Shown here: one piece after another, positions 1-64,000 of the stretch
Numbering within the stretch: the first letter of the stretch is position 1
Layout: each line of letters opens with the position of its first letter
Assembly (NCBI GenBank): GCA_050014495.1
Contig: JBEKDF010000008.1
Location: forward strand, 1-64,000
Source of the DNA: Candidatus Bathyarchaeia archaeon
Lineage (GTDB): Archaea; Thermoproteota; Bathyarchaeia; TCS64
DNA: 64,000 nt
Direction: 5' to 3'
Program-made: the position numbers and the translations under genes
The notes under the pieces: model-generated
What the model saw: the letters and a program-made list of their open reading frames with translations, nothing else
What the model was told of the DNA's origin: nothing
Database searches by the model: none

Positions 1-149
1 TATCCTTCGAGGCCCATTTCCTTCACGGCTGAGAAACCATGGGCCATCACGACTGCGGGTGCCTTCTGATTGTTCGCAATATTGTTGGGTTTGAACAGCC
101 ATCCCTTGCAGCTTAATCCGTTACTTGAGAATGTTACATTCTTTCGCAA
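1..149 (-). CDS. Alpha/beta hydrolase, N-terminal part (runs off window)
   Basis: Hand translation from TTG at 149: MRKNVTFSSNGLSCKGWLFKP...APAVVMAHGFSAVKEMGLEG; typical AB-hydrolase N-terminus with HGF motif; not in ORF track. Confidence 0.8.
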   Translation of the reverse strand, partial: MRKNVTFSSNGLSCKGWLFKPNNIANNQKAPAVVMAHGFSAVKEMGLEG

Positions 150-242
150 GTTATGCCGCCTAAATGGTGATCATCCTTCAATTCTAATTTAATTCTTCGC
201 ACTCATGCCTAGTAATTTGAGATCAATTATACAATCAAAGTC

Positions 243-284
243 GAGTATCAGGTGGAAGTGAGGATAAGACTATGGTTTTTTTTT
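243..284. repeat. Dispersed intergenic repeat, copy A
   Basis: 243-275 matches 4491-4524 (GAGTATCAGGTGnAAGTnnGGATAAG..CTATGG); 259-284 matches 1170-1195 at 24/26 nt. Confidence 0.75.
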
Positions 285-619
285 GAGAGCTGGGTACTGA
301 CTAAAAAATCTTTAAACTGCCTACGATGCTGAAGCTGAGTGTACATCTTTCTCTCAGTTATTTTAGACCCGTAGCGAATCAGGGTCAGAATCGGTTAGGT
401 AGCAGAGATGTCAGGGCAGATAAGAAATAGATTGCGCCAGAGGAAAAATAGGCTACAAATCGCGCATATGTAACAGAAGCTACAGCAAGACATAGGCGTC
501 GCTATAACTAGCTAGGGGGGTTTACATCCTAAAATGTACCGTGAAACTATAACGAAAATGGGGAAAATGAGGGATGAAATAGGGCTTGTTTAAAGAGCTT
601 CAACGATAACAATTTCGTT

Positions 620-1099
620 CTATTTAAGGAAATTGGGTTCCTTTTCTCTGCGACGGCTAATATTGCCCTTCAACATAGCGATTTGTCCTGAATGTTGAAC
701 GGCCCCTAAAAGGTATGTTGTTAACATATCTATTCTCTTCCGTGGGCCATGACCGAGGTCTATACTCGCATCCAGGTCCGCGGGCTTAAGCAAGTCAAGA
801 CCAGCTAGCACTGCAACTTTTCCCTTCTCTAGGTCATTGAAAAGCTTCGTCAGGTCATGATTAATCACGTTGTAGTCGTCAGGCCAATCGGCTGGCTTGT
901 ATTTGGTGTCTCCTTTTATCATCATTGGAAATCTAACATTCCATTCTGCGGAGAGATGTGTAAGAATCCATCTCATGTTATTAGACTCTGGCACTGGCCG
1001 CCACTCAATCTCTTTTTCTGTAATGTTTTTGAATACTCTGTCGCATTGCGCGAAGGCGTTTTCAGCCAAGAATTTCAGCATATCTTTCTTTTCAGACAT
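620..1099 (-). CDS. DinB/YfiT-like four-helix bundle protein
   Basis: W-R-P...NNMRWILTHL and QHSGQIAML His motifs. Confidence 0.8.
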   Translation of the reverse strand: MSEKKDMLKFLAENAFAQCDRVFKNITEKEIEWRPVPESNNMRWILTHLSAEWNVRFPMMIKGDTKYKPADWPDDYNVINHDLTKLFNDLEKGKVAVLAGLDLLKPADLDASIDLGHGPRKRIDMLTTYLLGAVQHSGQIAMLKGNISRRREKEPNFLK

Positions 1100-1169
1100 T
1101 TCTACAACTCACTATACTAGATTACTGTCTAAGGTTAATAGACTTGGGTCTATAGACTCGCAGCGGAGC

Positions 1170-1195
1170 TGAGGAAAAGATTATGGTTTTTTTTT
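1170..1195. repeat. Dispersed intergenic repeat, copy B
   Basis: TGAGGAAAAGATTATGG(T)9 vs TGAGGATAAGACTATGG(T)9 at 259-284. Confidence 0.7.
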
Positions 1196-1426
1196 AGAAA
1201 CTGCCCGCCCTTAACCCCTGCTTCCCTGCTTACAGCGGGCTTCGCGTTGCTGTTGATAGGAAGTCGGTAACATCTCAGATAAATGATTCAGGAAAAACTA
1301 ATATTTTCAGGGGCTTGAGCCTCGTAGGCGAACTTGAAAATAAAGACTCCGACACAATTTCGTATCATCATAATGGAAACTTGAATAATGAATATGAGGT
1401 AAAAATCGGAATCCAGTTCGACGAAG

Positions 1427-1626
1427 ATGAGATTGAAGCACTTCATCAGATCCACCAACGTCGGCGACGTGATCAGAGACGGTATCCGTAAGGCTGGTTT
1501 CCCGTGGAGGCACTACGTGCTCCGGTCATACTTTGACACTGAGATGATGCTCGCTGAGTCTAAGGGGTTGGTGCTTCGTGATTATCGTCAGTTCTGGATG
1601 GGTCATAAGGGTGACATTGAGCATCG
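1427..1626 (+). pseudogene. Internal fragment of an archaeal tyrosine recombinase/integrase
   Basis: YVLRSYFDT (box II-like) and FWMGHKGDIE motifs; no N-terminal part; similarity appears to stop where the catalytic Tyr is expected. Confidence 0.75.
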
Positions 1627-1652
1627 TGCGTATATCTGGTTAGCTAGCGTAC

Positions 1653-2642
1653 CTAGATTTTGGCTACATTGATTGTCTCAGGAGTAAAAAGGTCCTCCAA
1701 CTTGAAGGGGGACTCTATGAGCCCTTGCTCCTCGGAGTAACCGATGAAAGCTTCAAGGGTCTTGCGGTTTGCATCTATACCGTAGGACCAATAGTCCTCA
1801 CCCATGATCCGCGTTGTCTCCTCCAGCTCAGGTATCATCCAGGGCAGCATGTACCGGAGGGCGCTCTGCATACTCATCTCCCGGGTACAGATATCCTTGC
1901 TCTCTGCGAAGGCCTTGTATAGGGTGTAGGCGAGCCATGGGCATTCTTCGTAGATTCTACGTTTCAGGACGATGAGGTGCATTATGGGGAATATCCTTGT
2001 CCTCTGATAGTACTTAGTCTCAACCTCCCTGTAGTTGGGGAAGAGGCGGGTGACATTAGGTGACTTGTTGCGGAAGCTATTCGGCTCCCTGGCGCCGATA
2101 AGGGCATCAATCTCACCCTTGTCCAACATTTCGCTCAGGGTACCGGTCTCAGTGTGGGTGACCTGTAAGCCCTCGATAGGCTTTGTGGTAACTCTCTGCT
2201 TTCTCCCCGGCTCGTTGAGCCCGCCAGTGACCCAATGTAGATCGGTGGGCTTAACGCCGTAGTCATGCTCGAGGAAGCCTCTGATCCAGGTGTTGGCGGT
2301 CATGGTGTAGTCTGGTACGCCGACCCTTCTACCTTTCAGGTCCTCAGGATGCCTGATCCCGGAGTGACTGTTGATGAATATGGAGGAGTGACGGAAAAAT
2401 CTGGATGGGAATACAGGAATTCCCACGAAGCGGTGGTCTCCCATCCCCTTGAGTATGGACATCGCGCCTAGAGAAAACTCTGAGGCATCGAACTCCCCGT
2501 GGACAGCCATCCTCCAGAAGAGCTCCTCGGGGGGCAGAGTGATATAGTTCAGGTCGACCCCCTCAGGCTGGACTTGTCCATTCGCCAGAGGCCAGGTTCG
2601 GTCGTATGGCCCACAAGCTAATGTGATCTTTACCTTCGCCAT
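1653..2642 (-). CDS. 4,5-dihydroxyphthalate decarboxylase-like (periplasmic-binding-protein fold) protein
   Basis: LACGPYDRT, EFDASEFS, PVFPSRFFRHS and FPIMHLIV motifs characteristic of this family. Confidence 0.8.
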   Translation of the reverse strand: MAKVKITLACGPYDRTWPLANGQVQPEGVDLNYITLPPEELFWRMAVHGEFDASEFSLGAMSILKGMGDHRFVGIPVFPSRFFRHSSIFINSHSGIRHPEDLKGRRVGVPDYTMTANTWIRGFLEHDYGVKPTDLHWVTGGLNEPGRKQRVTTKPIEGLQVTHTETGTLSEMLDKGEIDALIGAREPNSFRNKSPNVTRLFPNYREVETKYYQRTRIFPIMHLIVLKRRIYEECPWLAYTLYKAFAESKDICTREMSMQSALRYMLPWMIPELEETTRIMGEDYWSYGIDANRKTLEAFIGYSEEQGLIESPFKLEDLFTPETINVAKI

Positions 2643-2648
2643 CTTTGA

Positions 2649-4373
2649 TCACCTTATATCTTCAATTCGGTTCCCAGGTGCTTTGTACACGAACTCGCCG
2701 TTTAACATCGTCATCTCCACCTTCATGTCTTTGAGCTTCTCCGTAGGCGCAGAATACAGGTCAGTGTCCCATACCACAAGGTCAGCGTATTTCCCTTGCT
2801 CGAGTGAACCGATCCTATCCTCCATGAAGAGGTGCTTCGCATTCCATATGGTGTACGTTCTCAGGGCCTCCTGGACTGTGAGTCTCTCCTCGGGGCAGAT
2901 CACGTTTCCCTCGAAGGTCTCTCGGGTCACCGCCGCCCAAAGGCCGATACTTGCTGATATGGGTCCCGACGGATAGTCGTGGCTGTTCCCCACAGGGATC
3001 CCCTTCGAGATTAAGGTCTTCAGAGGTTTGACGCAAGCGCCCCTCTCCATGCTGAGGAATCGAATGTAAATGTCGCCCTCGAAGTGGATGAAGGTCGACT
3101 GAACGTTGGCCATGACGCCGAGCTTCTTAACACGTTCTATGGCTTCAGGCGTCGGGTAGTAGATGTGGATAATCTGGTGGCGGGGGTCGGGTCGGGGGTT
3201 GAGATTCATCGCGTTCTCTATACCGTCGAGAACCCAGTCGATGGCCTTATCGCCTATCGTGTGTGCGCACGTCTGGAAACCTGCGTTGTGGAAGAGTCGG
3301 ATCGCCTCCATGAGGTCCTCCTTATTCCACTTCGTGCGGCCATAGTTCTCGGGCTCCCCGACGTAGGGCTCGTAGAAGTAGCCAGTTTTCGGTACGACGC
3401 CGCCGTCTAAGCTGAGTTTGACTCCACCGACCCTGAACATGTCGTCTCCGTAAGTGGATATATGCTGTATAGTCTCCTCCGTCTGCTGCACCGTCCTCAC
3501 GAAGCCATAGAGGGCGTAGACTCTCGCGGTGAGCTCACCCCTCATCCGAGTGTTCTCGTATGCGACGAGGTCATCCGGTTCCGCTGCGCCTACCGCGGCG
3601 TCGACGACGGTCGTCATCCCCTCAGCGTTGTAGTCGTGGCAGGCCTTGACGATGGCCTCCTCCTTCCTCCTAGTTGTGACCTTAGGCATCATTTCCTCGT
3701 AGGGGTTGGCTGAGGGGAGGATCGTCAGGAATACTCCGGTGGGCTCACCGTCCTCATCCTTGTACACCTTCCCGTACTCCGGGTCAGGTGTATCCCTGCT
3801 AACCCCAGCCAATTTGAGGGCAAGACTGTTGGAGGCAACCTTCTGGTAGACCCTGCCGAGGTAAACCGGGTTATCGGGGGCCGCCCTGTCGAGGTCCCAA
3901 CGATTGGGATACCTCTTCTCCTTCAGGAGATTCTCATCCCAGCCCCATCCGAATATCCATTCACCCTTCGGAGTCTCCTTGGCCTTATCCGAGACAGCGT
4001 CGACTATGTCTTGAATGGATTTGACCTTAGGGTACCATAGGTCAATCCCAAACAATGCGTTTAGGCCGTATCTGAGGAAGTGCTCATGTGATGTTATGAG
4101 CCCGGGAGTAACACATCTGCTATCTAGATTAATCAGCTTCGTCTGTTTGCCAAGGTATCGTTTTACGCCTTCGTCTGTTCCAACATAAGCGATTCTACCA
4201 TATTTAACAGCAATAGCTTGAGCGATGCTGTCCTTCTCATCGACGGTGATTATCTTCCCGCCTCGAAGGATTGTATCGGCTCCGATTGTCTCTGCTATCT
4301 GTGGAAGGTCGTTAACCCAACTCATCTTTAACCAGGTTATCGGTGCCTTATTAGCCGATAATACTTTTGACAT
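2649..4373 (-). CDS. YtcJ-like metal-dependent amidohydrolase (amidohydro_3)
   Basis: PGLITSHEH, HTIGDKA, HQIIH, GSLEQGKYADLVV; true start may be slightly downstream. Confidence 0.88.
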   Translation of the reverse strand: MSKVLSANKAPITWLKMSWVNDLPQIAETIGADTILRGGKIITVDEKDSIAQAIAVKYGRIAYVGTDEGVKRYLGKQTKLINLDSRCVTPGLITSHEHFLRYGLNALFGIDLWYPKVKSIQDIVDAVSDKAKETPKGEWIFGWGWDENLLKEKRYPNRWDLDRAAPDNPVYLGRVYQKVASNSLALKLAGVSRDTPDPEYGKVYKDEDGEPTGVFLTILPSANPYEEMMPKVTTRRKEEAIVKACHDYNAEGMTTVVDAAVGAAEPDDLVAYENTRMRGELTARVYALYGFVRTVQQTEETIQHISTYGDDMFRVGGVKLSLDGGVVPKTGYFYEPYVGEPENYGRTKWNKEDLMEAIRLFHNAGFQTCAHTIGDKAIDWVLDGIENAMNLNPRPDPRHQIIHIYYPTPEAIERVKKLGVMANVQSTFIHFEGDIYIRFLSMERGACVKPLKTLISKGIPVGNSHDYPSGPISASIGLWAAVTRETFEGNVICPEERLTVQEALRTYTIWNAKHLFMEDRIGSLEQGKYADLVVWDTDLYSAPTEKLKDMKVEMTMLNGEFVYKAPGNRIEDIR

Positions 4374-4490
4374 TGATCGGCGCGCGCACTTTTACTTCGG
4401 TACGCCGGGGGTGGGGTTATCGAGCAGCGCGCGCCACCATATAGTAGACAGCCTGAACCTCAGCTAGATCAACTATAAGATCTCACGGTT

Positions 4491-4524
4491 GAGTATCAGG
4501 TGCAAGTTTGGATAAGGTCTATGG
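4491..4524. repeat. Dispersed intergenic repeat, copy C
   Basis: 29 of 34 aligned columns identical to 243-275. Confidence 0.75.
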
Positions 4525-4734
4525 AAAGAGGGGTCACATAACCAACCTAATATCAAGATCATTGACTTTGCCACGATTCAGAGAAAGCACACCCTCCTTC
4601 TCCTCACCGAGTAAGCCATTCATCTTGAGGGACCTCCTCATCCTACGGAGAGACTTTACCAGCGCGCGACGCTTGTCTATTCTGTAAGTTACACACGCAG
4701 CAATAAGTGAAACTTACGTGTTTATCCAAACGCT

Positions 4735-4974
4735 ATGGGAGAACAGGATCATCATCTTGAGGCTTGGAATGAAATCTTGCCTCACTGGGTACTTGATCCT
4801 AACGTAAAAAGTTTCCTAGAGTCCGAGGGGATCGAGTTGATTATTGTCCTCGACGAGAAATTCCTAAGTGAGACTCCTATTAAACCCCTAATCATTCTCC
4901 GTGGCATGAAGTCATCAAGTGATTGCATCCAAGCCAAGGAAAACATCTTCGATAAGTGGGAGTTACTCGAATAG
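4735..4974 (+). CDS. Small hypothetical protein
   Basis: 79-aa ORF with protein-like composition in an otherwise empty gap. Confidence 0.5.
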   Translation: MGEQDHHLEAWNEILPHWVLDPNVKSFLESEGIELIIVLDEKFLSETPIKPLIILRGMKSSSDCIQAKENIFDKWELLE

Positions 4975-4997
4975 CATGTGCGTGTTGCTTCGTCTAG

Positions 4998-5768
4998 TCA
5001 TGCGCGCGCGCATTCAATTTTGAATAGAGTTTTAGCATTTTTAATGGTGGCCCTCTCAACATCGTCTACGGGTAACCCCTTCAACTCTGCGAGATGCTTG
5101 AGTGTGAATAGTACGTCCGCTGGCTCCGACTGCCTGCTCTGGCTCTTGATCCAGACCGGCGAGTCTGTCTCGACTAGAATACTCTCTAGGGGCGCCTTCA
5201 TCATAGCCGCTCTCAGCTCCGCACTGACCTCGATAGCTGGTGTACATGATACGAGGTAGCCAGCGTCGAGAATACCTTCGAGTATGTCCAAGGGACCACT
5301 ATACCAGTGGAAGACACCCCTACCGGGGCCGTAACGGATCGCGAGGTCTAGGCAATCTCCCCAAGCTCCCCTACTGTGGATTGATACGGGTAGATCTAAT
5401 TCATGAGCGAGTCGTAGCTGACTCACGTAGAACTCTCGTTGTTTCTCCTTCTGTGCGGCATCCTTTCGAACCAGTTTATGCCAGTAGTCGAGTCCGATTT
5501 CACCAACAGCCACGCATTCAGAAAAGTTGGTACGGATTGTGTCAAGTGCCGTTTCTAGGCTTTGATTGAAAAACTCTGTAGGGTGTATACCGAGAGCAGC
5601 ATGGACGTACCCCCTGTATCTCCGGGAGAGCTCCAGCGTGCCCTCGCAGGTCGATATAGAGGCACTAACAGCGACTATGCCTGAAAGCCCCGCCTTCTTC
5701 GCCCTATCGACCACGGCGTCTCCTTCAGGCAGGTCTGCGAGGTGGGCGTGGGTATCTATTGGTGCCAA
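4998..5768 (-). CDS. tatD: TatD family deoxyribonuclease
   Basis: DTHAH, GIHP, GEIGLDY, HSR, HWYSG, ETDSP motifs. Confidence 0.95.
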   Translation of the reverse strand: MAPIDTHAHLADLPEGDAVVDRAKKAGLSGIVAVSASISTCEGTLELSRRYRGYVHAALGIHPTEFFNQSLETALDTIRTNFSECVAVGEIGLDYWHKLVRKDAAQKEKQREFYVSQLRLAHELDLPVSIHSRGAWGDCLDLAIRYGPGRGVFHWYSGPLDILEGILDAGYLVSCTPAIEVSAELRAAMMKAPLESILVETDSPVWIKSQSRQSEPADVLFTLKHLAELKGLPVDDVERATIKNAKTLFKIECARA

Positions 5769-5776
5769 TTTCTCGC

Positions 5777-6532
5777 CTACTCGCCCGACGCCCAGGTTAT
5801 CATCCTACGCCAGAGCTCCGTGTAGCCTTTCCACTCAGCGAATTCCCGAGGGCACCAGTGGGGACCAATGTCGCTCATCCAGGCAACCGCTCTACCTCTC
5901 CCGTGCCCTCCTACGATAAGCAGGGGGTCGGCTTGAACCGTTGCAAGGACCTCCACTCCCTTTTTCACCCTGACCCGGTTGTATCCTAACAGATACGGCC
6001 ACGTCTCCTCGAGACCATTCGTTATCACGTGCTCGGTCTTAACCACCTTTGGCTGGACGCCTTCAGGGCACTCAACACGATCGTCGTAAGGCTCAAGCTC
6101 AACCGGCAGCGCCTCTTCGACGGGGGAGCCATGATACCGCGCTGCACCGTTTATTCCCTGGTAGCTTAGGTAACCACCCGCCATGATTAAGCCGCCACCG
6201 CTCTGGACAAACTCTTCTAATAGACGTAGTCGGTTGGGGGTCCGCTCCCCGTTTACCCACGTCTTAGGATGCAGGAGGAAGGTATCGGCTCCTATGTCGC
6301 TCAAGATTATGACAGAGTAATCCTTGAGCTTCTCACCCTCAAGGGGGAAAACCGCCTGAGTCTCGTGGCCAGGCATGTGTACCCAGTCACACCAGCCATC
6401 CATTGCTCTTCTGAAATATGCCACGCCGGTATCATAGTCACCACTTACGAAGTTGTTGAAGCCCTTGTAGTGAGTCGTCACGCTGACCCAAGACTCTCCA
6501 ACAAGAAGCACCTTGCCAACCAAGCAGCGCAC
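5777..6532 (-). CDS. Glutamine amidotransferase-like protein (GATase1-like/DUF1355)
   Basis: VLLVGESW, ILSDIGADTFLLHP, GGGLIMAGGYLSYQG, SDIGPHWCP. Confidence 0.88.
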   Translation of the reverse strand: MRCLVGKVLLVGESWVSVTTHYKGFNNFVSGDYDTGVAYFRRAMDGWCDWVHMPGHETQAVFPLEGEKLKDYSVIILSDIGADTFLLHPKTWVNGERTPNRLRLLEEFVQSGGGLIMAGGYLSYQGINGAARYHGSPVEEALPVELEPYDDRVECPEGVQPKVVKTEHVITNGLEETWPYLLGYNRVRVKKGVEVLATVQADPLLIVGGHGRGRAVAWMSDIGPHWCPREFAEWKGYTELWRRMITWASGE

Positions 6533-6606
6533 CTAAAATGTAGAATCAACGAGTAGATAAAAAACCGAGGCTTATTGAAGCCCTAAAATCTAGAAACTGT
6601 AGATGA

Positions 6607-6876
6607 TTAGTCCCTGATACCCTCTAGGACGCTGATTGCATTCCAGATCCTCGTCCGACTATACATGGGCATATTCGGATCCTGGCTGATGTCCTCTAGT
6701 AGGGAGATCGCGTTCGCCGCCCTTGCTCCGATACTCGGACCCTGATCCATAAGCATGTCCGACGCTTGCTTTGCGGCCCGGCGGATGTTCCTAGGGGTCG
6801 TGTTGTCGTCAGCGATCATGTTCAGGACACTCTGAGCCTGTTGAAGCTTCTTCGCATATTCCTCTTTACCAGACAT
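6607..6876 (-). CDS. UPF0147 family protein
   Basis: DNTTPRNIRRAA and DPNMPMYSRTRIW; ATG at 6876 preceded by GAGGTG. Confidence 0.92.
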   Translation of the reverse strand: MSGKEEYAKKLQQAQSVLNMIADDNTTPRNIRRAAKQASDMLMDQGPSIGARAANAISLLEDISQDPNMPMYSRTRIWNAISVLEGIRD

Positions 6877-6961
6877 AATCAACACCTCTGCAGGGCCTAC
6901 CGTGGGGGCCTTGAATTGCCTCAATAGAGTCGAGGAGCGGTTAAAAAACCTTCCACTTTAC

Positions 6962-7723
6962 CTATTCGTCATGCTCTAATAGGTAATCGGGTAGGTCTGC
7001 GACGCTGGGAAGAATCACATCAGGCTTGTTAACCTCCCAAGCCCTATCGGGACGTGGACCCGTCGCTACCCCTATGAAGTGACACTTTGCGTTAACGGCG
7101 CAGGTTGAGTCGATGTGATGGTCTCCTACTAGAAAGACTTCGTCCAAACCTAGCCCCATCATTTTAGCGGCGTGTATCATAGCCTCCGCATAAGGCTTGG
7201 GCTGGGGGGTCTCGCCTCGCCCTAGAATTAGCTCAAAATCGTCCGTCATGCCCGTCTTCTCTAGTGCCCTCACAGCGTATTCATGGTGACTCCGAGTCAG
7301 TATAGCTAGCCTGTAGCCCATCGTCTTCAGCTTGTGGATAGCCTCAGATGTACCAGGTATCATCGTCAGTGACTCAACCGCCTCAAGCTCCCCCTGGTCC
7401 ATGAGGTGAGTCATCTCATCGCGCAGCCAGGCTCTCTCAGTCTCGGGCTTACCCTGTTCCTCCCAGTACTTCTCGGCGTGCTCTAGTATGGCGACAGTAG
7501 TCATCTGAGGCGTAAGGATGTCTTTCGGGGCCCCATGCTCCTCCAAGACAGCTATCATGTTCCTCTTCATCTTTGGGAAGTCAACCTCTGAGTTAACCAG
7601 GGTGCCATCAAGGTCGAATACTATACCCTTGTACCTGCCCAAGCCAATCTCCGAACCATACGAGGTAGCCAACTTAACCTTTACCATAACTTGGGAACCC
7701 TTTTCCCCTCTACCTCTTAGCAT
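6962..7723 (-). CDS. HAD family hydrolase (phosphoglycolate phosphatase-like)
   Basis: FDLDGTL, KP, VGDHHID motifs; real start probably downstream of 7723. Confidence 0.9.
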   Translation of the reverse strand: MLRGRGEKGSQVMVKVKLATSYGSEIGLGRYKGIVFDLDGTLVNSEVDFPKMKRNMIAVLEEHGAPKDILTPQMTTVAILEHAEKYWEEQGKPETERAWLRDEMTHLMDQGELEAVESLTMIPGTSEAIHKLKTMGYRLAILTRSHHEYAVRALEKTGMTDDFELILGRGETPQPKPYAEAMIHAAKMMGLGLDEVFLVGDHHIDSTCAVNAKCHFIGVATGPRPDRAWEVNKPDVILPSVADLPDYLLEHDE

Positions 7724-7859
7724 ACTATTGCAAGGCTCTTGAAGGTCTCATGTAAAGAGCACAAATAGGCGAAGGTTATCAACTCAGAGAGGAGCCACAT
7801 GTGCGAGCAAGGAAAAAAGATGATCTGCCTAAAACCTACACGGAATATGTGAGTCCCGA

Positions 7860-8060
7860 TTGATGGTAAGGTGTTCGGAATGCAAATGGTCGAAGGAAAT
7901 CGATCCAGAGACTCGACTCTCACTCTCACACGAGAATAAGGAGATCTTAAATCGGCTGCTTAGGTCTAGCTATCGGATTAATGAGTTTCGGTACTGCCCG
8001 CATGAGGGTTACTTGGTCTCGAACATAGGTAAGACTGCTTGTGATAACTGGGAGGAATAA
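7860..8060 (+). CDS. Small Cys-containing hypothetical protein
   Basis: 66 aa, CxxC plus two further Cys. Confidence 0.5.
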   Translation: MMVRCSECKWSKEIDPETRLSLSHENKEILNRLLRSSYRINEFRYCPHEGYLVSNIGKTACDNWEE

Positions 8061-8176
8061 CTCCCAATTAGGGGAAGAAAACCAATCATGTCAATCTTTA
8101 CAAGTGAAAATAAGATACGATTATGGAAAAGGTAATCATCAGGAGACGATAAACAGTAAGTTCAAGAGTCGGGGTA

Positions 8177-8482
8177 GTGAATGGCAGTCTGGTAAACATG
8201 GATCGCCATCTCGTGGGCGCGCATCAGCGCTTCTCTGACTACTGCCATGAGCATGGCGTAGATGATAATGAGGCTGTAATAGCGATGACGGTGGCATGCC
8301 ACATCGATGACCTCCACATCATCGAGAAGCGGGGCTACAGCGCGGGGTCGCTCACCAAGGAGCCGAGTCACATCATGCAGGCGGCGGGTATCTTGAACGT
8401 CGGGAAGGGTAGTCAGCCTAGCAGGGTAGACTGGGTGAAGGTCAAGTATTACCTTAGCCTTGGAGAGAAGCTCCGGAAGTAA
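8177..8482 (+). CDS. Hypothetical protein (start uncertain)
   Basis: 101-aa ORF with coding-like composition; no family recognised. Confidence 0.45.
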   Translation: MNGSLVNMDRHLVGAHQRFSDYCHEHGVDDNEAVIAMTVACHIDDLHIIEKRGYSAGSLTKEPSHIMQAAGILNVGKGSQPSRVDWVKVKYYLSLGEKLRK

Positions 8483-8871
8483 ATCCCGGCAAGATGTTAA
8501 CCCTTCATATTCACGATTTAATTATCAGGCAGGACTGTGCACGCTCAACCAGAGAAATAATCAAATGCCAATTTCCATCTAATATCGTGCGCGCGAGTCT
8601 ATTTTGTCATGCGCGCGCATGTAACCAAAAAATTCGGAGAATAAAATGGAAGATTATGGATTTGTTCTATATAGAAGGAGACAACAACAGACAGCTACAA
8701 AGACTGGATAAGAGGAAGATGGAAGAAAAGAAACAATAAAATAAAGTTAGAGTTACTTTTGGTTTGGGAATAAGATTCTGGAGAAGTCGAGACCAGAAAA
8801 TAGTATCTCCACACCTAAAACGAGTTTCAGACCCTTGCAGTACGTCCTCACACTCGTGCGTACGAACGAAA

Positions 8872-9369
8872 TCACAGGTTTTTCTCGTAAAAGTAGCTGG
8901 TGTAGGTCTTCCCGTCAATCTCCTCCCTCGTCTCACGGATCCTAAAATAGCCATTCCCCTCGTATAGTTTGATTGCGGAGACCATGTGGTTCTCAGTGTC
9001 CACCAGTATCTTTCTGTATCCTTGTTTGAGGTAATACTCCTCCATATACCTGAGGAGAAGGGTCCCGTAGCCATTTCCCCTCTCAGACCTCCTGACACGG
9101 ACACGACTTAGGACAGGAGTGGCTCCTTTGCTGATCCTAATACCACCCATACCAACGACCTCTGAGCCTTTCTTAACGACCCAGAAGTTACCGTCTCCCT
9201 CCATATAGGAGCCATAGATGTCGTAGATGTCTGCGTTCCATTTGTGGAGCCTGGGGTCCCCTACGAACTCGGGGAAGAACTCCTCGATGAACTCATCTTG
9301 GAGTTCTAGGGCTACCCCCTGGTCTTTTTTTCGGAATGGCCGTACCTGAACTTGTGTCCGCTTGCCCAT
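8872..9369 (-). CDS. GNAT family N-acetyltransferase
   Basis: RVRVRRSERGNGYG acetyl-CoA loop, AIKLYEGNGY; start taken at MGKRT. Confidence 0.9.
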   Translation of the reverse strand: MGKRTQVQVRPFRKKDQGVALELQDEFIEEFFPEFVGDPRLHKWNADIYDIYGSYMEGDGNFWVVKKGSEVVGMGGIRISKGATPVLSRVRVRRSERGNGYGTLLLRYMEEYYLKQGYRKILVDTENHMVSAIKLYEGNGYFRIRETREEIDGKTYTSYFYEKNL

Positions 9370-9684
9370 CAGCTTTAACTCACATGTGAGGCCGATATTA
9401 TACATTCGGAGAATAATGTTCATTCTGAAATACAGAAACTAGTATTTGTCGAAGAGTGACTTGTGTGGTGGAAAAATGGACCCATTTCGGTCTGTGCGGA
9501 TAATCAAAGACGGTCAGAATCAACCAGATCCGCTCACAGCGATCAGTGGCATGCACGCTCGAAGCACACACCCGTTTTAGCTTATGAGACGGTTAAAAAT
9601 GCGCACTCACTCTAAGGAAGGTTGGTTCAATTCAGCGAAATTGAAGAAGGAATATGGGTTCTGTGGAACGAGTGCAGGAAAAAC

Positions 9685-10998
9685 TTAGGATACTGCCTGC
9701 TTCCTTTTCCCGAACCGGAAATTCGTGAAACGCGACGTGATTATCCTCTCCGTCGAGAAGATCCTCGCCGCCACCCATAGGACAACCACGGTGAAGACGC
9801 TGATGTAGGCTATGCTCCTCACCATGAGCCAATAGTCTCCGAGGAAGGCCGCCTTAGTCGCAAGCATGGTGTGTGTATAGGGAATAGCGAGCAGAATCCA
9901 CTGTAATGTCGTGGGGAGCATGTCAATATCGCTGAACATCAATATAATGGCAGGAATAATCAAAGGAACGACGAGGACACCGGTGAGACTCTGAGCACTC
10001 CTTACACTGTCGGTGAATACGGCGAGGCTAATCGCCAAGGCGAGGGCCGAAACCAGGCTCACGAACATGACCAACCCAAGCAGGGCGTAGCCAAGCGGCT
10101 GAATCCCTATCCCAGTATTAGATAGGTTAACACTCGTAGATGTTGAAGCGAAGCTAAAAGCGGAGCTCGTATAGTAGCTGAACCCGATGAGGTAACTGAT
10201 TGAACCCGCGATAGCAATGACTACGGAACCTGTCAGCTTCCCGGCTAGGATAGTGAGCCTACTCACGGGGAGAGTCATGAGGGTCTCCAGTGTTTTCTGC
10301 TCCTTCTCCAATGCGATGCTCGTCGCAGCCATCTGAATGGCGAATATGACCATCATCATCACCATGATCGGGAGCATAATGCTCTGGCTCAGTAGGAGAC
10401 CAGTGATCTGGCTGGGGGAGACCTCGACGACGTTTCCCTTTATTATTGAGGCGTAGTTAAGATTGATGGGGTCGTGAATCGCAGCTGGGTTACTGCTCCC
10501 CCCCGCCGCTGTGGTCAAGCCCTTTATGAGTTCTAACGAATAGTAGTAATTGTACACGTTGATGAGGCTGCCCGCTACCTCGGCACCGGTAGCCTCAGCT
10601 ATGTTAAGATTTTTCAGGTTACCATATATTTTCACGTTCCCCTTCTCCCCGTTCGTGATGTTGTAGTTATAACCACTTGGCACATAGACTAGGGCTACAC
10701 TGTCTGAATCTTTGAACTTGACCAGCGCATCCTGTAGATTGCTGGCTTGTATCCTCGACACAGTGTTGTTTGTTGTAATGTACTTGATCAGGAGATCCGA
10801 GATGGGTCCACTGTCGTCACTGTAGAGGGAGAACTTCGCGCCCTTTACGCTAGTCTCGACTGCCTGCTGACTTATCTGAATACCCTGCCCCATGAGAGGA
10901 TAGAGGAGGAGCGGAAGGAGAACAACGCCGAACAGTATCTTCGGGTCCCTGATGAGCTCCTTGATCTCTTTCATGATTATGCTAGTGAAGCTACCCAA
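9685..10998 (-). CDS. ABC-2 type exporter permease (NatB-like)
   Basis: KEIKELIRD, EKEQKTLETLMTLPV, multiple TM helices. Confidence 0.92.
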   Translation of the reverse strand: MGSFTSIIMKEIKELIRDPKILFGVVLLPLLLYPLMGQGIQISQQAVETSVKGAKFSLYSDDSGPISDLLIKYITTNNTVSRIQASNLQDALVKFKDSDSVALVYVPSGYNYNITNGEKGNVKIYGNLKNLNIAEATGAEVAGSLINVYNYYYSLELIKGLTTAAGGSSNPAAIHDPINLNYASIIKGNVVEVSPSQITGLLLSQSIMLPIMVMMMVIFAIQMAATSIALEKEQKTLETLMTLPVSRLTILAGKLTGSVVIAIAGSISYLIGFSYYTSSAFSFASTSTSVNLSNTGIGIQPLGYALLGLVMFVSLVSALALAISLAVFTDSVRSAQSLTGVLVVPLIIPAIILMFSDIDMLPTTLQWILLAIPYTHTMLATKAAFLGDYWLMVRSIAYISVFTVVVLWVAARIFSTERIITSRFTNFRFGKRKQAVS

Positions 10999-11722
10999 GC
11001 TGAGTCGCCTCCATGAAGGCCTGCTCTAGGTTGACAGAGTTGTACCTCGCCTTCAGCTCCTCAGGCGTACCCTGTGAAATGATGATTCCCTCGTTGATGA
11101 GCGCGACTCTATGGCAGAGATACTCTACCTCAAGCATGTTGTGGCTCGAAACGATAATTGTTACACCCATCTTCTCGGCGTAGTTCTTAATCATGCCACG
11201 GACGTGGTAGGCCTGGATCACGTCGAGACCCGAGGTGGGTTCATCGAGTATGGCGAGCTTTGGCTTAATCATGAGTGCCCTCGCAATTAGGAGTCTTCTC
11301 TTCATGCCCCGACTATAGCCGTTAACCCTGTCCCTGAGGCGATCACCTAAACCGCTAATGTCCTTCCCCGCGGACACCATCGCCTCGAGAGCGGTCTTAT
11401 CTTTTACATAGAATCCAGCCATGAACCGAAGGTACTCCTCACCATTGAGGTACTGGTAGGCCCCAGCGTCCTCGGGTAGATAGCTGAGTATCTCCCTCAC
11501 CTTGTTCGCGTCCTTCGCAACATCGAGCCCGAAGACCTCAGCCTCCCCTGATGATGGGTTAATGAGGGTCCCAAGTATTCTCAGAGTCGTGGTCTTTCCC
11601 GCACCGTTGGGTCCGATTAGACCGAAGATCTCATTCTCCTCGACGTTAAACGTGATCCCTTTCAACGCCTCGAAGTCTCCGAAGTTCTTCCTGAGGTCGC
11701 TGACTCTAATCGCGGTCACCAT
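10991..11722 (-). CDS. ABC transporter ATP-binding protein (NatA-like)
   Basis: GPNGAGKTT, YSRGM, LDEPTSGLD. Confidence 0.95.
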   Translation of the reverse strand: MVTAIRVSDLRKNFGDFEALKGITFNVEENEIFGLIGPNGAGKTTTLRILGTLINPSSGEAEVFGLDVAKDANKVREILSYLPEDAGAYQYLNGEEYLRFMAGFYVKDKTALEAMVSAGKDISGLGDRLRDRVNGYSRGMKRRLLIARALMIKPKLAILDEPTSGLDVIQAYHVRGMIKNYAEKMGVTIIVSSHNMLEVEYLCHRVALINEGIIISQGTPEELKARYNSVNLEQAFMEATQLG

Positions 11723-11854
11723 CTCGCTCGTCTCTTCAAGCCTTCAACGGCGTACATGATTTAAACCTTCGGAGGTGGACCCGTAGCCTGTAATCAGGTG
11801 CTAAAACACCTTAAATGGGAAAAACTTGGAGATTAACATCGAATGTCCGCTTTA

Positions 11855-13417
11855 TTAGCGGAGGATCCTCCCCGCTCTTGCGCCATTGTGTTTACCATGC
11901 TCAACGGAGACGACGCCGTTCACGATGACGTATTCTAAACCTCTCGGGTGTTGGATGGGATTTTCGAAGGTTGCGGTGTCCTCAATCACCTCAGGATCGA
12001 AAATTGTGATGTCCGCCACTAGACCTGGACGAAGTATACCACGGTCCGTGAGGCCATGAGTCTGAGCAGTATAGCTGGTCATCTTCCTTATCGCATCCTC
12101 TTGTCTGAGGACTCCCTCCCTGACATAGCGACCGGATACACGTGGAAAACTACCGTAGGCTCTTGGGTGAGGTTTACCGAGGACGATCCCATCGGTGCAA
12201 ACCATCCCAAGCGTGCTCCTCATTATCGTCCTGACATCCCCTTCATCCATCGTGAAGGTAGCCATGGTCACCGAGTTCTCCTCCTCGAGGACGAGGTCAA
12301 GTACTGTCTCCGCGGGTTTCTTCCCAAGTTCTTCAGCTATCTGTGAGATGTACATTCCCTCGAACCGCTTGTTCTTGTTAGTCTTTACATTAGTAATGAG
12401 TACCCTGTCCCATTCATTTGGACTGCCTTCATCCCTTCCGGATTTGAGATATGAAACCAGCTTGGTCCTGGTTGGCTTATCCTTTAACCGAGTGAGCAGC
12501 TTGTCGAGCCCACCTTCGTGAGCCCAAGGGGGAAGCAGACTTCCGAGAAAGGTACTACCAGCAGTGTAAGGATACTGGTCGAAGGTCACATCGACACCAG
12601 TTCTCCTCGCCTCTTCTACTCTCCCGACCGCTTGCGGGGCTTTTCCCCAGTTTTCTCTACCATTAGCTTTGAAGTGACTGATGTGGACAGGGGCACCCGA
12701 GCCACGTCCCACACTTACCACTTCGTCTATCGAGTCTAGGAGTTTGTCCCCCTCGTTTCTCATATGGACCACGAAGACTCCACGGTGGGCAGCGACGACC
12801 TTACAGAGTTCTGTCAACTCTGATGCGTCGGAATACACGCAAGGGGGATAGATGAGGCCGGTGCTAAGGCCGATTCCACCCTCGCTCAATGATTTATCGA
12901 GCAGCTTCTTCATGTTTTCGAGTTCTGTTTTAGTGGGTTTTCGATCCTCCATCCCCATTGCAGCTAGGCGAATGTTACCGTGTCCTACAAGGGATGCGAC
13001 GTTGACAGATGGTCGAGCGGATTCGAGTCGGGTGAGGTAATCACCGAAGCTCCTCCACTCCCAACCTATGTCGGGGTTTCCGTTTAGCCCCGAGAGATAT
13101 CTTCGCCACATGTCGACAGTCTCATCGGTGAGGGGAGCCTCGCCAAGGCCATCCTGACCCACAATCTCGGTCGTGATGCCCTGCATGATCTTGATCCTTG
13201 CCTCAGGCTCCGAGATCAGAACCAGGTCGCCGTGGCTGTGTGCATCTATGAAACCAGGCGCAACAACGAGCCCAGATGCGTCTATCGTCTCACGGGTTTT
13301 CCCCTCTACCCTCCTTACGGCTGAGATTCTACCCTTCGTAACGGCTACGTCTCCGTTATACCAAGGGTTGCCAGCGCCGTCCACTATCTTTCCACCCTTG
13401 ATTATGAGGTCATACAT
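11855..13417 (-). CDS. N-acyl-D-amino-acid deacylase
   Basis: PGFIDAHSHGD, STGLIYPP, HISHFK, DQYPYTAGST, PHPRAYGSFPR. Confidence 0.93.
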   Translation of the reverse strand: MYDLIIKGGKIVDGAGNPWYNGDVAVTKGRISAVRRVEGKTRETIDASGLVVAPGFIDAHSHGDLVLISEPEARIKIMQGITTEIVGQDGLGEAPLTDETVDMWRRYLSGLNGNPDIGWEWRSFGDYLTRLESARPSVNVASLVGHGNIRLAAMGMEDRKPTKTELENMKKLLDKSLSEGGIGLSTGLIYPPCVYSDASELTELCKVVAAHRGVFVVHMRNEGDKLLDSIDEVVSVGRGSGAPVHISHFKANGRENWGKAPQAVGRVEEARRTGVDVTFDQYPYTAGSTFLGSLLPPWAHEGGLDKLLTRLKDKPTRTKLVSYLKSGRDEGSPNEWDRVLITNVKTNKNKRFEGMYISQIAEELGKKPAETVLDLVLEEENSVTMATFTMDEGDVRTIMRSTLGMVCTDGIVLGKPHPRAYGSFPRVSGRYVREGVLRQEDAIRKMTSYTAQTHGLTDRGILRPGLVADITIFDPEVIEDTATFENPIQHPRGLEYVIVNGVVSVEHGKHNGARAGRILR

Positions 13418-13535
13418 CTGGCTAAGCTTCCGAGTCGGTGTTTAAACGGTTTAGGGGACAGCTATTGCGCGAGAGCCTGAATGAGAGCGCGTGTTCAAGT
13501 CAAGCAGGACACAGGATGTATTATTTCTCGTCTCC

Positions 13536-14051
13536 CTAGTCCCTTTTAGGTTTCCTTTTCAGCTCCGTACCGCAGATGGGGCAGATATTGTCCTCCTGTT
13601 GGGAGTCGAATCTTCTCCTGCAGCCTGGACAATATATAACCCAATTCAACACCTTCTTTATCCCCTTCGTGACTTGTGAGACAAATCGTAACCCGAGTCG
13701 AGCAGCCATATTCTGGACAGAGTAGTCATCAGTCACAATTGTAGGCTCCTTCCCTTCAGATTTCAGCTGGAGCCCTAGCGAGAGCAGCCGTTTATCTGTG
13801 ATGGAGAGCTTATGCGCCTCCCCCGCCAATCTTGATTTAGATTCGAGCTCATTGATCCAAATCTTCTCCGGGATCACCTCCCTCAGCCTCCCCGAGCTCT
13901 GTGCACTCTCATACCTCATTCTACCTAATTCTTCCTTAATTTCGTCCAGTACCTCGGGGACTGTGTAGTACTCCTCGTCGGAAGAGAGATTGTAGCCCTG
14001 AATGAAGGCCGAAGTATCCAGAATGACGTATCTCAAAAATAGGTCCCTCAC
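13536..14051 (-). CDS. nob1: NOB1 family PIN-domain endonuclease with Zn ribbon
   Basis: LDTSAFI, LSITD, TDDYSVQN, CxxC...CxxC. Confidence 0.92.
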   Translation of the reverse strand: MRDLFLRYVILDTSAFIQGYNLSSDEEYYTVPEVLDEIKEELGRMRYESAQSSGRLREVIPEKIWINELESKSRLAGEAHKLSITDKRLLSLGLQLKSEGKEPTIVTDDYSVQNMAARLGLRFVSQVTKGIKKVLNWVIYCPGCRRRFDSQQEDNICPICGTELKRKPKRD

Positions 14052-14884
14052 TGCGACTGGATGTGTGTGAGCCTACTCCTCAGCCTCTCGTAGAATGGTT
14101 TGAACCTAATGAAGCGTGTCTTGTTAGTTGAGACCTCGATCTCAATGGTTGAGAGGGGCTTCAACCCGGTGTATACCTTCCCATCGACTATGGCGAGGGC
14201 ATCCGCCTTGGGTTTTCGGAGCTCTACAGTGACCTTAGAGTCCAATGGAAGAGTTATGCTACGGAAGTAACTGTAGGGATTAATGGCGGTCAATATCATC
14301 GCGTCGACGCCGGGAGCGAGTATCGAGCCACCGGCTGAGAGATTGTAGGCAGTGGACCCCGTAGGCGTGGAGACGATTATTCCATCAGCCTGTATCTCGG
14401 TGAGTTGTTCCCCATTGACGAATAATCTGCATAGGATCATCTTAGAGGGTAATGAGGAGGAGATGAGAACCTCGTTGAGGGAGTCGGGGAAGTACTCCTT
14501 CATATCGAGGCAGTGACTACGCAACTTCACACAGGTCTCGAGCTCATAATTGCCAGATACTACTCTATCTATCGCGGACTCCACATCCTCCTTAGGAACC
14601 TCACACAAGAAGCCCCTCCTTCCCATGTTGACTCCAAGGAGAGGCGTATCGGGGATCTTCAGTCCCATTGCCACACGGAGAATTGTGCCATCACCGCCAA
14701 CAGCGACAACGAAGTCCGCCTCCATGTCCGTGAGGTCAATGGTCTCATTCTTCATCTCGAGGGCCATAGCGGTCTCCGTCTCCACAAGGACCTCGACCCC
14801 TTGGGACTCTAGATGCTCTATTACCCTGCGGGTCACGGGGAACACGGCATCCGTGTCGATCCTTGAGACGACGCCCACTCTCAT
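14048..14884 (-). CDS. nadK: NAD(+) kinase
   Basis: GGDGTIL, NE, DGIIVSTPTGSTAYNLSAGG. Confidence 0.95.
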   Translation of the reverse strand: MRVGVVSRIDTDAVFPVTRRVIEHLESQGVEVLVETETAMALEMKNETIDLTDMEADFVVAVGGDGTILRVAMGLKIPDTPLLGVNMGRRGFLCEVPKEDVESAIDRVVSGNYELETCVKLRSHCLDMKEYFPDSLNEVLISSSLPSKMILCRLFVNGEQLTEIQADGIIVSTPTGSTAYNLSAGGSILAPGVDAMILTAINPYSYFRSITLPLDSKVTVELRKPKADALAIVDGKVYTGLKPLSTIEIEVSTNKTRFIRFKPFYERLRSRLTHIQSQ

Positions 14885-14956
14885 GGCTCTTCAACTGAGA
14901 AGAGCCCCGGCGTAGATTTAAAGACCCACCGCTGGAGAAAATAGCTTAAAATCGGG

Positions 14957-16117
14957 TTAGACGATGATTCCCGCAGCGCGTAGCTCATTTAGCTTCTCCT
15001 GCGAGTACCCTAATAAGCTCTTAAGAACTTCATCGTTGTGCTCACCGAGTATAGGGGCAGCGGTCTTGATTGTAGCCGGAGTCTTACTGTACTTGACAGG
15101 GTGCTGTGGCACGACGAACTTACCCGCCAGCTTGTGGTCGAGCGTGACAACGGTGTTCCTCGCCTTAACCTGAGGGTCCTCAAGCATATCGGGGACGTGA
15201 TGTATTGGTGCACATGGGACGGAACTGGACGCGAGTGTGGTAATGGCGTCGGCGGCCGTTTGACCCTCAACCCATTTCTTGAAGACGTCGCTTCCCTCTT
15301 CGATCTCCTCGAGACCTAAGGCTCTCTTGACCCTGTCTTCCATGTCCTGGTCGGCGGCAACGAAGATGTATTTCCCATCCTTCGCCTGGAAGATACCCCA
15401 GGCACCTATGCCCTTCCTCTGCTGTCTTGTGACCCAGGGGAGCTCACCGCTAAGACTGTAGCCAGTGATAGCGACACCGCACTGTGCTATCATTACATCG
15501 AGTTGCGCAACATCGATGAGTTGTCCCTCGCCTGTCTTGTCACGGTGCCTGAGGGCACCTAGGATAGCTATGGTCGCGTAGAGACCGGGGTCGAGGTCTC
15601 CGTGATATTCGGCGGGGACAATCGGTGGGCCATTAGGGTCGATGCTGTCGCCTGTTAAGCGGATCCAGCTACTCTGGCTCTCGGCGATAGGTGCGAAGCT
15701 CGTGCGGTCCCTGAAAGGACCGTCGAGGCCGAAGCCACTAAGGCTAGCATAGATAATGTCGGGCTTAACGGCTTTGATCTGCTCGTAGCCGAGGCCGAGC
15801 TTGTCCATGGTGCCGCGTTTGAAGTTCTCGACTATGACGTCGCTCTTCTTCGCCAACTCCTTGACGATCTCAAGGACTTTGGGGTCCTTGAGGTTGAAGG
15901 CGAGGCCCTTCTTGTTCCTGTTGAAGTAGTGGAAGCTGCTGCTAGCACCTCCGTAGAGTTTGTTGCCGAGCCTGTTGATCTCGCCCCATGGGGGTTCAAC
16001 CTTTAGAACCTCGGCACCCATGTCCGCGAGTATCATAGTCGCGTAGGGGCCAAAGTAGACGTGGCTGAAGTCGAGGATGCGTACACCATCAAGCATACCC
16101 TTACCCATAACGTTCAC
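14957..16117 (-). CDS. Family III CoA-transferase (CaiB/BaiF)
   Basis: LADMGAEVLKVEPP, NRNKK, DVIVENF, APILGEH. Confidence 0.93.
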   Translation of the reverse strand: MNVMGKGMLDGVRILDFSHVYFGPYATMILADMGAEVLKVEPPWGEINRLGNKLYGGASSSFHYFNRNKKGLAFNLKDPKVLEIVKELAKKSDVIVENFKRGTMDKLGLGYEQIKAVKPDIIYASLSGFGLDGPFRDRTSFAPIAESQSSWIRLTGDSIDPNGPPIVPAEYHGDLDPGLYATIAILGALRHRDKTGEGQLIDVAQLDVMIAQCGVAITGYSLSGELPWVTRQQRKGIGAWGIFQAKDGKYIFVAADQDMEDRVKRALGLEEIEEGSDVFKKWVEGQTAADAITTLASSSVPCAPIHHVPDMLEDPQVKARNTVVTLDHKLAGKFVVPQHPVKYSKTPATIKTAAPILGEHNDEVLKSLLGYSQEKLNELRAAGIIV

Positions 16118-16381
16118 CGAATCCTGTGAAAGAAACTTGCATGACAGATAAAGTTTATGCGATCTACGCCCATGAGGTCATTCTCGTGGAGAGATGGCAG
16201 CGCACCTCCTCAAGCGAATCGAGGAATACTCCCGGGGCTAAATCGAGAGCTTCGAGAGGGGACGCAAAAAGTACAGTTTCCAGCAGGTCGTGTTCACAGG
16301 AGCCATACCATTCGTTGTGATAGTTTTCATCGCCTTCGCCATTGGGCCATACTTCTTCATCCTACCCGACACGTGAAGTAG

Positions 16382-16870
16382 CTAGGTTGTAGTCTCCCAT
16401 ATCTTGTCCCCAACATAGTGTAAGTTGTGGATTACCTTACCCTTCCTCTCAGCCATAATGGCGGATGATGGCTTCAGGGCCTTACCAATGGCGAGTGCCT
16501 TGTCATGTTTTACATCTCGAACCACTACTAGGGCACCCTCCTCGAATGGTGTCTTGATCTCCGTTATGCCAGGAGCCATAACGTCGGCTCCTTTGCAGAC
16601 AAAGGGTATGGCCCCCATGTCTACAATGACAGCGGGCAGAGAGTCGACACACTTGCATCTCAGTGTCGGATAAAGATTCTTCTCAGACCTGAACAGAAGT
16701 ATTTCGTCGTCTAAGAGGTAGATCTTGGAACCATCCTCGGTCTCCGCCTCCTCGACCTTTGAAAAGGTTCGTCCATTAATGTAGCTCGACGCCTCCTCGA
16801 GGAGGCTCCTTGCATCCTGCCGCCTGAGGGCACGCCTCCTTCTAACCTTAGGAGCTGATTCGCTCATCAA
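16382..16870 (-). CDS. PUA-domain RNA-binding protein (pre-PUA/PUA)
   Basis: VDMGAIPFVCKGADVMAPGI, HYVGD. Confidence 0.92.
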   Translation of the reverse strand: MMSESAPKVRRRRALRRQDARSLLEEASSYINGRTFSKVEEAETEDGSKIYLLDDEILLFRSEKNLYPTLRCKCVDSLPAVIVDMGAIPFVCKGADVMAPGITEIKTPFEEGALVVVRDVKHDKALAIGKALKPSSAIMAERKGKVIHNLHYVGDKIWETTT

Positions 16871-17026
16871 GACAAGTTACGTAACTGAGGTTAAGAAGCC
16901 TTACGTAACAGTGTACGAGCCTATAAGGAGATGAGGCTAATCTTCAGATAAAAGTGCACGATGAGGTATTTAAACTACCATTCACTTTTCGTTTACATGA
17001 ATCAAAACTGAAAAAAAGGTGATTAA

Positions 17027-18307
17027 ATGACAGTAGAACCCAGATTTGAGAACCCCCATCCAGCCAGGGAGAGAAGCACCACGATGGCCATGGTCGCGAT
17101 ACTCACCGCGTTAATCGCCATAGGTCTATCGGCATACATCTACACTAGCGAGGGCAATCAGCTCAGCACAATCAACAGTCAGACGACGACCCTAACATCG
17201 AATGTACAGCAGGCAAACGTGCAAATGATAACCTTAGAATCAAAGATCTCGGACCTAAACACAAAGATCGCGGCACTTAACGCGACTTTAGCAAGAATCA
17301 TTGAAGGGGGAAACACAGGAGGAGGAACTCCACAGACCAACGGTTTAACAGCAGAGCAGATCTACAACCAGACGGCCAACAGCATCGTGCTGATAAAAGT
17401 CCACGTATCCAATGGAACAGACTCGGGAAGCGGATTCGTCTACGACACCTCGGGTAGAATTGTGACCAACAACCACGTAATAACCGGCGCCCTTAACGGA
17501 GGCATAACCGTAACATTCCTAAACGGAACAATCGTCCCCGCAACCCAAGTTGGCACAGACCCATACTCTGACGTGGCTGTCATCAAGGTAACGGCTCCTA
17601 CAGCACTCCTTAAGCCACTCAAAATAGGTATTTCCTCAAAACTCATCGTAGGCGACACCGTCTACGCGGTTGGGAACCCATTTGAACTCACGGACACGAT
17701 GACAGAGGGAATAATCAGCGCTGTGGGCCGGGAGCTAGATGAAGGAGCAGGATACCTGATAGTAGATGTTCTTCAGACAGATGCAGCCCTAAACCCGGGC
17801 AATAGCGGTGGCCCACTCTTCAACTCCAATGGGGAGGTCGTTGGTATGAATACAGCGGGGGCTACATCGACTTCATCAGGGGTAAACTTCGCAGTCCCCA
17901 GTGATACGATAACACGTGAGGTCCCAAGCCTCATTTCAACTGGAAGCTACAGCCACCTATACCTCGGAATAAGCGGGTACGATGTAACACCCGGCGTAGT
18001 CTCTGCGATGAATCTTCTCCAGGGAACTTATGACACACTCATAATCTCAGTCGTCCCAGGTGGACCCTCCGACAAGGCGGGTCTAAGGGGAGGAACGAAT
18101 ACTGCGATCGTCGACGGCGCACCTCTATCTATAGGTGGTGACGTCATAACCGGCGCAGATGGCCACCCACTCAAATTCTTCTACAACCTAATGGTATACA
18201 TCGAGCGCAACAAGAAACCAGGTGACACGATAACACTGAATATTCTCAGAAATAACACTCCTTCGAACATTGTGGTAACACTCGGCGTAAGACCTCCACC
18301 AGGATGA
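17027..18307 (+). CDS. Membrane-anchored HtrA/DegP-like serine protease with coiled coil and PDZ domain
   Basis: N-terminal TM; TNNHV, DVAV and GNSGGPL triad motifs; C-terminal PDZ. Confidence 0.95.
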   Translation: MTVEPRFENPHPARERSTTMAMVAILTALIAIGLSAYIYTSEGNQLSTINSQTTTLTSNVQQANVQMITLESKISDLNTKIAALNATLARIIEGGNTGGGTPQTNGLTAEQIYNQTANSIVLIKVHVSNGTDSGSGFVYDTSGRIVTNNHVITGALNGGITVTFLNGTIVPATQVGTDPYSDVAVIKVTAPTALLKPLKIGISSKLIVGDTVYAVGNPFELTDTMTEGIISAVGRELDEGAGYLIVDVLQTDAALNPGNSGGPLFNSNGEVVGMNTAGATSTSSGVNFAVPSDTITREVPSLISTGSYSHLYLGISGYDVTPGVVSAMNLLQGTYDTLIISVVPGGPSDKAGLRGGTNTAIVDGAPLSIGGDVITGADGHPLKFFYNLMVYIERNKKPGDTITLNILRNNTPSNIVVTLGVRPPPG

Positions 18308-18440
18308 CTCTTAAATCCATGCTCCTCCTGCTCACTGCTTATTTTTAAGAATCCGCTTATGTAGTCCTAAGGGAAAGAACACCCTTTTTACAAAGCTATT
18401 CCTCATTACATCTAGATGAGCTGTTGCGACCGTGAGGTGA

Positions 18441-18689
18441 GTGAAAATAAATAATCAAAAAACATTCAAGATGAAGCTGTATACAACGAAACCCAGTGGG
18501 GTGACAATCTTTACCAAAGATAATTCGCCCACACCAAAGAACCTGGAGCCATTCGTGATCGGAGAAGGCCCGTACATCTATCTATGTGGTAAATGCGACC
18601 ACATTTTACTAAAAAATGTCAGAATGGGTCAAGTGACTAAGGCAATCTATAAATGTCCAAAATGTGGGGCCTACAACCAGACCGAATAA
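18441..18689 (+). CDS. Small zinc-ribbon protein
   Basis: CGKC...CPKC. Confidence 0.65.
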   Translation: MKINNQKTFKMKLYTTKPSGVTIFTKDNSPTPKNLEPFVIGEGPYIYLCGKCDHILLKNVRMGQVTKAIYKCPKCGAYNQTE

Positions 18690-18731
18690 AAACAACTAGT
18701 CTTAGATGAATGCGTAAACGCCACTCGATGT

Positions 18732-20045
18732 TCATGTATTGTTAAAGGTTTGCTCTGTTTTTGATTCGTTGATTCTTCTCCTAAATAAGAATAGAACCCC
18801 GACACCGACTGCTACAACCATTACCAAGAGAATGATGTAGGGTGTGTAGTCGATTGTCGTTGCCTGAGTCCCAGTTCCTGTAGGCGTGGTCGATGAACCA
18901 CCTATCGCGTATATGTAGCCATCATAGCTGCCCACATAGACAATGCCATTAGAGCTGATCGCTGGGGAGGAGTCAATGTAGTCTCCCGCCTGGAATTTCC
19001 ATTTAAGCGACCCATTGGAGCCCAATGCATAGAGGTAGTTATCGTCGCTTCCGATGTAGATGGTTCCGTCTGATGCTAAGGCGGGAGATGACTCGACATA
19101 GCTTCCAGTCTGATATTTCCACTTCAACGTGCCATTGGAGCTCAATGCATAGATGTAGTAATCATAACTTCCAAAGTAGATCGTGCCATCTTTTGCTACT
19201 GCTGGTGACGAGAACACAGAGTCCCCAGTCTGGAAATTCCACTTTAAGGTACCGTCAGGGTTGACAGCTTGTAGGTAGCCGTCGTCGCTGCCCACATAGA
19301 TGGTCCCATCCGGCGCCACGGCGGGGGATGACTCGACATAGCTTCCAGTTTGATATTTCCACTTCAACGTGCCGTTGGAGTCAATTGCATAAAGATTGTA
19401 GTCAATGCTTCCAACGTAGATGGTTCCGTCTGGCGCCACAGCTGGGGAGGAGTCTATCGAGTCGCCTGTCTTGAGGCTCCACTTTAGCGAACCATTCGGA
19501 TTCAATGCATATAGGGAGCCATCGTCGCTACCAACATAAACCGTGCCATTAGCGATGTTGGGCGATGACTCAACCGGAGCCCCGGTGTTGAACTTCCACT
19601 TCATCGAGCCGTCAGCATTTAGCGAGTAGGTATAGTTATCGAAGGAGCCAACATATATCGTCCCATCAGTGGCCACTGCTGGGGAGGATTCTACTGGGCC
19701 ACCAGTTTCGAATTTCCACCTCAATGTGCTGTTAGAGTTCAATGCATAGATGTAGTCATCGTAGCTGCCCGCATAGACCGTACCATCAACAGCCAACGCC
19801 ACTGAAGAATTGACGACGTCATTCGTCTTGTATTTCCAATTAAGGTTACCTGCTTCGACACTGGGCGTTGAGGCCATTCCAGTATGCTGTTGATCGTGTC
19901 TGAAAACGGGCCATGGAGAAATTAGTTCAGAGCCTAGAGCTTGGACCACTGACGTCTGAGCGCCTGATACACTCAATAAGATCATTGGACTCATATAGAG
20001 CACAATTAAAGCAAGGACGAAGACAGAATCCTTCAAGTTACTCAA
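18732..20045 (-). CDS. Cell-surface PQQ-like beta-propeller repeat protein
   Basis: Signal peptide, ~8 repeats of W.F.TG..V.SSPA...DGTIYVGS.D..LYAL, Thr-rich linker, C-terminal TM followed by RRR. Confidence 0.92.
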   Translation of the reverse strand: MSNLKDSVFVLALIVLYMSPMILLSVSGAQTSVVQALGSELISPWPVFRHDQQHTGMASTPSVEAGNLNWKYKTNDVVNSSVALAVDGTVYAGSYDDYIYALNSNSTLRWKFETGGPVESSPAVATDGTIYVGSFDNYTYSLNADGSMKWKFNTGAPVESSPNIANGTVYVGSDDGSLYALNPNGSLKWSLKTGDSIDSSPAVAPDGTIYVGSIDYNLYAIDSNGTLKWKYQTGSYVESSPAVAPDGTIYVGSDDGYLQAVNPDGTLKWNFQTGDSVFSSPAVAKDGTIYFGSYDYYIYALSSNGTLKWKYQTGSYVESSPALASDGTIYIGSDDNYLYALGSNGSLKWKFQAGDYIDSSPAISSNGIVYVGSYDGYIYAIGGSSTTPTGTGTQATTIDYTPYIILLVMVVAVGVGVLFLFRRRINESKTEQTFNNT

Positions 20046-20198
20046 ATAACGCCGTATGGATTACCCTATAAGCATTATTTTTCGCGCGTGGCTTCAGTAA
20101 CTCTGAAGGTCGCTGCCAAACACCTGCATCATGGCTCAAAAAGGGTCCAAATGCTCAAAAGCACTTAATCCGCGAGCAGGAGAGAAAAATGCTCCCAT

Positions 20199-22124
20199 TT
20201 ACGCAACTGTATACGTGTCGAGATTCTCGGGGGCGATTCCGTAAACGCCTCTCTGCTTCGAGATGACACGTGAGAGGTTCTCACACTTTGACTCTTCACC
20301 GTGGATTACGAAGACGCGCTTCGGTTGGGGGTGGAGACGTCGGACGTAGTTAACGAGCTGGCGCCAGTCGCTGTGGCCACTGAAGCCCTCAATAGTATAA
20401 TTTTTCATTGCGACGTTAATTATCTCCATTTTACCGTTCTGCCCGAACATCTGAGCGCTGCCCATCCCTGACTGAATGCGCTGCCCCATCGTTCCGGCGA
20501 CCTGGTAGCTTACGAAGCAAAGGGCATTGTTCTCGTCTGGGGCTAGGCGCTTGAAGTAATCGATTACTGGACCGCCTTCCATCATGCCCGCGGTGGCCAT
20601 TATTATCGCTGGACCACCATTAACGATCTCTTCCCTCTTGTCCTGCTGCTTTACAACTGTGAAGTAGTCGCTTTCAAAGGGGTTGATGCCATCCCTGAGT
20701 ATCTGGTCCCTAATTTCAGAGCTAAGGTATTGGGGGTAGGCGGTGTGGATGCCGGTTACCTCGCTGATCATTCCCTCGATGTATACGGGAGCCTCAGTCA
20801 TCTTCCCCTCCTTCATGTATTTGTTGATCACCATCATGATCTCCTGGGCGCGCCCGACGGCGGGCACAGGGATGAGGAGCTTCCCTTTTTGGAGGGTTCT
20901 GTTGGCTATCTCTACAAAGTTTGCCTCGGTCTCCTCGCGGTCAGGTGTAACATTGTCTACGCCACCGTAGGTGCTCTCCATGATGAGAGTCTCTACTCTT
21001 GGGAACTGGATGGAGGCTGGTTGAAGCAGCTGGGTTGGGCCGTACTTGAAGTCGCCTGTGTATACGATGTTGTGTAGACCTTTCCCGATGTGGAGGTGAG
21101 CCTGTGCTGAGCCGAGGATGTGACCCGCGTTATGGAGGGTTAGGCGTACATCGGGGCTTATGTCTGTGACCTCGCCGTAGCTGAGGGGGATTGTCCTCAT
21201 GATGACCTCCCTGACCTCCTCGTTACTGTAGGGTAGGTAGCGCCCCTCCTTTCCGGTGACATCTAGGTAGTCGCTCTGGAGGAGGACCATCAAGCTCGCC
21301 GTCGGCTCACTGCAGTATATTGGACCCTCGTAACCATACTTGTAGAGGTATGGGAGGAAGCCGCAGTGGTCGAGGTGGGCGTGGGTGATCACAACGGCGT
21401 CTAGCTTGCTGATGTCGAACTCTTCCGTATCTATCCTTGGGTAGGCTCCGATGGGGCTAGATGTACCTGGGTTTATGCCACAGTCTAAGAGTATTCGACT
21501 CTCCCTTGTCCTCACTAAGACGGCAGACCTGCCTACCTGTCTGGCTGCGCCTAGGAATGTGACCCTAATGTCACCCGACTGCTGATACATGGGGCGGAAT
21601 ATTGCCTCACCCGTCTCACGTAGGAACCTCTCTCGCTCCTTACTCTTCCCGTAGATGTATCCTCTCACCATCTTTATGGTCATGCTGGGGATCGGGGGAG
21701 ATCTTACAACATTAGGGCTCCACCTAGTTCTTTTGACGATATCCAGCAGGTTCTGCCCGTTCTTTCCTATAGCGACACCTGGTTTCTCTACCTCCAGCGT
21801 CACCTCTCCAAGGCTAGGATCGAAGTTACTCTGGACAAGCCCCGCCTCAGCAAGAATCTCCTTAACTATTCTCTCCGCTTCGAGCTCATTTACGCGGACG
21901 GATGGGTCGCTACGAACCACTATTCGCTTCTTAATTATGCCAGCTATCTCGCCAACGATGTGGCTCTGTTCGACGAGTGTCTCGGGTTTCTGGGTATATA
22001 TAGCAAGTCTCGGACCCTCGAACTCGATCCTTGTTATTCCAACGTCGGCGGGGATCTTCTCGAGGATCGTCTTCCTGATCTCTTCGTAACTTAGTCCTTG
22101 GGGCTTTTGCATCCCTGCATCCAA
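20199..22124 (-). CDS. fttA: Beta-CASP ribonuclease aCPSF1 / transcription termination factor FttA
   Basis: N-terminal KH domains (FEGP), HAHLDH, GHILGSA, FSGHSD; adjacent to psmB as usual in archaea. Confidence 0.96.
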   Translation of the reverse strand: MDAGMQKPQGLSYEEIRKTILEKIPADVGITRIEFEGPRLAIYTQKPETLVEQSHIVGEIAGIIKKRIVVRSDPSVRVNELEAERIVKEILAEAGLVQSNFDPSLGEVTLEVEKPGVAIGKNGQNLLDIVKRTRWSPNVVRSPPIPSMTIKMVRGYIYGKSKERERFLRETGEAIFRPMYQQSGDIRVTFLGAARQVGRSAVLVRTRESRILLDCGINPGTSSPIGAYPRIDTEEFDISKLDAVVITHAHLDHCGFLPYLYKYGYEGPIYCSEPTASLMVLLQSDYLDVTGKEGRYLPYSNEEVREVIMRTIPLSYGEVTDISPDVRLTLHNAGHILGSAQAHLHIGKGLHNIVYTGDFKYGPTQLLQPASIQFPRVETLIMESTYGGVDNVTPDREETEANFVEIANRTLQKGKLLIPVPAVGRAQEIMMVINKYMKEGKMTEAPVYIEGMISEVTGIHTAYPQYLSSEIRDQILRDGINPFESDYFTVVKQQDKREEIVNGGPAIIMATAGMMEGGPVIDYFKRLAPDENNALCFVSYQVAGTMGQRIQSGMGSAQMFGQNGKMEIINVAMKNYTIEGFSGHSDWRQLVNYVRRLHPQPKRVFVIHGEESKCENLSRVISKQRGVYGIAPENLDTYTVA

Positions 22125-22125
22125 C

Positions 22126-22758
22126 TTATGCCTTCAATAACGCTTCCTTCTCCGGGGGGGCGAGCTCCCTATACCCTCTCTTGTCGATGATGGCTATGTC
22201 GAAGCTGTCTCCGCTGTAGGTATCTCTCTTCATTGCGGAGTCAATAGCCCTAACAACGACTGGAAGCATCTCTTTGACTGATTTATCCTCCTTATACATC
22301 GCCTCAAGCACCCCATAAGCGAAGGGACTACCAGACCCTGTGGAAATCATCTTATCCTCCAAGAGGCTGCCGAAGGGGTCGAGATTGAATATATGAGGCC
22401 CAGCCTCGTCGAATCCACCGACGATCGCCTGCATGGGAAGAGGAGCGCCTGCCTCGCGGTTCTGGAATAGTATTCCGGAAACAAGGGTCGCTGCCGACTT
22501 TACAGGCATAGGACGGCCCTTCTCGAGCTCGTAGAGCCGAGTGTTTACCTTGAGTATTTCGACGATCCTCTGGGCCACGGCTACTCCGCCAGCGATGGTC
22601 ATCGCGAGGTTGTCTGTTATCGGGTACACCTTTTTCGCGTGCTTACTCGCAACGTAGTTTCCAGCTGTAGCCCTGGTGTCTGTGCCTAGTATGACGCCGT
22701 CTTTACAGACGACACCAACCGTCGTTGTTCCTTTAAACGCCTCGACTTCTTTAGCCAT
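22126..22758 (-). CDS. psmB: Proteasome beta subunit
   Basis: Short propeptide then G|TTTVG, DTRAT, GSGS. Confidence 0.97.
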   Translation of the reverse strand: MAKEVEAFKGTTTVGVVCKDGVILGTDTRATAGNYVASKHAKKVYPITDNLAMTIAGGVAVAQRIVEILKVNTRLYELEKGRPMPVKSAATLVSGILFQNREAGAPLPMQAIVGGFDEAGPHIFNLDPFGSLLEDKMISTGSGSPFAYGVLEAMYKEDKSVKEMLPVVVRAIDSAMKRDTYSGDSFDIAIIDKRGYRELAPPEKEALLKA

Positions 22759-22926
22759 TCACATCCTTCCCCTACTAAAACTCTTAGTGAGGGTATCCTT
22801 AGAAGGAAGACCAAGTTTAGATTCTGGGTGTGCTTTAAAAACCTTTTCCGTTGATTGAAAAAAGGTTAAACCAGAGGGGTTATAGCCAACTGTGGCACTC
22901 ATTGATTTTAGCCCCCAGGGTTCCAG

Positions 22927-24000
22927 ATGGCGTCACCCGATCAACCCAAGGCGATTCCTGTCCACCGAATAGACTTACCTAGAATAGTGCTTGTTGGAGA
23001 AGGGGTACTGGCCTCATTAAACGGCGTATGCAGGGAACTTGGCTTCCACAGGGCATTGATTGTGACTGGAAAGAATACACTGAAGGTAGCCGGTGAGAAA
23101 GTTCAGTGGATCCTCGATAGCGACGGAATCTATTCAGACCATTCAATTGTTGAGGATGCACAGCTCGAGACAGTTGGAAGAGTCATGGATGATGCCCAGC
23201 GGTCTAGGGTTGAAGTCCTCATTGGCGTAGGTGGAGGTAGGAATATCGATGTAGCCAAACTCGCTGCCGCAAAGACGGGCTGTGCCTTCATTAGCGTCCC
23301 AACTGTAGCGAGCCACGATGGAATAGCAAGCAGCCTGGCCTCCGTAAAGGGAATGGACCGTCCCTACACAGTCAAGGCGATCTCTCCCATAGCTGTCGTG
23401 ATGGACAGCGGTATTATAGCAGCCTCCCCCTATAGATTCACAGCCTCTGGGTGTGGCGATGTAATAAGCAAGGCCACCGAGGTTGAGGACTGGAAGCTCG
23501 CCCACCACGACAATGGTGATTATTATGGCGCATACTCGGGGAGTCTCGCCCTCATGAGTAGCCAACTCATCATGGAGAGTGCTGAAAAGATACGACAGAA
23601 CACCACTGAAACAGTAAGAGACCTTCTAGAGGCTCTCATCAGTTGTAGTACCTCGATGAGTATAGCTGGGAGCAGCCGACCATGCAGTGGCTCCGCTCAT
23701 TTATTCAGTCATGCCCTAGACTTGATAATCGATAAGCCTGCGCTCCATGGCGAACAGTGCGGTGTTGGAACAATAATGATGGCAAAGCTCCATGGCCTCG
23801 ATTGGATTAAGATTAAGGATAGTTTGATGACCATAGGCGCGCCTACGACCGCTGAAGGCCTCGGCATAAAGAGAGAAAAGATCATAGAGGCGCTCACGAT
23901 GGCACAGAAAGTGAGACCTGAAAGATACACCATATTATCTAAGATCAAGTTGGACCGCGTCTCCGCAGAGGCCCTCGCAACCGAGACAGGGGTTATATAA
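22927..24000 (+). CDS. egsA: sn-glycerol-1-phosphate dehydrogenase
   Basis: [49 protein letters not shown]. Confidence 0.96.
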
Positions 24001-24047
24001 TTAGTCCATATCCCAAGCCGTCACAACCATTACAAACTAATCTTTAT

Positions 24048-26264
24048 ATGAAGAGAACCCACTCAAAAGCTGAGTTAGCCACAAGGGTGGACATTTTGAG
24101 CAGCGTCCAGTTGAAGGTAGCCGAAGCGAAACAGCAGAGGGATGTCGGGCGGAGCATAGCCAGGATGGACTCGGAGACTATGAAGACCCTAGGCGTCACA
24201 GTAGGTGATGTTGTGGAGATAGTCGGGAAGAAATCCACGGCGGCGAAGGCGTGGCCAGCCTACCCCGAGGACCAGGGACTAAGTCTCCTCCGTATTGATG
24301 GATTCATCAGGAAGAACTGCAATGTCAGCATAAATGAGTTCGTTCAGGTTAAGAAGGCGGAGGCCGAGTACGCCGTATCTGTCAAGCTCGCCCCAGTTGA
24401 CATCAGGATCAGCGTCGACAACGACTTCGTAAGGTTCGTGAAGGACAGACTCATCGACAGACCGGCTACTCGTGGAGATACGCTGCTCATCATGATGCTT
24501 GGCCACTCAGTTCCATTCATGGTCGTCAACACGCGTCCCGCAGGCATCGTGAAGATCTCCCCAACCTCCGACATCCAGATCCTAAGTGAGCCCGTTCCTG
24601 AGATGGAGATGCCAAGCAGGACCACATACGAAGACATTGGCGGACTGAATGAGGAAATTAGGCGAATAAGAGAGATGGTTGAGCTTCCACTCAGACACCC
24701 CGAGATATTCCAGAGACTGGGCATCGACCCTCCCAAGGGTGTTCTTCTCCACGGGCCACCAGGCTGTGGTAAGACCCTCCTCGCCAGGGCTGTCGCTAAT
24801 GAGTCGGACGCCAACTTCTATGCAATAAATGGTCCAGAGATAATGAGTAAGTTCTACGGAGAGTCCGAGGGCAGGCTCAGAAAGATGTTCGAGGACGCGG
24901 AGAAGAACGCTCCTAGTATCCTATTCATCGACGAGATAGATGCCATAGCACCTAAGAGGAGTGAGGTAACCGGTGAGGTTGAGAGACGTGTTGTCGCCCA
25001 GCTCCTTGCAAGTATGGATGGGCTGAAGAGCAGGGGACACATAATAGTCATTGGGGCCACTAATAGACCAGAAGCAATAGACGAGGCCCTCCGCCGCCCC
25101 GGAAGATTTGATAGGGAGATAGAGATCGCAACACCCAGCAGGGATGGGCGCCTTGAGATCTTGCAGATCCACACACGTGGCATGCCACTCGCTGAGGATG
25201 TGAACCTTCAGAAGATCTCAGAATTCACTCACGGTTACACCGGTGCAGATCTTGAAGCGCTCAGCCGTGAGGCTGCGATGAAGGCACTGCGCAGGTACCT
25301 CCCCAAGATAGATCTGGAGCAGAAGAGGATACCCCACGAGGTCCTCGACCAGATGGTGGTAACCACCGAGGATGTTATGGGGGCATTCAGGGAGGTCACA
25401 CCGACTGCGATGCGTGAGGTCTACGTGGAGACGCCAAACGTCCACTGGGACGAGGTCGGTGGCCTCGATGAAGTTAAGCAGGCTCTCAAGGAGGCGGTGG
25501 AGTGGCCATTGAAGAATCCTGAGAGATTCACACGCCTCGGCATCCAACCACCCAAGGGCATACTCTTACACGGACCGCCTGGCTGCGGTAAGACCCTCCT
25601 AGCAAGAGCCGTCGCCACGGAATCGGAGGCAAACTTCATCAGCATAAGGGGCCCCGAGATATTCAGTAAGTGGGTAGGGGAATCTGAGAAGGCGATAAGG
25701 GAGACATTCAGAAAGGCACGCATGGCGGCGCCCAGCATAATCTTCTTCGACGAGTTCGATGCCATCGTCCCATCGAGGGGAGGCGGTGGAGACAACCGCG
25801 TCACCGAACGCGTAATCAGCCAGATCCTAACAGAGCTAGATGGGCTCCTAAGCCTCCAAAACATTGTTGTCATTGCGGCGACAAACCGCCCCGACATGAT
25901 CGACCCCGCAATTCTACGCCCTGGGAGATTTGATAGACGCGTATACGTTCCGCCCCCAGATTATGAAGCCCGGCTCAAGATTCTCCAAATAAAGACGAAG
26001 GATATGCCTCTCGATAAAGTGAAGGTGGAGGAATTAGCGAAGAAGATGCAGGGTTACAGTGGGGCCGACATCGACTCCATCTGCCGCGAAGCCGCAATCA
26101 ACGCTCTCCGTAAGGACCCTGAGACTAAGAAGGTAACCGCAGCAGACTTCGACAAGGTCATGGTTGAAATAGTTCCCTCGATAACCCCTGATACGGAGAA
26201 GTGGTACCAGGATACGAATAAACGAATCCGGGACCAACTTAAACCTCCGATGGACATAGCTTAG
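24048..26264 (+). CDS. cdc48: CDC48/VAT family AAA+ ATPase
   Basis: N-domain plus two AAA modules (GPPGCGKT twice, DEID/DEFD, RPGRFDR). Confidence 0.97.
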
Positions 26265-26272
26265 GTGATTAG

Positions 26273-26482
26273 ATGGACGCGAAGCTCATACCGTCGACGA
26301 TCGTTGAGGCTCTCGGGAAGAGTGGAGCGCAGGAGTTTGACGATCTCCTAAAGCAGGTGCAAAAGTACCAAAGTGGCATTAATGAAACGGAATTAGGCAA
26401 GATCCTGATGGAGATGGAGATTCAAGGCCTCGTCAGGGTCACAAAGATGGCCAAGGGTAAGAGGCGTATAGAGCTCGCGTAG
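26273..26482 (+). CDS. Small winged-helix protein
   Basis: ELGKILMEMEIQGLVRV helix-wing pattern; AGGTGA RBS; between cdc48 and fen. Confidence 0.8.
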   Translation: MDAKLIPSTIVEALGKSGAQEFDDLLKQVQKYQSGINETELGKILMEMEIQGLVRVTKMAKGKRRIELA

Positions 26483-26494
26483 GGGGTCAATTAA

Positions 26495-27532
26495 TTGGGC
26501 GTCCAATTTGGCGACCTCGTGGAGCCCCGGAAGATCTCTCTTGACGAGTTGAAAGGGAGGTCAGTAGCATTTGACGGACACAACGTCATCTATCAGTTCC
26601 TAGCCATCATCCGTGGCCAGGGAGGAGAACCCCTCAAGGACGCGCAAGGCAACATAACTAGTCACCTCAGCGGTCTCATCTATAGGAATAGCAACCTAAT
26701 GGAGGCAGGGGTAAGGGTGGTCTACTGCTTCGACGGTAAACCTCATGAGTTTAAGAGGAAAACCCTAGAGGCTCGCCACGAGGTCCGCGTAAAAGCGCGG
26801 CAGAGGTACACTAAGGCTATCGAGGAGGGAGATAAGGAGGGTGCTCGACGCTGGGGACAGCAGAGCGTCATTGCAACAACAGATATCATCGGGGACGCGA
26901 AGAGGCTGCTCACACTCATGGGCATCCCCTGGATACAGGCCCCAGGAGAAGGCGAGGCCCAAGCCGCCTATATGGCAATCAAGGGTTCAGTATGGGCTTC
27001 ATCCAGCCAAGACTTCGACTCTATGCTCTTCGGTGCGCCACGTCTCGTCCGTAACCTCTCCATAACCGGTCGAAGGAAGCTCCCCCGGAAGAATGTCTAC
27101 ATTAAAGTCGAGCCTGAGATGTACGAGTACCAGAAACTGCTGACTGAGCTCGACCTCACAAGGGAGCAGCTCATTGATGTTGGGATTCTCATAGGGACCG
27201 ACTATAACCCCGATGGCATAAGGGGGATAGGGCCGAAGACCGCTATCAAACTCATAAAGAAGCATGGTAACATCGAGGGGGCATTATCCGAGCTACCGAA
27301 GGCGGAGTTTCCACACCCCATCGACGATATTCGATCCCTATTCCTCAAGCCAGACACCACAGACGACTACAGACTCGAGTGGGGTAAACCCGACACCGCC
27401 GGGATTCTAACATACCTCTGTGGAGAGCATAACTTCAGTAGGGAAAAGGTCCTAGCAGCCATCGAGAAGATGGATAAGGGGTTCAGCAACGCCACGAAAG
27501 GCGCGGCTAGACTCGACAAATGGTTCAGTTGA
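26495..27532 (+). CDS. fen: Flap endonuclease-1
   Basis: MGV start, YQFLAIIR, EGEAQAA, SQDFDSMLFG, GTDYNPDG. Confidence 0.97.
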   Translation: MGVQFGDLVEPRKISLDELKGRSVAFDGHNVIYQFLAIIRGQGGEPLKDAQGNITSHLSGLIYRNSNLMEAGVRVVYCFDGKPHEFKRKTLEARHEVRVKARQRYTKAIEEGDKEGARRWGQQSVIATTDIIGDAKRLLTLMGIPWIQAPGEGEAQAAYMAIKGSVWASSSQDFDSMLFGAPRLVRNLSITGRRKLPRKNVYIKVEPEMYEYQKLLTELDLTREQLIDVGILIGTDYNPDGIRGIGPKTAIKLIKKHGNIEGALSELPKAEFPHPIDDIRSLFLKPDTTDDYRLEWGKPDTAGILTYLCGEHNFSREKVLAAIEKMDKGFSNATKGAARLDKWFS

Positions 27533-27566
27533 CATGCTTTTAGGCTACACCTTACTCTATTGAGCC

Positions 27567-28838
27567 ATGGATCTCGACACCTTTTTCAGTAACGAGGTCA
27601 AGCCCGCACTCGGTTGTACAGAACCAGGAGCTGTGGCTCTCGCAACCTCCACCGGAGCGAAGTACATCGGGGGTAAACCTGATCGGATAAGCCTCAAGCT
27701 TTCCGCGAACATCTATAAGAACGGTGTCAACGTGGGGGTCCCCAATACTGGCGGCCTCAAGGGGAATAGCCTCGCGGCTGCGCTGGGAGCGATCGCTGGC
27801 GACCCTTCAAAGGGATTACAGTCCCTCGCCAAAGTGAAAACAAATGATATGCGAGAGGCGGAGCGCCTAGTCTCTGCGGGAGCGGTCACAGTCGAAATAG
27901 TAGATGACGTGCCAAACGTATACATCGAGGCTACCTTAAACCAGGGCAACCAAGTGGCAGCGGTTATCATTTCTGAGAGACATGATAATATCGTGGAAAT
28001 CAGGGTAAATGGTGCATCAGTGTTGAGGGTGGAACAAGTTCACTCGTCATCGAGTCCAGACCTCGATTACGAAAAAGAGCTGCTGAGCTACAACATGGAG
28101 AGCCTATGGAGGATTGCAGGGGATCTTACACATGCCCAGGAGCTGCTGATGCTCGAAGGCGCTGATATGAATATGTCTGCCGCTTTGGAAGGTGTGAAAA
28201 CTCCGTGGGGGTGTGGCGTAGGGTATCACTTTGGGCGATTATTCGCCGAGGATGATATACTAGGGAGGGTCAAGACGATGGCTGGGGCTGCTACTGATTT
28301 CAGAATGGGTGGTGGCCCGAGGCCCATCATGAGTAGCTCGGGTAGCGGAAACCACGGCATCACGGCAATCCTCCCAGTTGTTGTGGTATCAAAGAGCCTT
28401 GGAAAAAACGATAGAGAGCTTGCTGAGGCTCTGGCACTCAGCCACATCGTAACCAGGTACATTAAGGCCTACACAGGGATAATCACACCAACTTGCGGCT
28501 GCTCCATAGCTGCTGGCGCTGGCGCCACAGCTGCCATCGTCCGCCTCATGGGGGGTACTCCAAAGCAGGCTGAGGTCGCTGTAGCGAGTCTCATCGCATC
28601 AGTGATGGGGATGGTCTGCGACGGAGGCAAGGGGAGCTGCGCGCTCAAGGTTTCAACTGCCGCCGGAGAGGCTTACACTAGCGCCCTTCTAGCAATCTCC
28701 GGTGGAGGTGTAACCGACACACAGGGATTAATTAAACCAGACCTCAAGAACATCGCAGAAACGCTGGGGATCTTAAACAAAGAGGGATTCAGAAACCTCG
28801 ACACCCTCATCCTAGATGTTATGAGACGACAAAACTGA
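27567..28838 (+). CDS. L-cysteine desulfidase family (YhaM-like, serine dehydratase alpha) protein
   Basis: PALGCTEP, SGSGNHG, CGC, CDGGKGSCALKV. Confidence 0.9.
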   Translation: MDLDTFFSNEVKPALGCTEPGAVALATSTGAKYIGGKPDRISLKLSANIYKNGVNVGVPNTGGLKGNSLAAALGAIAGDPSKGLQSLAKVKTNDMREAERLVSAGAVTVEIVDDVPNVYIEATLNQGNQVAAVIISERHDNIVEIRVNGASVLRVEQVHSSSSPDLDYEKELLSYNMESLWRIAGDLTHAQELLMLEGADMNMSAALEGVKTPWGCGVGYHFGRLFAEDDILGRVKTMAGAATDFRMGGGPRPIMSSSGSGNHGITAILPVVVVSKSLGKNDRELAEALALSHIVTRYIKAYTGIITPTCGCSIAAGAGATAAIVRLMGGTPKQAEVAVASLIASVMGMVCDGGKGSCALKVSTAAGEAYTSALLAISGGGVTDTQGLIKPDLKNIAETLGILNKEGFRNLDTLILDVMRRQN

Positions 28839-28961
28839 ATACTAGTACAAAATTCGAAAACCACTGTTGTCAAAAAATGTGTTTGACTGAATGCAGCACC
28901 ACGCAATTATTTAATCTACCAATCTTCCCAAACTAATCCATTGGTTCTTGAGGTCAGTGAC

Positions 28962-30692
28962 ATGGAGGAGATTAGAGTTGAGGGTGCAGCTGAGGGCTAC
29001 GTTGAGATTCTCCACCGATATGGGGTGGACTACATCTTCAGTTCACCCGGAACGGAGTTCGTCCCGATCTGGGAGTTCCTTGCTAAGTACAACGAGGCGG
29101 GAAAAAAGCCTCTATACATGAACACGAGGCATGAGGGACTATCAGTCTCCCTCGCTAAAGGTTACTATATGGTGACTGGTAGGCCTCAGGTTCTGATGGC
29201 ACACGTCCTCACGGGGATGTTGCACGGAGCGATGGAGCTTAAGGCAGCATACACTGACCAGATTCCCCTCATGCTGCTCGTAGGAGAGGCCAGAACACAC
29301 GACGAGGAGGTATATGGTGGGACGCCTGGTCCTCATTACCTCTCCTTCACAGAAGTGGGGGGGCAGCAGAGGCTCGTCCAACCCTACATGAAGTGGGTGG
29401 ACACACCGGAGTCTAACGATAACATCCTCTCAACGATTGTGAGGGGCCTCGACATCGCTTCCACGGATATTAAGGGACCCGTGATGCTCTCTCTCTCACG
29501 AGAGCTACTCTTTGATAGGCGGGAGAAGATGAGGGTGCCTTACCCGAACCCAAGGCCATCGCAGGTTCAAGCAGACACTGAGGCACTGAAGAAGTTAGCG
29601 GGGATGCTAGCCAAGGCTGAGAATCCTCTCCTCTACACTCGATACCTCGGAAGGAATCATGATGCAGTAATATCTCTGGTTGAATTGGCGCAGCTCGTTG
29701 GGGCACCGGTCTTCGAGACACCAGGTTACTCGAACTTTCCTACCAACAATCCATTGCATATGGGTGCCACTATGGATAATTACCTCGCGGATGCCGACCT
29801 CGTATTAGTGATAGACGCGAATGGTTGGCCCCCGTGGTATCCTCCCAATAGTATCAGCGAGAGAAGCAAGGCAAAAATCGTCTTCATGGACCTTGATCCC
29901 CTGCAAGTGAAATATCCAGTTTACGGATATCCTGCTGACCTCCTAATAGCTGCTGATTCAAGACTCGCCCTCCCAGCACTAATAACCGAGGTTCTAAGGG
30001 TAAGGGGCCTCGGTAAAGAGGTGGAGGATCGTCAGTTACGTTGGGAGAAGGAGCACAAACGTCTCCGGGAGAAATGGAGGAATGTGGCTATATCCACAAA
30101 GGATCAGTGTCCGATAAACCCGACTTGGCTCAGCCACTGCATAAATGAGATCGTAGACAAGGAGTTCATCCTAGTCCATGAAACGATAAGCCATAGCACT
30201 ATGATATTCGAGCATATTGAGCGACACCGGGTTGTGCCTGGGTCTCAGCTTGAGGCCACAGGCCCCGTTGCTCACACAGGGTTGGGTCAGGGTCTCGGCG
30301 TCGCCCTCGGTGCAAAGCTCGCCGCACCGGATAAGACCGTCATCGCCCTAGAGGGAGACGGAAGCTTCAACTACAATCCAGTTCACGCATGCCTAGGCCT
30401 CGCCCAGGAGTACACTATTCCCATCTTAACTGTGATATACGATAACCAGGGCTATGCTGCTATGAAACACCACCCACGATACTACCCGAAAGGACATGCT
30501 TTGCAAAGCGGGAGGATCTACGGCGTCTACGCGAAGCCAAAGCCCAATTACGCTAAACTATCAGAATCCTTTGGTGGCTACGGGGAAGAGGTAACGGATC
30601 CATCCGACGTCAAACCCGCATTACTCCGGGCTCTACGACAGATAAAGAAGGGCAGACACGCGTTACTCGACATGGTACTGCCCGGGTGCTAA
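28962..30692 (+). CDS. Thiamine-diphosphate-dependent enzyme (acetolactate synthase/benzoylformate decarboxylase-like)
   Basis: PGTEF, RHE, GDGSF...DN ThDP motif. Confidence 0.9.
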   Translation: MEEIRVEGAAEGYVEILHRYGVDYIFSSPGTEFVPIWEFLAKYNEAGKKPLYMNTRHEGLSVSLAKGYYMVTGRPQVLMAHVLTGMLHGAMELKAAYTDQIPLMLLVGEARTHDEEVYGGTPGPHYLSFTEVGGQQRLVQPYMKWVDTPESNDNILSTIVRGLDIASTDIKGPVMLSLSRELLFDRREKMRVPYPNPRPSQVQADTEALKKLAGMLAKAENPLLYTRYLGRNHDAVISLVELAQLVGAPVFETPGYSNFPTNNPLHMGATMDNYLADADLVLVIDANGWPPWYPPNSISERSKAKIVFMDLDPLQVKYPVYGYPADLLIAADSRLALPALITEVLRVRGLGKEVEDRQLRWEKEHKRLREKWRNVAISTKDQCPINPTWLSHCINEIVDKEFILVHETISHSTMIFEHIERHRVVPGSQLEATGPVAHTGLGQGLGVALGAKLAAPDKTVIALEGDGSFNYNPVHACLGLAQEYTIPILTVIYDNQGYAAMKHHPRYYPKGHALQSGRIYGVYAKPKPNYAKLSESFGGYGEEVTDPSDVKPALLRALRQIKKGRHALLDMVLPGC

Positions 30693-30764
30693 ACTCCTGA
30701 GGATACTTTAGCCAAAGGCACACCTTACTTATTGAGGAACTTCTTACTCAAGTAGGAGGATAAG

Positions 30765-31064
30765 ATGTTGACTGAGGAACATCTAATCGAAAAGGTTGAT
30801 ACATCTACAACTAGAGGTCAAGGCTACAGGACGTTCCTTGATAAGATCGATGTTCATGAGAAGTGCGAAAAGTGTGGAGGCTTGCCCTACGACATCGTCT
30901 TCAACCATGATGGCGTGTTATTCAAGTTCTGCCTATACAAAATAGAAAAAGATGGGAAAATATTAGCTGAGACTGACTATGAGAAACTCTACGCGTATAC
31001 TAAAAAGGATGGAACCATGATGAGCCTTAGGAAGAAGAAATCGGGGAGCCACAGCACCAGTTAA
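30765..31064 (+). CDS. Small hypothetical protein (CxxC)
   Basis: GGAGG RBS; 99-aa ORF. Confidence 0.65.
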   Translation: MLTEEHLIEKVDTSTTRGQGYRTFLDKIDVHEKCEKCGGLPYDIVFNHDGVLFKFCLYKIEKDGKILAETDYEKLYAYTKKDGTMMSLRKKKSGSHSTS

Positions 31065-31140
31065 TATGAAGTGACCAACATTGAAGCCAATACCGTTACC
31101 CGAACATTTAAATGCGGATTAAAAATATTGAAAATTATGA

Positions 31141-31557
31141 CTATTTTTCAGTTGTTTTGCCGTCGTAGTGCTCCTCTTTTGCCAATGCCTCAGCTTTAAT
31201 GTGCCTTACAACCTTATCCTGGTGCTCAGGTGGAGAATAAATGGTATACAGTTTCAGTTCCTTATTCTTGGAGGTGTTAACAACATTATGCTTAGCGCCA
31301 GCTGGTACGACTACCCCCATACCATCCTTAACTAAGTGCTCGACACCGTCTATGACGACCTTACCCTCCCCCTCCTCAAACCTAAAGAACTGATCAACGT
31401 CGTTGTGGGTCTCCATGCCTATCTCTTCTCCAGGTTTTAGGCACATTAGCACGAGCTGACTGTGTTTTCCAGTGTAGAGGACTCTACGAAAATCCACATT
31501 CTTCTTCGTCTCACTTTCTAAAGAAGCCACATAACCCTTCACTTTAATCACTACCAA
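31141..31557 (-). CDS. Cupin domain protein
   Basis: SQLVLM, EIGMETH, DQFFRFEEG, HNVVN, YSPPEH. Confidence 0.92.
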   Translation of the reverse strand: MVVIKVKGYVASLESETKKNVDFRRVLYTGKHSQLVLMCLKPGEEIGMETHNDVDQFFRFEEGEGKVVIDGVEHLVKDGMGVVVPAGAKHNVVNTSKNKELKLYTIYSPPEHQDKVVRHIKAEALAKEEHYDGKTTEK

Positions 31558-31619
31558 ATAATTGGTTCATTCTTCGTCTATATTTACCATTCGCACGCGC
31601 GAATAAGCTAGATTAGAAG

Positions 31620-32138
31620 TTATATTTTGTATAAATTAAATATTCCATAAACACTTAGAGCTAATCCTATTAAAAAAATAATAAGCATAGCTTGATTAAT
31701 TGTTACTTCTAACAGTTGATCTACTCCCCCCATAAAACCAATTAGGATCAGAATTAGCCCGACTGAACTGCTTAGCATACTTCTATAGATTATCTCAGAA
31801 TTCTCACTTTTCAATATAAACTTCCATCCAAGTTGTTTTTGTCTAAGCAGCAAATTTGTAAACGATGTTTGCATAGCTGGTTCCTCATTTAGAGGTGAAA
31901 TTGATGATGTTGATACTGCCCCATATAATATAAGAGATAACCCGGCTAATATCGACAAAGCCATACCAATTAAATACTCTAAGGCTTGATTGTAGTATTG
32001 CTGTAGCAGAGGATTTATTGCACCACCTAATTGTCCGATTGTAAAGGTTACTTGTTGATAATTTGGGAAGTAAATTATTAACCCCATTACCCCGATGAGG
32101 ACCAGAGTTAAGCCACCAAGCAATCCATCGCTTCTCAT
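31620..32138 (-). CDS. AT-rich membrane protein, unknown function
   Basis: Four hydrophobic segments. Confidence 0.6.
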   Translation of the reverse strand: MRSDGLLGGLTLVLIGVMGLIIYFPNYQQVTFTIGQLGGAINPLLQQYYNQALEYLIGMALSILAGLSLILYGAVSTSSISPLNEEPAMQTSFTNLLLRQKQLGWKFILKSENSEIIYRSMLSSSVGLILILIGFMGGVDQLLEVTINQAMLIIFLIGLALSVYGIFNLYKI

Positions 32139-32304
32139 TGGGTAAGAATTGATTAAGATTAGAAATAAGTTTATTCGTGACTTGTTTCATTAAAGAACAA
32201 TCGAATATTTATAAAAAATAAAGTAATTTGGGTCGGGTACATATGAAATGAATTCTATTTGAAACTTAGATTAAGAGGAAATCCGTCTCGCGTAGAGGCG
32301 GATT

Positions 32305-32676
32305 TTATCCAATTTCTTTTATTGCATCCTTTGTCTCTTTGGGGAAATTCTCCATTAGACTATTGATCATTTTTTGCACTATGTATGTCCTGAATCCTGC
32401 TTCATCCATTTCAGGATAATAGACCCAATGATGACCACCTTTCCCCGTTTCTTCCTCACCCTTAAGGACTCCCCTCTCTCGCTGCGCCTCGAGGAAATTA
32501 ATGACGCTGGCTCGGCTTATGGTTTCACCCTCCATCGCCTGGTTTACCTTTGTCCAAGCAATTCTGCTATTCACACCCTTAGGGCTATTCCATACGACCT
32601 GCATCACCTTGAGTTGCCAGTTTCTTAGCACGGCATTGAAGCCCACTTGGTCAGTTTCGTATTCGATTCCTTTCAT
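32305..32676 (-). CDS. BlaI/MecI/CopY-like winged-helix transcriptional regulator
   Basis: VMQVVW, ISRASVINFL...GVL...GKGGHHWVYYP. Confidence 0.8.
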   Translation of the reverse strand: MKGIEYETDQVGFNAVLRNWQLKVMQVVWNSPKGVNSRIAWTKVNQAMEGETISRASVINFLEAQRERGVLKGEEETGKGGHHWVYYPEMDEAGFRTYIVQKMINSLMENFPKETKDAIKEIG

Positions 32677-32876
32677 TCCATTCAGGCGTGTCCTCTTCTA
32701 TCTTTTAACTTTTTTTCCAAATTTCATCATAATATTGTGACTTTTCAAAGAATTAGTCTTTATTTCTAGAGAAGAAGTGAATGAACTCATTTACACACAC
32801 TTGGGTCAAGCGCTCTCGCGCGCTATGATTGTAAGAGCCCGCGCGCGCCTCGATATGTGGACACGCTGTATGAGGC

Positions 32877-34976
32877 TTAAGAGGGACGAGAAACGGCTAG
32901 GTAGTCCTCGAGGCGGCTCTCCCTGACACCTCGTTCCTTCAGCGTATCTTCAATTAGGAAGGGGCTTAGGAGACTCATCACAGTCCTTCTGGCCACCTCG
33001 ACGTACTTCTTGCGATCGTACATCCCATCAGCGTCTCCTAACATGAAGGAGGGCTTAACTCGGAGGAAGGGGTTACTGCTCTCCGAGTTCACGTAGATGT
33101 AACGGGAATTCCCCTCCTCCTCGGCTCCTAATAGGGCCGCGACGACATGAGCCTGTAGGCTGCGGTATTGGGTTAGCTCCCGTAAGAGTCTCTTGGAGAT
33201 CACTAACTCACTCGCGTCCACCCGACCGCGGCGCAGGTCTTCGAAGGACCTGTTTGCGATGGCGAGGGCCCGTGATAGGCCGCTCCTCAAGACGCCCTCG
33301 GAGTCGTCGGCGTCGAAGAGGGTCACCATGACTCGCTCCTGTAGGCGGTTCATGTAAGGTGGTGTGTCGTGTTTGCGGAGCTCTATCCCGCGATAGAAGA
33401 GGCTGCCATCGGTGAGCTTGCCGTAGTACCTGTTTGAGGCGCCTTGGAGGGGGTCGGTGGTCTTGCCGAGGAGGACGAGGAACCTGAAGTGTTTGTCGAG
33501 TTTGATGGGGAGTCCAGCGGCTTCAGCGATCTCTGATGCGAGCTCCTCGTAGTCAGCCTCTGTGGCGTCTCGTTTCTTGGTATATAGGGCGTCGGTGTTG
33601 CCGTAGACGATCTCGAACCCCCTGGCTAGGGCGATGTTGAGGGCCTTGACGAGGGCTTGCCGGGCCTGCCTATTTATCTCCTGAAAGACCTGGACGTTAG
33701 CGAACCTGTTGGCGTAGCAGCCGCTGTAACCATAGATGACGACTAGCATGAGTTTGAGGCTCGCCTGTCTCTGCTCGCACCAGGTCCACTCTTTGAAGCT
33801 AGGTTGGAGCAGTTTCCTCATGTGTTTGAATCTGAATCGGCGCTCGAGGGTTGGGCCGGTGAATTGGCCCATGAAGCCGGGTCGGGTCTGGTCGACGCCG
33901 TCCTCGGTGACGGTCTCGTAGCTCACGTTGTATCGGCTGATTATGCTGGGAAACATGGATTCGAAGTCGATGCAGCCGACGTTCTCGTGTAGGCCGACCA
34001 GGGGGGTGAAGAGCATGCCTCCCCTGTCGCGCTTCACCATATCCCAGGCGTTCATTGAGGAGACGTAGCCGCCTTTCATCTCGGGGACTAGTACCTTCTG
34101 CCGGTGGGCCTCGTAGCATTGGCGGCTGTCGATGGTTTTCCCCGCCTCCCAGTCACTGCTCACTCCCATGGGAGCGAGGGTAAATAGGGAGCGTTCCTGG
34201 AGACCAGCAAGACCCATGTCAGTCCAGCTGTGGTAGCCAAGGATTATCCGACCGTGTGTGAGCTCATGTTCTCTGCCGAAGCCTAGACTGAGGCCGTGCT
34301 GGGTAGCCTTCTGAATGACCCAACGTATCGAGTTGGTGTCGTCGAGGACTACGACGTCGGGGTCCTCACTCTCGAGTAGATTTTTCAGCTCCGTGAGGAC
34401 GGATTCCTCGGTTCCCCTGAGGCTACTCAGGGGCATTTCGTCGGCGTCGTAGACGTCGACGGGGGTGATCGCTCCGGCGTCTGGGAGTTTTATTAGCATC
34501 GTCTTAAATGGGGGTGGTTCAACCCCATCGTCTTTGAGGGCTCTGATGCTCTTCAGGGTCCCGTTCTGTGTCTCGAACTCGCAGAGACCGGTCGGTGCCA
34601 CACCCCTCTCTATGAGGTACCACTGTATGGGGGATAGGCCGATGTCGAAGACCTCCTTAACTTCGCGGAGGCTCCTCGCATACGCGATGACTTTGTCGAG
34701 GGACTGGGCGGAGTCGACCCTGACCTCCGCTACGGGCTCTAGTCGCTCCATGGAAAGTGAGGCGTATCTCTCGACGGGTTCGGCGGAGTGAACCATCTTA
34801 TGCTCCTCGAGCCGGTAACAGAGGTCCTCGATGGCGAGACCGGGGGTTGGTTGGGCTACGAATCGGGGGCGGTGCCTCTCGGTGAGGTGTAGTGTCTCGC
34901 CTTCGACTGTTTTGAACCAGAGGTGGGCGTCTTTTCCCCGGATGTATGGGTCAAGCAGCCAGCCTCTGTGGGTCAA
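32877..34976 (-). CDS. Family B DNA polymerase, PolB2/Dpo2 group
   Basis: Motif A DFESMFPSII, motif B KLMLVVIYGY, variant motif C YGNTDAL, RGIELRKHDTP; no recognisable exonuclease motifs. Confidence 0.9.
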   Translation of the reverse strand: MTHRGWLLDPYIRGKDAHLWFKTVEGETLHLTERHRPRFVAQPTPGLAIEDLCYRLEEHKMVHSAEPVERYASLSMERLEPVAEVRVDSAQSLDKVIAYARSLREVKEVFDIGLSPIQWYLIERGVAPTGLCEFETQNGTLKSIRALKDDGVEPPPFKTMLIKLPDAGAITPVDVYDADEMPLSSLRGTEESVLTELKNLLESEDPDVVVLDDTNSIRWVIQKATQHGLSLGFGREHELTHGRIILGYHSWTDMGLAGLQERSLFTLAPMGVSSDWEAGKTIDSRQCYEAHRQKVLVPEMKGGYVSSMNAWDMVKRDRGGMLFTPLVGLHENVGCIDFESMFPSIISRYNVSYETVTEDGVDQTRPGFMGQFTGPTLERRFRFKHMRKLLQPSFKEWTWCEQRQASLKLMLVVIYGYSGCYANRFANVQVFQEINRQARQALVKALNIALARGFEIVYGNTDALYTKKRDATEADYEELASEIAEAAGLPIKLDKHFRFLVLLGKTTDPLQGASNRYYGKLTDGSLFYRGIELRKHDTPPYMNRLQERVMVTLFDADDSEGVLRSGLSRALAIANRSFEDLRRGRVDASELVISKRLLRELTQYRSLQAHVVAALLGAEEEGNSRYIYVNSESSNPFLRVKPSFMLGDADGMYDRKKYVEVARRTVMSLLSPFLIEDTLKERGVRESRLEDYLAVSRPS

Positions 34977-34982
34977 GGCTCT

Positions 34983-36011
34983 TCACTTCTGTTCGAGTCG
35001 GTTGAGGCGCCTCTCGATCTCGACTAGGTGAGTGCTGAGCTCCTCGGAGACTCGGCGGTCGTCTACGAGGCCGGTGAGGAGAATGAGGTCCATGAGGCTT
35101 AGGGACTCGGCGTAGCTTATGGCGCCGAGTTCGGCGCTCCACGCCTCGACTAGTCTGTCAAATGCCTCTCTCCTGCCCTGTTTGACGAGGGCTTCCCGGT
35201 ACTCGCTTCGGAGCCTCGCTAGGAGGTCTTCGAAGCTCATCCTTATGGGTGGCGTTGTTCTCCCCATGGTTGATTCATCCTCGTATGTGTACTCCTTCGC
35301 GCGCTGGGTGGTGAGGGGTGACTTGAGAACGTAGGCGCGGTTGTAGATTGCCCCTCTCTCCCTTTTTCGGAGGTAGATGATGACGCCGGCGATGTGGTCG
35401 AGGTAGCTGCTCGCCTCGGGGACGGGGACAGGGCCGCTGTGGCTCTCCCTGGCGGAGGCGACGAGTGGGACCCCGGCCTCGGCGCAGATCCTCTTCATGG
35501 AGGCTATACTGCGCTGGACCTCCTCGTGTACGCGATCCCTGTTCCTCTTCCGAGCGTCGTCTCTACCGAGCTTGTATATCCCCTTCACAAGGACAAGGCG
35601 TGTGTTATCACTGGATCTGATGACCCGTTCTAGCTCCGCTGTGAGGTTCGCCTGTTGGTCGGCGGATGAGGCGACTAGGACTCGGACCCGTTTCAGGGCG
35701 TCCTCCGGCAGCTGGCCGGTGTCCTCGATTAGTTGGATTAGCGGTTCGGTGTCCATTATGATGTGTTCGACGCGGTAGTTGCCGCAGATGACGTAGACGG
35801 CTTCGGGTTTGGGATAATGGTCGGTGGGCTTGAGGCCGTTGGCGAGGAGGTGGGTGAAGAGGGTGTCCGTGAGCTCTTCCTCGCCGTAGAATAGGTAGAG
35901 GGTCTCGGCTTTGATGCCGCCGGTGAGTTCATCGAGCTGTAGACTGCTAGTGGGTATGTTTATTGCTTGTTGGCTGGATGCTAGCCGCTGGGCGTCGATG
36001 AACAGGGTCAT
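34983..36011 (-). CDS. Inactive RadA/RecA-fold protein fused to a C-terminal helical MGRT-type PolB2-partner domain
   Basis: LDELTGGI...LYLFYG with no Walker A GKT; RecA-like strands; last 94 aa begin MGRTTPPIR and end in a coiled coil. Confidence 0.8.
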   Translation of the reverse strand: MTLFIDAQRLASSQQAINIPTSSLQLDELTGGIKAETLYLFYGEEELTDTLFTHLLANGLKPTDHYPKPEAVYVICGNYRVEHIIMDTEPLIQLIEDTGQLPEDALKRVRVLVASSADQQANLTAELERVIRSSDNTRLVLVKGIYKLGRDDARKRNRDRVHEEVQRSIASMKRICAEAGVPLVASARESHSGPVPVPEASSYLDHIAGVIIYLRKRERGAIYNRAYVLKSPLTTQRAKEYTYEDESTMGRTTPPIRMSFEDLLARLRSEYREALVKQGRREAFDRLVEAWSAELGAISYAESLSLMDLILLTGLVDDRRVSEELSTHLVEIERRLNRLEQK

Positions 36012-36039
36012 GAAGCAAGGAAGCCACACGGACCCGGCG

Positions 36040-36047
36040 ATTTAAAA
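36040..36047 (-). promoter_or_regulatory. TATA box of the radA-like/polB2 operon
   Basis: TTTTAAAT ~30 nt upstream of ATG 36011, consistent with a leaderless transcript. Confidence 0.55.
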
Positions 36048-36184
36048 CGAACTCACCTCGTGATGGGTGGGGGGTACTCGAAGGTAGACGATATGGAGCA
36101 TATCCCTCAGATATGCGTGCGACATGCGCTGTTGGCCTGCGGCAAGGATAGTTAATCCAAGGTTGATTTTACCGTGTGCGCGCA

Positions 36185-36571
36185 CTATGCACGTTTTGGC
36201 TGGATCATAGCGATTGGGTTTCCCTCTGGGTCTCTGATCGAAGCCGTATATCCGACTCCGGGGACTTCCTGTCTACCCATAATCACCTCTCCTCCCAGCT
36301 TAACAACATCGATAAGGGCTTTGTCTATGTCTTCAACTGCTACATAGTTGACCGGGATGTTTGCATCACTTTGCTTCTTGTACATGCCACCGTTTACTCC
36401 GGGTCGAGTGAGCATTCCCTTGTCATTGGTTGGAACAGTTTCGATGGTCCAGTACTCCATGAAGTCACTTGGCGTCTTCACTATCTTCCATCCAAAGAGT
36501 TTCTCGTAGAAGGATTTGAGTTTGGTAACATTTTTCGCGGGTATTTCGAAGTGAACTATTGTTTGACTTAT
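36185..36571 (-). CDS. VOC/glyoxalase family protein (apparent ATA start)
   Basis: Frame extends upstream of the tracked ORF as SQTIVHFEIPA...FYEKLFGW; C-terminal DPEGN. Confidence 0.85.
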   Translation of the reverse strand: MSQTIVHFEIPAKNVTKLKSFYEKLFGWKIVKTPSDFMEYWTIETVPTNDKGMLTRPGVNGGMYKKQSDANIPVNYVAVEDIDKALIDVVKLGGEVIMGRQEVPGVGYTASIRDPEGNPIAMIQPKRA

Positions 36572-36643
36572 TTCACACCATTTGATTTCAACATACCTTT
36601 GAATTTAAACTATATAGACACATGCGCTTGCGGAGTTAGTTAG

Positions 36644-37558
36644 TCATAGCCATTCTTCGTTTTCATCGTTATCGGTATCCATGATCTCTAGGTAGTGCCT
36701 GACCTCAGTTAGGGCCCTCTCAGCTTCGCGTCTCTTTTTCCATCTACAGTTGAGGTGTTCAGGTTCTCCTACAAATAGCTCCAAGAATTTCTTTCCCTCC
36801 TCAGCTGGGACTAGTCCGATCTCCATGAGGTATCCGAGGTAGTCCTCGAATCTCCAGTCGGGTGATGGTGTATCCTCAGACCCTAGCTCCTTGGAGTATG
36901 CTCCGGTTAGGTCCTCTATTAGTGATCTAATTGCTTCTCTAGTGAGAAGGTAGGACGTTAGGTATTCACCTGCTTGAAATCTACTCTGTGCGAGGTCGAG
37001 GAGTAGTTTGGGTGCGTCCAGGTTCTTTGGGGCTATGTGGATCTCTATTACCTCGCTAAATGCCTCTCTGAGGTCTTTATTGAAGTTTAAGCCTAGGATC
37101 TCAGCTGAGTCCAGTATCCTAAGCATCTGAGCGGCCATTTCTGGGTCTAGTTTTGTCGCGAAGCGTGCCGCTTCCTCCACCCTTGGCATGAATTCCTCGA
37201 TTATGTTTCTCGTGTACTGGGTTTCATCTATGTGTAGTAGCACGGGTTCTATGATCTTGCTTAGCTGGCTTGCGTACGATGTAATCTTCCTTAGTCTTGT
37301 TTTAGTTCCTTCTTTGTAGGCGAGTGTTTTTCCTTGGGCTGCTTCGTTTCTATCAATTATCCTTTTTGAAGCTTCGAGGATTATTTTCCTCGCCCATTTC
37401 CGGGTTTCACCGTCGTTGCGTTGAATCATATCGTAGTTGTTTATGGTCTTTAAGAGTGTACTGAGGGTAAGATTTGTTCTGGCTGATGTGCTCGCTTTTT
37501 CGAGTATAGCTTCCATTTTATTGATCCATTCGTTATCGATGCTGCGCTCTGAGGCCAT
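36644..37558 (-). CDS. Helical hypothetical protein, possible degenerate C-terminal HEPN-like domain
   Basis: 304-aa ORF; C-terminal helix pattern recalls HEPN. Confidence 0.7.
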   Translation of the reverse strand: MASERSIDNEWINKMEAILEKASTSARTNLTLSTLLKTINNYDMIQRNDGETRKWARKIILEASKRIIDRNEAAQGKTLAYKEGTKTRLRKITSYASQLSKIIEPVLLHIDETQYTRNIIEEFMPRVEEAARFATKLDPEMAAQMLRILDSAEILGLNFNKDLREAFSEVIEIHIAPKNLDAPKLLLDLAQSRFQAGEYLTSYLLTREAIRSLIEDLTGAYSKELGSEDTPSPDWRFEDYLGYLMEIGLVPAEEGKKFLELFVGEPEHLNCRWKKRREAERALTEVRHYLEIMDTDNDENEEWL

Positions 37559-38004
37559 GGTGAACTATGGGGTGTTCAGATTAATCATAGGTTATTTTCA
37601 TGAAATGCGAAATATGAGGGTTGAATCTTGTACCAAGTGCATCTATTCAATCAGCAACGTCTTTGTTTTATGTTAAATGCCATTTATTGGGTATGGTTGT
37701 TTTCACCTCTTTACGTATAGTAGTTGTTTTATACATCGTTTTGTGCGTCGTGAGGAAACTAGTAATCAATCCTTTTTTTGGATCTAATTGATCTAAAATA
37801 AATCTTAAGACTTAACTGATATATGCAAACTAATGCATAATTATTAGATGAAATTGACGAATATATGTTCATGGTTGTCTTTGTTAACCTATGAATATAC
37901 ATTTAATTGAACGAGAATTGGCTGATAAGGGCGGTTAAGAGGAATATCACATTCCCTTGAGTAGGGAAGGATAATAGGGTGGGCCACATAGGTTCAAGCA
38001 TCCC

Positions 38005-38430
38005 TTGAATCAGCGGGGAATAAAATTAGGTGGATTTCGATTTATGTTGTTGAAGGTTGAGGGTCTCAGGGACATCGAGCGAGAGATGAATCTACTTGTC
38101 ACGGGTGAGCATCTCTGGGTACGCGGAATAGGAAATTTCCTCATCTATGTCGGCAAGCTTGGTGAAGCGAGCTACAGAATGTGTTTCTGCTCGGTTGAGA
38201 GGATGACGATGCGCTTCTCGGTGAAGAGGTTTGGAGTGGACGGGAGGATGAGTAAGGCAGAGGCTTTCCGGCTCGTGGAGAAGCTTGGGGCTAGGCCATG
38301 CAGAGTCGTGAATAACAAACTCGTCGACGAACTGGTTACTATTAGTGAAACCAGCGGTGGAGAGCTTGGTTACCAGGATTTCGTGAACTCTGTAAAAGGC
38401 ATGGGTCTCCGAGTACAAGCAAACCCGTGA
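38005..38430 (+). CDS. Hypothetical protein
   Basis: 141-aa ORF, start probably at MLLKV. Confidence 0.6.
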   Translation: MNQRGIKLGGFRFMLLKVEGLRDIEREMNLLVTGEHLWVRGIGNFLIYVGKLGEASYRMCFCSVERMTMRFSVKRFGVDGRMSKAEAFRLVEKLGARPCRVVNNKLVDELVTISETSGGELGYQDFVNSVKGMGLRVQANP

Positions 38431-38574
38431 ACAAATGACTAGCTAATCAGTAGAGTAATTTTTCTGTACATCATCTGAATCTGGAATGTGTTCGATACAC
38501 GTTTCAGCCATACAAAAACAAAGCAGTCTGAGTAAGAGATATATTGATTATTTCAACACACTTAATCGAGGATT

Positions 38575-38904
38575 ATGAGCATCGTAAACGATTTGATCAG
38601 TACTCTGGGGGGAACGATCGGAGGAATACCTACTATAGTGGTACTTGCGGTTCCATTCGTCGTAGGTTTGGTAATTGGATTCCTGATTAAGAAGCTGCTT
38701 AAGATCGGAATAATCTTAGGATTAGTCGCACTAGTCGCGGTGTACTTTGGTTTTTTAAATTTGGATACTATTTCAAAGACTCTGAGCGACCTAGTCAATA
38801 AGTATGGATCCGTTTTCATGTCTTACGTCGCGGTCTTTTTCGGGATAATACCACTAGGTTTGGGCCTGATTTTAGGGGTAGCCCTGGGATTCATCTTCGG
38901 ATGA
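38575..38904 (+). CDS. Small membrane protein (FUN14-like)
   Basis: GLVIGFLIKKLLKI pattern, three TM segments. Confidence 0.75.
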   Translation: MSIVNDLISTLGGTIGGIPTIVVLAVPFVVGLVIGFLIKKLLKIGIILGLVALVAVYFGFLNLDTISKTLSDLVNKYGSVFMSYVAVFFGIIPLGLGLILGVALGFIFG

Positions 38905-38974
38905 ACTCGAAGGATCATTCCTAAAAATCGATTCCCCGTTCGCACTAATCATTGAATCCGCTTTTAGATTCTAC

Positions 38975-39427
38975 TCAATTCAGATAGCTCTTGCAGAGCT
39001 TTATCACGTCTATAAAGATCTGAGCCAACCATTCCTGCCCGTTGGGCTCCCCCGCAATGACATCGTGGAGCTTAGGCTTTGTCTCCTTAATCCTATCCAT
39101 CCACCATGGCATGGATTTCCTAATCACGCCCTCAGGCGTATCGAGTTGGCTCTGGAATCTTGTAAGTAGGAAGCGCACACTTGAGTGACTGAAGACTCCA
39201 TCGATCCTCTCCTTGTACTCTGGTTTATCGGCGTAGGCTCCTAGGGTATCGCCTCTCTTGATCATGTTTGAGACCTGCTGCTCGAGGGAGACATTCTCTT
39301 TCTTTGCAACGCCCTCGATCATGGGGAACACGACGGTGTTTAGGTAGAGTTTTGCTGATGTCTTTTTTACGTAGCCGAATATGCCGCCAGTTTCCGTGCT
39401 CTGTGTAGCATCTGACATCATTATCAA
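38975..39427 (-). CDS. Hypothetical protein
   Basis: 150-aa ORF with upstream TATA-like TTTATAA. Confidence 0.7.
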   Translation of the reverse strand: MIMMSDATQSTETGGIFGYVKKTSAKLYLNTVVFPMIEGVAKKENVSLEQQVSNMIKRGDTLGAYADKPEYKERIDGVFSHSSVRFLLTRFQSQLDTPEGVIRKSMPWWMDRIKETKPKLHDVIAGEPNGQEWLAQIFIDVIKLCKSYLN

Positions 39428-39553
39428 AAGACTCTTTGAGATGTCATGTTATAAACTTATTAAAAAATATTAAAAATGAAATGGGGCCTCTCACCGTTTA
39501 TTTGTGGCTTAAGTACATTGATTTGATCAGTTTTTCAATAATTTTGGTTGAAA

Positions 39554-39623
39554 CGATATGATCATCTTTAATATATAGGACATTAAGATAATAATTTAAT
39601 TGTCTCATATATTTGGAATTATC
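39554..39623. repeat. 70-bp direct repeat, left copy
   Basis: Ungapped alignment to 40735-40804, 56/70 identical by hand count. Confidence 0.85.
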
Positions 39624-39708
39624 TTAATTACTCCCTGCTAGGTGCTTGTAAGTTTCTGTTAACAGACGACCTTTTACCTTTTGGCGAAGTAGTTAGATTA
39701 ATGGATAA

Positions 39709-40722
39709 ATGAATAGCCGCGATCGGGTGATTAAGGCCGTGGAATATGGCAGCCCTGATCGTGTACCCAATGGTTGTTACGCGTTACCAGCGAGCTACAA
39801 TAAACACCACGGCAAGTTGGAGAAAATCTTCCACCGTTATCCTAGCGACTTCCATCAATTCGTGACCAGTTGGACAACAGTGGCAAGTGATAGTATACCC
39901 TATAGGGCAGGCATCAATACGGACCCATGGGGTGTGACCTGGAGAAACCTTAACCCCGGGATCTTTGGACATGTGGTCGAGCACCCGTTGGCGGATCTTG
40001 AAAGGCTTGAAGGCTATGAGCCACCGGATCCATCCCAGCTCGTGGACTTCGGGGAGGTCGAGAGAAGCATCCGTCTGAACAACCATGATCACTATGTGCT
40101 TGGCGACTCAGAGAATTTCTTTGAGCGTCTCCACTTCCTGCATGGCTTCGAGGACACCTTAATCGACCTCGTGAGAGGCAAAAAGGAGCTTCTTAGACTC
40201 ATCGACCTACTCTTCGACATCAAGATGAGGTTTATAGAACGGTGGCTCGAGTTGGACATCGACGGCATATATTTCCTGGACGACTGGGGGACAATGCAGG
40301 GGCTGATGATCAACCCGGTTCTGTGGCGTCGGGTATTCAAGCCACTATACAAGGAGATGTTTGACAAGGTACACAGATCTGGGAGGCACGTATTCTTACA
40401 CAGCGACGGATACGTCCTGGACATCATCCCCGACCTCATAGAAATCGGTGTAGATGCCCTAAACATCCAAGTTAAGCTCATGGGCATCGAATTGTTGGGG
40501 GAAAGGTTCGCGGGCAAACTCTGTATCCTCGCCGACATTGACCGGCAACATATCTTACCGTTTGGCTCAATGGGGGAAGTCGAAGAACACGTGAGACACA
40601 TTATTCAGGCACTAGGTTCCAGCAGCGGTGGACTCATATCCTGGGGAGAGGTAGGCCCAGACGTACCGCTGCTGAACGTGGATGCAATGTTTAGCGCATT
40701 TGAGAGGTATGGAAAATATTAA
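39709..40722 (+). CDS. Uroporphyrinogen decarboxylase / MtaA-CmuA family protein
   Basis: MNSRDRV...PDRVP, DPWGVTW, DDWG, HSDG, DRQHILPFG. Confidence 0.9.
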   Translation: MNSRDRVIKAVEYGSPDRVPNGCYALPASYNKHHGKLEKIFHRYPSDFHQFVTSWTTVASDSIPYRAGINTDPWGVTWRNLNPGIFGHVVEHPLADLERLEGYEPPDPSQLVDFGEVERSIRLNNHDHYVLGDSENFFERLHFLHGFEDTLIDLVRGKKELLRLIDLLFDIKMRFIERWLELDIDGIYFLDDWGTMQGLMINPVLWRRVFKPLYKEMFDKVHRSGRHVFLHSDGYVLDIIPDLIEIGVDALNIQVKLMGIELLGERFAGKLCILADIDRQHILPFGSMGEVEEHVRHIIQALGSSSGGLISWGEVGPDVPLLNVDAMFSAFERYGKY

Positions 40723-40734
40723 GGAAGGAGCGCG

Positions 40735-40804
40735 CGACGTGATCACCATTAACAGATCGGATATTCAGAAAATAATTTAATTGTCTCAAATATTCAGGAT
40801 TATC
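40735..40804. repeat. 70-bp direct repeat, right copy
   Basis: Matches 39554-39623; begins inside a GCGCGCG tract. Confidence 0.85.
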
Positions 40805-40866
40805 GCCATAACTATTTGAGCCTTCGAATTTAACTTCGAATAAAATATCATGAGTTCAGCGTATGA

Positions 40867-42915
40867 TCATTCGCTTCCCAGTGATTTTAGGGCATCCTTA
40901 ACATCAGTCATCGGTAGGCTACAAACTCGATTTCTGCATATGTAGATGGCGGGCTTACCATTAATGCCCTGCATTGCTGCGGTATAGTCTAGGAGTGAAT
41001 CGAGGCGAGGCGTTTTAAGCATGAGGAACTCGTGGGGGATATATGATCCTTGTAGAGTACCGATAATTTTAGACGTATCCGCCTGGTTTTGACCCCCTGC
41101 TATTACAACCTCATAGCTTGGCCCGATTTTGTAGTCGAGAGCGCATAAGAGAAATGTAAATGAAGTCGGGTTGGCTTCAACGAGGGGGGCAACTGCATTT
41201 AGAAGCTTCTCCGCTTTCTCCTCGAGACCCCCCTCGAGGATTCTACCGAGGCGTAAAAAATTCAGTGCCATCACTGAGTTACCCGAAGGTTTTGCTCCGT
41301 CGTGTGTATCCTTAACTCTCGGTAGTGAGCCCTCGGATGAGCGGCTCAAATAAAAGCCACCGAGATCGGGATCCCAGAATAGTTTGACTGTATCTTCGGT
41401 TAGATGATTAGCCTCTTGCAAATATTTTACGTCGAAGGTTGCTTCGTATAGCTCTATGAGTCCCCATACGAGGTAGGCGTAGTCGTCAAGAAAGGCTGGG
41501 ATCGCTGCTTCTTTTTGTCTATAGCGGTGGAGGAGTGTGTTATCATTCATCTTCGTTAGGATGAAGTTTGTGGCGTCCTCGGCTGCCTTCACGTAGTTCC
41601 TCTCACCAACTACTGCTCCAGCCTTCGAGAGTGCAGCTATCATTAAGCCATTCCAATCGGTCAAGATCTTATCGTCGAGGAAGGGTCGGACTCTTTTGCT
41701 TCTCGCTTCGAGTAATTTGCATCGAATCGACATTAACCTCTTTTTAAAAGAGTCTAAATCGAGTCCGAGTTCAGCTGAGAGAATTTCATCTGAGGATGTT
41801 CGGTGTAAAACGTTAGCACCAGGTCCTTCTTTGCTGTTGCCTGCCTCAGACACGCCATAGATGTGGGCAGCGATCGCTGCCTCTTCTTCACCCAATTCCT
41901 CTTTAAGCTCTCCTAAGGTCCATGTATAGAATTTTCCCTCTACTCCTTCGCTGTCTGCATCCTCGGCTGAGTAGAATGCCCCTTCGGGAGAGGTCAGGTA
42001 CCTCATTGTATAATCTGCGATGTCTCGAGCCGTAATTGCGTAATTTGGGTCATGGGTGGCTTGGTATGCCTCGGTGTAGGCGAGTAGGAGTGTTGCCTGG
42101 TCGTAGAGCATCTTCTCGAAGTGTGGGATTAGCCACAGGTTATCTGTGGAGTAGCGGTGAAAGCCACCTCCGATTTGGTCGTGGATTCCACCCCTCATCA
42201 TCGCGTCGAGGGTGGCTTTGACCATGCCAAGTGAGTGAGGGTTATTTGTTCTTCGCCAGTATCTTAACAGGTATAATATGTTGTGAGGTGAGGGAAATTT
42301 CGGGGCGACCCCGAAGCCATAGTGCTGGTTGTCGTATTGTGAATCAAGTTGATTGTATGCGTCATCAAGTGTATTATTGTCTATGATCGATTTTTCTGTG
42401 ATTTGGGGTATCTGTGATAGAGCGTCTACTATTGATGTTGCGTCTGAGACTATCTTGAATCGATCGCTTGTCCAGAGTTGGCGGACTCGAGGAATAAGGT
42501 CCATTAAGCCGAGCATGCCGTCGTGGCTCGTCTTTGGTAGGTAGGTTCCGGCCCAGAATGGCTCCTTCTCGGGGGTCATTATGATAGTTAGAGGCCAGCC
42601 TCCTCCGCCAGTTAGGATCTGACATGCGGTCATGTATGTAGCATCGAGGTCTGGCCGCTCCTCTCTGTCGACTTTAACGCATACGAAAGCGGTGTTGAGG
42701 GCGTGTGCCGCATCCTCGTCCTCGAAACTTTCTCGCTCCATTACATGGCACCAGTGACAGGTTGAGTAGCCTATGCTTAGGAAGACTGGGATTTCGCGTT
42801 TCCGTGCCTCCATAAAGGCCTCTTCTCCCCATGGGTGCCAGTCAACAGGATTATGTGCGTGCTGCTGGAGGTATGGGCTCTTCTCATGGATTAGGCGGTT
42901 GGGACTCTTGGCCAT
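40867..42915 (-). CDS. YyaL/SSP411-like thioredoxin-domain glycosidase-fold protein
   Basis: [39 protein letters not shown]. Confidence 0.95.
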
Positions 42916-43145
42916 TGCTTGAGTTTCCCCTGTTTGATTTTTGCTTCGCCGTTATTAGCTGATTTGCTAGGGAGTTAACAGTGAATGCGGTATATCGTAT
43001 TAATTATTAGCTACAGAGAAGTCAGGATGAAATTTTACGATCCTACTCGTTGATCTTGGTACTAGTTTTTAATGTGGTCTCCTAGTTGTACACGCGTAGT
43101 AAACCCAAAGGCTTTCTCAAACCTAGAGCTTAATTGTATTATCAT

Positions 43146-43961
43146 ATGAACATAGTTAATCTCCCAGAAACGGTCACCGAATTAACTCATCTCAGCGCAT
43201 TCGAGCGCTTCGCAGATGGCCGACCGAGGGTACCAGACGATCTGATTGAGAGAATGAGGCTTGTTACGACCGAGGAGGCGTGGGGAGTGTTGCACGCGAA
43301 AGGATACGAGAATCAATTCGAGGGTAACTGGATCTGCACAAACCCCGATCGAATTCTCGTGGGCAGGGCGGTTACTGCATGGATGGTTCCCAGCAGACCC
43401 GACTTAAACGAGACAATTGAGAGAATCGGGAAAGCGGAGGGTAGGATAGGTGGCCAGAATTCGTGGGTCATAGATACTCTGCGTAAGGGTGATGTGATGG
43501 TCGTTGACTGCTTTGGTAAGATAAAGGAGGGGACCTTCATCGGAGACAATCTCGCAACCTCCCTTATTTCGAAGACGGGGGCAGGTGCCGTGATTGACGG
43601 GGGGATCCGCGACTATCAAGGGGTGTCAAAGCTTGAAGATGTCACAATTTTCTGCCGTGGATTGCACCCAACAGCCATCGCCGACATGACGTTGGTAGGT
43701 GTCAACACACCGATCCGCATAGGGGGCGCTACCGTATTGCCGGGGGATGTCGTCCTCGGCACAGCAACAGGCGTGATCTTCATTCCCCCGCATATGGCGA
43801 AGGAGGTCGTTGAGAGATCCGAGGATATTCGCATGCATGATCAATTTGGCAAGCTGAGACTAAGTGAGGGACGATACACCTCGGGAGAGATTGACCGAGC
43901 CTGGACGTCGCAGATTGAGGAAGATTACAAAGATTGGTTGAGGAAACTCAGGGGGAATTAA
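43146..43961 (+). CDS. RraA/HMG-aldolase family protein
   Basis: GRAVT, GDNL, DGGIRD, VLPGDVV. Confidence 0.88.
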   Translation: MNIVNLPETVTELTHLSAFERFADGRPRVPDDLIERMRLVTTEEAWGVLHAKGYENQFEGNWICTNPDRILVGRAVTAWMVPSRPDLNETIERIGKAEGRIGGQNSWVIDTLRKGDVMVVDCFGKIKEGTFIGDNLATSLISKTGAGAVIDGGIRDYQGVSKLEDVTIFCRGLHPTAIADMTLVGVNTPIRIGGATVLPGDVVLGTATGVIFIPPHMAKEVVERSEDIRMHDQFGKLRLSEGRYTSGEIDRAWTSQIEEDYKDWLRKLRGN

Positions 43962-43965
43962 GGGA

Positions 43966-44961
43966 ATGGTTAAGATGAGATTCTCCGAGATTTTTGGTGA
44001 CTGCTACTCCACCAGAAGCCTGAGACTCTTGAAGCAGCTCGGATGCACCGATGTGATCGGTCATGGACCAGTTGATGGTGGCGAGGTTTGGGAGTATAAG
44101 GATCTAATTGAGTTGAAGAGCCGGGTCGAAGGTTTCGGTCTGAGGCTGGATGTGTTTGAGGATGGGCCGAAGATCGACAAGATCATGTTGGGGCTTCCGG
44201 GTCGGGATGAGCAGCTTGAGAATTTCTGTAAGTCCCTAGAGAACCTGGGTAGAGCCGGAATCGGGACAATAAAGCCTCAGCATATGCCACCGGGTTGGGA
44301 AGAGGTCATGACGGTATCCAATTCACCGACTAGGGGAGGTGCAGAGTCGAGAGTCTTCGACTATAAGCTAGTTGAAAACTTGCCTCCTACAGAGTTTGGG
44401 ATTGTGAGCGAGGAGCAGGCCTGGGACAACCTCAGTTATTTCTTGGAGGGTGTTTTGCCCACAGCTGAGGATGCGGGGGTCCGAGTTTCCCTCCACCCAG
44501 ATGACCCTCCAATTTCGCCGATACGGGGCTTCGCAAGGATCCTACGGAGCGTTAAGGCCTTCGATCGTATGCTCGAAATTTACCCCAGTGAGAATATAGG
44601 GCTACTCTTCTGCCAGGGCTGCTTTGCTGAGATGGGTGTAGATGTACCGGCGACGATCCGCCACTTTGGAAGGAGGAAAAAAATCTTTTTCGCCCACTTC
44701 AGGGATGTCTTTGGGAGTGTGCCCAAGTTCCAGGAGAGCTTTCACGGGGAGGGTCCGACTGATATGTTCGAGGCAACGAAGGCTTACTATGATGTTGGGT
44801 TTGAGGGTCCGATTAGGCCAGATCACGCCCCGAAGATGGAGGGAGATGAGCTATTCACTGATGGTAAGCCGGGCTACTACCTACTAGGTAAGATCTTCGC
44901 CCTAGGCTACATGAGAGGCCTCGCGGAGAGCATCGAAAAAACACACACAAACATTGCTTAA
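43966..44961 (+). CDS. uxuA: Mannonate dehydratase family protein
   Basis: LHPDDPP, CQG, HFRDV, RPDHAP. Confidence 0.88.
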   Translation: MVKMRFSEIFGDCYSTRSLRLLKQLGCTDVIGHGPVDGGEVWEYKDLIELKSRVEGFGLRLDVFEDGPKIDKIMLGLPGRDEQLENFCKSLENLGRAGIGTIKPQHMPPGWEEVMTVSNSPTRGGAESRVFDYKLVENLPPTEFGIVSEEQAWDNLSYFLEGVLPTAEDAGVRVSLHPDDPPISPIRGFARILRSVKAFDRMLEIYPSENIGLLFCQGCFAEMGVDVPATIRHFGRRKKIFFAHFRDVFGSVPKFQESFHGEGPTDMFEATKAYYDVGFEGPIRPDHAPKMEGDELFTDGKPGYYLLGKIFALGYMRGLAESIEKTHTNIA

Positions 44962-45066
44962 GATAATCTTTAAGAAAAATGGATATGTTACAATTTTAAA
45001 CCGCGCGAGAGCCAATCGCTAGACCTCAGATGGATATGGTGCACGATCAACTATTTTCTTATATAA

Positions 45067-45456
45067 GTGGACACTCCATCAGTGTCCGATATGGCTCAAG
45101 ATCAACCTCTCCTCCTAGTGGAGAATAATGAAAAAGAGGCTAGCCTGTTGAAAACTGTGTTGGAAGGCGAGGGGTTCAGCGTCGACACCGCTTACAGTGG
45201 CTGGGCTGCTGTTGAGAAGATCAAGGATAAGAAATACGCTACAGCCATCGTGGATTTCGCGCTGCCCGATATGAAGGGAGATGAGTTAGCTGAGAGATTC
45301 AGGATGGAGGACCCTAAGATGGGTATAATTCTATTAACGGGTTTCAAGCCGATGATTGATCCTAGTAGATTGAGGGGTTTCGATTACATATTTGAAAAAC
45401 CTGTTAGCCCAAAGAATATTCTCGATGCCTTGAAACTAGCACGTATTCCTAAATGA
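45067..45456 (+). CDS. Stand-alone response regulator receiver
   Basis: LLVENN, D-F-x-LPDM, LTG, KP. Confidence 0.9.
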   Translation: MDTPSVSDMAQDQPLLLVENNEKEASLLKTVLEGEGFSVDTAYSGWAAVEKIKDKKYATAIVDFALPDMKGDELAERFRMEDPKMGIILLTGFKPMIDPSRLRGFDYIFEKPVSPKNILDALKLARIPK

Positions 45457-45674
45457 GACTCTCGCCTTAGAACCTAAATTCTAGAATCTCCTTTGTAAGT
45501 GCTCTACGATTAGATTTCCTTTCAATCTATGCACATGCAATCTATGTGGTAGATTTGGATAGCTCGTGCGTTTCTACTTTGAGGTCTGAGGTGGCACAGT
45601 TCCTATAGCCATCATTCGCGCGCGCGTCTATACACACAAACAAAATAACAAAAAGGGCTAATGGGCTGTCGATA

Positions 45675-46340
45675 TTATACGAGTTTGTTTCCACACTCGC
45701 CGCAGAACTTTGTCCCAGCTGCATTTTGCGCCCCGCATCTGGGACACTTAAGCAGGCTTAGTGGTGCTCCGCAATTATTACAGAATTTTCCTTCGCCCGC
45801 TGGCTTACCGCATTGTGGGCATATTGTTTGTCTTTTATTGATCTCGCCTGTAAAGACCTGGGTGGTATCGGCCTTACTCTTTATGTCTTCGACCATCTTC
45901 GCTGATCTGGCTGCGGCGACTTCGATGTTTTCGCGTGGGGCATCATCTGTGCAGAGGCCGACCTGCTCGTTCCAATCATTCTCACACACATATTTGTGAC
46001 ATTTTGGGCATCTCTGGAAGTGTCCCTTTGCCTCATTCTGGGCTACACCAAAAGCTTCCTCATGCTCCTTATGCCACTCGGGTGTCATTCCTTGGAACCT
46101 CTCACTGAGTATATCGGAGCTCTGATTCATCGTATTTCCGACACTGTAGTGACCGGTCAAGTCTGCACCTATCGATGCTACTTTCCCGACATTTCTCCAG
46201 AATCCAGCCTTTTTATACGTCTTGGATGCTATAAACTCCGTCTTATAGCCATCGTTGCAGATGTCACAGTGGAATGTGAATTGAAAACCAGCATCTGTGC
46301 TGTTATCATCAAAATTCCTGGTGAACGGTTGAAGTGGCAT
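45675..46340 (-). CDS. Multi-zinc-ribbon protein
   Basis: Seven Cys pairs/clusters including a C-terminal double zinc ribbon; start at MPLQPF. Confidence 0.85.
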   Translation of the reverse strand: MPLQPFTRNFDDNSTDAGFQFTFHCDICNDGYKTEFIASKTYKKAGFWRNVGKVASIGADLTGHYSVGNTMNQSSDILSERFQGMTPEWHKEHEEAFGVAQNEAKGHFQRCPKCHKYVCENDWNEQVGLCTDDAPRENIEVAAARSAKMVEDIKSKADTTQVFTGEINKRQTICPQCGKPAGEGKFCNNCGAPLSLLKCPRCGAQNAAGTKFCGECGNKLV

Positions 46341-46345
46341 TTTTC

Positions 46346-46684
46346 TTACCTCAATGAGTTCAACGGCTTCCCGCACTTAATACATTTTTCACTAATCGGG
46401 GGCTGTTCGGTTCGGCATTTCTTATTCGGGCAAATTATGGTCAACCTTTCCCCACAGTTTTTACAATAATCCCCGAAGAATGTAGTTTTTTTGCAGTAGG
46501 GGCAGTTGACCTCGAGTAATTGACCGCAGCTACTGCAGCTCTTCTGCCCTTCTTCGATAGGGTTCTTACATTTTGGGCATCGCAGAGGTCCCACAGGATT
46601 AACTTTTCCACAGAATGGACACACGTTGTCATCGGCTGACACGAGCTTACCGCAGTACCGACACGGATGCTTGTATCCAGGCAA
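46346..46684 (-). CDS. Tandem double-zinc-ribbon protein
   Basis: Eight CxxC-type pairs in 112 aa; GGAGTGAGG upstream. Confidence 0.85.
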   Translation of the reverse strand: MPGYKHPCRYCGKLVSADDNVCPFCGKVNPVGPLRCPKCKNPIEEGQKSCSSCGQLLEVNCPYCKKTTFFGDYCKNCGERLTIICPNKKCRTEQPPISEKCIKCGKPLNSLR

Positions 46685-46796
46685 CTAATCCTCACTCCTA
46701 CCTTGTTGTTTTATTACACATTTAACGATTTGAACTTAAAGATTGGTAATTGTTCAATAGAATTTTGAAAACCCTCGAACGCGCGATCATTTAATA

Positions 46797-48125
46797 TCAT
46801 TCAGCTTTCTTCGCGTATCTAGCGTCGTCATTCTTCTCTTCTGTATTGAATCTAAGTAACGCAGTCACATCGCTCTTCCATTGATCCATGTTATAATGTA
46901 TGACTCGCCCTATGAAGAGATCTCTGAGCTTCTGGAGGCTAGGAATCTCTTGAACCGCAAACTTATAGTGGATGTACTTTGGATCGCTCAACTGTTCATC
47001 CGTTAGGTAGATTGGTTCTCTCCTGAAGTTGATCTCGATCATGCATCTGTTGAGCATCTTCAGGAAAACGTCGTATTCGCTGTTCAGTTTTGAGAGATCT
47101 TTTTTAGTCGCATAATCTCCACGACTTAGTATTCGAAAGAAGTATGTGGCCCTGCCTTCGTCGACGCCGGTTGTAGCCTCGAGGGCGACCGCGTTGCCGG
47201 GCACTGAAGGGTCTTCGCTGTAAATTGGGATGAGGAACCATACATAATCCTCGACTTCGCTCTGTGTGAGGCTGCGCTTCACTCCAAGACTGATCTTGTC
47301 GTTGCGTGATAGTTCCTTTAGGAAATCATATGATTCGCTTAGACCCATTGCTCTGGCCTTTAATTCGAGTTGGGCCCAGAACTCGGGTGTAACTTTATCT
47401 ATCTCGGCCTTCTCCGCAGCTCTGCCTTCTTTCAGTAGATCTGCAAGTCTTCTCTTCTTAATTGTGTCAATTTGTGGTTGTATTTCCCCGATTATCTTCT
47501 GGGTTCTCGTCGTAAGTTCGTTAATGGCTTCGGATAGGCTTCGTCTCAGATAGTCACGTTTCTCACCCATCTGAGTGAATGTTAGTCTCTCCTCTGACTC
47601 GGTTTCGACTATAAATGAATAGTCCTCCACTCTTGCATCATAGATGTAGCAGTAGGGCACCCTCAGGGGTTTATGTTTCCGTGGCAATATGAGCAAAGCG
47701 GAGTCATAAAGACGCACCTCGCAGAGGTCATTAAACACGTCTTGACCCTTGGAGGCGTAAGTTAAATTTGCCTCGATTTGTGCCACTCTTAGACCTTCAT
47801 TCATTAGTAAATATTTTATGAAGAGTTCGTTTTTCATCCGGTATAGGGTTGTTAGGAAGTTCTCGTATTCGTAGCCGATCTGATTTAGAGTCACCATATG
47901 ATTTGATGATAGAATCAGTTTGATGATGTAATTCTCATCAGAGATGCCCACGATATCGGTGTAAGCGATTGCAAAGTTCTCTCTACTCATCTGCTCAATT
48001 ATTAGGGATGTGTCGTCAAGAGTTGCTTTGGCTTGACCCCCTGAAACTGCCTTTCCACCCTCATCGCTTAAAGTGTAGGTGACGTCGCAGCTCATCGCTT
48101 CTTTGTTATCTGGGGAATCCTGCAT
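46797..48125 (-). CDS. Uncharacterised protein, possible tandem PH-like domains
   Basis: 442-aa ORF; two similar beta-rich-plus-helix units in the N-terminal half. Confidence 0.8.
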   Translation of the reverse strand: MQDSPDNKEAMSCDVTYTLSDEGGKAVSGGQAKATLDDTSLIIEQMSRENFAIAYTDIVGISDENYIIKLILSSNHMVTLNQIGYEYENFLTTLYRMKNELFIKYLLMNEGLRVAQIEANLTYASKGQDVFNDLCEVRLYDSALLILPRKHKPLRVPYCYIYDARVEDYSFIVETESEERLTFTQMGEKRDYLRRSLSEAINELTTRTQKIIGEIQPQIDTIKKRRLADLLKEGRAAEKAEIDKVTPEFWAQLELKARAMGLSESYDFLKELSRNDKISLGVKRSLTQSEVEDYVWFLIPIYSEDPSVPGNAVALEATTGVDEGRATYFFRILSRGDYATKKDLSKLNSEYDVFLKMLNRCMIEINFRREPIYLTDEQLSDPKYIHYKFAVQEIPSLQKLRDLFIGRVIHYNMDQWKSDVTALLRFNTEEKNDDARYAKKAE

Positions 48126-48282
48126 GGGAAAATATTATTCAGTTCAGCTTAAATCACCTGCGAGTGCACGCGGATGCCAGTTTCGAGTCACTCGAGGATG
48201 ACTCTCAAGAGGCTGTGACCCTCGAACAATCAAGGGAGTGTTTGGTTGGGAATGATTGCACGTGCACATGTTTCAGCTGCTG

Positions 48283-49512
48283 TTAGAGCAGATACATCAA
48301 CAAACCAGCCGCTAGTGGCATAAGCAAATTATCGTCGATGGGCAGGGGGAGAGCCTCAATCAAAATACCCGCTGCTGCCCCAATTATTGCGGTAATTGGA
48401 TCTACAAATAACAATGCGCCAAGGAAAGCGAATACCAGGCCAATTATTGAACCCTCTACACTCTTCCCACGATTAAACGGGATCTTAGTTTTCCCAAACC
48501 TTTTGCCAAATATCGACGCAGAGCTGTCGCCGAGAGTGAGCACAGCTATTGCAGCATATCCTATCCTAGCAGGAAATATGAGTAAGCATAGTATCAAACC
48601 TAGTGCATGGAATATTGGGGATGTGTTGAACTCATTAAGCTCTGATCTATCAGCAGCTAAAAGAGTGATCTTCGAGATTATGGGGACATTGGTGCCGAGA
48701 ATCCTAAGAAACTCGGCGGCAGAGTAAATGACCACCGCTATCGACAACAGTGTCGCCACTATGAGGTTATTGAACAGGTAAATACTTATGAAAGGAATTA
48801 GCAACCCACTGGTATGAATCAACTCTCGTATCAGATTACCATTTGATATTCGGTTATCATGATTCACATGACCGGTGAGTATACCCGTGATCTCTGAAAG
48901 ATCTTCCTTTACTACGTAATCCGCACTTCTACTAATCACATAATCCGGGTTGAAGCCGATACTCAGCCCACAGACCTTCAGAAGCTGCAAGTTGTTATAG
49001 TCATCAGCTATGAGGGCGCAACTCTTCGAGGACAGCCCCTCATACTTTAAGATCTCATTCAGGGCCGTTATCTTACCATCCTCCTTAATCACGGACCCAG
49101 ATATTTCGCCCGTGAAGACGCCATCTTTGATCTCAACTTGTATCCCCGAGGAGTAGTCTGCCCCAAGACGCTTCGCGAGATCAGCCACTAAGGTATCAGG
49201 TAGCCCCGAGCTAATCAACGCGGTCTTAAACCCCAGAGTCTTTAACTCAACAAAGAGCTGCTCGGAGCCAGGCATAAGTGGGAGACCCTTGAATACTTTT
49301 GATAATTCGTCCATCTTAGTTCCCTTAAGGTATCTGAAAATGGCTCTAAGGGAGCGCTCCAGTGAGAGCACCCCTAATGAGTATAGGAACCCGATTATAA
49401 CGAATTTGATGAAAAACGTAGGGCCATGACTCTTGCTCGCCTCGAACAATAGGAAGCGCCTCTTTGGAATGAGTACTCCTTCAACATCGAAGATTACTAA
49501 TTTTATAGGCAA
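48283..49512 (-). CDS. Fusion: SerB-like HAD phosphatase + dolichol/phytol kinase-like membrane domain
   Basis: FDVEGVL, ISSG, K, ADDYNN; then RELIH, LGDSSASIFG, KSVEGS, DDNLLMPL. Confidence 0.88.
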   Translation of the reverse strand: MPIKLVIFDVEGVLIPKRRFLLFEASKSHGPTFFIKFVIIGFLYSLGVLSLERSLRAIFRYLKGTKMDELSKVFKGLPLMPGSEQLFVELKTLGFKTALISSGLPDTLVADLAKRLGADYSSGIQVEIKDGVFTGEISGSVIKEDGKITALNEILKYEGLSSKSCALIADDYNNLQLLKVCGLSIGFNPDYVISRSADYVVKEDLSEITGILTGHVNHDNRISNGNLIRELIHTSGLLIPFISIYLFNNLIVATLLSIAVVIYSAAEFLRILGTNVPIISKITLLAADRSELNEFNTSPIFHALGLILCLLIFPARIGYAAIAVLTLGDSSASIFGKRFGKTKIPFNRGKSVEGSIIGLVFAFLGALLFVDPITAIIGAAAGILIEALPLPIDDNLLMPLAAGLLMYLL

Positions 49513-49774
49513 ACCCGACTCATCCTTGGTACGGTTATATCAAATCTTTAGACGTATATCATTAACACATCAAGAGGCAGTTATAAATCGAACATTCGCG
49601 CAGGTAGTGAGTAAAAGAAGTTATAAGATCCCGTAGTCGGATGCAGGTCTGAGACAAATGCGCCAGCCTTCATTATTTAGATTTAATTAGGAAAGTACGA
49701 GAGCCAGTGTCGATGGCGATAAAGTACCAAGGTTTAAAGTTGACAATAAATTAAGGATCAGAGACTGATTATTA

Positions 49775-50953
49775 ATGAGAACACAAGCAGCCCTGATAAT
49801 CTGCTTGATCCCATTACTGCTAACAGTCTCCATAACACAAACGAATGCTCAAACGGGGACACATTGGGAGAACACTTACGGAGGAGCAAAAGATGACTAT
49901 GGCCACTCCGCCCAACAGACCTCAGATGGTGGATTCATCATCGCTGGGCAGACAAATTCAATCGGAGCGGGTGGCTACGAGGTTTATCTAATAAAAACTG
50001 ATGCTTAGCGAAAGCTGCTGTGGCAGAAGACCTACGGGGGAGCATATGATGACACTGCCTGGTCCGTCCAATTAACAACAGATGGAGGATACATAATCAC
50101 AGGCAGCACCTATTCATTCGGCGCAGGTGGTTCCGACATCTACCTCGTGAAGACAGATGCCCTCGGAAACCAGCTGTGGCAGAAGACCTTCGGAGGAACA
50201 GGTAACGATGAAGGCTACTCCGTTCAACAGACCACTGATGGCGGATACATAATTGTTGGAGTTTCTACCCAAAAAGGATCAGGCGGTTATGAAATTTATA
50301 TTATAAAGACGGACTCCTCGGGGAACCTAATTTGGGAGAGAATCTATGGGGGAACAAGCGAAGATGCCGGTGACTCGGTTCAGCAGACTTCGGATGGTGG
50401 ATACATAATCGCTGGATACACTAGCCCGCTCAAAGGTTATAGCACATTATCCGATGTAGGCTTTTCCGATATTTACCTGATAAAGACTGACTCCTATGGG
50501 AAGCAGTTATGGCGGAGAACCTATGAAGGAAAAGGCAATGATAAGAGCTTCTCCGTCCAACAGACCACCGATGGAGGATATACCAGCTCATTCGGCGCAG
50601 GTAATTTAGATGTCTACCTCATAAGGACGGACTCATTGGGAAATCAACTATGGCAACAGACCTATGGGGGAGCAAATGGTGATACTGGTGCTTATGTTGA
50701 ACAGACCTCAGACGGAGGATATATAATCGCTGGTAGCACAAATTCATTCGGTACAGGCAACTTTGATGTTTACCTCATTAAACTGGAGGGAAATTCTGCT
50801 CTAACTCTTCCATCTAATCCGACATCACCCTTATCATCATCCTGGATAATACTCGCATCAATAATTTTCGTATCAGCGATAGTTACTGTCGTAGTTTATA
50901 TATTTTCTAAAAACAAAGGCGCACATGAACCTTTAGCCAACTTATCTCTCTAA
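49775..50953 (+). pseudogene. Secreted beta-propeller repeat protein interrupted by in-frame TAG (50006-50008)
   Basis: Two tracked ORFs are in frame and the W.KTYGG...QQTSDGGYII repeats continue through the stop; one repeat also has an in-frame deletion. Confidence 0.75.
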
Positions 50954-50982
50954 ATATTTTCCATTCACATATCAGTAAGTGG

Positions 50983-52161
50983 TCAGCGCTTATCGAGGCA
51001 CGTGTAGATGGCTCGGCTTAACTCGGCGGCGCGGTCGTCACGGCCCAGAATCATTCGATTCATAACATATCCAACTGCTAGCCGCTTCTGTGGGTCAGCG
51101 AACCCAACTGACCCACCCATGCCCTGGTGTCCGAACGCAGATTCAGGGCGAGGATCGCCATTATCGGGATCCGACAGCATGAATCCGAGGCTTCGTCTGA
51201 CTGGGATCCCCAAGATAGCATCCTTACCATGGAACTGCTCGTGACGTGCGCGTTCTACACCTTCCTCAGATAATAACCGAACACCATCCGCTGAACCTCC
51301 CGAAGCAAAAGGAGCATACAGTCTAGCCAAACCACGTGCACTAGCGTGTCCATTCGAGGATGGGATCTCTGCTTCACGCCAGCGTTGTGTATTCGCAGCC
51401 CTCGGCGGCCGCGGCGGATTAAGGAACGCCCAAGCCCTCATCCTACTCCCAGTGCGGAGACTCGCGTGAAAGAAGAAGTACTCCAAGGCTCGTGGGGGAA
51501 TCGTCTCCGCTGTACGGGCCTCCTCCTTAGGGGATAAACCGACAAACACATCCGCCCCGAGAGGACCTGCGATCTCCGAATGTAGAAACTTGCCAACCGA
51601 CACTCCAGTGATCCGTCTTAGCACCTCACCATTAAGCCAACCGAAGGTTGCTGCATGATAGCCGCATCGTGTGCCAGGTTCCCAGAAAAGCGAGGACTGC
51701 TCCAGGTTCTCGATCATATATAACCAATCGTAGAGCGCCTTATCCGGTACCCTAACACTGGGCGCGGGTAGCCCTGCGGTGTGAGTCAGAATGTGTCTCA
51801 CTAGAACACCTGACTTCCCATTCTTCCCAAACTCCGGCCAATAGCGAATCACTGGCGCATCGAAGTCGAGCAAACCCCGATCAGCTAACATGTGCATGGC
51901 GAGTGCGAGCCACCCCTTGGTGGTTGACCACACGTTTACGATGGTATCTGCCCCCCACGGTCGCAAACCCGCCGCATCCGCCGACCCACCCCACAGGTCC
52001 ACGACAGACTCCCCATCAACCATCACATGAACAGCCGCGCCCACCTCGCCACGCTTCGCGAAGTTTGCCTCGAAGGCCTCACGAACCGGCTCAAAGCCTA
52101 GAGCCACCTCTCCGGCAACGGGGAACTTCATTGTAGCCATTTGATCACTTTTTCTATTCAC
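50983..52161 (-). CDS. Beta-lactamase-family serine hydrolase (family VIII esterase-like)
   Basis: WSTTK (SxxK), ILTHTAGL, YHA, FGHQGMGGS. Confidence 0.93.
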   Translation of the reverse strand: MNRKSDQMATMKFPVAGEVALGFEPVREAFEANFAKRGEVGAAVHVMVDGESVVDLWGGSADAAGLRPWGADTIVNVWSTTKGWLALAMHMLADRGLLDFDAPVIRYWPEFGKNGKSGVLVRHILTHTAGLPAPSVRVPDKALYDWLYMIENLEQSSLFWEPGTRCGYHAATFGWLNGEVLRRITGVSVGKFLHSEIAGPLGADVFVGLSPKEEARTAETIPPRALEYFFFHASLRTGSRMRAWAFLNPPRPPRAANTQRWREAEIPSSNGHASARGLARLYAPFASGGSADGVRLLSEEGVERARHEQFHGKDAILGIPVRRSLGFMLSDPDNGDPRPESAFGHQGMGGSVGFADPQKRLAVGYVMNRMILGRDDRAAELSRAIYTCLDKR

Positions 52162-52300
52162 TGATACTTGAAGACTCGCACCTATAAACTCCTAATTGAA
52201 GCACAGGAGCATTAGCCTTCAGCGTCGAGATCAATGTTACTAATACCTTAAAGTTTGACGAGGGATCCGCGCGTCATCTCATCAAGTGTGTGGATGATTC

Positions 52301-52942
52301 TCAACAACTTTTGGACTTAGCGGTTCGTATAGCGGAGGTCAACTCTTCTACTGCTTTCCTCATATCCGGAGCGCAGACCACAGCCGAGACAACCGCAATC
52401 ACGTCAGCTCCAGCAGATATTACCTCATCTATGTTTCCGAGGTTAATTCCACCAATCGCAACTATGGGGATATTCACCGACTCAGCAATCTCCTTAAGTC
52501 CATAAAGTCCTGTTGGAAGCGGTGTATCGGCCTTAGTCAGAGTAGCGAAGACAGGGGAAGCAGCGATGTAACTTGCACCGTCCTTTTCAGCTTTAATTGC
52601 TTCAGTAACGGTGGAGACTGAGGCGCCTACGATTTTGTTAGGACCCATTAGCCGTCGCGTCAATTCCACCGGCATGTCTTCTTGTCCCACGTGGACACCT
52701 TCTGCACCTAGAGCGAGGGCGATATCCACTCGGTTGTTCACAATAAAATCTATGCCAGCCTCCGCAGTTATGGATCTCAGAACTTTCCCAATGGTTATCA
52801 TATCCCGATCTATCATCTGCTTCTCCCTGAATTGTACTACCTTGGTTCCTCCAGCTATGGCTGCTTTGACCTCATCGATATGTGTACGTCCAGGGTAGAA
52901 TCTACCATCAGTAACTAGGTAAAGATCCCAATCGGAGATCAT
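52301..52942 (-). CDS. thiE: Thiamine-phosphate synthase
   Basis: LYLVTD, QFREK, GVHVGQED, TLTK, AIGGI. Confidence 0.95.
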   Translation of the reverse strand: MISDWDLYLVTDGRFYPGRTHIDEVKAAIAGGTKVVQFREKQMIDRDMITIGKVLRSITAEAGIDFIVNNRVDIALALGAEGVHVGQEDMPVELTRRLMGPNKIVGASVSTVTEAIKAEKDGASYIAASPVFATLTKADTPLPTGLYGLKEIAESVNIPIVAIGGINLGNIDEVISAGADVIAVVSAVVCAPDMRKAVEELTSAIRTAKSKSC

Positions 52943-52954
52943 TTCATTCCTTCT

Positions 52955-53836
52955 CTATGGGCGTTCCAAGTATCGCACCTTGGCACCCTTATGAATCTGC
53001 TCGGATGTCAGGTTGTAAAGGCTATCAAAAAGTGAGACCTTGAAGCTACCCGGTCCCACCGCCTTCGGGGCAGCGAGTTCAGCTGCCAACCCAAAACATG
53101 TTAGTCCAGCTGTAGCAGCTAGAACATAATCACTCTCAACGGCGGCGAAGGCAGCAATAACAGTAGTCGACATGCATCCAGTGCCCGTCAAGGTTTTAAG
53201 CATTAGATGTTTGTTGTCGACCGCAGATACTCGCTTTCCATCAGATATGAAGTCCCGCGCCCCAGTTATGACGGCTGTCAGTCCGTATCTGTTGGCTAAG
53301 GTTTTGGTGGCGATTGCTGGATCTCCCACCTCTTTCACGCTATCTACGCCTTTGACTACTCCCCCCAGACCCGTAAGTGCACCAATCTCCCCAGAGTTAC
53401 CTCTCACAATTGCGATGTGTAGCTCCCTGAGGAGTCGGAGGCTACTATCGGTGCGAAGTTTAGTAGCTCCCGCTCCTACAGGGTCCAAAATAATTGGGAT
53501 ACCCAACTCGTTTGCTCTCCTGCCAGCGGAAAGCATTGACTCGACCAGCTCGGGAGTCAGTGTACCAATATTCAGAACCAAAGCCCCGGCTGCACTCACC
53601 ATCTCAGCAACCTCTTCCTTAGCGTGAGACATTACTGGTTGGCCACCTATGTGTAGGGTAACATTGGCTGTATCATTCATAACAACCATGTTTGTTATGT
53701 GATGAATGAGAGGCCTCCTGTTGCGTAGCCGCATCAATAGTTCTGAGGTGGTTTTAACGAGGTCCTCCGATCTATCTTCCAATGACATCCACTTGAAATA
53801 AGGCGCCTGCATTTTAAGTTTAATCACACACACCAC
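52955..53836 (-). CDS. thiM: Hydroxyethylthiazole kinase
   Basis: PLIHHITN, NIGTL, LDPVGAGAT, RGNSGEI, TGTGC; real start probably downstream. Confidence 0.95.
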   Translation of the reverse strand: MVCVIKLKMQAPYFKWMSLEDRSEDLVKTTSELLMRLRNRRPLIHHITNMVVMNDTANVTLHIGGQPVMSHAKEEVAEMVSAAGALVLNIGTLTPELVESMLSAGRRANELGIPIILDPVGAGATKLRTDSSLRLLRELHIAIVRGNSGEIGALTGLGGVVKGVDSVKEVGDPAIATKTLANRYGLTAVITGARDFISDGKRVSAVDNKHLMLKTLTGTGCMSTTVIAAFAAVESDYVLAATAGLTCFGLAAELAAPKAVGPGSFKVSLFDSLYNLTSEQIHKGAKVRYLERP

Positions 53837-53928
53837 GCCGCTAAGCGCGTGAAGTGTTTGTCAAGAGGTCACCGAGGAGAAACCCAACCCCTAGAGTACA
53901 GCCCTTCTATAGTCGAGCCCAAGCTCAG

Positions 53929-55188
53929 CTAGAGCTTCTCCAATATCTTCTTCTGCCACTCGACCATCGCATCTATTTCCTCTTCGGTGTTGTAGAAGTG
54001 AGGGCTGACGCGTATGCCACCATAACCTCCCTGCATCTTGAGGGTCGGCCCTTGGATGGCTCGCTGCTTCCGGTTCCTCATCTCTGCTACGCTTCGTTGG
54101 TCACGTTCGTAACTGCCCGTTGTGTACATGGTAAGGGCGTGTCGCTTAGAATTGAGGACCCCATCCTCTTCCTCCCGGGGCGTTCTTATGGTGCACCCGA
54201 TGTCCTCTAACCCGTCTGAGATGTAGTTCCCTAGGTGCATTAGTCTCTCCTCTATGTTATTTCGCCCAAGCTCATTCAGGTATTTTAACGCGGCATGCCA
54301 CCCCCAGATCTGGTCAGTCGCCGTCGTTCCCATGTCGAAGCGCTGAGCCGTCTTAGGTGGGGGAAGATCATAGCTATCAACAGGGTCGTGGTCACGCGCA
54401 CCAAAGGGAAACTTGGCGAAGCCGTCCACTCCGGGACCCCGATCTATGTTTATATAACTGAAGTAACTTGACTCGAGTTTCTCACAGTGCTCCTTCTTTG
54501 CATAGAAGAGCCCAGCCTCGAGGGGCCCACATTGCCACTTATAGCTGCCGCTGACGAGGAAATCGACAGTATCCTTGTGAACATTGATTACCTTAGCTCC
54601 CACGGTCTGTATGGCGTCGTCTACAACTAGGGCGCCGTGCGGATGCGCTATTTCACAGACCTGCATAATGTCGTATGTAGCGCCGGAGCCGACGCTCGTC
54701 CGGTTAATGCAAACGAGCTTCGTGTGGTCGTCCACCGCATTCTCCATCTCGCTGCGGAGAATACGCCCGTTCACATTCCTGATCTTATGTATCTCGACAC
54801 CCTTCTTGCGTAGACTAAGCCAAGTATGGCCGCTACTCGGGTACTCCTGGTCAGTGATTACGACATTATCCCCGCGGCTCCATCCGATGCTATAGTCGAT
54901 GATGTCCTTGACGGTGTTGAGCCCCTGGACGACTCGGCTGATATGACAGACCTCGTCAGGATCTGCGCCGATGAGCTTCGCGGCTTCCCGGTTGGCAAGG
55001 ACAGCTTTCTCGCTGAACCATGCATGGTCAACGCCGCCCAACGTCGAAGCATAACGGCGTCTACTCCAGTATTCGATTATGGCATCGTAAACTACGAGGC
55101 TAAAGGCACCCGCTCCAGCAGCTCCTAAGTAGATCACCTCATCGAGGTGGGGAAAATTGCGCCTTACCTTCTCAACGTTGATGCCCAT
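53929..55188 (-). CDS. PLP-dependent class V aminotransferase family protein
   Basis: DDAIQ, SGSYKW, IRVSPHFYNT. Confidence 0.9.
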   Translation of the reverse strand: MGINVEKVRRNFPHLDEVIYLGAAGAGAFSLVVYDAIIEYWSRRRYASTLGGVDHAWFSEKAVLANREAAKLIGADPDEVCHISRVVQGLNTVKDIIDYSIGWSRGDNVVITDQEYPSSGHTWLSLRKKGVEIHKIRNVNGRILRSEMENAVDDHTKLVCINRTSVGSGATYDIMQVCEIAHPHGALVVDDAIQTVGAKVINVHKDTVDFLVSGSYKWQCGPLEAGLFYAKKEHCEKLESSYFSYINIDRGPGVDGFAKFPFGARDHDPVDSYDLPPPKTAQRFDMGTTATDQIWGWHAALKYLNELGRNNIEERLMHLGNYISDGLEDIGCTIRTPREEEDGVLNSKRHALTMYTTGSYERDQRSVAEMRNRKQRAIQGPTLKMQGGYGGIRVSPHFYNTEEEIDAMVEWQKKILEKL

Positions 55189-55211
55189 GTTATCATCTTA
55201 AACTTCGTGAT

Positions 55212-56411
55212 TTAAGAGTGAGACGCTATTCTTCGGAGTGTTACCTCGATCCGCTCGATATCCGAATCCCTATTCCAGAATCCAACACTAATTCGGACGC
55301 AGTGCGGCAGAGTGGCTTCGATGACACGTGTGAAGATCAGTTCGTCGCGGAGTTTCTCGACCACGGTCTTCGGTTCGATGCCGTTTACTGTAAAGCTGAG
55401 GAGACTCCGCTGGTTACGGCCGGATAAGACCTGGACGCCTGAGATGCCTGAGACGCGGTCCCAGAGGTCCTGATATAACTCTAGAGTGTGGCGAAGTATG
55501 AAGAGGAGGCCAACATCATCCATTATCCAGTTGACTGCAGCGGTCCCGCCCTCGATGACAGGGAGAGGCCGGGTGCTCACCTCATAACGCTGCGCTGTCG
55601 GTGACAACGCGATCTTCTCGCTCGCACCATGGTCAGCGCTACTAAATACTCCGCTGTAGGTGGGTTTCACGTGCTCCATTGCCTCTTTCCGTACGTATAA
55701 GGCGCCTCCTCCGTCGGGGCCACAAAGGAACTTATGGCGGCTCATAGCGTAGCCATCGACACCTAGACTATGTACGTCCACTTGACTTGTGCCGACGGCC
55801 TGGATTCCATCAGCGAGGAGGAGGGCACCTGTATCGTGGGCCGCTCGGCTGATGGTGGAGAGGTCTACGCGTCCGCCGGTGGCGAAGTTAACGTCGCTGA
55901 TGAGGAGCATACGCGTTCTCGGGTTCACCGCTTCGCAGAAATGTTTAGTGGGGTCGTGCTCACCGTAATGCTGGTCGATGACATTGAGCTTGACTCCGTG
56001 ACGCTCGCAGAGGATCTTCATAGGGATTGATGCAGCGGGGTTCTCGAGGCTTCCTGTGAGGATCTCATCACCAGGCTTCCAGTCGATCCCCCACATAAAT
56101 ATGTTCATGGCGGTAGTACTGGAATCGCATAGTGCGACCTCCTCGGGCTGACAGGAGAGAAACCTGCCGAGAACCTTCTTAGCGTCCTTAACCACGGAGT
56201 CATATCTTCCGAGGCCTCCCATGGTCTTCATTAATTCAGGGTCGTCACCGCGACTCGCTGCCTCCTCCAGGTAGCCCTTTGAGATGGCTCTCCTCGCTGC
56301 TTCGCATAGGGGTCCCCAACTCCCCGCGTTCACCGCGATCAGTTCGTTCCTCAGGTGAAGCTGCTTACGGATCTTTTCGAGATCGCTCATTGAACCAGAG
56401 CTCAAATACAA
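55212..56411 (-). CDS. PLP-dependent class V aminotransferase family protein
   Basis: DGIQAVG, SRHKFLCGPDG, VRISVGFWN. Confidence 0.9.
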   Translation of the reverse strand: MYLSSGSMSDLEKIRKQLHLRNELIAVNAGSWGPLCEAARRAISKGYLEEAASRGDDPELMKTMGGLGRYDSVVKDAKKVLGRFLSCQPEEVALCDSSTTAMNIFMWGIDWKPGDEILTGSLENPAASIPMKILCERHGVKLNVIDQHYGEHDPTKHFCEAVNPRTRMLLISDVNFATGGRVDLSTISRAAHDTGALLLADGIQAVGTSQVDVHSLGVDGYAMSRHKFLCGPDGGGALYVRKEAMEHVKPTYSGVFSSADHGASEKIALSPTAQRYEVSTRPLPVIEGGTAAVNWIMDDVGLLFILRHTLELYQDLWDRVSGISGVQVLSGRNQRSLLSFTVNGIEPKTVVEKLRDELIFTRVIEATLPHCVRISVGFWNRDSDIERIEVTLRRIASHS

Positions 56412-56714
56412 CTGCTTAACACTTCCTAAGATACGCGAGCACTTTGAGTACTATGCTATATCTACTAAGGATGAACCATTTGGGGAGCAGCTCTTAGCTC
56501 CGCAAACTATTTGTAACATTAATATCTGGGATTAACGTCGAAAATTTTATATCCCAAACCAAGGAGACTACAACCGCTTCAGAAAGCCCTCATCAAAATC
56601 ACGTACGTTCTAGAATTAATTACTGAATGCAATAATTACATGTGCGAAATATTCAATTGTATTAGTTTTAACTTAGCACATAATCTATATGAATAAAGGA
56701 TCATCTTACTAAGC

Positions 56715-56978
56715 ATGAACGACATCGACGAGAACAAGAAAAAGGCTCTTCAAGTTTTAAAGTCTCATGAGTATGAAATCGATGAGTTTGAGGAAACCAT
56801 TTTAGGGAGTAAGTATTGCGAGAGAGACAAGGGAGGAGTGATGTGCCTTTTAATAGAAGTGACTCCACTTTATAATGAGATTAGAGTGTGGGGTGAGTAT
56901 GCGTCGTATCATATCGACAGTAATCTTAGTAAACTAATCAGCGCTTTAAATAAAGATCTAATTGAGTTAATCAGTTGA
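56715..56978 (+). CDS. Small hypothetical protein
   Basis: 87-aa ORF after an AT-rich promoter-like stretch. Confidence 0.55.
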   Translation: MNDIDENKKKALQVLKSHEYEIDEFEETILGSKYCERDKGGVMCLLIEVTPLYNEIRVWGEYASYHIDSNLSKLISALNKDLIELIS

Positions 56979-57373
56979 GCGCATGATTTAAAGGCGACGC
57001 ATACGCGCGCGAGCTCTGTGAAGGCAAAGGGAGTCGGGAGGAGCATCCTTTATTCAGTAAGCGTACCGTGGAGGCATATAGTGACACAATCGATTTCAAA
57101 TACAAGAAAGAGTCTTGGACGACCTTCATCATAAAGCTGGGCTCGTGACTCGTAAATCTAAAAAGTGACTATGAATTGGTATAGTAAACGCATAGTTTAC
57201 CAAATTATATTGAGCATGGGGGCCATAGGCCCCATTGTCCTCTGGTTGCTGATGCGGCATCCAGTTGTTTCCTGTGGCCAGCTCTACCAAGCTGGTTGAA
57301 TCAGGTGTTGACTAAATAATATTTAAGGTATATCGATTACCAACTCATAAATCAGATCGAGGAGCTTGCACGA

Positions 57374-58483
57374 CTAAGCTAGGCGATTGTATTTCTTCAA
57401 AGCGGATCGAAGTCGGTCATGTGGAATAGCATACACCTTGTTGCCATTTATCCCTACCATAGTCTCAGCTGCTACTAGCGCGTTCACGATCGCCTCCTCA
57501 GTCGCTTGAACAGTTGCAAGGAAGAGGTCACTCATCAACTCATTGGGGAGCATCCTTACATCCTTGACCTCGGTATCACTGTAGACGCGTGGATTCGACG
57601 TCGAGAATGCGATGAATATGTCACCTGACCCGTTTCCACCCACACCACCGACCCTGGCCACACCCATTGAGGCCCGCCTCGCCAACCGCTTAAGCTGGTG
57701 GGGAAGTAGAGGCGCATCCGTAGCAATCACTACGATTATCGAGCCTTGCTCGTTAGGCGCCTGGGTGATATGTTCCTCGGGCATGAGGTCTGGGATCTCC
57801 TGACCCACGGGTACACCAGTTATCGTTAGGAGCGACCTGAGTCCATAGTTAGCTTGGACCAAAACCCCAACAACATACTCGTGTAAGCCTATAGTTGATA
57901 CTCTCGAAGATGTACCGATTCCGCCCTTAAATTGGTGGCAAATCATTCCAGTGCCACCGCCGACATTTCCCTCCGCAATGAGACCAGTAGACGAGGTCTC
58001 AATCGCTTCAAAGGCGTGCTCCTTCTTCACATGGAAGCCATTGATGTCGTTCAACAGACCATCGTACGTCTCAGCAACGACTGGAAGCGACCACGGATCC
58101 CCCAACGATGAACCCTTCTTTCTCTGCATCCACTCGATCACAGCATCGTGGACGACACCAACGCTGTGAGTGTTGGTAATCATAATTGGCCCGGAGAGGA
58201 ATCCGGACTCATCCACCCAGGTAGTTCCAGTCATCTCCCCGTTCCCGTTTAGGCAGGCCCACCCTGCGAATACAGGGTCATTCGCCTCGCCTCGGTGAAG
58301 AACAGCGGTGACACCGGTCCTCACCATGTTAACGCTAACATTGAGCCCACCATCCCCCTCGATGATGGTTGAGTGCCCGACAGTAACACCCTCCACATCG
58401 GTGATCGCGTTACACCTACCTGTTACTCCCAGGAAGGGAACTCCGAGATCCCTGGCTCTCGGCTTAACCCTTGAAGAACTCAT
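57374..58483 (-). CDS. DmpA-like aminopeptidase (peptidase S58/P1 family)
   Basis: NAITDVEGVTVGH, NGNGEMTG, EGNVGGGTGM, GSIIVVIATDAP, GSGD. Confidence 0.95.
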   Translation of the reverse strand: MSSSRVKPRARDLGVPFLGVTGRCNAITDVEGVTVGHSTIIEGDGGLNVSVNMVRTGVTAVLHRGEANDPVFAGWACLNGNGEMTGTTWVDESGFLSGPIMITNTHSVGVVHDAVIEWMQRKKGSSLGDPWSLPVVAETYDGLLNDINGFHVKKEHAFEAIETSSTGLIAEGNVGGGTGMICHQFKGGIGTSSRVSTIGLHEYVVGVLVQANYGLRSLLTITGVPVGQEIPDLMPEEHITQAPNEQGSIIVVIATDAPLLPHQLKRLARRASMGVARVGGVGGNGSGDIFIAFSTSNPRVYSDTEVKDVRMLPNELMSDLFLATVQATEEAIVNALVAAETMVGINGNKVYAIPHDRLRSALKKYNRLA

Positions 58484-58603
58484 AGAGGAAAAATGAATTC
58501 GACAGAATAAAAAACCTTGAACTGAGTTACAATCGTGCATGATGTTACTCGAACAGCTTAATATCCGAGGGAATATGCTTCAAGATCACATAAGGGAAGA
58601 TGA

Positions 58604-58768
58604 TTGTCCCGAAAGATAACCGCCGTGCCAATCGGTGAAAAATGGTGCAGAAGATGTATCAACTCTAGAAAGCCCTGCCATAAGGCCGAGGGAAATTGGT
58701 GCTACAGATTCGACCCGACAAGTCCTTTGGCTAGAAAGCATCTCAGGGAACGTTCGGGTTTAGAGTGA
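58604..58768 (+). CDS. Putative 54-aa Cys-rich microprotein
   Basis: Hand translation MSRKITAVPIGEKWCRRCINSRKPCHKAEGNWCYRFDP...; below ORF-track cutoff. Confidence 0.45.
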   Translation: MSRKITAVPIGEKWCRRCINSRKPCHKAEGNWCYRFDPTSPLARKHLRERSGLE

Positions 58769-58833
58769 GTAGCGCAACTAATATTCGCGCGTTCAACAGA
58801 GTAATTAGATAAAAAAACAAGTGTGCATTTTAG

Positions 58834-59811
58834 TTGGTGATTGAATTGGTGCTATCACCGATACATTTTGCTCCATCGATCGCTGCTGCCATATTAACCA
58901 TAATCTTGGTCTTCACCAAGCGCGACAGGGGTCACAAGACCCTAGCCTATGGAATGGTGTTCTTCGCAGCGATTGGGTTCGCGGGATTCATTTTCGGTGA
59001 CTGGACCCAACTCCTCGGATTTAGCTTTCACTCGTTACACGCGTGGGTAGGATTACTTACTCTCTCGACCTCTGTGACCGCTTTTCTTCTCAAAACCGTG
59101 CATAGGGGACCTCACTGTCTAATTGGAAGAATTGCTGGAATACTAGCTCTGATCTCGTTGGTTATGGGATTAGTGATTCTGCTAGGTTTAGTACCTGGGA
59201 CTTTGGCTAGCCAATTGACTCTCCAAGTATCAGCCTCAAGCCACCTCCCGGAAGTTGAGGCGCACCAATTCATGAACACGACACTCGTACCCATCTCAAG
59301 CCAGGGTAATAACGCGATAATTGGAACTCAATACATTGATCAAGACAATTACACACTAGTGGTCGATGGCCTAGTTGACAAACAACTCACGCTATCATAC
59401 AACGACTTACTAAACCTCCCAGCCTACTCGGAGGTCGCCTATATGCCATGCGTAGAAGGCTGGGGCTTCAACGCGAAGTGGACCGGCTTCCGAGTCATCG
59501 ACATACTAGACCAAGCAGGGATCTCCATTGCAGGTAACTACGCGGTTTTCTACTGCAAAGACGGTTACTCAACGGGCCTCCCACTCACATACCTACGGGA
59601 CAACCACATCCTTCTCGCCTACGGGCTAAACGACGTCACGCTCCCCGCGGATAGAGGATTCCCGCTTCAACTCGTCGCTGAGAGCAAGTACGGCTACAAA
59701 TGGGCAAAGTGGATCGTCAGAATCGAGGTCGTGAGAGGCGAGTATTTAGGATATTGGGAGACCCGCGGCTATACTGACTCTGCGGATGTGGGAACCTTCC
59801 CCTATGGCTAG
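58834..59811 (+). CDS. Sulfite-oxidase/MsrP-like molybdopterin oxidoreductase with N-terminal membrane domain
   Basis: PCVEGW, WTG, GFPLQLV, YGYKWAKW, GYWE; four TM helices with His residues. Confidence 0.88.
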   Translation: MVIELVLSPIHFAPSIAAAILTIILVFTKRDRGHKTLAYGMVFFAAIGFAGFIFGDWTQLLGFSFHSLHAWVGLLTLSTSVTAFLLKTVHRGPHCLIGRIAGILALISLVMGLVILLGLVPGTLASQLTLQVSASSHLPEVEAHQFMNTTLVPISSQGNNAIIGTQYIDQDNYTLVVDGLVDKQLTLSYNDLLNLPAYSEVAYMPCVEGWGFNAKWTGFRVIDILDQAGISIAGNYAVFYCKDGYSTGLPLTYLRDNHILLAYGLNDVTLPADRGFPLQLVAESKYGYKWAKWIVRIEVVRGEYLGYWETRGYTDSADVGTFPYG

Positions 59812-59961
59812 ATATGACGCAGCGTGCAAGAATCCATCATGCCAAAAAGTGTGCGCGCGACTCCTGCTAACTCACTAGCTAAGAATCTCATCTGTACTAT
59901 TTTGATGTGGAAATGGAGAAAGGGATACTCGTATGGGAGAAAATGTAAGGAGATAAATTGC

Positions 59962-61044
59962 TCAGCTTTGTGGTTCACAGTCCCTATTTAGTGAGCCTGC
60001 AGCGCAATGAACCGAGCCACTGTTCCTCGGACCAACTAGGCTCGGTATATCGACCTCAACAACCTCCACGCCCATACTCTCAAGCCACTTAGTCGCCTTT
60101 GGCTCACCGACTGGGACAAGGATCTTCATCGGCTCGAGAACGACCCCCGTCTCAGGCCCAACTGGCATACCTTGATCCACCCTGCAGAGATCATCGGGTG
60201 GAACCACGAACCTCCAATCCATCTCGCTTCTGAGCCAATCAAGCGTGTACTTGTCCAGCCACTTCGGATTAGCAACCGAAGTGTGCCTGTCGATCATGCA
60301 ATAATGTGTAAGCTGTGGTCGGGGACCATACCCTGGGAGGATCCTCACATCCACCTCAGGGTCCTGCATGTGGATGATTCGCTTGAGTTGTTCATGGCCC
60401 CAATCATTCGCCCTCCAGACCCCGGGTTTCCTGGTGTTTGCCCTCGGGTAGTGAACCGCGGCGAAGAGGTGCTTCTCGTCAAGCCACCCGATGTTTCCAC
60501 CCTCAGCCATCCCCCTGCCCGTGATCATGCCAGTGACTGGACACCCAACACTTGCTAGGGTCTGATAGGTCGGGAGCTCCTCACCCCTCCTAATGTTGTC
60601 GTACATCCTCAGTATTATTTGGCCGTAGACCGCTGGGTGGCAGACATCGTCGGTATATATCGCTTTGACCTGGTAGGGTGGATCATTAGGGTCAGGCTTC
60701 CTCTCAACGACCTCGACCCCTTCATCCCTGTACACCTTCACGAGCCTCTCATAATCCCTTGTCAGTTCGGTGAGGTCCTCTGGCTTGTAGCTCATCCTCC
60801 AACTTGAGAGACTTGAGTCGTGTGGTGCCCACGGCGTGGGTTTCCCAACGCTCAGAAACTCCTTCCCCGGTCTATGCAGAAGCACAGTGCGAAGCTTCCC
60901 AATAGTCGTGTTCGCCTTCCACTTCCTCCCCCAGACCCTTGGCATCTCCTCCTCGAATTCTGAGAGTATCTGCGGGTGATACTTCATGTATTGCTCATGT
61001 AGCGTCATACCAGTTTTTTCCCTGAATTCATCTATCTCATCCAT
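59962..61044 (-). CDS. Amidinotransferase / arginine deiminase / DDAH family protein
   Basis: LRTVLLHRPG, RRGEE, EGGN, GSVHC. Confidence 0.85.
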   Translation of the reverse strand: MDEIDEFREKTGMTLHEQYMKYHPQILSEFEEEMPRVWGRKWKANTTIGKLRTVLLHRPGKEFLSVGKPTPWAPHDSSLSSWRMSYKPEDLTELTRDYERLVKVYRDEGVEVVERKPDPNDPPYQVKAIYTDDVCHPAVYGQIILRMYDNIRRGEELPTYQTLASVGCPVTGMITGRGMAEGGNIGWLDEKHLFAAVHYPRANTRKPGVWRANDWGHEQLKRIIHMQDPEVDVRILPGYGPRPQLTHYCMIDRHTSVANPKWLDKYTLDWLRSEMDWRFVVPPDDLCRVDQGMPVGPETGVVLEPMKILVPVGEPKATKWLESMGVEVVEVDIPSLVGPRNSGSVHCAAGSLNRDCEPQS

Positions 61045-61218
61045 GAATTAGACCAAATAAACAGGTGTTAGTTAGATTATAAATTACCTGAGTCACAGCG
61101 TGATATTCCCGAAAAACTATGACATGATTTAGAAAAGGATACAAGCCAAAGGGGACAGAGTACCAATTTCACTGTGAGAAAACATATCTGGACTTGAAAA
61201 CAATAAAGTGGGATCACC

Positions 61219-62034
61219 ATGCCCTGGGTCGACTCGAACGGAGCGAATATCTGGTATAAAGTAAAGGGAAAAGGGACGCCACTCCTTCTCTGCAACGGTT
61301 GGGGAGGTAGCAGTGACAGTTGGAGCTCCGACATGGTCAGTCTCCTCGCAGAAAAGCATATGGTGGTGTTATTAGACAACCGAGGCACTGGGAGAAGTGA
61401 CAAGCCGAATAATCCCTACACCATGGAGATTATGGTAGAGGACTCTAACCAAGTGCTAACCAAGCTGAACTTGGGACTCGCTCACGTGCTCGGCTTCAGC
61501 ATGGGTGGCATGATCGCTCAGGCACTCGCCATATACCACCCCGAAAGCGTCAGAAGCCTAATCCTATGTGCTACGAGCCCCGGCGCTGCAAACAGTATAC
61601 CCATCACACGAGAGGCGTCACATGAACTCGCCAGAGTGAGTGACGAGAGGATACCCAAGCACGACCAAGTTAAAGCCCTCATTTACCTCCTATACCCCAG
61701 AGAATACATCGAGCCACGCCTAGAGGAGCTGATCAATGAGGAGAGCTACGATACCAACCCTACGCCGGTGTATGCGCTAAAAAGCCAGAGCGCTGCGACA
61801 GCCACTTTTGACTCCTACGACAGGCTTCAAGAGTTAAAGATCCCTGCCCTCATTCTAACAGGGGGCAACGACCGACTCATCCCACCGGATAATAGCCGAC
61901 TCCTCGCTGAGAGGATCCCCGGAGGTGAGCTTCATATCCTTCCGGGCCTCGGACACGGCTTCCTTAAGCAGGCGACCGCCCAAGTTGTGGATCTAATACT
62001 CGAATTCACATCGAGAGTTGACAAACAGCAGTAA
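61219..62034 (+). CDS. Alpha/beta hydrolase
   Basis: DNRGTGRS, GFSMGG, D and GHG triad positions. Confidence 0.93.
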   Translation: MPWVDSNGANIWYKVKGKGTPLLLCNGWGGSSDSWSSDMVSLLAEKHMVVLLDNRGTGRSDKPNNPYTMEIMVEDSNQVLTKLNLGLAHVLGFSMGGMIAQALAIYHPESVRSLILCATSPGAANSIPITREASHELARVSDERIPKHDQVKALIYLLYPREYIEPRLEELINEESYDTNPTPVYALKSQSAATATFDSYDRLQELKIPALILTGGNDRLIPPDNSRLLAERIPGGELHILPGLGHGFLKQATAQVVDLILEFTSRVDKQQ

Positions 62035-62136
62035 TTAACAACAGTACCCACACGCGCGCCGTACGCGTTGCAAGCTCGCCTTGTTTAGAAGATACTAAAT
62101 ATACCTCTTTTTAGGCACCGAGACAATGATTACACG

Positions 62137-64000
62137 ATGGAGCCTCCTAGAAAAAAACACCAACCCAACACAACAACGAAGATACTATTTGGCACAAGTG
62201 GTTGGAGGGGAAAAATAGACAAAGACTTCACATTACCCAACGTTCAACGCGCTGCACAAGGCGTCTCCGAATACTACAACAAGAAAATCAAGAAAGGCAA
62301 GATACTGATAGGATACGACCCCAGAGGATCCAATCAAGACTTCGCAAAAGAAACAGCCTCAATCCTAGCAGCAAACCACGTCCCGGTAGACATAATCCTA
62401 GAGGAACCCACACCCACACCGGTTCTAGCATATTTGGCGAACTCAAGTGAAGAAATCACCGGTGTAATAAACCTCACAGCCTCTCACAACAAATTCACAG
62501 ACGATGGCTTCAAATTCTCACCCCACCACGGAGGCGCTGCAGACAAGGAGACGACAGACCTCATCTCCCAATACGCTAACGAATCCACAAAAGTCCGAAG
62601 AGAAACATATGAAAACGCAAAGTCGACGGGCATAATCAGAGAAATCCAACTACAAGAAATCCTAGAAAAATATGTAGACGAATACATCATCCCCACATTA
62701 AAGAGAATCAATGCCTGGGAAGCAATAATAGCTCACGTGAAATCGGATCCAAAATTCAAACTTGTCCTAGACCCCATGCAGGGAACAACAGCTAAGTACC
62801 TTGAGGCTCTCTATGGGAGAATCGAGATCGAAGCAGAGAGAACATTCATCAAAATTCTCCACACGAATAATAATGATCCACTATTCGCGGCAGTGAACGG
62901 AGCGCCAAACCCAACCGAACCAGATAACGTAAAAGAATTGATAACCATAGTATCAAAGGACATTGAGACACTCGGAATTGCAACCGACGGAGATGGGGAC
63001 AGGCTTGGCTTAATTGACTTCGGAGGAAAACCGATCCAAGGAAACGACGTAATAGCCATGCTGACCCACTTCCTCGCGAATAAGAAACTCAGAGGAGTTG
63101 TGGGTAAAACCATAGCTACAAGCAACTTCGTAGAAGCTGTCGCAAAACACTCTGGGTTGGAGATTCTTGAGACCCCAGTTGGCTTCAAATGGTTTGTTGA
63201 AAAAGTAACAAAAGAAGGAATCAGTTTCCTGATAGCTGGAGAAGAATCAGCACACATAGGCACTGGGCCATTCATGACATCTTGGGACGATGGCATAACA
63301 ACAGGCGTACTATGTCTTTGGATGGTCGCGGAAACCGGTAAAAGCCTATCCCAATATAAGGAGGAGATCGAGGCAATAATAGGGAGATGCTACCTCTACA
63401 ACAGGGAAAACATCGAATTAACCAGCGATTTAAGGGATAAAGCAACTGAGCTTTTAAAAAGAGTCAAACTCGAACAGACCCGAGGAACGTATATAGAGGA
63501 AATGTCAATTTACAAGTTCCTTGCATCTCTACATACCTCACAGAGAATAGAGTCGATACTCGCAATAGATGGCCTAAAGATCATATTCGAGTCTGGTGAC
63601 TGGCTATGTATAAGGCTCTCAGGAACGGAGAATGTAGCCAGAGTCTACACAGAAGTAACAGACCCTGATAGAAGGGAACTCATCCAATTTATCAGCAAAG
63701 CTCTTTTAGGCATAAAACCCGAGGCGGAGCTATCAAACCTCATCCAGGCCTCAGAGAAAAGTAGGTCAGATATACCAGAAATTAATTCATATAGAGAAAT
63801 CGGATTCGAGGGTGATAGCCAACGCCTAGGTTGGGTCATCCCCCCAGCCTGGGAGAAAATCGAGGAGAGATTAAACAGCTTCAACGATTTATACGCAGTC
63901 AGAGGGAAAAATAACTTTGTCTTCTCGGGTATGGGTGGCTCAATCAACACCATCAAAGCGATAGCTAAGATCCACAACAAACAAACCAGTGCAAAAATTT
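62137..64000 (+). CDS. Phosphoglucomutase/phosphomannomutase fused to a glucose-6-phosphate isomerase-like SIS domain (runs off window)
   Basis: Hand translation: FGTSGWRG, TASHN, DGDGDR, GEES, RLSGTE; frame stays open into RLGW...SGMGGS; absent from ORF track because there is no stop in the window. Confidence 0.88.
   Translation, partial: MEPPRKKHQPNTTTKILFGTSGWRGKIDKDFTLPNVQRAAQGVSEYYNKKIKKGKILIGYDPRGSNQDFAKETASILAANHVPVDIILEEPTPTPVLAYLANSSEEITGVINLTASHNKFTDDGFKFSPHHGGAADKETTDLISQYANESTKVRRETYENAKSTGIIREIQLQEILEKYVDEYIIPTLKRINAWEAIIAHVKSDPKFKLVLDPMQGTTAKYLEALYGRIEIEAERTFIKILHTNNNDPLFAAVNGAPNPTEPDNVKELITIVSKDIETLGIATDGDGDRLGLIDFGGKPIQGNDVIAMLTHFLANKKLRGVVGKTIATSNFVEAVAKHSGLEILETPVGFKWFVEKVTKEGISFLIAGEESAHIGTGPFMTSWDDGITTGVLCLWMVAETGKSLSQYKEEIEAIIGRCYLYNRENIELTSDLRDKATELLKRVKLEQTRGTYIEEMSIYKFLASLHTSQRIESILAIDGLKIIFESGDWLCIRLSGTENVARVYTEVTDPDRRELIQFISKALLGIKPEAELSNLIQASEKSRSDIPEINSYREIGFEGDSQRLGWVIPPAWEKIEERLNSFNDLYAVRGKNNFVFSGMGGSINTIKAIAKIHNKQTSAKI

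Follow-up and report, generated by a model that had tools for sequence, protein, structure and literature searches.

Alternating CG tracts are scars of joined DNA in an archaeal genome, likely written from an RNA template by a primase-type enzyme

The short alternating CG tracts scattered through the 64,000-nt window (the whole stretch of DNA analysed here, carried by genome G000; other G codes denote relatives and C codes contigs of G000) are join scars: new sequence at places where DNA was deleted and rejoined, not conserved signals. We consider it likely that they were written by a primase-type enzyme copying the short template of a predicted pseudoknot RNA onto broken ends.

An earlier sequence-only reading had listed 20 runs in the window, and inspection of the letters confirmed all 20 starts as alternating CG runs of 6–10 nt. 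It had placed them in AT-rich gaps or at a stop codon, with few in coding DNA; by our own gene calls, the 10,710 non-coding bases of the window hold 19 runs and the 53,290 coding bases hold six (at 5002, 8217, 20848, 23837, 28639 and 35298). The first of these is the run 5002..5011 at the end of tatD, as had been stated, and those at 20848, 23837 and 28639 are ordinary codons at which relatives are identical or differ by one change. Three degenerate tracts had been described as runs of one type; all three exist, but their sequences differ, with TGCACGTGCACATGT at 48257, TGTACACGCGTA at 43087 and GCATGCACGC at 9549. The tracts of the window, none of them assigned to a strand, are listed below, and where no other ground is named the assignment is read from the letters themselves.

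4380..4387, (GC)4 tract, probable join scar, without a paralog for a test
4427..4434, (GC)4 scar; to its right lies a gene fragment whose family recurs elsewhere in the genome (74.6% over 118 nt to C66), the homology stops at the run, and only GC is common to the parent
4662..4668, 7-nt CG tract, probable scar
5002..5011, (GC)5 scar replacing the final tatD codons; the G002 orthologue, itself without a run, aligns until 8 nt before it
8589..8595, 7-nt CG tract, probable scar
8611..8618, (GC)4 tract flanked on each side by AT, which is the leader expected from the G000 RNA template
9549..9558, degenerate purine-pyrimidine tract, probably a scar decayed by transitions
20083..20088, (CG)3 tract bordering the core block
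31596..31601, (CG)3 inside CGCACGCGCG, probably a decayed 10-nt scar
32817..32823, 7-nt CG tract, probable scar
32840..32848, 9-nt CG tract, probable scar
36178..36183, (GC)3 tract inside a longer alternating run
40730..40736, 7-nt scar; to its right, homology to a paralogous stretch (C8:39556; 81.5% over 65 nt) extends as far as the run
43087..43098, degenerate tract, probably a decayed scar
45002..45007, (CG)3 tract
45617..45626, (CG)5 tract of the capped length of 10 nt, probable scar
46780..46785, (CG)3 tract
48257..48271, degenerate alternating tract, probably a decayed scar
52268..52273, (CG)3 tract
57004..57011, (CG)4 tract, probable scar
58786..58791, (CG)3 tract; G012 homology stops 19 nt short of it
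59853..59859, 7-nt CG tract, probable scar
62053..62059, 7-nt CG tract, probable scar

The enrichment suggested by the sequence-only reading holds genome-wide, where GCGCGCGC lies 17.6-fold above an order-2 Markov model. Intergenic runs of at least 6 nt number 756, against 61–85 in order-0 and order-1 simulations, and those of at least 8 nt number 372, against about 4 expected (0–6); order-2 and order-3 models, whose training data include the signal itself, give 15–27 and 76–109 runs of at least 8 nt. Run length is sharply capped at 10 nt, a property the earlier reading had not mentioned: 95 intergenic runs have 10 nt and four have 11 nt, and alternating dinucleotides other than CG show no comparable plateau. 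The tract signature occurs in 435 of the 1,665 intergenic gaps of 60–600 nt, about a quarter. Across the class the tracts are patchy, W(GC)5W being present in 59 of 201 genomes; comparisons of raw GCGCGCGC counts within the genus are confounded by base composition, with GC contents of 31–63% in the loci fetched.

The proposal that tracts are commoner beside accessory genes was borne out, in that their density in gaps rises genome-wide as gene sharing with G103 falls. Gaps between genes that are neighbours in G103 as well contain no runs (17 gaps, 3.4 kb), and the density, in runs per kb, is 0.92 for gaps flanked by two shared genes that are not neighbours there, 1.35 for gaps with one shared gene and 1.82 for gaps with none. 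The core block at 20.2–27.5 kb has no intergenic run, as had been noted, but this absence is uninformative by itself because the gaps of the block sum to less than 300 nt.

Evidence for joining comes from paralogs. Homology to a paralog breaks off at the run on 143 of 169 testable sides, compared with 50 of 187 shifted controls, and for runs of at least 9 nt on all 60 testable sides (control 13 of 61), which upholds the view that the tracts mark junctions. At the 12 junctions for which both parents are known, 6–9 letters come from neither parent in nine cases, and in the other three the run was already in one parent. Native overlap at the breakpoints is 0–2 nt on 127 of the 143 sides. Within genes, runs seal deletions of 455, 317 and 167 bp and two more of 40 codons, and other runs occur mid-sequence in genes and transposons that are broken and whose intact parent is tract-free at the same point. 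The single-contig genome G103 has scars of the same kind (42 of 72 sides, control 15 of 79).

These observations bear on the reading of the tracts as selected Z-DNA or protein-bound boundary signals at the ends of transcription units or cassettes, as first put forward from the sequence. Alternating CG is a classic Z-DNA former that is usually under-represented in prokaryotes, according to one source (PMC4060949), and runs are in mild excess 10–30 nt 3′ of stop codons and in convergent gaps. They are lacking within 50 nt upstream of start codons, and both this lack and the excess probably reflect places that tolerate deletions. A boundary signal does not account for tracts within disrupted genes and transposons at sites that are tract-free in the parent, nor for their absence from all 17 gaps with conserved gene order. 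The runs have no periodic or preferred spacing and no flanking consensus past two bases. A Z-alpha search gave no match, but it gave none in any control genome either and is uninformative. The decay of the runs, mainly by transitions, speaks against a conserved boundary element, and tract-free parents at the breakpoints speak against a pre-existing signal that directs insertion. We regard the boundary reading as very improbable.

Chimeric joins introduced by assembly or library construction could in principle place tracts at junctions, and 43 runs do sit 100–150 nt from contig ends; those runs, however, represent insertions of elements that interrupt the assembly. A metagenome contig, which may stem from the same sample, is identical to C33 throughout 14,963 bases that hold 22 runs, contigs from other sequencing runs span the region without joints, and the tracts include old, mutated forms. 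This explanation is hardly credible.

A third reading derives the tracts from IS5/IS1182-like elements as footprints of excision or of adjacent deletions. Insertion sequences of two types, IS5/IS1182-like and IS110, do land in the scars. In G000, 63 IS5/IS1182-like ends adjoin CG runs, all 30 two-ended copies have GCGC on both sides, the flanking runs of 5–10 nt resemble free runs, and one copy lies at an in-gene deletion junction. The elements have terminal inverted repeats and a target duplication: 4-bp GCGC fits 30 of 30 pairs, and a fixed duplication of 6 or 8 bp, which fits just 22 and 6 pairs, was rejected. However, the end motif stands beside only 51 of 827 intergenic runs (59 with up to four mismatches), and the parents have no target at the breakpoints. 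Tract-rich G103, G102, G128 and G139 lack a match to the transposase profile, and G103 also lacks DDE_Tnp_1; conversely, G160, G204, G191 and G159 carry the transposase, yet have no 10-nt tracts. Scars without such a transposase in G103 largely refute an origin as footprints, which we judge very improbable.

The landing transposase scores below the curated NCBIfam cut-offs (IS1182, 74–99 bits against 270; IS5_4, 44–73 against 140) in a scan that covered a 280-aa part of the 330–350-codon frame, and Pfam DDE_Tnp_1 was matched in three of four proteins. The IS110 transposase matches NF033542 at 270 bits (cut-off 140, G012 copy). Comparisons of empty and filled sites in sequencing reads gave no joint across an element and revealed no unoccupied site, and the pair C76/C32 has one flank only in common. 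The element ends may resemble the ISH1 subgroup.

For the writing of the scars, the preferred mechanism involves (i) a primase-type enzyme that would pair the 3′ end of a break to a short template carried by the predicted pseudoknot RNA and (ii) the addition of a self-complementary CG tail to that end; since the tail is self-complementary, any two tailed ends would stick and could then be sealed. The template product would be ATGCGC in G000 and TAGCGC in other lineages. As all four letters occur in the template, every broken end could start in register with it, and this would account for the lineage-specific leaders. With just four alternating letters in the G000 template, scars of 8–10 nt would take either a single realignment or the joining of two tails that barely overlap. 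The scars would later have been adopted as landing sites by IS5/IS1182-like and IS110 elements. We infer that one paired base may suffice to prime, that two CG tails would anneal, and that the writer is probably the solo 268-aa enzyme described below rather than PriS.

The RNA element, predicted from sequence and presumably transcribed and folded as drawn, is pseudoknot-like with a short CG template and was found in G000, outside the window, and in relatives. It lies 3′ of the enzyme gene, or overlaps its 3′ end, in G116, G108, G150, G490 and four f42 genomes, and follows radA in f42. Its two crossing stems vary in sequence by lineage; each pairs with its own partner at 5–7 of 7 positions, and cross-lineage pairings reach the full 7 of 7 in 5 of 68 and 0 of 68 cases. 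None of 100 shuffles matched the stem score in seven of 11 copies, two others were matched by 5–7 of 100, and two G000 copies scored 0 under the fixed geometry. Nested-folding z-scores were −1.6, −1.2 and +0.3, and the pair count on a MAFFT alignment was only 57.5%, a low value because the subgroups are out of register there. A model trained without G000 recovered G000 copies at ten places, seven with the template GCGC-AT and two of these seven 2.4–2.8 kb from the intact enzyme gene. G000 copies include C21:35680-35773 and C40:2508-2600, and the element has a TGA...GRTGA motif. The G103 copy is recognisable only in its 3′ half. Rfam gave no match up to E 1 in three loci with element copies, and the window holds neither a copy nor an Rfam match. 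Comparison of run flanks between G000 and G103 in search of an RNA yielded no separated match; structure descriptors missed the G000 copies or did not single them out, and returned the G103 copy only as part of the background. A palindrome at C51:11203, common to G006, was rejected as an element; it looks like shared flanking DNA.

We compared the leader predicted from each template with the leaders of the scars, counted as TA-C, AT-G, TA-G and AT-C. The predicted leader is the commonest in seven of nine genomes with a readable CG template, and the agreeing genomes form three related groups. AT-G is predicted for G000 (60/186/51/60) and G016 (43/106/42/85); TA-G is predicted for G103 (32/26/388/31), G128 (10/17/225/12), G434 (13/7/197/20), G462 (18/4/154/17) and G405 (21/14/256/18), a match that is partly circular because the template in these genomes resembles a scar. 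TA-C, predicted for G116, is raised there at 88 but second to TA-G at 183, and in G108 the same prediction is missed, TA-G leading by 247 to 30. The template loops of G490 and G150 are not alternating CG. At junctions, the first base added after a native T is G in 8 of 11 cases in G000 and A in 7 of 7 in G103, as the respective templates predict (Fisher 2.5e-4 for T-to-A). Two results count against the template: T comes after a native A at only 6 of 18 G000 junctions, which is not significant, and the T before G is non-native equally often after A and after other bases (5 of 12 each).

The solo primase-fold enzyme of G000 (268 aa, C53:7058-7864) is encoded outside the window. It matches Pfam DNA_primase_S above the cut-off; D99, D101, H154 and D205, which correspond to the DxD, His and third Asp of the PriS-like superfamily, are invariant over 118 homologs; and its predicted structure has a PriS fold (pLDDT 92.7; Foldseek top matches PriS, E 7.5e-13). 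On these sequence and model grounds we place it in the archaeo-eukaryotic primase (PriS-like) superfamily. Three genomes of another class, chosen solely because they carry this enzyme, have W(GC)4W counts of 98, 41 and 84, against 7, 3 and 3 in the other register, and G410, which is without the enzyme, has 0. Against its role, G113 and G159 carry it and have no 10-nt tracts. It was not found in tract-rich G103, where the whole genome was covered and PriS was the only primase-family gene, nor in G102 or G128. Viral contigs yielded no relative of the enzyme, and none lay in the vicinity of 50 pattern matches. A 439-aa primase-like gene at C20 was rejected as writer, scoring high in five of 201 class genomes and missing from most tract-rich ones. 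Across five genomes, none of Ku, PolB count and RVT_1 tracks the tracts; RVT_1 reverse transcriptase was found in none of the five, G000 and G103 included, and the control was matched in three of 14.

That G103 is scarred with PriS as its only primase-family gene fits an alternative in which PriS/PriL or another polymerase tails breaks without an RNA template, adding alternating C and G intrinsically or by slippage, and the pseudoknot is unrelated; so does the disagreement of template and leader in G108. Saccharolobus PriSL is reported to perform terminal transfer, to anneal ends with 2–4 GC pairs and to favour insertions forming CC, GGC, CGG or CCG (PMC12019639). The insertions reported there, however, are mostly 1–2 bp, compared with 6–9 here; PriS is universal, whereas the tracts are patchy; and the first added base varies by lineage in step with the template. 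We judge untemplated tailing unlikely.

If the RNA template is real, the system would amount to RNA-templated DNA synthesis by a primase-fold enzyme with two parts, a 268-aa protein and a 95-nt RNA, and to an undescribed way of gluing broken DNA; full-text searches, which took in few subscription papers, returned no description of such synthesis. We are evenly balanced on the wider proposition that archaea have a mobile telomerase-like ribonucleoprotein on a primase fold, whose own pseudoknot RNA and four-letter-complete, lineage-swappable template would give any broken end a universal sticky tip for homology-free joining, with hundreds of joins per genome since adopted by transposons as targets. 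Ku is rare among archaea, and how breaks are rejoined in Ku-less archaea is described as an open question (PMC12019639). Here joins are marked by a signature that can be counted, so sequence by itself is enough to map deletions and captures.

The proposed system would resemble telomerase (TERT and TR) and the DRT10 RT-ncRNA (10.1101/2025.10.16.682844) in having a short template in a structured RNA, a product that follows the template, a boundary set by RNA structure and possible realignment for repeat addition. Both use a reverse transcriptase to make a long terminal or protein-primed repeat, whereas neither G000 nor G103 yielded an RVT_1 match, the putative writer is of primase fold, and the product is a self-complementary patch of 6–10 nt at internal joins. 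The proposed mechanism would share with end joining by Saccharolobus islandicus PriSL a primase-fold enzyme acting at double-strand breaks, terminal transfer and annealing by 2–4 GC pairs, but the latter relies on the replicative primase and native microhomology with mostly 1–2-bp indels (PMC12019639); the G000 scars have a fixed new patch of 6–9 nt with native overlap of mostly 0–2 nt, and a separate solo enzyme and RNA element are implicated. In Ku-LigD end joining of Methanocella and mycobacteria a primase-polymerase likewise modifies ends before ligation, and the available description gives no fixed filler sequence (PMC12019639). G000 has a Ku-LigD-type cluster (C3:64206-67463), but the tract-poor genomes G120 and G168 have Ku too, and no copy of it was found in the tract-rich genomes G103 and G102. 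TdT and Pol theta place non-templated, sequence-variable fillers or N-nucleotides at joins, whereas the scars here have a single alternating sequence, preceded by two leader letters that depend on the lineage. HIP1 and REP palindromes are short, highly over-represented genome-wide and targets of insertion sequences; the CG tracts differ from them in having no fixed flanks, in being nearly absent from intact coding DNA and in being born at breakpoints.

All 20 positions at which the sequence-only reading had placed alternating CG runs (6-10 nt) were verified in the window, positions 1-64000 of contig C8, which contains 19 runs in 10.7 kb of non-coding DNA versus 6 in the 53.3 kb that is coding. 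Across the whole source genome (G000; archaeal, 3.1 Mb, 92 contigs, 3,117 genes called by our own hexamer model with approximate start positions), no other 8-mer is as over-represented as GCGCGCGC (17.6-fold relative to an order 2 model). Intergenic runs in this genome, whose DNA occurs mainly in sequencing runs of peat metagenomes, number 267, 152, 180, 127 and 95 at lengths of 6, 7, 8, 9 and 10 nt, followed by 4 of 11 nt and 3 longer ones. Within the leader, the two bases before a run, T precedes G in ~60%; outside it, no flanking consensus was found around the runs of G000. The main changes in near-perfect run copies are G-to-A and C-to-T. The proposal that tracts are commoner beside accessory genes was borne out, their density being 0 in 17 conserved-order gaps and reaching 1.82 per kb where neither flanking gene is shared. 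A serine dehydratase-like gene (window 27567-28838), absent at the same place in genomes G002 and G012, has no CG run at either border, and hence some accessory borders have no tract.

Comparison of flanks with their paralogs in G000 reveals runs at breakpoints. A run stands in for the lost DNA at a 455-bp deletion within a transposase gene and at deletions of 317 and 167 bp, and two further deletions of 40 codons carry one. Protein homology of flanking gene fragments stops ≤15 nt from a run in 56 instances versus 12 for shifted controls. For the DNA-level test, a paralog reached the flank end on 169 of 2,192 run sides; homology stops at the run on 143 of these 169 testable sides versus 50 of 187 controls, and among runs of ≥9 nt it does so on 60 of 60. 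Within the window, breakpoints could be assessed at runs 4427, 5002 and 40730. The number of run letters common to the parent is 0 on 66 sides, 1 on 43 and 2 on 18. Of 12 cases with both parents identified, 9 have 6-9 letters that come from neither, and in the other 3 one parent already contains the run. In a strain locus 95% identical to contig C33, divergence begins exactly at a tract, on one side of the common gene. We consider it very highly probable that the tracts are newly written scars at DNA joins. Runs of 18 nt (G000, C7:64936) and 16 nt (C7:90639), well past the length cap, may each represent a pair of scars, or of element flanks, fused at their ends.

Insertion sequences were considered as makers of the tracts. 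In G000, 43 runs at a distance of 100-150 nt from contig ends adjoin repeated inverted ends. These mark elements about 1.1-1.4 kb in length, along with shorter derivatives. Their DDE_Tnp_1 transposase resembles the IS5 and IS1182 models, below the cut-off of both. Among named records, close relatives of one G000 transposase are mainly in Candidatus Bathyarchaeota. A CG run adjoins 63 element ends in G000. A 4-bp GCGC duplication is compatible with all 30 two-ended copies examined in G000 and relatives, and a 6-bp duplication with 22; with a fixed 4-bp duplication, inferred targets exceed 10 nt in 8 of the 30, so that either duplication length varies or long runs are preferred. Non-autonomous derivatives of 464 bp and 418 bp lie at C79:7080-7543 and C34:18636-19053. 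In contigs C17 and C48 and in genome G012, an IS110 element sits precisely between a tract and the end of an IS5/IS1182-like element:
G000, C17:57500-58774: IS110 insertion between CG tract and IS5/IS1182-like end
G000, C48:6000-7090: IS110 insertion, same position
Locus L096: IS110 insertion, same position
The non-coding leader of the IS110 element contains GCGCGCG, which we infer to be a candidate guide. The end motif adjoins only 51 of the 827 intergenic runs, and the distribution of the elements across genomes does not track tracts; these elements are users of the tracts, not their makers. A 23-nt repeat family lies beside small paralogous genes at no fewer than 143 places on 46 contigs of G000.

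W(GC)5W, a run of fixed register with A/T on both sides, has a patchy distribution over 59 of 201 class genomes, and its register and flanks vary from lineage to lineage. The single-contig relative G103 (39% GC over its initial 400 kb), examined over its entire genome, has 89 such sites, the same run-length spectrum as G000 with a softer cap, and breakpoints on 42 of 72 testable sides versus 15 of 79 controls; the transposase profile, DDE_Tnp_1, Ku and RVT_1 gave no match in it. The leader in G103 is TA (A 79%, T 55%). The first new base after a native T is A in 7 of 7 G103 junctions and G in 8 of 11 G000 junctions, and the A-to-T rule, T added after a native A, is weak in G000 (6 of 18 junctions). 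Ku presence does not track tracts across five genomes, nor does the number of PolB genes. One G000 cluster (C3:64206-67463, locus L058) combines a ligase with a phosphoesterase-like end, Ku and a LigD-type polymerase, and the window has a third family-B DNA polymerase gene at 32877-34976 (699 aa, neighbours unannotated). GC content ranges from 31% to 63% among orthologous loci L038-L055 of one genus.

G000 has four primase-family genes. The solo primase-fold enzyme is encoded as follows:
G000, C53:7058-7864: solo enzyme gene, 268 aa, near a weak integrase match
The enzyme has a predicted PriS fold with intact catalytic residues and 314 homologs in the protein collection, many of them fragmentary. 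Its subfamily is rare, with members in 11 of the 401 class genomes when E is limited to 1e-20, and a phylum search also located it in another class, 3' of a gene that we take, from its translated sequence, to be radA. Three genomes of that class chosen only for the solo enzyme gene, all of one genus, are tract-rich, with 98, 41 and 84 W(GC)4W sites versus 7, 3 and 3 in the other register; genome G490 has 8 versus 23. Searches of G103, G102 and G128 did not detect the solo enzyme; there, scars may have outlived a mobile gene, or PriS may work with the RNA described below. A 439-aa primase-like gene (G000, C20:26047-27366) is closely related to genes in just four further genomes of the genus sample, plus one in another class.

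A conserved stretch of ~95 nt at the 3' end of the solo enzyme gene is predicted to form a pseudoknot-like RNA element composed of stem 1, a TGA-hairpin-GRTGA motif resembling a kink-turn, a short CG template and then A's, and stem 2 crossing stem 1. Stems were placed by pairing-maximising scripts; full pairing is rare between strands of different lineages, and for 7 of the 11 copies the score was reached by 0 of 100 shuffles. Folding is poor in some G000 copies, and a tool-based pair count was unsuccessful owing to a misregistered alignment. A sequence model built without G000 recovered G000 copies at C21, C56 and C40 and found others in G016, G128 and G110; the G128 copy as query led to G103, where a copy of the 3' half was recovered (E 1e-10). 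G000 has copies at ten places, three of them partial, with the template GCGC-AT in seven, one altered letter in one and none in two fragments. No Rfam family matched in three loci that contain copies of the element, and no copy lies in the window. In G000 no copy immediately follows the intact solo enzyme gene; the closest ones are 2.4 and 2.8 kb away. Copies at C56:4812, C40:2508, C53:10219 and C53:10612, in islands that look mobile, start where small upstream genes end, and in the first three the TGA of the element is also the upstream stop codon.

In the proposed mechanism, a primase-type enzyme would copy the tract letters from this small knotted RNA. Counting four leaders in 29 genomes, we found the template-predicted leader to be the commonest in G000, G016, G103, G128, G434, G462 and G405, seven agreements that represent three related groups. 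The predicted leader is second in G116 (88 versus 183) and is missed in G108 (30 versus 247); templates are altered in G483 and G110, and loops are non-alternating in G150 and G490. Also counting against the mechanism are the failure to find the solo enzyme in G103, G102 and G128, the distance between gene and element in G000, the weak A-to-T rule there and the poor folding of some G000 copies. Judged from sequence comparison, copying of the tracts from the predicted element by a primase-type enzyme appears fairly likely.

Alternating CG is commonly suppressed in prokaryotes (PMC4060949), and the per-genome tables accompanying that work might include comparable excesses. No description of such scars, or of the solo enzyme-RNA pair, was found in the full-text literature searched, and as far as this search extends both are absent from print. 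The present analysis contributes independently made counts, G103 as a control covering an entire genome, a blind prediction examined in another class and a table of leaders that includes the misses. The proposed joining resembles PriSL end joining in Saccharolobus (PMC12019639), from which its fixed 6-9-nt patch sets it apart. The proposed writing of scars would work like telomerase or DRT10, an RT-ncRNA system (bioRxiv 10.1101/2025.10.16.682844); the scar system would stand outside that group because no reverse transcriptase was found in G000 or G103 (RVT_1).
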